IMG/VR virus record: IMGVR_UViG_3300033067_001996
Location: 1 to 29,792 of that record
DNA from: a virus
Taxonomy: Duplodnaviria > Caudoviricetes
DNA length: 29,792 nucleotides
Strand: one strand, 5' to 3'
Position 1 is the stretch's first letter. Each line of letters opens with the position of its first letter. Under the pieces are notes generated by a model. The model was not told the DNA's origin. It did not search any database and was given only the letters and a program-made list of their open reading frames with translations. Of this stretch, positions 1 through 29,792 are shown piece after piece. Made by a program: the position numbers and the translations under genes.

Positions 1-69
1 TGCGGACCAGCGCAGTAAGGCATAGTGCCATTAAACTTGTGCCAAGCTGATTCCAGAGAAATTGGCGCT

Positions 70-288
70 TTATCCACATTGCACCTCTTTTGAGTCATTT
101 GTGGCAGGCTTCTCCAGGTCTCTCTTCAACTGCTCAAGCATCATTTCCTCAAGGAATGCCGTAATGCTCTTCTTGTTGAGTGTTTTGGAAAGTTCCTTGA
201 ACTTCTCAAATACCTCTTTGTCAAACGACATGCAGGTGTGGTGGATACCGTTGCGCTTCTCTTTTGGTCGACCAATCTTCTTTCCCAT
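70..288 (-). CDS. Small ribbon-helix-helix (CopG/Arc-like) DNA-binding protein
   Basis: 72 aa; basic N-terminus (KKIGRPKEKR), then strand-helix-helix pattern HTCMSFDKEVFEKFKELSKTLNKKSITAFLEEMM; GAGG RBS and upstream CCCATATAT motif. Confidence 0.55.
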   Translation of the reverse strand: MGKKIGRPKEKRNGIHHTCMSFDKEVFEKFKELSKTLNKKSITAFLEEMMLEQLKRDLEKPATNDSKEVQCG

Positions 289-332
289 GGTTCCTCTGAC
301 TTAGATATATGGGAAAGTTAGGTTGGCACGAG

Positions 333-485
333 CTATTGGAAGAGGAGCTCAAACACCAAACTTGCAAAAGCTGATACCATCACCAAAACCCAAATGAGGA
401 AGAGGAGCCGAGCAATTAGCTGGCTCCTCTTTCCATCCAGTTTTGAACCTGAATCAACGTTCCAGTTCTTTTTGCGGTCCTTCAT
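333..485 (-). CDS. Small membrane protein
   Basis: ATG at 485 (MKDRKK); one C-terminal hydrophobic segment LLFLIWVLVMVSAFASLVF; overlaps the end of the upstream gene. Confidence 0.4.
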   Translation of the reverse strand: MKDRKKNWNVDSGSKLDGKRSQLIARLLFLIWVLVMVSAFASLVFELLFQ

Positions 486-729
486 CTGTCTTGCCTTTTG
501 TCTGTTCTGTTCGTTTATCTGCCACTCTACGACCAAAGTAGAGTGCCATGCACGGGATCAAGTACGACATTGCTGCCGTCTCGCTGAACTCCTTTACCTT
601 CCAGGAACCGATCCCAAAGGACAAGAAACTAAGAAGGAACCAAAGGGAGACAAGCAAGAATGCCGTCACCGAAAGTGTCAGGGAAGCTGATCTTTTTCCT
701 GATGTGTCAACCAAAAAGGGGAATTGCAT
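454..729 (-). CDS. Membrane protein, holin-like topology
   Basis: 91 aa; two hydrophobic segments and a charged C-terminus; GAGG RBS. Confidence 0.5.
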   Translation of the reverse strand: MQFPFLVDTSGKRSASLTLSVTAFLLVSLWFLLSFLSFGIGSWKVKEFSETAAMSYLIPCMALYFGRRVADKRTEQTKGKTDEGPQKELER

Positions 730-757
730 GTTTACCTCTAAAGGTAAAGTATGCAGG

Positions 758-1237
758 TCAGGGGATCAAAACGATCGTAAGGGGTCGACCAATTCCTTCA
801 ATCTCAGCTCGCAAATTCTCATTGGTTGGCTGGAGTTGAGGACATGATTGAGCCAATCTCGTAGTAAAGCGAATCCCTTGCGGAGAGAATGAGGCTCCTG
901 CGCCAGTTCCGTACACTTGGGAATTGATTGCTGTATCAACCTGTATCTCGCAGTACGTCTCTGTACTGTTTGGAACTCCAACCGAGAACTGCTTGATTCC
1001 AAACGCCATAGCATACCGTGCTACCCCAGGTTGTGAACTAGTTGCTAGGCTGGCAAACTGGATTGGGATGTCAAAGGTGTATGGGTCACGCAAGCTTGCA
1101 ATTCTTGCTGGACGTACAATCCAACTATTATCAACTCCACCGTCACTATCACCAACTGGCATCTCAGGTCCGCAGCCAATCATGGAGAGGACGAGAGTGA
1201 GGGAGAGAGCGAGCTTGGAGAATGTTTTCTTGATCAT
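758..1237 (-). CDS. Lipoprotein
   Basis: Start MIKK at 1237; signal peptide ends in lipobox-like SMIG-C. Confidence 0.65.
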   Translation of the reverse strand: MIKKTFSKLALSLTLVLSMIGCGPEMPVGDSDGGVDNSWIVRPARIASLRDPYTFDIPIQFASLATSSQPGVARYAMAFGIKQFSVGVPNSTETYCEIQVDTAINSQVYGTGAGASFSPQGIRFTTRLAQSCPQLQPTNENLRAEIEGIGRPLTIVLIP

Positions 1238-1279
1238 GGTTTTACCTTTAACTATCCTGTAGCGACCTGTCAATGGGCG

Positions 1280-3007
1280 TTAGGCTGCATTGGGGAGATG
1301 TTCGGCTAGTTGCTCTGTGGATACTCTATCACTCCACCAGCCTTCAAGAGCTCCAGGATCTCTTTGGGGGCGTCCTCCAGACGAAGTGGTCTGATCCGTA
1401 CACCTGGGAAGAGTTCTTCCCCTGCTGAGGTTCCTGAGCTCTTCTGCTTGGTGCTTTTCGGCTTCTTCCCTTTGCGGCGCTGGGCTCTGTTCATTCTCTT
1501 GTTCCTTTGTTGGTGTGTGCAGGGCTGCTGCTTCCTGGGAGAGTGCTTGCACAATAGAAAGGACTTGGTTCAATGAAACATTCCAGAACCTTGTTCTCTC
1601 ACCATTAAGCCTTCTCTCCTTCTTTGAGAAGCCTGCATTCGTCAAGATTGCTCCTACTACCTTGCTTGGCAAGTCCTTCTTGTACTTTTTTCCAAAGAGA
1701 GTCTCGTAGAAGGATTGGACGGCAGCGACGATGCTTTCAATCTTTACCTCGTGAGAATCCGTCTTCTCAACCATGGAAAGGCTTTTTACGAGCTTCTGTG
1801 TCCAGCTCTTGGATAGGTCAACTCGCTGACACTTGTCTAGTGTCTCCGCTATACTACTATCTCTCTCTCTCTTCTTGCGGTTGGTGGTAGGGTTCAGCTT
1901 CTCCTTGTTCCAGAGAGTCTTGGCAACCTTTACAACCTCCGATGTATGGAAGGTTGATGGGTTCTCAATCCTGTCAACTGAGACCTGCTTCAGATGGTCC
2001 ACGAATCCCTGGAAGTCATTGGTTCCAATAAAGTCGTGGATCTTCCCACCAGCATACTGAACAAGGGAAGAGTTACGCTCCCCTTCCTTCCAAACCAGAC
2101 CAAGAACTCCCGTCATCTTCTTTTGGTTTAGGATGGGCTTAGAGGAAATAACTCGCTGACGCGAGTCTAGGGCTACGCAGAAGCCTTTGGCTTCAAGTGT
2201 CTCCGCTATACTACTATCTTCTTCTTCCTCTTGACTGAACTCGGCTTCAAGCCTTGACTTGTAGAGCTCTCTCCAGTTCTCAGGAAGTACGGCAATCTCG
2301 GTGGAGAAGAATGGGTTCTCTAGATCCACTGTATAGACCCCCTTCTCTGTTCTAGAACCTGGGGCAAGGACGTAGGTGTTTCCACGAACGTCAATATTTT
2401 TGAAGAATGGGACGTTAGTCAGAGGTTCGTGGGATAGAACGTACAGATGCCTACCTCCAGAAGGGGTAGCCGAGATGAAGGTCTTCAAGTCAAGGATCTC
2501 AATGACTTTCTGGATCTTTCCCTGAATCACACCCTTGTTGTCAAGATCAAAGAAGCCGAGGTACAGAGACTTCTCTTTGTCAATCCATCCAGGAAGGATT
2601 CCAAGGTTGGTGCTTGCTGGCTCTCCAGTGACCTGGGAGAGCTTCTCGTTCCACTTGGCAAGCGCAGCTCCAGTCTCCTTGAGACCTGTCAAGCAAAGGT
2701 TCTTGTAGAACGTTTCCCCGTTCTTCATTTTACCCTTGGTCTTGACAAACTCGGCAGTAAGCCTTTTCTTGCCGTCACAGATACAGAAGGACACAAACCT
2801 ATTAGCGTCCTCGCCCTTGGCCGCAAACTTCTTCTGGAAGAGGCGGTCAAAGCTCAACCTTCCCAGGATTGGTTCAAGGCAAGAATAGACGTTCGTCAAC
2901 GTATCAGCAGCTTCCTGGTTCTCGTTGCACAAAGCAAGGAGTTGTTCGTCAGAGAAGCTGAGAAGGTCTTTTAGTGTTTTCTGTGTGTTGTTCACTTGTT
3001 TCTCCAA
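1280..3007 (-). CDS. Bifunctional primase/polymerase (Prim-Pol, AEP superfamily) with PriCT-like domain; no helicase domain
   Basis: Motifs NLGI, FFDLD (DxD), TPSGGRHLY, IDVRG..YVLAPGS; PriCT-1-like EGERNSSL; no Walker A motif visible. Confidence 0.85.
   Translation of the reverse strand: MEKQVNNTQKTLKDLLSFSDEQLLALCNENQEAADTLTNVYSCLEPILGRLSFDRLFQKKFAAKGEDANRFVSFCICDGKKRLTAEFVKTKGKMKNGETFYKNLCLTGLKETGAALAKWNEKLSQVTGEPASTNLGILPGWIDKEKSLYLGFFDLDNKGVIQGKIQKVIEILDLKTFISATPSGGRHLYVLSHEPLTNVPFFKNIDVRGNTYVLAPGSRTEKGVYTVDLENPFFSTEIAVLPENWRELYKSRLEAEFSQEEEEDSSIAETLEAKGFCVALDSRQRVISSKPILNQKKMTGVLGLVWKEGERNSSLVQYAGGKIHDFIGTNDFQGFVDHLKQVSVDRIENPSTFHTSEVVKVAKTLWNKEKLNPTTNRKKRERDSSIAETLDKCQRVDLSKSWTQKLVKSLSMVEKTDSHEVKIESIVAAVQSFYETLFGKKYKKDLPSKVVGAILTNAGFSKKERRLNGERTRFWNVSLNQVLSIVQALSQEAAALHTPTKEQENEQSPAPQREEAEKHQAEELRNLSRGRTLPRCTDQTTSSGGRPQRDPGALEGWWSDRVSTEQLAEHLPNAA
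1306..1494 (-). CDS. Small basic protein nested out of frame in the primase 3' end
   Basis: AAGGA upstream of ATG at 1494; begins MNRAQRRK, a type of N-terminus often seen in small phage proteins. Confidence 0.45.
   Translation of the reverse strand: MNRAQRRKGKKPKSTKQKSSGTSAGEELFPGVRIRPLRLEDAPKEILELLKAGGVIEYPQSN
1840..1861 (-). repeat. Dispersed 22-bp repeat copy 1 (inside primase)
   Basis: Minus strand GATAGTAGTATAGCGGAGACAC after purine run AAGAAGAGAGAGAGA; encodes DSSIAET. Confidence 0.95.
2197..2218 (-). repeat. Dispersed 22-bp repeat copy 2 (inside primase)
   Basis: Core identical to copy 1, after AAGAGGAAGAAGAA; followed by hairpin GAAGCC-AAA-GGCTTC. Confidence 0.95.
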
Positions 3008-3097
3008 ACCCTTGTCTAAGGGGCTTACTGGTAATTATACCTGTCCCTTGCAGTGTAGCTACCCTGGGATGTTTTTTCAACTTCTTTTCAAAGGTGG

Positions 3098-3126
3098 TTG
3101 ACAATGAAACGAGTATGCGGTACTAT
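3098..3126 (+). promoter_or_regulatory. Sigma70-type promoter
   Basis: TTGACA (3098-3103), 17-bp spacer, TACTAT (3121-3126). Confidence 0.7.
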
Positions 3127-3131
3127 TTATC

Positions 3132-3309
3132 CATGTTGGAGGCGTTAGTTGTTGTTCTCCTCCAACAGTCTGTGTAGGAACCCCTGGTAGCACCCTCAAA
3201 TAGAGTTGGCTCCAGGGGTTTCGCACATTTAGGGGATAGTTAGATGAGTCAGAACTTCGTCTGATACCCCTTGGCCCACCCAGAACTCACCTGGGTGGGC
3301 TTTTCTTTT
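3132..3309 (+). ncRNA. Candidate structured small RNA (~175 nt)
   Basis: Lies between a consensus promoter and an intrinsic terminator; stems 3134-3142/3159-3167, 3179-3187/3212-3220 and about 3232-3270; no credible ORF. Confidence 0.55.
3274..3309 (+). terminator. Rho-independent terminator
   Basis: GCCCACCCAG/CTGGGTGGGC 10-bp stem followed by TTTTCTTTT. Confidence 0.8.
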
Positions 3310-3311
3310 GG

Positions 3312-6200
3312 CTACCTCAGCTTCTTGATTGGAGCAAGGGAGACGATTCTTCTGGTTGTACCATCTCCAAGGTATGCCCAGGTCTTCTGGTCGACCTGTA
3401 GGCCACTTGTGCCGTAGGCATCAAAGCGTAGGTCAAGTGTTCCAGAAGCGGCAGCAGCAGGCCAGTTAACCACACCAGTGTTGATGGTCTCAGACAGAAC
3501 GATCGTGTTGGAGCCAATGGAGGCAATGGTGTAGGACTGGTATATCCAGGTTGCCGTATCTCTTATGATGAACTGAACCTTATCTCCCGGGTTGAACCAG
3601 TTGATTCCAAGATCGTTGGCTGTTCTGCTATATCCAGCCAAGTTGGAACCAGCGTAGTCAGTAGGAGATTCGGTTGAACTTCTTCCTGTTGTGATGTAGG
3701 AACCTGTTACAGTCAAGGTCTTGGTTGCAACATTGACATTGGAAATCTTGACACAAGGAGAGAATCCAGTGTTCACTGCTCTTGGGAAGAGGATACCTGT
3801 GATGCTAACCTTTCCTGTTTGGATGCTCGTTACCTTCTTTTGGACCAAGAGTTTAGCCGAAGCAAGAGCGCGCCCACCCTCACTGTTCGGTACCAACCAA
3901 TCAGATACGGTAATAACCATACCTGGGTAGATTCGTGTCATCCATGACAAAGGTAGGTGAACCGTATAAGCGGTGTACGGTTCCTTGAAGAGCTCAAAGA
4001 ATTTGGACTTAATATCGGCTGCGATAGTACCAATAGCATCTTCTCTTTGAAAAATTGCATCCTCAATTCCAACCTTTGACATGTTAATGTCAATACGCTG
4101 TACATCGCCATACTTTGCTCTGGATTCTTGGTTGTTGATCAACATACCTTTACCGTCTTGGATGCCATCAGATGACACAACAACCGTGGTAATAACGTTG
4201 TCTCCAATGTCCTCCCAGGTTGGCTGCTCACTCTTGATGTAGTCATTGGATGTAAGTGTCCACGAACTACTTGTTGTCGTGGAAGGCTTTGTGATGCGAG
4301 CAAAACGCATCTTTCCTTCCGTGGTTGTGGTTGGGGCAATGCCGTAGTATTGTGTCATTCCCTGGATTACATCTCCAATTGAAGTCTTTGGTTCCAGAAG
4401 CAACTCTGTTGTAAGAGATGGGTTCTGCAACTTTAGGGACATGTAACTGTTGAACGAGAAATCAAAGTCGGTATCATACTTGAATTTCTCAATGATTCCG
4501 TACCTGATCAAATCAAGCCAATGCCTTGATTTCAACGACATCCTATGTTCAAGGTCCACCTGTTGCATGACGAAGTGAATTGACCGCCATGACTCTGAAC
4601 CTAGAGAGAAATTGTCTGACAATCTCTGGAAAGAGGTATCTGCTGGATTCTTTGCTTTGAAGACAGCAGAGCCACTTTCAAAGTAAAGTGGTGCTCTACC
4701 AGCCCCAGAAGTATTTGGCAGGTTTTGCGCTGCCCAGTCGTAAGAACTTGCCGAGCAGTAGTAGAACATCCTCCTAGCTTTGTGAGGAAGGCCGCTAATC
4801 ACAGTTGGGTCTGAGGGAAATGAAGCAGACACAATAGATCCGCTTGAGTACACAATATTTGGGTTTCTATATGACTCAGCCTCAATGTCTCCAACCCAGG
4901 TTGTTCTGGTCAAGCAAGTATTGATGCTTCCAGAGTTGACAATCTCAAACTGCTCCAGAGAATCAACCCTATCCACAATCAAGTGGTTGTTATCAGCAGC
5001 GACAGCTCCATTCTTAAACACCTGGAAGGCCGACCATTCTGGGATTGGAATGAACACCTTCTTCTTTCCAGCATCTTGGTCTGATGTAATAGGAAGTTCA
5101 GACCATTGGAATGGTCTAATAGCTCTGGCATCAATGCCAGCACCAACTCCACCGTAGTTACCAAACAACTGTGTTCTAAAGTTCACAGACGGACTACCAT
5201 CTGGAAGAATCAAAGAGAACTTATTCTCTGTGATATCAGCCTCAATTCCAAGTGGAATTGTCCAACCGTCAAAGAGCTGTCCAGCGGTCCTGTTGCGCTC
5301 CCAAACATAGTGAAGTCCATAGGAATACCTGGACGGATAGTCTCGTTCGTTATACTCAATGTTCCTATTGCTTGGAACCTCAAATTGAATGTCTGGTGAA
5401 GTTGGTGTTACAATGCGGAAGCCAAGTTTTCTAGCATCCCAGCCTGCCAACCTTGTCTTTGCTTCTGTGACCTCATAGGTCTTTCCCTTGAGATCTGTCC
5501 AGAAGTGCTCGCACTGAAGCTCAATTGGAGCACCGTTGCCAGAAGCACGGGGAGCCCTTCCTCCAACACCTCTCCAGAGAACAGACCAGTTTCCATCCTC
5601 GTCTCTTCTCCAAAGCAGGACCTTCTGACGATATGGACCTGGATACGAGAGATAGATGGTAGGATAGTAGTTGCTGCTGGCGTCGACCCTATGGGTCTGC
5701 CTTCTGGTTCCAAGGGCCGCTCTCGTGTTCACATTGACGTTTTGGCCTGAGATGCTATCCTTCTCAAAAGCTTCGCCATTGATCCAAACAAAGCCAAATG
5801 TGTCTGGAACGATGTTCTCTCCACGAACAGCAAACTGCCCTGTGTTGTCGTCAGCGGTGTATGTTGCAGCCAACTGGCAGGTTTCTTGATTCTTGCTGGT
5901 GAACAACTTGGAAGCAATATTGACTGTCTCGCCCTCATAGGTCATCAGGATGTCGTGCACCCTAAAGGTGATACCATCGGCGTTGAAGTTGCTGTTCAGT
6001 AGGTCAAGTTCCTCAGAGAAGTCACCAATGCTGTTTGGATCAAGAGCTCCATTGGCAACCTGGGTAATGGCACTAATCCCATACGGCCAATCTGCATGAT
6101 TGATCGGCAGACTTGACATTGAGTCAATATAGCCAATTCCTGGGCTGGTGAAAACGACTGGGCAGCCTGCAATTGTGAGCAAATATCCTGTTGAAGCCAT
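3312..6200 (-). CDS. Large tail-tip / baseplate hub-type structural protein
   Basis: Likely start MASTGY at 6200 (GAGG RBS), ~962 aa; beta-rich; hub-like segments (IGDVIQGM...GKMRF; IYPGMVITV). Confidence 0.6.
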   Translation of the reverse strand: MASTGYLLTIAGCPVVFTSPGIGYIDSMSSLPINHADWPYGISAITQVANGALDPNSIGDFSEELDLLNSNFNADGITFRVHDILMTYEGETVNIASKLFTSKNQETCQLAATYTADDNTGQFAVRGENIVPDTFGFVWINGEAFEKDSISGQNVNVNTRAALGTRRQTHRVDASSNYYPTIYLSYPGPYRQKVLLWRRDEDGNWSVLWRGVGGRAPRASGNGAPIELQCEHFWTDLKGKTYEVTEAKTRLAGWDARKLGFRIVTPTSPDIQFEVPSNRNIEYNERDYPSRYSYGLHYVWERNRTAGQLFDGWTIPLGIEADITENKFSLILPDGSPSVNFRTQLFGNYGGVGAGIDARAIRPFQWSELPITSDQDAGKKKVFIPIPEWSAFQVFKNGAVAADNNHLIVDRVDSLEQFEIVNSGSINTCLTRTTWVGDIEAESYRNPNIVYSSGSIVSASFPSDPTVISGLPHKARRMFYYCSASSYDWAAQNLPNTSGAGRAPLYFESGSAVFKAKNPADTSFQRLSDNFSLGSESWRSIHFVMQQVDLEHRMSLKSRHWLDLIRYGIIEKFKYDTDFDFSFNSYMSLKLQNPSLTTELLLEPKTSIGDVIQGMTQYYGIAPTTTTEGKMRFARITKPSTTTSSSWTLTSNDYIKSEQPTWEDIGDNVITTVVVSSDGIQDGKGMLINNQESRAKYGDVQRIDINMSKVGIEDAIFQREDAIGTIAADIKSKFFELFKEPYTAYTVHLPLSWMTRIYPGMVITVSDWLVPNSEGGRALASAKLLVQKKVTSIQTGKVSITGILFPRAVNTGFSPCVKISNVNVATKTLTVTGSYITTGRSSTESPTDYAGSNLAGYSRTANDLGINWFNPGDKVQFIIRDTATWIYQSYTIASIGSNTIVLSETINTGVVNWPAAAASGTLDLRFDAYGTSGLQVDQKTWAYLGDGTTRRIVSLAPIKKLR

Positions 6201-6336
6201 TGTTCCTCTTTGTGTTTGCCGACCTCGGCCAGCAATACAAGCATAAGTAGCTCTCCCCCTTGGCTTGGAGGTATTCCCAGGTAAGAACTGTAGAAGCCTC
6301 TGGAAGCCTCTATAGCGCCTCACACTTGAAGCAAGG

Positions 6337-6606
6337 ATGATTGGTCATTCCATTTCTTTTGAAGCCTTGCTGAGGCTTGTGGAGCTTCCTACGGGTGTCA
6401 TACTTAGAGCAATGAGAGACAAGAGAGAAGAACTAGAGTTGCTTGGAACCAAGGTAGCTGCTGACATTCGTCAGTATGCTAGATCCAAACTGTTCTCCTC
6501 TTTTGCTTTCATTGCCGAAAACAAGGAAGAGAGAGAAGAAAAAGATGGAAGAGCAGAAGACAGAAGGTCAGCCTGTGAAGACAAGGGTGATCATTCTCTT
6601 GAATAG
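6337..6606 (+). CDS. Hypothetical protein
   Basis: 89-aa ORF leading a small plus-strand cluster. Confidence 0.45.
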   Translation: MIGHSISFEALLRLVELPTGVILRAMRDKREELELLGTKVAADIRQYARSKLFSSFAFIAENKEEREEKDGRAEDRRSACEDKGDHSLE

Positions 6607-7027
6607 GTTCAACGAACCTGGGGTCGACCAGCCGTGCTTGAATCAGAAGACGTTGCTTGCTGATTCTGATGAGTTTTACGAGACCCAGAAGAGGGCAGTG
6701 GAGGGATCCTTCAATAGGTTTTCTGGTGGATTCCACAAAGTTGTGCACTTCCTTGAAAAGGAACAGGTGTTTCTTGACAGGATTGTGGTCGACTCCTTTG
6801 AGGTTTACTGCCCTATTGGAATGAACGAATTGATCTACATGGCGGAGAGTTACGTGCTCACAGAGAATGACATCTTGAGATTCTTCCCAGAGGTTCTGGA
6901 GACCAATCCAACTCCCGTATCACCAACCAATGAGGAATTGGCTCTCATCTGCGAGCTTGCCGATGACATCACTGACTCGGTCAACTGTCTCCCAGGTGAT
7001 AAGCCAACTGAGCTTGAACTCAACTAA
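6545..7027 (+). CDS. Hypothetical acidic protein
   Basis: Probable start MEEQK at 6545; 160 aa. Confidence 0.6.
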   Translation: MEEQKTEGQPVKTRVIILLNRFNEPGVDQPCLNQKTLLADSDEFYETQKRAVEGSFNRFSGGFHKVVHFLEKEQVFLDRIVVDSFEVYCPIGMNELIYMAESYVLTENDILRFFPEVLETNPTPVSPTNEELALICELADDITDSVNCLPGDKPTELELN

Positions 7028-7083
7028 GCTGATTATCTTGTAATTGTCTTGTGTAAACAATACTTATATCTGAGGGTAATCAG

Positions 7084-7317
7084 ATGGTACAAGACAAGAC
7101 GGCACGCAAACTGGGAATCATTCTTTCAGCTCTTAACGAACTGGAGCAGAGAATGGAGAAGATCAGCAATGCAATTGATAGTATTGCCGAGGGACAGAAC
7201 AACCTTGGGCAATCACTTGCAAGGGTTGCTGACCTTCAAAAGGAGTACGCAGAGAAAAGGAGTGAGGAACTGCTCAATTCCATTGAAGCTAGTTTCTCGG
7301 AAGAAGAGAAGAATTAG
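7084..7317 (+). CDS. Small coiled-coil protein
   Basis: 77 aa with heptad pattern; GAGG RBS. Confidence 0.6.
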   Translation: MVQDKTARKLGIILSALNELEQRMEKISNAIDSIAEGQNNLGQSLARVADLQKEYAEKRSEELLNSIEASFSEEEKN

Positions 7318-7631
7318 TTTCTCCTCGGCTGCTTCTTTTGAGACTGGTTGACTTGGTCAGCCCTGTATTCAAGAAGTCTAACACGTTCAGAGACGCTATT
7401 CTGAGTTTCCTTGACCTTGTCAAGTTCGTGCTTCAGGTCAGAGAATCCCTTCTCAACGTCTTTGTCAAGCTTATCAAACTTGTCCTGGAGATCCTTGAGT
7501 CCATGCTTAATGCCGAGGACTACGGTGATAGCTGAGATCAATCCAGCAATGACCCATTGGGTGAAGTTCTGAAGACTGAACGATTGTTGGGCAATGGATT
7601 GGGCGACAAGAAAGAATGGTTCGTATAGCAT
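7314..7631 (-). CDS. Single-pass membrane protein with coiled coil (possibly lysis-related)
   Basis: TM segment WVIAGLISAITVVLGI followed by a coiled coil; AAGGA RBS; TATAAT upstream. Confidence 0.55.
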   Translation of the reverse strand: MLYEPFFLVAQSIAQQSFSLQNFTQWVIAGLISAITVVLGIKHGLKDLQDKFDKLDKDVEKGFSDLKHELDKVKETQNSVSERVRLLEYRADQVNQSQKKQPRRN

Positions 7632-7690
7632 GGCGGTCCTTTGTGGTAATTATACCAAACCTGTTGGTAGACACATGTCCTGGTGGTCAC

Positions 7691-7724
7691 AAAAGAAAAA
7701 GGGCTGGTGCCGAAACACCAGCCC
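7691..7724 (-). terminator. Intrinsic terminator after the tail tube gene
   Basis: Minus strand GGGCTGGTG-TTTCGG-CACCAGCCC-TTTTTCTTTT. Confidence 0.85.
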
Positions 7725-7764
7725 ATCCTGGGCGACAGAGAGGGATCAACCCAGGAATACTCTT

Positions 7765-8982
7765 TCAGCCGTGGGCAAGCACGAACGGTGCGTAGCTAAG
7801 ATCAGACGACCGACCTGCAACCAAACCGTTCAACTTGCTCTTGACGGTAACCTCGCAGATCAAACGACCATCTGCATCGCTCCACTTTGGTGCGCCGACA
7901 ATCTGGCAGGTTGGGATGGAAGCAACCATCCAGCGACGAACTCCATTGGAGTCAAGCTTTGGTACCATGACGTGAAGCTGCATGTCCGTTTGAGCATTCC
8001 AGTTGAAGTCGGCTTGTGTGTCAGCTCTGAACTTAAGGGTTGCCTCAGCAAACGTCCTCTCGCCTGTGCGCATGACGCCAGTTGCACCTTCAACTCCACC
8101 AAGCTCCTCAAGGAACATCATTCCTGGGGTAACCTTGAATGTAACCGACTCAAGAGGATAGTGAACCCTTGTCGTGGTTGCCGTGGATTGGAACGAGCAG
8201 CTAACCCCAACAGCAGCGAATGGAGCTCCCAGGGACTCTGTGGCATATGTCACAGCAATGGACTGCGAGCCAGTTGTCCAGGTCTTTGCCTCAAGTTCAA
8301 AGGAGGCAATAATTTCCTTATCCCTTTCAATCTTGAGATCAAAGCTGTTTACCTTGCAGCCCTTGTAGGTCCACTGCATGTCAGAGCTGTCAACCTTGGC
8401 GTGCTGGAAGGTCAAGGTATTTGTGTTCGTCTCGGTTGGGTAGAAGTTGTCCATGTTGGCAACAACCGAACCAGAGGCAGGAGCCGAGGACAGGGCTGGG
8501 GTGACCGTAAGAGCCGTTGCAGAGCTAGAAATCACAAGAGCTGGCTCAAGTCCTGCTGTGGTTGTGAAGAGCGCCCACTGGCCCCTGGAGAAGTACCCCA
8601 TGCTGTCGACTGGAATCACTGTGGTGCTTGGGGAACCTCCAGCAAGCGAACCTGTGCTTGTCTGGTGGCCACCGAACACGGCCTTCAATGCCTGTTGCTG
8701 GTAGTTCTCAGAAGGGTAATTGGAGCCCGAGTAAGCTACAAGAGGAACCCTGGGATACATGTCAAACTTGACAGTTCCTCCTTTGAGTCCACGAACCGTA
8801 TTCTTGCGGTCGTAGAGCCTTGCAGACTCCGTCTCGTTCTCAATCTCGGTCTGGGAGTGAGCCAATTCAACCGTTCCTGCAACTGGGAAGGCACGATAAA
8901 GCGAACTTGCTGTAGTTCCAAATGTGCTCTCAAGTCCCAGGAATGTGGATGCAATCTTTGATTTTACGTTTACCTGTGCCAT
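7765..8982 (-). CDS. Major tail tube protein with an inserted beta domain
   Basis: N-terminal LGLESTFGT; YKGCKVNSFDLKI..IIASFELEA, typical of siphovirus tube proteins; follows the terminator-like gene. Confidence 0.75.
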   Translation of the reverse strand: MAQVNVKSKIASTFLGLESTFGTTASSLYRAFPVAGTVELAHSQTEIENETESARLYDRKNTVRGLKGGTVKFDMYPRVPLVAYSGSNYPSENYQQQALKAVFGGHQTSTGSLAGGSPSTTVIPVDSMGYFSRGQWALFTTTAGLEPALVISSSATALTVTPALSSAPASGSVVANMDNFYPTETNTNTLTFQHAKVDSSDMQWTYKGCKVNSFDLKIERDKEIIASFELEAKTWTTGSQSIAVTYATESLGAPFAAVGVSCSFQSTATTTRVHYPLESVTFKVTPGMMFLEELGGVEGATGVMRTGERTFAEATLKFRADTQADFNWNAQTDMQLHVMVPKLDSNGVRRWMVASIPTCQIVGAPKWSDADGRLICEVTVKSKLNGLVAGRSSDLSYAPFVLAHG

Positions 8983-9060
8983 CGCTTTTCCTTTTCGCTA
9001 GCCCTACCCCATCTGGGATATGAGTTTATTCTCACTTAGATATGTTGCCAAGGGGAACTA

Positions 9061-9588
9061 TCAGACATAGGAGGTGGCTGCTCCTGCTTGGAATGAGGTT
9101 TTGAACCTAATCTCACAGACCAATTTGTTGCCAGTCTGCGTTACGGTCATTCTTTGGAGGATTGTATTAAAGACCTCTGGAGTCAGTCCTCCATAGTTTC
9201 CGTAGTAAGTCAGAACCCTCTGGATATCATGGAAGTCGGTGTTGATACGATCCATCAGATCGTCGTAGTAACCAGTACCGTTGACCTCGTCTGTTCCTTC
9301 AGTAAGGTCATCACCTAGGTGAGTGTAGAAATATGATACCTTGACGATCACGTCCATGTCGTAGAGAATATACCCGTCAATGTGGTTAACTGGAACAATT
9401 GGGGTAATTCCCTCGCAGGTAACTTGAAACCTTCTCTCTGTGGTCGACTCGTAGCCGTCCTCAATCTGACCAGCGTCTCTGTCATACAACCTAAACCTTC
9501 CAGTTGAGATAGAAAAGGAAGCGTTTGGGGCATAGTCGCCGAGGATCAGGTTTTGGAATCGTGTTTTGATGGTGCTTGTCAGTGACAT
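9061..9588 (-). CDS. Putative tail terminator/completion protein
   Basis: 175 aa; sits between adaptor and tube genes; alpha/beta pattern. Confidence 0.5.
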   Translation of the reverse strand: MSLTSTIKTRFQNLILGDYAPNASFSISTGRFRLYDRDAGQIEDGYESTTERRFQVTCEGITPIVPVNHIDGYILYDMDVIVKVSYFYTHLGDDLTEGTDEVNGTGYYDDLMDRINTDFHDIQRVLTYYGNYGGLTPEVFNTILQRMTVTQTGNKLVCEIRFKTSFQAGAATSYV

Positions 9589-9590
9589 GG

Positions 9591-10469
9591 TTATCTCCTA
9601 ACAATCTTCATCTGACGAACGTACTTGTCACCTGGACCATTGGTCGACCCATCTTGGTCCATATCAACTACGGCAGAACCGAGAGCAAACTTGAGTTCCT
9701 CATCAAACCTCTGGGCCATGAGATTGCGATAGTCAAGGTAATCTGGCCCTGCAAGCTCAGCCAAAGTCATACGGCAGAAGTAAGCGTGAGGTTGAGTCAA
9801 GACCACAGTTCCAACAAGGGAGCCTGGGGAATAGTTGATTGCAATGCGATTCAAGACCATCTCCCAGGTCTGTGTCTTGAAGTCCTCAAAGGAGATACCT
9901 GAAGGCATCTTCTTGGTGAGAGTTGGATCAAGGTCTCGTAGGGTCTCAATGTTCAAATGAGAGATTGGCATATACCTTGCAACAGTGAAAGCTTCAACGT
10001 GTGTTTGCTGAGCTGAACCGCTAACCGTATATGAGATTTCAATTCTATGACCAGTCCCAATGGTATTACACTGAGCTGCCGTCAAAGTGATATCAACCTG
10101 GGAAGATACGATTGGATCATTGTTAGCATGGTCCCAGAGCAAAGGACGCATCAAGCGAATGGTGTTTGCTGTCTTGCTCTTGATGGTAACAAACTCAGCA
10201 GTGTAGTCTTCTGGGTCGGTATTCCCAATGATATACCTATGCCCAACCTTAAAGTTGGTGGTTGATCCAATGTTAAGCGACGTGGCTCCTGCTGTTGCTG
10301 CTGCATTGACAGAACTAGAAACAGTCTCAACAGAAACACTTCCTGTTCCATTGCTTCCTCCAGCAGGAAGATAAAGGGAAGCCGTCACACTTCCTGTGTC
10401 TGGTTTTTGTGGGAGTTGGCAGTGAAAGATTCCGCCAACGTTGTAGAGCATGAAGTTGTTTGGTTGCAT
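9591..10469 (-). CDS. Putative head-tail adaptor with extra N-terminal beta domains
   Basis: Helical C-terminal half (Y..MAQRFDEEL) and synteny. Confidence 0.5.
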   Translation of the reverse strand: MQPNNFMLYNVGGIFHCQLPQKPDTGSVTASLYLPAGGSNGTGSVSVETVSSSVNAAATAGATSLNIGSTTNFKVGHRYIIGNTDPEDYTAEFVTIKSKTANTIRLMRPLLWDHANNDPIVSSQVDITLTAAQCNTIGTGHRIEISYTVSGSAQQTHVEAFTVARYMPISHLNIETLRDLDPTLTKKMPSGISFEDFKTQTWEMVLNRIAINYSPGSLVGTVVLTQPHAYFCRMTLAELAGPDYLDYRNLMAQRFDEELKFALGSAVVDMDQDGSTNGPGDKYVRQMKIVRR

Positions 10470-10561
10470 GAGCTTCCTCTTTCTTGGTAGATATGGACTT
10501 ATTCAGGAGAGCTTGGTCGACTCTTGGTAGCTCCATGTCTCAAAAGCTAGAAGAAGAAGAA

Positions 10562-10583
10562 GATAGTAGTATAGAGGAGACAC
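10562..10583 (+). repeat. Dispersed 22-bp repeat copy 3
   Basis: GATAGTAGTATAGAGGAGACAC after AGAAGAAGAAGAA; in a divergent intergenic region. Confidence 0.95.
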
Positions 10584-10653
10584 CCTATCCCCCCACGCCA
10601 ATAAGTATAGCGTTGTAACCTGTGTGTACACTAGTTACCATTACAGAGGACCA

Positions 10654-10983
10654 ATGAAGTACGAGAAGAAGAACAAATACAGAATGGGGGAGCTCAAGCA
10701 CGGACCGACAACAGTGGCGTCTGTCAGGCTTCCAGAGACAACAATTGCAGTTATTGAAGAGATGGCAAAGTCTGTTGGCGAGACCAAGGGACAGTTCATT
10801 GCCAATGCCATCATTCACAGGATGATCCAGGTAGACATGCTGTCTCCTGGAGAAGCAAGCAAGGCAGCTCTGGAGAACCCAGGAAATGCCAAGTTCATTG
10901 AACTCCTGAAGAAGTGGCTGGTATCAGACGAACGAGAAGATACGGAGCTTCCTGGTCTCTTTGAGATTCCAGACATCAAATGA
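10654..10983 (+). CDS. Ribbon-helix-helix-like transcription regulator
   Basis: ASVRLPETTIAVIEEMAKSVGETKGQFIANAI; GAGGA RBS. Confidence 0.65.
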   Translation: MKYEKKNKYRMGELKHGPTTVASVRLPETTIAVIEEMAKSVGETKGQFIANAIIHRMIQVDMLSPGEASKAALENPGNAKFIELLKKWLVSDEREDTELPGLFEIPDIK

Positions 10984-10986
10984 AGA

Positions 10987-11021
10987 AAGCCTGGACACCA
11001 TTGCCCAGGCTTCTTGCTTTT
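10987..11021. terminator. Terminator hairpin between convergent genes
   Basis: AAGCCTGG...CCAGGCTT flanked by an A-rich and a T-rich run. Confidence 0.6.
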
Positions 11022-11055
11022 AGGTCTACAAGACCGTTTAGTTGAGGCTGGTTAA

Positions 11056-11787
11056 TCAACCAAGCTTGACTTCACGAACGAGCCAAAGCCCTTTCTTGCC
11101 AACCCTGGATTGAGCAACACCATGTCCGTAGCGCTCCATGATGGAGATTGCTTCGTCAAGGGGGAACATCTTTGGCTTGTCGCCAATCTCAACACAGTAG
11201 TAGGGCGCTCCCTTCATACCGTACATCCTACTTGCTCGCGTCTGATTCGTAGCAAAAGCAGGACCACTGTACTTTGCAGCACGAATCTCTTCGGCTGCCT
11301 TGGATTCACCCTGGGATGCAATGTCCTTGTGCCATCCTCCGCATACCTTGGCAGCAAGAACCTTTCCGCGCCTTGGTTCTGGAACAAGAGCTCCATTGTA
11401 ATCATGGATTGGAATTGCGTCCTGCCTGTATTGAGCAGGAATAAGAGCAAGGGCAATGACAGAATAGTCAGCCGAAAAATCAGAATCGCTCCTGAGCATG
11501 GTAAGAGCAGCAGTCCTTGGAAGAACGTCTCTTTGCGAATGAAGTTGCAAAATGCTCGTTAGGACGGCATATCCTCCATCAATCAAGCGTTGGATTTCCT
11601 TCTTGATGTAGCCGTCAAGGATCTCTGGACTCTCTCTCTTGTAGTTCGTTCTCCAGTCAGCAGCGAAGTCGTATGCGATACGATCGTCTGGATTCTCTGA
11701 CTGCTCGCGCTGTTCACGCTCAGAGAGTTCGCTTTCTGCCGTCTCAAGCAATTCAACAGGTGCTTCCTTGGTTCCATTTTTAGCCAT
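11056..11787 (-). CDS. Hypothetical protein (late-type upstream motif)
   Basis: Probable start MAKNG at 11787 with GAGGA RBS; 243 aa. Confidence 0.65.
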   Translation of the reverse strand: MAKNGTKEAPVELLETAESELSEREQREQSENPDDRIAYDFAADWRTNYKRESPEILDGYIKKEIQRLIDGGYAVLTSILQLHSQRDVLPRTAALTMLRSDSDFSADYSVIALALIPAQYRQDAIPIHDYNGALVPEPRRGKVLAAKVCGGWHKDIASQGESKAAEEIRAAKYSGPAFATNQTRASRMYGMKGAPYYCVEIGDKPKMFPLDEAISIMERYGHGVAQSRVGKKGLWLVREVKLG

Positions 11788-11851
11788 ATTGTTCCTCTTT
11801 GGGTTCAGAGTTAAATATATGGGAAAGTGGATTGTCCCAGGAAAACTATCT

Positions 11852-12211
11852 TTATTGCTGGTCAACCAATGCCTGGATAATGGAGCTTGCAATCACGGTG
11901 TCCCCGTAAGCCATCTTCTTTGATGGGATTCTCCAGGACCAAGCCCAAATGACAGGATCAGCTTTCCTGATCATGCTATTGCCAGCGTTGATGTTCAAGT
12001 CCTGGATCGTTGCATTGGTCTCGGCAAGCTCAAGGACGACGCCGAGTTCCTTCTGAATGGAAAGCAGGAGACCATGGAGGTCGACAGCTAGCCATTGGAG
12101 CTCCTCTGAGGTCATCTGTGTCATCCTAAGCTCCAGGACGACCTTGGATTCGTTCCGCGCTGTTGCTGGCTTTAGAAGACCGTATAGAGTCTCCTGGAGC
12201 TTCCTGCTCAT
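11852..12211 (-). CDS. Hypothetical protein
   Basis: AAGGAG RBS before MSRKLQ at 12211. Confidence 0.55.
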   Translation of the reverse strand: MSRKLQETLYGLLKPATARNESKVVLELRMTQMTSEELQWLAVDLHGLLLSIQKELGVVLELAETNATIQDLNINAGNSMIRKADPVIWAWSWRIPSKKMAYGDTVIASSIIQALVDQQ

Positions 12212-12317
12212 GAACTCCTTGATGACTTGGTTGGGTGGATTGTTCCGTCTGTCATTGAAGGAGTTACGGGCCTGGGAAGCTTTCTTTGATTGATATGATG
12301 CCATGTGCCTCTTAGCT

Positions 12318-13391
12318 CTAAATAGTAGCGTCTTCACTACTTTGGGATGAGGAAAGAGGTAGCTTGTAACCTTCGTAGGAAGGTGTGATGCCCTTCAGCA
12401 TTCTCTTGAACTTGAAGAAGCTGAATCCATTCTCCTTGCAGAACTTGGATAGGTTGTCAATTGTCATCAAGTTGCCGTCAGGTCCAATGACTTCGTATGC
12501 GGTTGCCTTGAAGCAGTGAACCTTTAGGTGATCCATACCACCAGAGATAAAGCGTTCCTTGGCTTTGGTAGAGAGAACAGCCCTTTTCTCCTCAGACTGT
12601 TCCCTGGAGATCAGACCGTCTTTCCAGAGTCTCTTGGAATGCTCCGAGCACTTGCGCTTATACTCCTCAAGCTTGACAGGATCGGCTTCCCTCTTGGCCT
12701 TAACCTTCAGGTAGGCTTCCCTCTTGCGCTGACGGGATTCCTCTGTTGATAGAGTTTCCTTCAAATTCTGCGAAATAGCCTTTCTTGACTCTGGGTCTGC
12801 CCAACGTTCCTTGAGCTTCTCAGAGATCAAAGCTCCGTTTGCTTTCTTTGTTGCCGAGATACTAGCGCCAAGCTCGGCCCTGAAGGTCTCATCGTCAAGT
12901 GCAACCTTCTTGCCAGTGTGCATCCTTTCCAGAGCAGCAACCTTGTATTCTGGATCGTCCCAAAGCTTCTTCATTGACTCTGACTGCTTCTTCTTGGTTT
13001 CCTCTGGGTTGCTGGAATAGTAGGTGCGTTCCTTGTCGGTAACCTTTTGCCTGAAGTTGTAGCAGGCACGAGAGCCGTCAGGAAGAATGGACTGGTAAAT
13101 CTCACTAATACACTCCTCTTCTCGTTTGTTCCTGTTCTCCTTGGTCGACTCTTCCATGACCTCAATGACTTCAAAGACAAGGAAGTCATCGTGTCCGAGC
13201 TCTTCCTTGCATTTGTTGAAGTCGTTCTGGAGGAACTTATTCTGGTGCTTGTTGGATCTTAGTGCAGCAGAATGAGAGGACCATCTTTCCTTGAATCTTT
13301 TTGCTTGACCAATGTAGATGCGGTTGGAGTGAGTGTTGGTAATCTTGTAGATTCCAGACTTGAGCGAGTGCGATTGATAGTTGAACTTCAT
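12318..13391 (-). CDS. Free-standing GIY-YIG homing endonuclease
   Basis: SGIYKITN...IYIGQA...RWSSH, conserved REEE and YN; repeated helical EETKKKQSES/ESRKAIS (NUMOD3-like) segments. Confidence 0.9.
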   Translation of the reverse strand: MKFNYQSHSLKSGIYKITNTHSNRIYIGQAKRFKERWSSHSAALRSNKHQNKFLQNDFNKCKEELGHDDFLVFEVIEVMEESTKENRNKREEECISEIYQSILPDGSRACYNFRQKVTDKERTYYSSNPEETKKKQSESMKKLWDDPEYKVAALERMHTGKKVALDDETFRAELGASISATKKANGALISEKLKERWADPESRKAISQNLKETLSTEESRQRKREAYLKVKAKREADPVKLEEYKRKCSEHSKRLWKDGLISREQSEEKRAVLSTKAKERFISGGMDHLKVHCFKATAYEVIGPDGNLMTIDNLSKFCKENGFSFFKFKRMLKGITPSYEGYKLPLSSSQSSEDATI

Positions 13392-13414
13392 CTAAGTTTC
13401 CCCTTGCTGAAATG

Positions 13415-13444
13415 AAAAAAGCCTCACTGGTTTCCCAGGAGGCT
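13415..13444 (-). terminator. Intrinsic terminator after the major capsid gene
   Basis: Minus strand AGCCTC-CTGG-GAAA-CCAG-T-GAGGCTTTTTT. Confidence 0.8.
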
Positions 13445-13491
13445 CTTGTCACCTCAGAGCTAAGTATAACTCAGAGGGCAGGTTTTGCAAG

Positions 13492-14427
13492 TCAGACCCT
13501 AAGATCAATTTGCGTAATCTTTGCATGGACTGCTCTGTCTTCCAGAATCAGTGCCATAGCTCCAACCACTGCCCTGTTGACACCGAGGTTCGTTGCTGGA
13601 ACGTCCTTGGAGGTAGGCTCAATGTGGACAGCGATCTTGGCCTTGCTCATGTCAACGAAGTAGCACTCAGTTGCCGAAGCACCTGGGATCACCACGATTG
13701 GCATGCCGTTGAACTTGACAGGCTGACCAACTGGGGCCTTACCAAGATCAAGCGACTGGCCGTACATTCCACGCATGTTGGAAGCAACAGCTCCTTCATA
13801 GATCGTGAACACTGCTGGGCTCATGAAGACAACAATATCGCCGATGCTTGCATTGGTTGCAAGGAGGTCAGAGTAGGTGTCATCAAGAACCGAGACGAAC
13901 GAGCTGCCCGAGCAGGTATTCTCAACAGATGCCCAACCAGCGTATGTGCTTTGGTTGATACCGTGAGCTGTTCCTGTGCTGTCAATGAGAGCCGAGATAC
14001 CAACAGAAGCACCATTTCCGCAGAAAAGGTCTTCAAAGTATTTCATGAGCTTCAAGGTAGCTGAGCGCTCTTCACGAGCAAGAACGTCTTCGTATGTTCC
14101 ACCATTTGCTTGGTTGGCAAGCTGACGATCTGTCACGCCGTATGGAGACTTACCGAAACTTACAACCTGCGATGCACGAGGTGTAAGGGTAGAACCAAAC
14201 GATGTGATGGACTCGTTCTCTGTCCATGCCGAAGCTGCAAGGTCAGTTCCCACAACGTAGTTCCACTCAAGGGTCTGAGAGCCACCAGTTGGAAGGAAAC
14301 GACCACGAGCCCTGAATGCAGAGATCAGTGGGGTTGCGTTGAAGACGCCGTCAATTGCCTGACGTGGGTTGACGTTTGGTACAAGATAGTTTGCACCCGA
14401 GACTGCTGTTGTTGCGTTGTTTGCCAT
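13492..14427 (-). CDS. Major capsid protein (HK97 fold)
   Basis: 311 aa; ATPLISAF, WTENE, FEDLFCGNG..GISALI, VFMSPAVF, FNGMPIV; downstream of the scaffold gene. Confidence 0.85.
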   Translation of the reverse strand: MANNATTAVSGANYLVPNVNPRQAIDGVFNATPLISAFRARGRFLPTGGSQTLEWNYVVGTDLAASAWTENESITSFGSTLTPRASQVVSFGKSPYGVTDRQLANQANGGTYEDVLAREERSATLKLMKYFEDLFCGNGASVGISALIDSTGTAHGINQSTYAGWASVENTCSGSSFVSVLDDTYSDLLATNASIGDIVVFMSPAVFTIYEGAVASNMRGMYGQSLDLGKAPVGQPVKFNGMPIVVIPGASATECYFVDMSKAKIAVHIEPTSKDVPATNLGVNRAVVGAMALILEDRAVHAKITQIDLRV

Positions 14428-14573
14428 GATTCAATCCTTTTATCCAAAAAAGGGAAAGAGCAAGCGAACCTTGGTTTCCCTTGGCTCGGCTTGCTCTTTC
14501 TGGGTACCATTACCCTTTTCTGTTTCCCAGGACTGTCTGGGCTGCGAAGCGGCTTAGTTGTATATATGGGAAT

Positions 14574-14879
14574 TCAATCAAATGCCTTGAACGAGATCCC
14601 ATTTTCCTGACCCATGTCAATGACAATTGGAAACGAGTTGTAACTAAGGTCTGTGCACCTAAAACGTTCATTGTCAATGGAGTACGGGGAAGTCTTACCG
14701 ATCACACGCTTGAACTTCGTTGGGTTGTTCTTGATTTCCTGGATCAAGGATTGAAAGTCCGTCGTGCCAATCACCACGAAGTTCCTGCGCTTCCATGGTG
14801 TTGTCGTGTCCTTCTGTGTGTAGTTCAGAAAGCTGTCGCTCAGGATGTCAGATACCGTCATCTCAAACCTTCCTTCCAA
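14574..14879 (-). CDS. Hypothetical protein between scaffold and capsid genes
   Basis: 101-aa ORF; start may be the ATG at 14861. Confidence 0.5.
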   Translation of the reverse strand: MEGRFEMTVSDILSDSFLNYTQKDTTTPWKRRNFVVIGTTDFQSLIQEIKNNPTKFKRVIGKTSPYSIDNERFRCTDLSYNSFPIVIDMGQENGISFKAFD

Positions 14880-15498
14880 AGAAGTCTTCCTGGGAGAACA
14901 CGGGGGAGCCGTGCTTGTTGTTTGGTGTTGGAGCCTTCACTGTTGGCTTTGGTCCAGACTGAATAGGTGGGATACCAGAAGGTTGAGCCTGTGGAGGTTG
15001 AACGTAGTAGTCCTTCCCTTCAATCCAGGACGACATAAAGGTCTCAGCGTCAATTGGAACAACAACCTGCTTGCCATCCTCTTCCTTGAGCTCCTCCGAG
15101 AACACAGCGTCTCCTTGAACCTTGAACTTGGAAGATACAAGGCCAAAGATGTCATCAAGAGCTGTTTCCTTGATGTTCAACTTCTTTGCCACCTTGGCAA
15201 CCTCGGCTCGGATGATGGCCGTCTCCTTCTCCTTGGAAACCTGAGATTGAAAAGCAAGAAGCTCTTCCTGCTTCTTCAAGAGCTCGGCTTGCTCCTTGCG
15301 GAACTTCTCAAGCTCCATCTTCTTCTCGCGCAATTCCTTTTGCAGGGCTCGCATGTTTGCAACTTCCTCTGGTGTGCTACCAGAAGCAGGAGCTTGTCCC
15401 GTAGTGGTCGACTGTGTTGATGCCCCAGGCTGAACTTCTGTTTTCTTGACAACAGCCTGATTTACCTTTTTGAGATATTCAACGTACCTTTTCATCAT
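14863..15498 (-). CDS. Capsid scaffolding protein
   Basis: Low-complexity N-terminus, charged coiled coil, Pro/Gly-rich C-terminus; upstream of the capsid gene. Confidence 0.7.
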   Translation of the reverse strand: MMKRYVEYLKKVNQAVVKKTEVQPGASTQSTTTGQAPASGSTPEEVANMRALQKELREKKMELEKFRKEQAELLKKQEELLAFQSQVSKEKETAIIRAEVAKVAKKLNIKETALDDIFGLVSSKFKVQGDAVFSEELKEEDGKQVVVPIDAETFMSSWIEGKDYYVQPPQAQPSGIPPIQSGPKPTVKAPTPNNKHGSPVFSQEDFFGRKV

Positions 15499-15633
15499 TC
15501 CTCTTTTCCTGCTTTTGGGACAGGTATCAAGGTTAACTATGAGGAAGGAGACTTTGATATATGAGAAAGTGTTCTGTTCTGCGAGCTATCAACCTATTGG
15601 TTGGGGTACATCGTGGACGAAAACAGCTTATTC

Positions 15634-15963
15634 TCACATGTCCATTGGTTCAACTTCCAGGTCAGCAGCGGCTTCCTGGAGAGCGAGCACGATCTTGTCG
15701 CCTGGGACTTCGGTGATATCCTCAGATGGTTGAGCATCGGCTCCTGCGTCTGGGGACGGTGCAGATGCGATTGCAACCTTGACACTTCCATCTTCTGCAA
15801 AGCTAAAGCGGAGGTCCTGGAGCAAAGCAAGAGGGATGTCCTTACCTTGGGCCAACACTTCACCAATAGCAATTTCCAGGATGTCCATGAGCATCATTGC
15901 CTTTGCTTCTGGATCAAGTTGAGCTTCCTGGTCGCTGAGTCCTGCTTGTTCTACGTCTACCAT
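15634..15963 (-). CDS. Small acidic protein (head module)
   Basis: 109 aa, very Asp/Glu-rich; AAGGA RBS. Confidence 0.6.
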   Translation of the reverse strand: MVDVEQAGLSDQEAQLDPEAKAMMLMDILEIAIGEVLAQGKDIPLALLQDLRFSFAEDGSVKVAIASAPSPDAGADAQPSEDITEVPGDKIVLALQEAAADLEVEPMDM

Positions 15964-16052
15964 TTTGTGTTCCTTTGCTATTCCCGCGATAAGGGATTAA
16001 TCAAATGTAGATATGGGCGAACTATCGTTGTTGTGCCCATGTCCTTGTTCGG

Positions 16053-16493
16053 TTATTTTCCCTTGGCTCCTGGGATGCTGACAATGACGGGGGCTTGTTT
16101 GATATCCCTGTAGAGATTGCCTGTGTTGTAGCCGATCTTTGTCGTGCCCTTCTGTTTGATGTATTCCCTAGTCAGTGGCTTAAGTGGAACGTCTTTCATG
16201 CCAGCTCCAAACCGTCCCAAGACAATTTCCTTGTACTTGAGTCCTCCAGCTTTCAGAGCAGCCTGGAGGGCTTTGGCTGGATTTGAGACCAAGTCTTGCT
16301 TGGCATAGACCGAAGCAATCTCGGCTACGATATCTTGAGCATTGGCTGGGGTGATTTGAAGAAAGTCTCTCTCCTGTCTCTCTTGGTACCAAAGCTTGTC
16401 AAGACTGTCTTGCTTCTTTAGGGCAAGTTCAATTGAAAGCTTCTTTGGGATGGACGCGATTAGATCATTTGTGAACTGCTTCAGGGTCTTCAT
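16053..16493 (-). CDS. Putative neck / virion morphogenesis protein
   Basis: Start MKTLK at 16493 with GGAGG RBS; PLTREYIKQKG...NTGNLYRDI resembles Mu gpG/HK97 gp10-type motifs. Confidence 0.55.
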   Translation of the reverse strand: MKTLKQFTNDLIASIPKKLSIELALKKQDSLDKLWYQERQERDFLQITPANAQDIVAEIASVYAKQDLVSNPAKALQAALKAGGLKYKEIVLGRFGAGMKDVPLKPLTREYIKQKGTTKIGYNTGNLYRDIKQAPVIVSIPGAKGK

Positions 16494-16516
16494 GGTTCCT
16501 CCGAGAAGGAGAGAGA

Positions 16517-16538
16517 GATAGTAGTATAGAGGAGACAC
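16517..16538 (+). repeat. Dispersed 22-bp repeat copy 4
   Basis: GATAGTAGTATAGAGGAGACAC after GAGAAGGAGAGAGA. Confidence 0.95.
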
Positions 16539-16580
16539 CCTAGAGGCCCTTTGATTTAAAGCCCCCACAGTGGTAGACTA

Positions 16581-18107
16581 TTAACCAACGGACTCTGGTG
16601 TGGTCGGTGGAGTTGGAGGCTCTGCTGGAGCTCCTGGAGCCGCTGGTGGGGTTGTTTGAGCAGGTTGAGCATTGGCCTTGACAACCTCCTTGACAACGAT
16701 CTGCGACACCTCGTCAGAGAGACCCAGGGCATTGGTGATAATGAAGAGCAAGGCTTCCTTCTTTGCCGTATCACCAATCTGGTATTCCTTTGAAAGGTCA
16801 AGAACAGACTTGGCATTCTGAAGGGCAGCTCCCATGTCAACTGGTGAGAACTTGTCAGGGTACGAAACAGAGAATCCAGGATCTCCTTGAATTCCAAGGA
16901 TCTTGGAGGACAGATCAAGCAGCTTGCCCTCAAACTTGCCCATCTCCTTTGCAAAGCGCCTCACGGCGTTCTCAAACTCCCTGGACTTAACTGTCAAAGC
17001 AAAGCCTGAGCTATTGACTCCAGCAGCGCTATTGAGGTCAAGGTGAGCAGCAGCGAAGGCTTTATCAATCAACCAATCAGACTGAGCCTTGAGGGCCTCT
17101 GTTGTATCCTTGGATGGTGAGATGTACGAAGGTGCGTTCGTGTCAGAGTCATAGGTGAGAGCCAACTTCGTCCCCATCCCAATCTGGGCCTCTGGTGTCA
17201 GCGATCCATTGGAGGTCTTGATTGGGTAGGTGAGCTGCGGAAACGACATTCTCAGGATGTCCTGGGAATAGGATTGAAGGTTGTAAACTTCCCTGCCGAT
17301 CTGGGCCTGTGATTCAACAAGGGAGATTCCAACAGGAACCAAGGAACTTGTATCCCTTTGGTAGTAGGATACAACGACTGGAAGTTGACCTTTCAAACCA
17401 GGAGCAAGAGGTACACTATTCGTTACCTCTATCTCATCCAGGTTAAATCCCTTGCTGAAGTCAACCCTACCTGTCAGGGTGTGGATTCCAGTGTCATTAA
17501 TTCTGGTGAAAACAACGTCCTGGATGGCTGGAGCCGAAGCATTGGCAACCTCAGCTTGGTTCACGAAAGCAAAGTCAATGATACGACCAAAGTCGTCCGT
17601 CTTCAGGAAGATGACCTTTGTTGGGTCAATGAGAATAAAGCGGATCTTTGTTGGATCATTTGGTTGGACATCAACAACGACGAATGTCCAGCCGTAGATG
17701 CAGTCCTCGGTGGCAACATTACGAATGAACTCATCATAAGACGAACCCATTGTATCAACATCATTTCCGATACCCTGGGAGACCTTGCCAAAGTTTCTTG
17801 TTGGTGGCTTGGAAGACACGGCGTCCACATAAGCCGAAACCACAGGTTTCACGAGGTTGATATAGGACGCCATCCTAGTTCTTGAACTAAATGAAGCAGC
17901 GGACTCTCCGTCATGCGGAATCAGGTAGCTACTGAAGGCTGAGGTTGAGATGGGAATTGGGTTGCCGTCTTTGTCAACAGCGTACTCGCTTACACTCACA
18001 GACGACAGCACCGACTGAGCTGGGTTGCTGTAGTGGTAACCACCTCTGTATGAGTCCCTAAGAAAGGTCAGATAGGCCCTGATATTGTCGTATGTTGCAA
18101 CTTGCAT
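16581..18107 (-). CDS. Portal protein
   Basis: 508 aa; YINLVKPVV, YGWTFVVVD, LPVV, SSGFAL, VSYPDKF as in SPP1-like portals; Pro-rich tail. Confidence 0.85.
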   Translation of the reverse strand: MQVATYDNIRAYLTFLRDSYRGGYHYSNPAQSVLSSVSVSEYAVDKDGNPIPISTSAFSSYLIPHDGESAASFSSRTRMASYINLVKPVVSAYVDAVSSKPPTRNFGKVSQGIGNDVDTMGSSYDEFIRNVATEDCIYGWTFVVVDVQPNDPTKIRFILIDPTKVIFLKTDDFGRIIDFAFVNQAEVANASAPAIQDVVFTRINDTGIHTLTGRVDFSKGFNLDEIEVTNSVPLAPGLKGQLPVVVSYYQRDTSSLVPVGISLVESQAQIGREVYNLQSYSQDILRMSFPQLTYPIKTSNGSLTPEAQIGMGTKLALTYDSDTNAPSYISPSKDTTEALKAQSDWLIDKAFAAAHLDLNSAAGVNSSGFALTVKSREFENAVRRFAKEMGKFEGKLLDLSSKILGIQGDPGFSVSYPDKFSPVDMGAALQNAKSVLDLSKEYQIGDTAKKEALLFIITNALGLSDEVSQIVVKEVVKANAQPAQTTPPAAPGAPAEPPTPPTTPESVG

Positions 18108-18151
18108 TTGGTTATCCTTGCACCAGCTTGAGCCAGTGGCGTTAACCGTAA

Positions 18152-19330
18152 TTAGGTGATGTTTTCACCAAGCCAAAAGCTGTGAATGAGGATTTCACCC
18201 GTTACATCGTCAGTTACCGCTGTTAGGTAGCAGTCAACAATTTGGTCTGTTCCATCCGTTGGAAGGTCGACTGTGCCAGTAATAGTGGCAAAGCTGGCTC
18301 CGACAGCCAGATTAAGCTGGACTTGATTGTATCCTACTCCTCCATGTTTCCTGTAATTCAGGAACAAGTATGGCTTCGTACCACCAGCAGACGTGGAGTA
18401 GATGACTGAGATGTTGTATGGGCAGGTTGTCGTGGTAAGTCCGTAGGTGTTCTTTGCTCTGAGATAGAACACTCTGTTGGATGAATCGGCATTATTCGTG
18501 CCAACACCGTAGGAAAGAGCCGTTTCTGTTCCAAGGCCATATGGTTTGATGAAAACCCAATTCTTCTCAACGTCGTAAAGGGATGAGAGTTGGATTTGGT
18601 TTCTGTTTCTTTGACGGGCAATATCAAGATTCCTCACAATTTCCTGAAATCCATACTTCTTCTTTGGGGATGAGGTGGTGTCAATGAAGGAATCTGCCAT
18701 ATCCATGGACGCCCTTCCCCAAGACTCCTCAACTCCAGGATCGGTTGTGAAGTTGATCAACTGCTGGCGAGGAACCTCAAAGGCTGTTACTGTCCTGAAT
18801 CCGTGAGCTGTTGCAGCAATTGACGACCCTGTCATGGCATACCAGGAACCAGTGAAGACAAGTACGGAGGTTGACACGCAATTGGATACGTCCACGAACT
18901 CCCTGATCACCTGACGACCAGCAGAAGCAGTTGGGTATAGAGCAATCTGCCTTTCAGTTCTGGCAACAGCCGAATTGACCATGGAACCAGACGTTGCATA
19001 GTAAGCGTTTGGCGGAAGGCCCAGGTCAATTGTCAGGGTCTTTGGGGAAGATGCAGCTCCGTATGGCGTCCAGAGTTCAAACTCAAAGCACACGAACTGC
19101 GTTGCTGGGCTCTTCTGGTACTGGATGTACATGGTACCAGTCAGAGGGGTAGCGGTGCTTGCCGAAAGCTGCTGGACTCCAGTTGATAGGAATGGCGATA
19201 GGTTGCTTCCAACAAGGAAGTTGGAGGTTTGAATCCATGGACCAACTGTCGTCCTTCCGTAAACTGGGCTTGCGACAACGTTGCTGTTCACATAGGATTC
19301 AACTGGAAAGGATGGGACTGGTGTTGGCAT
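18152..19330 (-). CDS. Putative minor virion protein
   Basis: 392 aa; Ser/Thr/Gly and aromatic-rich, beta-type composition. Confidence 0.5.
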   Translation of the reverse strand: MPTPVPSFPVESYVNSNVVASPVYGRTTVGPWIQTSNFLVGSNLSPFLSTGVQQLSASTATPLTGTMYIQYQKSPATQFVCFEFELWTPYGAASSPKTLTIDLGLPPNAYYATSGSMVNSAVARTERQIALYPTASAGRQVIREFVDVSNCVSTSVLVFTGSWYAMTGSSIAATAHGFRTVTAFEVPRQQLINFTTDPGVEESWGRASMDMADSFIDTTSSPKKKYGFQEIVRNLDIARQRNRNQIQLSSLYDVEKNWVFIKPYGLGTETALSYGVGTNNADSSNRVFYLRAKNTYGLTTTTCPYNISVIYSTSAGGTKPYLFLNYRKHGGVGYNQVQLNLAVGASFATITGTVDLPTDGTDQIVDCYLTAVTDDVTGEILIHSFWLGENIT

Positions 19331-19447
19331 GGTTTCTGGTAATTAGAAGCTTTCCAGACGTCCTGGGACAGACGACGCACATACTGGTTACTTGGACACC
19401 TCGTGTCCTGCGGAGCTCTTGGACACTTCTTCAAGAGGAAGGAAGAA

Positions 19448-19469
19448 GATAGTAGTATAGCGGAGACAC
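19448..19469 (+). repeat. Dispersed 22-bp repeat copy 5
   Basis: GATAGTAGTATAGCGGAGACAC after AAGAGGAAGGAAGAA. Confidence 0.95.
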
Positions 19470-19496
19470 CCAAACTAAGTGTCTGAAACTATTGAC

Positions 19497-20168
19497 TTAC
19501 CTAACTTCAAAGGCAGAGATGGAGAAACAGTCGCCACCTGTAGCGTCCCACTTCAACCCAATCCAGAGATACACCTGGAAGACAGCCACCTGACCTGACT
19601 GCCCAGGCATGATGGTATTTGCTAGAACAGGCTGCTGACAATCCAGGGTAAGTTCCTGAATGGAGAAGCCACCTGTTGAGGACGAGAAGGTTGTCTTTGC
19701 AATGTATCCAGCACTTGGGCGAGCTGGGGTCGACGTAAGGTAGAGATACCCGTTTAGGTTGCCAGAATCAATGTAGAGGTCTAGGAGGACTCGGACCTTC
19801 CTCAGCGACTTCCTGTCAATTGTAATGTCCTTGTCTGCTGGAATCAGGAATGGACCGAACCTGTAGGCTGTCCTCTGGGTCCAGGAGATTTGTTGCTCGT
19901 CAGGAGCAGTTGCAAGGTTGACAGGCTCCCCAACGTCGGTGATTCCAGTATAGCCCGTCAAGTCATCCTGTGGGGGGTCTAGGTTACCTCCAAGGCTGGT
20001 TACGAGTTGCCTGCATCCCTCCATTGCGAGGTGGGAGAGGTTATTCGTGATAATCATGGCTGTCCCAGCATCAAGGGTTTCTCCGTCTTGCCAGAAGCCG
20101 CTTGTTGCTGCTGGGTGCTTGATGTACTTTGGGCTTGCTTCGTTGATGCGGTCGCCGTTGTCTGACAT
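19497..20168 (-). CDS. Putative minor virion protein
   Basis: 223 aa; WQDGETLDA...NNL N-terminus like tail-appendage proteins; beta-rich C-terminus. Confidence 0.5.
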   Translation of the reverse strand: MSDNGDRINEASPKYIKHPAATSGFWQDGETLDAGTAMIITNNLSHLAMEGCRQLVTSLGGNLDPPQDDLTGYTGITDVGEPVNLATAPDEQQISWTQRTAYRFGPFLIPADKDITIDRKSLRKVRVLLDLYIDSGNLNGYLYLTSTPARPSAGYIAKTTFSSSTGGFSIQELTLDCQQPVLANTIMPGQSGQVAVFQVYLWIGLKWDATGGDCFSISAFEVR

Positions 20169-20212
20169 GCTCTACTCTTTCAAGGCTAATTATGCCACAA
20201 GAGAGGTGCAGT

Positions 20213-20572
20213 ATGGGCAGCAAGGTATTGTACGAGGTTACGGAGCAAGGAAAACCGACATATGGGCCACAGAAAAAGGTTGTGCGGGTAACCATGGAGA
20301 TTGGAGCGGCTCACTACGCTTTCCTCAAGGTCCTTGGTTCTCAGTGGATGGTTGAATTTCCTGATCTCATTGAACTGTTTGTGGAAAGGGTCTTCCCCAG
20401 GGAATTCGTCAAGTTCCAGACTATTGTTTACACTCTTCTACAGCGTGGAATGGGAATATCTGATATTGTCACCTACTTAATTGCAGGTGAACGAAATGAA
20501 GAAAGAATCATCTGGCTACACAAACAACGAAACCCAAGTCCTGGAAATGACAGAAGAGCAAAAGAGAGCTGA
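20213..20572 (+). CDS. Hypothetical protein, possibly RHH-like
   Basis: GAGG RBS before MGSK; VRVTMEIGAAHYAFLKVL pattern. Confidence 0.45.
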   Translation: MGSKVLYEVTEQGKPTYGPQKKVVRVTMEIGAAHYAFLKVLGSQWMVEFPDLIELFVERVFPREFVKFQTIVYTLLQRGMGISDIVTYLIAGERNEERIIWLHKQRNPSPGNDRRAKES

Positions 20573-21170
20573 TCAGGAATGGAGAGCCAAAGACAAGAAG
20601 AGGTTGGTTGCGAGTAAACAGAAGGCGAATCAGGTATTTGAGAAGGTTGTGATGCCATTCCTTGAATCGGTAAAAGTGCTATCCAACCCACTCTCATGCG
20701 AAGACGAAGGAGCTGAGGAAAGCATCAAGCTGCTTGACGAACACTGGGGGATTGACTGGATTGCTGAGAGAGAGGGAGGTAAGATTGGAATTGCAGCAAG
20801 AATCTCTGGTTTTGATGGATTCACGCTCAGGGAAAGAAGTAGGGGGTATAGGTCAGAGGTTGAGAAGTTCGCAGAGCACCTGGAGAACAAGCTTAACCCA
20901 TTTGATCCAAGCAAGGTTTACCTCTTTCAAGTTGAGACAATTGTCGACTCCAATGGCATCAAGCAGCCGTATATGCTGCATATGATCAAAATGGAGAAAT
21001 TGTTCCAGTTCATTAGGGAGTTCCCCAATGACGTTGTCCATCGTGTCAACAAGCAGGATGGAAACACATTCATCTATATCCCGAGCTCAAAGCTTGAACT
21101 CCGTGGATTCAAGGTAGTCAAGGCTCAACTACCAAAGGAGGGACTCCAGAAGGCTTCACAGAGCCCTTGA
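20481..21170 (+). CDS. Hypothetical protein, possible restriction-endonuclease-like fold
   Basis: LD..WGIDW...IGIAAR segment; true start uncertain and likely further downstream. Confidence 0.5.
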   Translation: MQVNEMKKESSGYTNNETQVLEMTEEQKRADQEWRAKDKKRLVASKQKANQVFEKVVMPFLESVKVLSNPLSCEDEGAEESIKLLDEHWGIDWIAEREGGKIGIAARISGFDGFTLRERSRGYRSEVEKFAEHLENKLNPFDPSKVYLFQVETIVDSNGIKQPYMLHMIKMEKLFQFIREFPNDVVHRVNKQDGNTFIYIPSSKLELRGFKVVKAQLPKEGLQKASQSP

Positions 21171-21225
21171 ACTTAATGGAAGGACGATTGCACGTTCTGT
21201 CCAATTGAGAGCTCTGCTGAGCCTC

Positions 21226-22518
21226 CTATGAGTTCCAGACGGGCTTGCCGAGTGGTCTAGCACGAGCTTCGGTTGTTGCGAAGAAAGTTGCTGGCAGGTG
21301 CATGACGAGATAGCGGATTGGATCAATTGCGTGATCATCTCCTGCTTCTGGTTTGTCTATCGCCTTACCGTGTTTGTCAGTTGCCCATGCCCATCTTTGG
21401 AGTTCCTTGATGGTATTTAGGCAATTTCTGTGAACTAGGAGTCTATTCTCTGTGAAGAGCTTCTTCATTCGGTTAATAGACTCGTCTGTCTGCTTGATGG
21501 ATGGAATGAATCTAGGACGGTGATTGAAGGCTCTATTGGACGCTGCAATGCGTTCGTTGTGGGCTGAGTCAACAATGATGGCCTCAACTCCATATGACTC
21601 CTTGATGCGTTTGAACTCCTGAAACCAGCCATTCTCGTCCCAGGTCATGCCGTTCTTGTAGGTCTCGTCAACTACTACAAGCTTGTTGTCTCTGGTTATG
21701 GCAAAGACAGAAAGGCAAGATGGGGCTGTATATCCAAAGTCAAAGGCGGCATAGAACTTGGATGTGTCGGTTGGGATAGACGAGACAACGTTCTTATCCT
21801 TGAATTCCTTGAAGACTGTTCCAGTCTTGGAGACATAGCGGGCATAGACGTTCTGCTCAATCCATTCAGGAGAAGCTTGGGGTTGATTGAGGATGTTCTG
21901 GATATAGTTGGTCTTGGCAAGGGCTGGATTGTCGTAGGTTGTAGCTCTGAAGACAATGGAGTTCTTGTTGTACCAGCAGTCGTCCGTTCCTTCAAAACCG
22001 TTTCCTGGACCTGTTCCAAAGGCATCTTCCATCCAGCCGAGAGCTGGTGTCGTTGTGATGAAGATTTGAGGTTTGATCTTTGGGTCAGTATTTCTAAGGC
22101 GGTTGACAAGCTCAGAATAAACCTCTGGGTCCTTCTCAACAGCAGCCTCATCAAAGGCAACCCAGGAGATTTCAACACCCTGCAAGCGCTTTGGATCGTA
22201 GGAGCTCTTCCAGTAAATCTTGCTCCCCGTCTCCTTGATGATCATTTCCTTGGTGTTGGCATTGAAAGTGTACCATTCCTGGGGAATGGTCTCTTGCCAG
22301 ACACGAAAGATGCCTTGGCGAAGCATCTCAATGGTTGGGGCGATAACCATACCATTCTGCCCAGGACATTCAACGAAGACCTTCTTGATGATCTCAAAGA
22401 CAGACGCCGTGGTCTTTCCAAAGCCAACACCACAAAGAAGAACCTTGACAAAGTGCTTATCCTTGTGGAATTCCACTTGCTTTGGAGATGGAACGTATGG
22501 GCCCTTGACAGCCATCAC
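21226..22518 (-). CDS. terL: Terminase large subunit
   Basis: Walker A GVGFGKTT, Walker B VAFDEAA, TTTP coupling motif, nuclease FDFG and DDHAIDPIRY. Confidence 0.95.
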   Translation of the reverse strand: MMAVKGPYVPSPKQVEFHKDKHFVKVLLCGVGFGKTTASVFEIIKKVFVECPGQNGMVIAPTIEMLRQGIFRVWQETIPQEWYTFNANTKEMIIKETGSKIYWKSSYDPKRLQGVEISWVAFDEAAVEKDPEVYSELVNRLRNTDPKIKPQIFITTTPALGWMEDAFGTGPGNGFEGTDDCWYNKNSIVFRATTYDNPALAKTNYIQNILNQPQASPEWIEQNVYARYVSKTGTVFKEFKDKNVVSSIPTDTSKFYAAFDFGYTAPSCLSVFAITRDNKLVVVDETYKNGMTWDENGWFQEFKRIKESYGVEAIIVDSAHNERIAASNRAFNHRPRFIPSIKQTDESINRMKKLFTENRLLVHRNCLNTIKELQRWAWATDKHGKAIDKPEAGDDHAIDPIRYLVMHLPATFFATTEARARPLGKPVWNS

Positions 22519-23132
22519 TCGTCCTCAACTGTTGACTTACAAATGTCAATGAATTCCTTACCGAAGATTTCAGACACCGACTTCCCGGCAACCTCAGCTC
22601 TGATAACCTTTCTGGTCTCAATGCCAAACAGGTCTTTCATGAGCTTGGCTCCAGAGAAGAAGGACTTTAGATCACCCTTTGACATAGCAGCGTGCATTCC
22701 AGACTCCAGAATTTGCTTGAAGTAACCCTCAAGTTGGATCTTATCCTGGGAACGGAAGTCAAAGGTCATCTCAGCCAAGACCTGCTCGTGAAGGACTTGG
22801 ACGATGTTCTTATGGCTGCATACTCGGTAGGCGTAGACGTTCAAGAGGTCCCTGGGAGTCAGGGCTAGCACCATATGCCTGATGTAGGCTCTCAGAGCCT
22901 CAACAGGGTCCTCTAGCTCTTGATATAGCTCAGGTAGCTTGTCTCTGTTGAATGGAGCCTTAAACTCTGAGAAACTGATAGATTCAACCATCTGTTCAAG
23001 CTGCTTGCCGTCATTGGAAGGCGGGGCTGATGGATCAAAGGATGGTCGACCACGAAGATGATTGCCGTCCACGTCCTTCTTCTTGCTTTTCGTACGATTC
23101 CCAGGAATCTTCTTTCTTCCACGTTGAGCCAT
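22515..23132 (-). CDS. Putative terminase small subunit
   Basis: Overlaps the terL start (ATGA); basic N-terminus and helical body. Confidence 0.65.
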   Translation of the reverse strand: MAQRGRKKIPGNRTKSKKKDVDGNHLRGRPSFDPSAPPSNDGKQLEQMVESISFSEFKAPFNRDKLPELYQELEDPVEALRAYIRHMVLALTPRDLLNVYAYRVCSHKNIVQVLHEQVLAEMTFDFRSQDKIQLEGYFKQILESGMHAAMSKGDLKSFFSGAKLMKDLFGIETRKVIRAEVAGKSVSEIFGKEFIDICKSTVEDE

Positions 23133-23247
23133 GACTTACCTCTTTGATATATGGGTAAGTATGCAAACTACTTGGCAAGGAAACGAATGCTGAGACAGAT
23201 AGCAGAAAAGGCGAAAACAAGGAGAATATCCACGTCTTCGGTCAAGA

Positions 23248-24873
23248 TCAGACTCCGTATGAAGAACTCAGATAGCTTTCAACCTGGGATACTTCAGAAG
23301 AAGTCAGCTCTCTGTTGTAGATAATCACCTCGTGGAAACTCACGGCGGAAGAGTAAGCTCCACCACCGCCCGAACCGATTCCAAGTTTTTGGGTGGAAGT
23401 TGTTGCAGCCGGAACTGCTGACTCATTGACGGAAACAACATCTACTCCATTAACTCGGACAGAGTAGTCTGGGTTGCCGCCTGTTGAACCAGAGAATGCC
23501 AACTTACCCCAAGAGGTTTGGGTCCAGGCAAAGTTTTGGGAAATGATGGAGATTCCAGCATTTCCAATAGTCCAGTTTGCGGTTGTGTTGTTGATTCTGA
23601 CGATAGAGCTACCCAACGACGCTCCAGTTCCAGTTTGGGTGCCGAAGATGTAGTTCTGTTGAGTTGAAGCCGTCTTGGAGATGATGAAGACTGTGTGTCC
23701 ACTTCCGTCATGCAAGAACGTCCAGTCTGCTGCAACGCCACCAAGCAGGTATCGTCCACCAGAGACAGCATCCGTACCTGTCCAGTATGGGAGGTTGTTT
23801 GCTCCGCCTGTTGCAGAGTAGGTCGGCTGAGAAGCAGAAGTTGCTTGCACAGCGTGCCTTCCATTACCTGATTTATCCAGAGCAGCCGAAACCGTAGTTC
23901 CGTTTAGAGATAGGTTGTCGTATTTGTACCAAGCGTAGAGGTTGGTGATGCTGCTTGGAGTAAAGGAAGAAAGTGACGGTGCATCCCAAATCTGTCTGCT
24001 ATTAGACGAACTCAGGATCAACTCAATCTCTGGTGCATCCCTCAAGGCATCGTAGTTTGGAATGGAGACCTTCTGGAAACCCTCAATTCCAAAGTATCCT
24101 GGACGCAGATAAGCGCTGTCGTACTCCAGGTTGGTTTCAGAGATGTTTGCCTGGAATGTTCCATGGACAACCTGTACGGGCTTTCCTGTTGACATGCGAA
24201 GGAATTGCAGGAAGGTGAATGGTGGAGAATAGCTGACGGGATCAATGGTAGGTTGCTGCCACTGACTCTTGGAAACAGGAAAGATTGGGGTTGATGGATA
24301 AACCGCCAAGGAATCCTTGAAAGTTTGGTTCTTTGGGAAGAACCGAAGTGTCTGCTTCCTTGTGTGCTTGAAGATATCGTCCTTGAACCCATAGACGATA
24401 CCGTTTGGAAGCTCCTCGTAAGCCTGCTGGGACAGTTGGGTCTGCCAGTCGTCAGTCTGAGTTGAGTTGATAGCAAACACAGCTCCAAAGGGCTGGTAGG
24501 TGGCCGTAACAGACGAGCCAGAGGTGAAGGAAGCCGAAGTTGTGATGAATCCCAGGATGTTCTTCAAAAGGGACGAGGATACAAAGGAGATCATTCCAGT
24601 CCCAACTCCTCTGTAAGCAATCTTGACCTTTCCATCGCTCTCAAGAGTGAAATTGAAGTAACTTCCAACCTTCTCCCTGGTCTTTTGAATAAAGCACCAA
24701 GGAGCTTGCTGTGTTCCATCTGCCGAACCAGTGTTGGCAAGATATGGGGTGTAGTAGCCAGCAGGAAAGGTTACAGCCGTTGCCGAACCTGTAAGGTCGT
24801 TTGTCATGTACAATGTCTGGCTGGACGAGATGTAGAAAGTCGCAGCATACATCGTGTTGATCTGGTGAGCCAT
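23248..24873 (-). CDS. Distal-tail-position protein fused to a LamG/concanavalin A-like domain
   Basis: Directly after the tape measure gene; C-terminal YAWYK..DKSGNGRHAVQ..QPTY...HEVIIYNRELT. Confidence 0.65.
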   Translation of the reverse strand: MAHQINTMYAATFYISSSQTLYMTNDLTGSATAVTFPAGYYTPYLANTGSADGTQQAPWCFIQKTREKVGSYFNFTLESDGKVKIAYRGVGTGMISFVSSSLLKNILGFITTSASFTSGSSVTATYQPFGAVFAINSTQTDDWQTQLSQQAYEELPNGIVYGFKDDIFKHTRKQTLRFFPKNQTFKDSLAVYPSTPIFPVSKSQWQQPTIDPVSYSPPFTFLQFLRMSTGKPVQVVHGTFQANISETNLEYDSAYLRPGYFGIEGFQKVSIPNYDALRDAPEIELILSSSNSRQIWDAPSLSSFTPSSITNLYAWYKYDNLSLNGTTVSAALDKSGNGRHAVQATSASQPTYSATGGANNLPYWTGTDAVSGGRYLLGGVAADWTFLHDGSGHTVFIISKTASTQQNYIFGTQTGTGASLGSSIVRINNTTANWTIGNAGISIISQNFAWTQTSWGKLAFSGSTGGNPDYSVRVNGVDVVSVNESAVPAATTSTQKLGIGSGGGGAYSSAVSFHEVIIYNRELTSSEVSQVESYLSSSYGV

Positions 24874-25005
24874 GGATGGGTCCTCTTATCTTCTAACCAC
24901 TAAGTATCAAGTTCTTCAAGCACCATGCTCCCCACTGGTTACTTGGACACTTCGTACCAGGGACCACCTCTATGAAAGGAGAGGTGTAGAGAGAGAGGAA
25001 GGAGA

Positions 25006-25027
25006 GATAGTAGTATAGAGGAGACAC
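25006..25027 (+). repeat. Dispersed 22-bp repeat copy 6
   Basis: GATAGTAGTATAGAGGAGACAC after AGAGAGAGAGGAAGGAGA; followed by hairpin GGAGCC-GAA-GGCTCC. Confidence 0.95.
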
Positions 25028-25080
25028 TTGGAGCCGAAGGCTCCTGCGTCGACCTAAACAAGTGTCAGCAAGCCAATACT

Positions 25081-27810
25081 CTACCTTCTGGTTGTCCTAA
25101 CGTTACGGCCAATACGGTTCTCATAACCATAAACAGCCATTGCAACTCCCTTTTCAATGTCTTCCTTGGTTGAGTAAGGTGCAACGTTGAAGTTGATGAC
25201 CAATGGACCAGAAGAGCCCTGGGAACCACCAGCACCGCTGCCAGCTCCCGTAGCTCCTCCATCAGAAGGACCTGTACCACCTCCAGCTCCAGCGGTTGCA
25301 TCCTTCTTTGCTGGAATGGCAGCAGAGACTCCTCCTGCTGTCACAGCCACAGCAGCGAAGAGGGCGCCAGAAGCAGCAGCCTCTCCAGCGCCCTTGTAGT
25401 CACCGATAGCAGCCTTACCAAGAGCCACAGCGAACTGGTACAAGGACTGGACTCCTGCCTGTTGAGCGAGGGCTGCAAGGGTCGACTTTGTCATCTCTTG
25501 CAATGCTTCACCGAAAGAGGTCTTGCCTTCAATTGCTGTAGCAATTAGGTTGCCAAAGGCGCTACCGAAGTTCTGGATTGCTCCACCAGCGAGACCCTGC
25601 ATGGCATCCCCGAGGTTCTCGTAGTTGCCAGAAAGACCCTCAACTGTCTTTCCCAGGCGAGAAGTTAGCGAAGATTGCTCGCGTCCCCTTTGTTGTTCCT
25701 GCCTTTGAAGATTGATTCTTTGGCCAAGAAGGGTGTTGAGTCTTTCTTCTGCCGCAATTCTTTCCTCCTGAGTTGCTCTTTCATTTCCCGCTTCTGCCCT
25801 TGCTTGGTCAATTTGAGCATTCAGCAATCCACTCAACATAACCCTATCCCGTGCCGCATTGTTGTATTGGGCAAGGAATTGGGTTTCTGCCTGTGTTAGA
25901 GTGATGCCATCGCGTTGCCTTTGCACGATCTCATCGTACATTGTCAAACGAGCTTGATCGTTGGCAAATTCCCTATTTGAAAGGTTAATAGCTGCCAAAG
26001 CTCTCGCAGCTCTGGCATTTGCAACCAAACCAATTGCTGACTCGGCAGCAAGTCGGCGCGCAAGGAATGTTTGTTCCTGCGTTTGCATGATTTGGTTGAT
26101 CTGTTGAACCTCCTGAGTTCTTCTTTGAATTTCAGCAAGTCTTGCAGCTTCCTGGGAGGCTGTCCTTCCACGATAGGCATACAGACCATTCAGGGCGGCT
26201 TCCAGTTGACTCCTTCTCTGGGTTAGGTCAATGGCATCAACGTCAAGCCTATAAGCCTCTCCACGGGCTCTGGCTTCCTCATTGGCATAGCGGAGGGCAA
26301 GCTCAGCTTGCTCGTTCTGACGACGTGTTGCAGCTTCCTGGGATGCAGCTTGAGCTTGCTGTGCCCTTCCTTGGTTGAGGAAATTTTGAATGTCAGCAAG
26401 TTGCTTCTGCTGTTCCTCAGCAAGGACGCCACCTTGAACTGCCATCAACCTACTGAGCTCAAGTCTCTTTTGTTCGGCCATCCTCAATTGCTCGTTGAGA
26501 GACAATGATCTAACAGAATGACCATTACCCATTACTTGAGCCAATGCCTGCTGAACCAGACGCTCTCTTTGGGCGTCAGCAAGCTGGACAGAGAAAGTTT
26601 GAAGTTGGTTCCTTCTTTGTTGTTCCGCAGCCAAACGACCATAGAGTCCCGTCATCCTGGAAACTCTTTCATTTTCCTGCTCTGTGGTTCTCGTCCTTAC
26701 TTCGCCAAGAGCAATGAGTTCAGCCTGGATGTTTGCGGTTTCATTGTAAGAAACGGCAATCTGTTGTTGAGTTGATAGTCCATTTCTGGCCGTTTCAACA
26801 GATTGCTGGGCCAAGATCAGACCACGCTGGGCGTTCTGCTGGCCTGCTCCAGCCAATTGATCGGCTGCTGCTTGAGTCAACGTTCTTTCTCTTTGCACTG
26901 CTGCTGCACGCTCGGCTCTTGCATCTGCTGCTGCTGTTCGTGCGTCAATCTGAGCTTGAGTTGAAGTTAGATTGGTAAAGAACTCATCAGTTGCAGCACC
27001 AGCATTGGAAGCTCCTCTGGAAATCTTATCCCAAGCCTCAGACATGCGTTCTCCCCAGGTTTGTGCTCCAGCGGCCTGCGCTGCGCGATCCCTGGTGATT
27101 TGCTGCATGACTTGACGAATACGCTCTTCTCTTGTAGCGTTTTCGTCGACTTGGTACCCAAGTCGACGGGCAGCATCCACAGATCCAGCAATAGCCTCAG
27201 TGTAATCCTGTTGTGATTGAGCCGAATTACCAGTCTCTTGGCCAAGATTTCTTGCCACTACTGTGACATTTGAAAGTTGCTGTGCTGTCAAGTTAACGCC
27301 AGCATTCAGCGCTGCCGTTCTAAGTGTCAAAATCTGTTGTGCGTCAACTACGCCATGCAATGTTTGGGCGTATTCGTCCAGGTTGATGTTAACTTGTTTT
27401 TGAACACGAGCTTGCTCTTGTCCTGCATCAATGAATTTGTAGATTCCAACACCAACAGCAGCTCCAGCGGCAGCAACGCCAGCCAATGCTCCAATAGCTG
27501 TTGCTCCCTCCATTCCAATCTTGGAAAGACCTCCAGCAAAGGCCGTGGAAACGTCCCCGCCACCCTTCATGATGTTGCCGAACTCAGTAACACCCTCCTT
27601 GAGCTGTCCAAGGCCACGAGAGAAACCACCATTTGCCATTGCCATGGCTTTCTCCTGGAGTTCCTTGAATGGACCTTCCAGTTGCTTCACGTCTGGCTTG
27701 TCAAAGCTGATCTTGACCTTGTTCTTCTCTGTGATCTCCGTGGTCTTCTTTTCCAGTTGCTTTGTGTCTGGGTTGAAGACGATGTCAACCATTACTTTCT
27801 CTGTTGGCAT
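25081..27810 (-). CDS. Tail tape measure protein
   Basis: 909 aa; Ala/Gln-rich helical, hydrophobic Gly/Ala segments, C-terminal LVINFNV. Confidence 0.85.
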   Translation of the reverse strand: MPTEKVMVDIVFNPDTKQLEKKTTEITEKNKVKISFDKPDVKQLEGPFKELQEKAMAMANGGFSRGLGQLKEGVTEFGNIMKGGGDVSTAFAGGLSKIGMEGATAIGALAGVAAAGAAVGVGIYKFIDAGQEQARVQKQVNINLDEYAQTLHGVVDAQQILTLRTAALNAGVNLTAQQLSNVTVVARNLGQETGNSAQSQQDYTEAIAGSVDAARRLGYQVDENATREERIRQVMQQITRDRAAQAAGAQTWGERMSEAWDKISRGASNAGAATDEFFTNLTSTQAQIDARTAAADARAERAAAVQRERTLTQAAADQLAGAGQQNAQRGLILAQQSVETARNGLSTQQQIAVSYNETANIQAELIALGEVRTRTTEQENERVSRMTGLYGRLAAEQQRRNQLQTFSVQLADAQRERLVQQALAQVMGNGHSVRSLSLNEQLRMAEQKRLELSRLMAVQGGVLAEEQQKQLADIQNFLNQGRAQQAQAASQEAATRRQNEQAELALRYANEEARARGEAYRLDVDAIDLTQRRSQLEAALNGLYAYRGRTASQEAARLAEIQRRTQEVQQINQIMQTQEQTFLARRLAAESAIGLVANARAARALAAINLSNREFANDQARLTMYDEIVQRQRDGITLTQAETQFLAQYNNAARDRVMLSGLLNAQIDQARAEAGNERATQEERIAAEERLNTLLGQRINLQRQEQQRGREQSSLTSRLGKTVEGLSGNYENLGDAMQGLAGGAIQNFGSAFGNLIATAIEGKTSFGEALQEMTKSTLAALAQQAGVQSLYQFAVALGKAAIGDYKGAGEAAASGALFAAVAVTAGGVSAAIPAKKDATAGAGGGTGPSDGGATGAGSGAGGSQGSSGPLVINFNVAPYSTKEDIEKGVAMAVYGYENRIGRNVRTTRR

Positions 27811-27908
27811 GAACGCACCTATTTTCAGGTAACTAGGTACAAAAAGAACCTGGGAGAAGGTCGGTTGACCATAGCCAAACGTTCTTTCGTGGTTACACTG
27901 GTGTTGGC

Positions 27909-28130
27909 ATGAATAAGCAAGAGCGAATCAGGGAGCTTTATTTGGGTTCCAACTCAGGCGACGAGCAATATGACTTCATTGAGGATATTGCTCATCTATT
28001 TGACAAGAACGGTGTCTTCTTGGGTCCTTCTCAAGAGAAAACACTACTTACCTCAGAGAGGTATTCTGATAATGGACAACATGGACAAAAGCACCTTTGG
28101 CAAACTGAAGGTGGCATCCCCAAACGATGA
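27909..28130 (+). CDS. Small hypothetical protein
   Basis: 73-aa ORF overlapping the chaperone start. Confidence 0.4.
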   Translation: MNKQERIRELYLGSNSGDEQYDFIEDIAHLFDKNGVFLGPSQEKTLLTSERYSDNGQHGQKHLWQTEGGIPKR

Positions 28131-28521
28131 AGTTCTGGATATGACAAAAGAGGAGAGGGAAGCCTATATCGTTTCCCTTGATAACGACTCCTTGAAGATC
28201 AAGAGTGGTGAGGAGCCACTTTGGTTTTACTTCAAACCAATGACCTACAAGGAAGTCGTGGCTCTCTCAGAGGACGGCACAAAAACCTTCAACCTGAAGG
28301 CTGTTGAGACCTTCAAGTCGACCTTCATTGGTGTCTCCAGGGGTAGTGGCGAGTTCAAGTCTACGGAGAAGCTCTTGGCCGAGAATCCAGACTTCTCTGG
28401 CGAAGATGCTATCCTGAACATGATGATTGATGTTGTGGGCTTTGACGGCCTCGTCTCGCTCGGTATGATGTCGTACAATTCCAGCTACCTTGGAAAAAAA
28501 AAGAAGCGCTCTTTGGCCTGA
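28072..28521 (+). CDS. Tail assembly chaperone (gpG-like, short form)
   Basis: 149 aa, acidic; FYFKPMTYKE; ends just after slippery GGAAAAAAAAAG. Confidence 0.7.
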   Translation: MDNMDKSTFGKLKVASPNDEVLDMTKEEREAYIVSLDNDSLKIKSGEEPLWFYFKPMTYKEVVALSEDGTKTFNLKAVETFKSTFIGVSRGSGEFKSTEKLLAENPDFSGEDAILNMMIDVVGFDGLVSLGMMSYNSSYLGKKKKRSLA

Positions 28522-29069
28522 CAGGCTGGCTTGGAACGGAGTTTCTTGATAACGCCCTCGCAGAAGAGGGTTGTGGGTGCAAGAAGATCCTGGAAGCCAG
28601 AAGGAAAGCCGACCCTGATTCGGCTAAGATTTACCAAGAGGTTGGAACCACTCAAGCGAAGAAGTGGAACTGTCCGCTTGTTTGCGGGGGTAAGCCAGAC
28701 TCGTCTAAGCTGACTGAGGGACAGATTGAGGCGTATAGGGCCGTCAAAAGGCTAACCAGTTTGCCGATCATTCAGGAAGGCGAGGATGGCAATGCTGATG
28801 TTGTCTTTGAGACATGCCCTTACTACTACTTTGACCCCAAGACACAGTCTGGAGTTGATGCCAAGAGGATTCACTCGGCCATGGATTGGAAGAAGAAGGG
28901 ACAGTTCACGGTAGTTGAGGAACCGCTCCATAAGGTCATACAGGCCATTGAAGTTATGGAGTTGGGCTTTAGTGCAGCCGAGGCTAGGATGGCAGAAAAG
29001 AGGCGGCAGGAGGTTGAGGACAACATGAAGAAGTTCTCTGGCCCTGGAGCACACGAGAGAGTGGAATGA
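28500..29069 (+). CDS. Tail assembly chaperone -1 frameshift extension (gpGT-like)
   Basis: The -1 frame is open from the A9 run (KEALFGLTGW...) to TGA at 29069. Confidence 0.7.
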   Translation, partial: KEALFGLTGWLGTEFLDNALAEEGCGCKKILEARRKADPDSAKIYQEVGTTQAKKWNCPLVCGGKPDSSKLTEGQIEAYRAVKRLTSLPIIQEGEDGNADVVFETCPYYYFDPKTQSGVDAKRIHSAMDWKKKGQFTVVEEPLHKVIQAIEVMELGFSAAEARMAEKRRQEVEDNMKKFSGPGAHERVE

Positions 29070-29084
29070 GGAAGCAGGAGTTCT

Positions 29085-29329
29085 TAGGCTTGACCTGCTT
29101 GTGCAGGCGAAGCCAAGCAAGCATATACGCCTCAGTAAAGCCCGAGGTTCCAGGAACGTGCAATCACCCTACCTACCTCTTGAAACTCAACTGGTGAGGC
29201 GTATAGGAGCTCGGCGATGAGCCAAAAGAAAAAGGCCCGAGAGGTTTATGTCCCTCGGGCCTTCTTGTTTGTTGTGGTTGACTTCTTCTATGCTCGCTTG
29301 GCTTCGCCTGCGCAAGCAGGTCAAGCCTA
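29085..29329. repeat. 41-bp inverted repeat pair enclosing a structured spacer
   Basis: 29085-29125 and 29289-29329 are reverse complements at 39/41 positions. Confidence 0.9.
29225..29270. terminator. Bidirectional intrinsic terminator
   Basis: A-run, AAGGCCCGAG...CTCGGGCCTT, T-rich run; between convergent genes. Confidence 0.75.
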
Positions 29330-29342
29330 CTTCTCTTCCGTC

Positions 29343-29750
29343 TCAATACGAGAATGTTGTATCAACGACCTTTAGATTCACGAACCTCAGTGGGGAGCCC
29401 GTCTTTGGTTCGCAATACTTCTCAAAGTAGTCCCAGGATGCCGAGCTTATGAACTTCCCTTCCTTATGGAACTCAACGTACTGCTCGTCCCTGTAGTTCT
29501 GGAAGACGGCACAACCCTTCTGGTTATGGAACTTGCCGTCCTTACAGAAGGCATAGGCGTAGTAACGGTAAGTGGTCTTGATCTTCAGGGAGCCGTATAG
29601 CTCAATGAGACCTGTGAAGGTTGGGTTGTTGGCAAGGAACTGGTAAAGTTCGCCCACCATGTTGTTGGCATCCTTCGCCTCAAGCTCAACTCGGTTGAAG
29701 TCCGTAGGTAGCCCTGGAAAGGTTCTGGTTGTTTCTTCCATCACTTCCAC
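29343..29750 (-). CDS. Hypothetical protein
   Basis: 135-aa ORF. Confidence 0.55.
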   Translation of the reverse strand: MEVMEETTRTFPGLPTDFNRVELEAKDANNMVGELYQFLANNPTFTGLIELYGSLKIKTTYRYYAYAFCKDGKFHNQKGCAVFQNYRDEQYVEFHKEGKFISSASWDYFEKYCEPKTGSPLRFVNLKVVDTTFSY

Positions 29751-29792
29751 ACTGCTTTCAGGTTGGTCATGCGGAGAGCCTTTGGTTGCGGA

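Follow-up and report, generated by a model that had tools for sequence, protein, structure and literature searches.

The origin of phage lambda lies inside gene O, an initiator gene that holds its own cognate sites; lambda O is not a primase, and its iterons are clustered, with no dispersed copies on the opposite strand. The phage described here likewise encodes candidate sites within its putative initiator gene, and adds dispersed opposite-strand copies. Among class C theta replicons, the origins of RepA-PFP, which is related to ColE2, sit within the rep gene (PMC5304414), and ColE2 Rep is described as unwinding DNA by PriCT-1 and HTH alone (PMC5862659). As far as these accounts go, ColE2-P9 and RepA-PFP combine an AEP, a PriCT and a DNA-binding domain in one helicase-free chain, and the possible location of a short origin within the rep gene is one that the candidate in-gene copies fit (PMC5304414, PMC5862659). 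pRN1 ORF904, by contrast with the phage primase, carries an SF3 helicase, and downstream of its gene lies the one origin, a stem-loop of 100 nt; the C-terminal winged helix of ORF904 is described as a proposed origin binder, and origin GTG mutants as still replicating (PMC4234260). The RSF1010 primase RepB' resembles the present case in having long primase-specific sites, ssiA and ssiB, on complementary strands, with primers reported to start 3' of the hairpin, on a pyrimidine (PMC8567376); each site occurs once within oriV, and both need the RepA helicase, RepC and the hairpin. Asymmetric, oriented, intergenic repeats over a phage genome are also found as the stoperators of cluster A mycobacteriophages, described as repressor-bound 13-mers in more than 20 copies, uniform with transcription (PMC9283540). 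Nearly all dsDNA viruses with a primase are described as encoding a helicase, and the replication of the roughly 2% that do not is a stated open question (PMC5862659).

Six copies of one element in a phage genome

The DNA analysed here, a window of 29,792 nt, comes from a phage of ~32 kb found in freshwater and sludge. A relative is assembled as a single contig of 31,746 nt, in which copies 3 and 5 of the element are spaced nearly as in the window, so the window represents ~94% of a ~31.75-kb genome and the copy map is nearly genome-wide. A preliminary description had reported six cores, each behind a purine-only run of ~13–18 nt, two inside the primase gene and four intergenic; positions and strands were all confirmed (Table 1), the runs measure 15, 14, 13, 14, 15 and 18 nt, and the in-gene copies are in frame. 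A seventh copy was not found in the window at up to 3 mismatches, and 100 shuffled sequences gave 0 core matches. At least 13 purines precede only 71 of 59,585 positions (window, both strands), and the base directly before the core is A in 6/6 copies. Copies 3–6 are 5,955, 2,931 and 5,558 nt apart. With four copies one way and two the other, the window departs from the uniform orientation of stoperators.

Copy 6 matches copy 2 at 84% over 80 nt; the matching stretch contains a 6-bp hairpin that differs by one double change. These two copies alone (copy 1 marginally) fold better than 90% of background, and a strong hairpin is present in just 2–3 of the six window copies; in contrast to the RSF1010 sites, the phage sites are spread over the genome and share no conserved hairpin. 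With copies 1 and 2 merged, post hoc, copies are evenly spaced on the circle at P about 0.03. AAGTGTC satellites lie near 5/10 elements, also a post hoc count, and are not kept in the relative L002, where the satellite 22-mer beside copy 5 is poorly kept; neither the spacing nor the satellites serve as evidence here.

Table 1 Coordinates of the element copies and associated features in the window
Feature	Position	Strand	Context
Primase gene, 571 aa	1280..2995	-	PF09250 match, AlphaFold model, fold matches
Core starts, six in window	1840, 2197, 10562, 16517, 19448, 25006	-, -, +, +, +, +	
Copy 1, purine tract and core	1840..1876	-	Linker 2, between predicted PriCT and winged helix; core aa 379–386
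Copy 2, purine tract and core	2197..2232	-	Linker 1, between Prim-Pol and predicted PriCT; core aa 260–267
Copy 2 flank, common to copy 6	2152..2196	-	6-bp hairpin, one double change
Promoter match (sigma70-like), four hairpins, terminator-like site	3098..3310	+	Upstream of and opposite to primase
Copy 3	10549..10583	+	Intergenic, from gene 9591–10469 (-) to CopG-like gene (+)
Copy 4	16503..16538	+	Intergenic, portal to next gene
Satellite 22-mer	19383..19404		Beside copy 5; a second beside copy 6, 24934–24955
Copy 5	19433..19469	+	Intergenic
Copy 6 and flank common to copy 2	24988..25072	+	Intergenic, after probable tape-measure gene

A primase with a predicted ColE2-like architecture

The primase is the sole recognizable replication protein in the window. 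It belongs to the Prim-Pol clade of AEPs (PF09250, E = 7e-7, above the cut-off), with D152, H183 and D202 invariant in 24 sequences and D150 nearly so; Pfam finds Prim-Pol in 18/24 family members and ColE2 Replicase in 0/24. The AlphaFold model (pLDDT 69, replacing a poor first model at pLDDT 43) comprises the catalytic domain (aa ~1–256), a helical PriCT-like domain (~300–370), a predicted winged helix (~395–493) and a disordered tail. The PriCT and winged-helix labels draw on this model, weak fold matches and the Pfam match of one homologue, P0004, in which alone PriCT_1 exceeds the cut-off. The closest solved catalytic domain is that of pRN1 ORF904 (Z 10.8, rmsd 3.3, 158 aligned; E = 8e-7); for the helical domain, the complex of ColE2-P9 Rep with its origin gives the best fold match (Z 6.9–7.4, rmsd 3.9–4.9, 73–76 aligned), which at Z under 8 is a lead only. 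A motif scan and Pfam found neither a Walker A motif nor a helicase family in the primase, and no helicase-family or Walker A protein besides the terminase was found in the window (~94% of the genome; the other ~2 kb might encode a helicase).

As modelled, the chain would thus unite AEP, PriCT and DNA-binding domain without an NTPase, the arrangement typical of ColE2-type initiators. The phage primase would work like a ColE2-type replicon but is not a member: its catalytic domain is Prim-Pol rather than ColE2 Replicase, it belongs to a tailed phage and has a C-terminal predicted winged helix, and instead of one origin there are six sites on both strands, the in-gene ones in inter-domain linkers. 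Unlike pRN1, it has no Walker A or fused SF3 helicase, its GTG is not always kept among relatives, and its word is dispersed.

Allele-specific words in the primase linkers

The in-gene copies fall exactly in the two low-confidence linkers of the model (aa 257–299 and 371–394) and contain both ATA codons of the gene (2/22 Ile codons). Linkers 1 and 2 share 6–7 of 7 residues in 11 of the 23 homologues tested (the window's included; 19–60% identical to it), with about nine different words among the 11 and the pattern reaching down to 19% identity; the other 12 fail the test. In controls, 0–1 of 200 shuffles reach 6–7/7, and the mean best match to other proteins' linkers is 3.2–3.9. P0041 has four word copies, and in P0004 the PriCT is duplicated between copies. 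The primases P0003, P0005, P0038/P0183 and P0042 are encoded on contigs of ~30–31 kb. Duplication is seen at the DNA level in two genomes and at the peptide level in the remaining homologues.

Copies that change together within a gene yet differ between alleles form the pattern expected of a site read by that allele's product, and because these linkers hold a duplicated word, each time a different one, in many distant relatives, the six copies are likely the sites at which the primase binds and begins DNA synthesis. The tie to the primase proposed in the preliminary description is now much better supported, by these allele-specific words and by DNA blocks shared between gene and intergenic sites, and we regard the link between the element and the phage's own primase as well supported. 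Across 80 other Prim-Pol phage loci, none had an in-gene repeated 14-mer also present outside the gene. Among the 11 proteins, word similarity correlates with the winged-helix recognition region (rho 0.34, p 0.08) no better than with the catalytic domain (rho 0.50, p 0.014), so the winged helix as reader stays a proposal; the pair P0004/P0040 does fit it.

Conservation and shared DNA blocks in relatives

In the comparison with the close relative L002, a stretch without its primase gene, 2/67 core columns are changed against 62/379 flank columns (Fisher p 0.002). Tract columns changed in 17/51 cases, all purine to purine or purine indels; such changes can also come from slippage without selection. 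An element lies at or near the position of copy 3 in L001, L002, L004 and four read sets. The core of copy 5 is identical in L002, and its variable base is A in X15; in copy 4 of L002, one extra nucleotide in the core removes TATACT. Relatives at 32–37% GC have intergenic copies that recur as TATACT plus a pyrimidine tract. A core of this type was not found in L007 (15.5 kb, major capsid 48%), L005, L003 or L006; a 58-nt repeat in L007 is unrelated in sequence.

Gene and intergenic sites share DNA in three lineages, namely the window (copies 2 and 6), L001 and L004. In L001, 47 nt of the primase tail recur, exact and inverted, beside the intergenic element. The non-coding copies of L004 can be read as stretches of 10 residues found unchanged in the tail of primase P0035, but broken by stops and frameshifts. 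The primase region of L001 holds a 49-nt direct repeat with the AGTAATATAG core twice, its first copy being an insertion missing from 3/4 aligned relatives, and the in-gene and intergenic words of L001 are only partly alike. In-gene and intergenic copies are on opposite strands in 2/2 genomes showing both.

The shared blocks of 47–80 nt invite a different explanation, which we consider unlikely: that the elements are relics of duplication or mark recombination boundaries. Short blocks would have been copied from the primase gene to places that tolerate them (linkers and intergenic gaps), or back, and kept alike through conversion; their only use, if any, would be as crossover points when modules are shuffled. 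P0001 and P0002/3 are 87–92% identical in Prim-Pol but only 54–61% and 28–31% in the domains after copy 2, the PriCT of P0004 is duplicated between repeats, the window, L001 and L007 do not have their genes in one order, and the variable base is not constant between strains at one locus, all in keeping with such copying. Mere relics would not, however, be expected to have a core conserved about five times better than its flanks, a TATACT-plus-tract core still present at 32% GC, or the same two linkers in use down to 19% identity, and words that differ between alleles should make exchange harder, not easier.

The read sets X4 and X6 have almost no cover over 1335–2668, and their contigs diverge from the window at 1248 and 1343, while the core of copy 3 in these sets differs at one unlisted base at most. 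They could combine another primase allele with an unchanged intergenic word, contrary to strict coupling, but a contig gap proves nothing and is given no weight here.

Possible promoter and operator functions

The preliminary description had itself offered a promoter as the alternative, a reading now weakened. It would have copies 3–6 drive the late genes from the TATACT strand, with copies 1–2 starting transcripts inside the primase gene that are antisense or act as R-loop primers. The family-conserved part is indeed a -10-like hexamer, and every intergenic copy seen has it pointing towards the late genes (4 in the window, 1 in L001, 3 in L004); copy 1 scores 10/12 as a sigma70 site. Yet there is no -35 common to the copies, and the first purine comes 15–20 nt after TACTAT. 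In a test that covered sigma70 promoters alone, a -10 combined with a -35, or with an extended TG plus a purine start, 1/6 copies was called. A separate CATATA/ATATTTA-type motif, also present in L001, L004 and L007, precedes 8/22 minus-strand starts, that of the gene below copy 3 among them, although the genes below copies 4, 5 and 6 do not have it upstream. The insertion in copy 4 of L002 destroys TATACT, and promoters would leave the allele-specific words in the primase linkers unexplained. Taken together, we judge a promoter role distinctly improbable. Promoters of a T7-type single-subunit polymerase were rejected: no such polymerase was found in the window, and they would face against the late genes.

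That the sites are asymmetric, with 4/6 intergenic and in a single orientation to late transcription, recalls operators or transcription roadblocks akin to the stoperators, here for a phage ribbon-helix-helix-like protein, and copy 3 stands just before a CopG-like gene (PHROG E = 2e-4). Two copies, however, are inside a gene and opposite in orientation to transcription, six sites compare with more than 20 described in L5 (PMC9283540), the inverted repeat at 10610–10640 is a nearer operator candidate, and the words follow primase alleles, which makes this explanation very remote.

A proposed mode of replication

With moderate confidence, we favour the interpretation that a ColE2-like initiator primase binds the six copies as its cognate sites and primes there, the in-gene pair being the origin and the opposite-strand copies serving to prime the displaced strand. 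By domain order and the ColE2 precedent, the PriCT–winged-helix module would bind the word and open the AT-rich TATAG core without a helicase, whereupon the Prim-Pol domain would lay a primer for extension by a host polymerase. Orientation suggests that the in-gene pair may be the origin of one strand, working in one direction only, and that the four opposite-strand copies, 3–9 kb apart on the circle, may be primed once that strand is displaced, in a putative strand-displacement or rolling-circle mode. The weakest step is the direction: our choice is the pyrimidine-tract strand as the template, in which case leading synthesis would run along with late transcription.

That the complementary strand starts with GTG is true of all window copies, and GTG is missing there in 3/6 copies of L001 and L004. 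Its pyrimidine tract likewise holds for all six window copies, whose purine run is on the other strand, but the tract strand appears to vary among relatives: for one and the same core peptide, the coding strand seems to carry pyrimidines in some of them and purines in others (from peptides, and from L001 DNA). This apparent switch makes a fixed pyrimidine template doubtful.

More tentatively, the phage could represent an undescribed ~31-kb tailed-phage family with one helicase-free initiator primase, its word standing twice in the linkers and its opposite-strand copies being reserved for priming of the second strand; the word would diversify jointly with the protein, the two forming a specificity cassette that can be swapped, and new intergenic copies would be seeded from the primase gene. 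Literature searches, with most subscription journals outside their coverage, returned no description of such a family or element. Scans for the element DNA gave 0 matches in viral contigs and 0 in genome contigs; a relaxed pattern gave 7 single matches in unrelated contigs, without likeness to the window or its proteins, and these were dismissed as chance. Primase scans of viral contigs found no close relative, and a capsid scan of genome contigs no match; among annotated phages and plasmids, matches are limited to the catalytic or PriCT part and to distant terminases. The family offers a small test system in which enzyme and candidate sites are named, and about nine natural word–protein pairs readable from the linkers may yield a recognition code for PriCT–winged-helix primases. 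If true, a primase that opens and primes dsDNA at a ~35-nt allele-specific site could be of use in orthogonal replicons and primer-free amplification.

Strand polarity and the region upstream of the primase

An origin around which the polarity of the copies flips, as first suggested, is not borne out: fourfold-site GC skew keeps its sign between 2218 and 10562, is 0.36 in the primase and 0.35 in the next gene, and is positive in most minus-strand genes on both sides, in a test whose power is low because codon bias dominates. A better description of the arrangement is that one strand has the in-gene copies and the opposite strand the intergenic ones.

The region at 3098..3310 is predicted to be structured (z -7.25) and has no Rfam match. 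L001 has a similar, weaker layout upstream (z -3.2; no terminator called by the scan). From the sequence, we predict a control RNA of ~170 nt (3133–3310), or else a structured part of the origin; the predicted promoter, structure and terminator opposite the primase may be a counterpart of the upstream antisense control RNA described for ColE2 and RepA-PFP (PMC5304414, PMC5862659).

A conserved element tied to the phage primase

All six copies of the 22-bp element lie at the places and on the strands given in the preliminary description, and the purine tract reported before each is present in 6/6 copies as runs of 13-18 nt, a length reached by purine-only runs at just 71/59,585 positions genome-wide. 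Allowing up to three mismatches, the window yields no seventh copy, and 100 shuffles of the sequence gave no copy at all. The two in-gene copies share one strand and the four intergenic copies the opposite strand, an arrangement repeated in the related contig L001, that is, in both genomes showing both classes. The polarity formerly placed around an origin reflects these two classes rather than a two-way-origin switch, and the fourfold-site GC skew shows no sign change.

The element is genuine and conserved, with a tie to the primase. L002, 92.6% identical to the window over 19 kb, retains copies 3, 4 and 5, with 2/67 core columns changed versus 62/379 in the flanks (p 0.002), while its tracts are rewritten at 17/51 columns and still purine-only; copy 3 is retained in 4/4 read sets covering that site. 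At the copy-3 position L001 (37% GC) has a single TATACTAT accompanied by a pyrimidine tract, and L004 (32% GC) has CTATACTACT three times after the equivalent gene, with tracts on two. The family-level core is therefore TATACT(ACT) plus a tract, the GTGTCTCC side being lineage-specific. The core is absent from L003, L005, L006 and L007 (contigs of 1.4-15.5 kb).

Duplication or recombination would fit the element too, given blocks of 47-80 nt in common (80 nt at 84% identity for copies 6 and 2) and a break in primase identity that falls at copy 2. Copies 5 and 6 also have a second 22-mer in common. The L001 intergenic element adjoins 47 nt that repeat the L001 primase tail exactly in inverted orientation, and its word matches the in-gene word only in part; the L004 non-coding region with the three copies, read on its other strand, gives stretches that agree fully with the tail of primase homologue P0035, interrupted by stops and frameshifts.

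The promoter alternative raised earlier is weakened: the copies lack a -35, 15-20 bases without a purine follow the hexamer, and a separate upstream motif is found family-wide, although the genes below copies 4-6 are without it. This second motif, of CATATA type within the window and ATATTTA in L001, L004 and L007, lies 21-141 nt ahead of 8/22 minus-strand gene starts in the window and is a candidate late promoter of the phage family. A GTATAATTACCA motif, possibly an early promoter, is common to the minus-strand regions upstream of 2995 (primase) and 7631 (gene 7314-7631). A stoperator role does not hold up in view of orientation and copy number (PMC9283540).

Coordinates of features in the window and related contigs
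Feature	Position	Strand	Remark
Folded stretch	3098-3310	+	promoter match, four hairpins, terminator-like site; upstream of, opposite to primase; z -7.25
Second upstream motif	311, 9045, 10495, 11821, 14568, 15563, 16015, 23153	-	approximate positions
GIY-YIG endonuclease	12318-13391; L007 6323-7435		3' of capsid gene
Ribbon-helix-helix-like small proteins	70-288; 10657-10983; 20192-20572	-; +; +	one with PHROG CopG-like match, others by eye
Inverted repeat	10610-10640		may be an operator
41-nt inverted repeat, 95%	29085-29125; 29289-29329		arms 163 nt apart
Terminator-like hairpin	29229-29266		enclosed by 41-nt repeat
58-nt intergenic repeat, 83%	L007 8855-8912; 15247-15304		two copies, unlike the element

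Duplicated words in the primase linkers

The primase model, built from 24 sequences, has ordered parts at about 1-256, 300-370 and 395-493, separated by disordered linkers (257-299 and 371-394). Part 1 matches pRN1 ORF904 structurally (Z 10.8, rmsd 3.3, 158 aligned). Part 2 is, in this model, PriCT-like; its best structural match, origin-bound ColE2-P9 Rep (Z 6.9-7.4), is a lead only, and homologue P0004 scores above the PriCT_1 cut-off. Part 3 aligns weakly to winged-helix domains (RFX, Z 5.0-5.2; also PadR, D5 C-terminal and P4 origin-binding rows). Residues 260-267 and 379-386, one stretch in each linker, are encoded by the in-gene copies, which contain both ATA codons of the gene. Primase alleles of the window and its relatives are mosaic by domain.

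Homologue searches gave 5 close proteins, another 5 belonging to the L001 clade and, at E up to 0.001, 290 representatives. The linkers were compared in 23 full or near-full-length proteins (excluding partial proteins, P0032 and all matches ranked below P0056). Linkers 1 and 2 agree at 6-7 of 7 residues in 11/23, window primase counted, and two looser cases would raise the count to 13; such agreement was reached in 0-1 of 200 shuffles, and the mean best match to linkers of other proteins is 3.2-3.9. The words are allele-specific: DSSIAET; EGTSSIS; SIALTxS and SIELTPS; LPxLSID; RGRREKD(CIEGP); RESNSSI; ASxSSLS; HRVELVS; QSTCYSP. Most contain Ser or Cys then Ile, or else Tyr-Ser, as a TATA core would allow; such a pattern is found in 6% of random 9-mers. 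The remaining 12/23 failed; they include P0042, with both of its copies inside linker 1, the four proteins of the P0033-36 clade, and P0004, in which PriCT is duplicated and the word occurs in three weaker copies. The winged helix is no better a correlate of word similarity than the catalytic domain.

These family words are peptides, the DNA being seen for the window and L001. The L001 primase region carries a 49-nt direct repeat with a AGTAATATAG core, in linker 1 and again after the winged helix, the first copy being an insertion relative to 3/4 aligned relatives. The L001 primase (308-2376) is in two overlapping frames, split just before the winged-helix recognition part, possibly through a sequencing error or a programmed shift. 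Among the best 80 of 180 matches to other Prim-Pol phage loci, 7 have some in-gene repeated 14-mer and 0 have one that also occurs outside the gene; the test is strict, since L001 was missed too, through its frameshift.

A putative priming or origin role

By analogy with known initiators, we lean slightly towards a putative priming or origin role for the copies. The primase would bind its own word, open the TATAG core and then prime; synthesis of one strand would begin at the in-gene pair, and the displaced strand would be primed at the four opposite-strand copies, much as at ssiA and ssiB, the RSF1010 sites that serve RepB' on opposite strands (PMC8567376). Intervals round the circle are 8.5, 6.0, 2.9, 5.6 and 8.8 kb. 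On a pyrimidine template, synthesis would run along late transcription, its direction being uncertain. The tract may be structural, because one core peptide, common to P0004 and P0040, follows a pyrimidine-type tract in the former and a purine-type tract in the latter.

The window primase would work much as a ColE2-type initiator primase does, yet is not a member (Prim-Pol in 18/24 primase members, Replicase in 0/24). Excerpts of PMC5862659 describe ColE2 Rep as having no NTPase, yet its PriCT-1 and HTH unwind DNA. No helicase family was called in the window ORFs scanned, save a sub-threshold DEAD match in the terminase, and the sole strict Walker A pattern sits in the tape-measure frame. The system is of neither pRN1 nor RSF1010 type. 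Hairpins are not constant among copies, nor is the GTG emphasized previously, and a pRN1 origin with GTG mutated still replicates (PMC4234260). The literature passages searched yielded no account of this family.

RepA-PFP origins, related to ColE2, are situated within rep itself and come under antisense control (PMC5304414). The folded stretch opposite the primase, whose promoter match is sigma70-like and whose predicted small RNA has no Rfam match, could act as a control RNA or belong to the origin; L001 1-139 (-) shows a weaker parallel of its layout.

Genome context and relatives

Gene calls rest on 33 of 138 listed ORFs, chosen as likely genes, and include terminase, portal, scaffold, major capsid, tail tube, probable tape measure, GIY-YIG nuclease, a CopG-like regulator and one Prim-Pol protein. 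Close relatives occupy contigs of 31,771 and 31,746 nt, so the window falls about 2 kb short of a whole genome. Capsid and element scans of genome contigs found no host. Relatives, mostly at 90-95% identity, occur in freshwater, activated-sludge and aquatic read sets, with a near-identical one in a riverine set. Late-gene modules are ordered differently in the window, L001, L004 and L007; L002 and L007 also have the GIY-YIG gene, which L001 and L004 lack at the corresponding position. L007, with its own 58-nt repeat, is a distant relative whose primase lies outside the contig.
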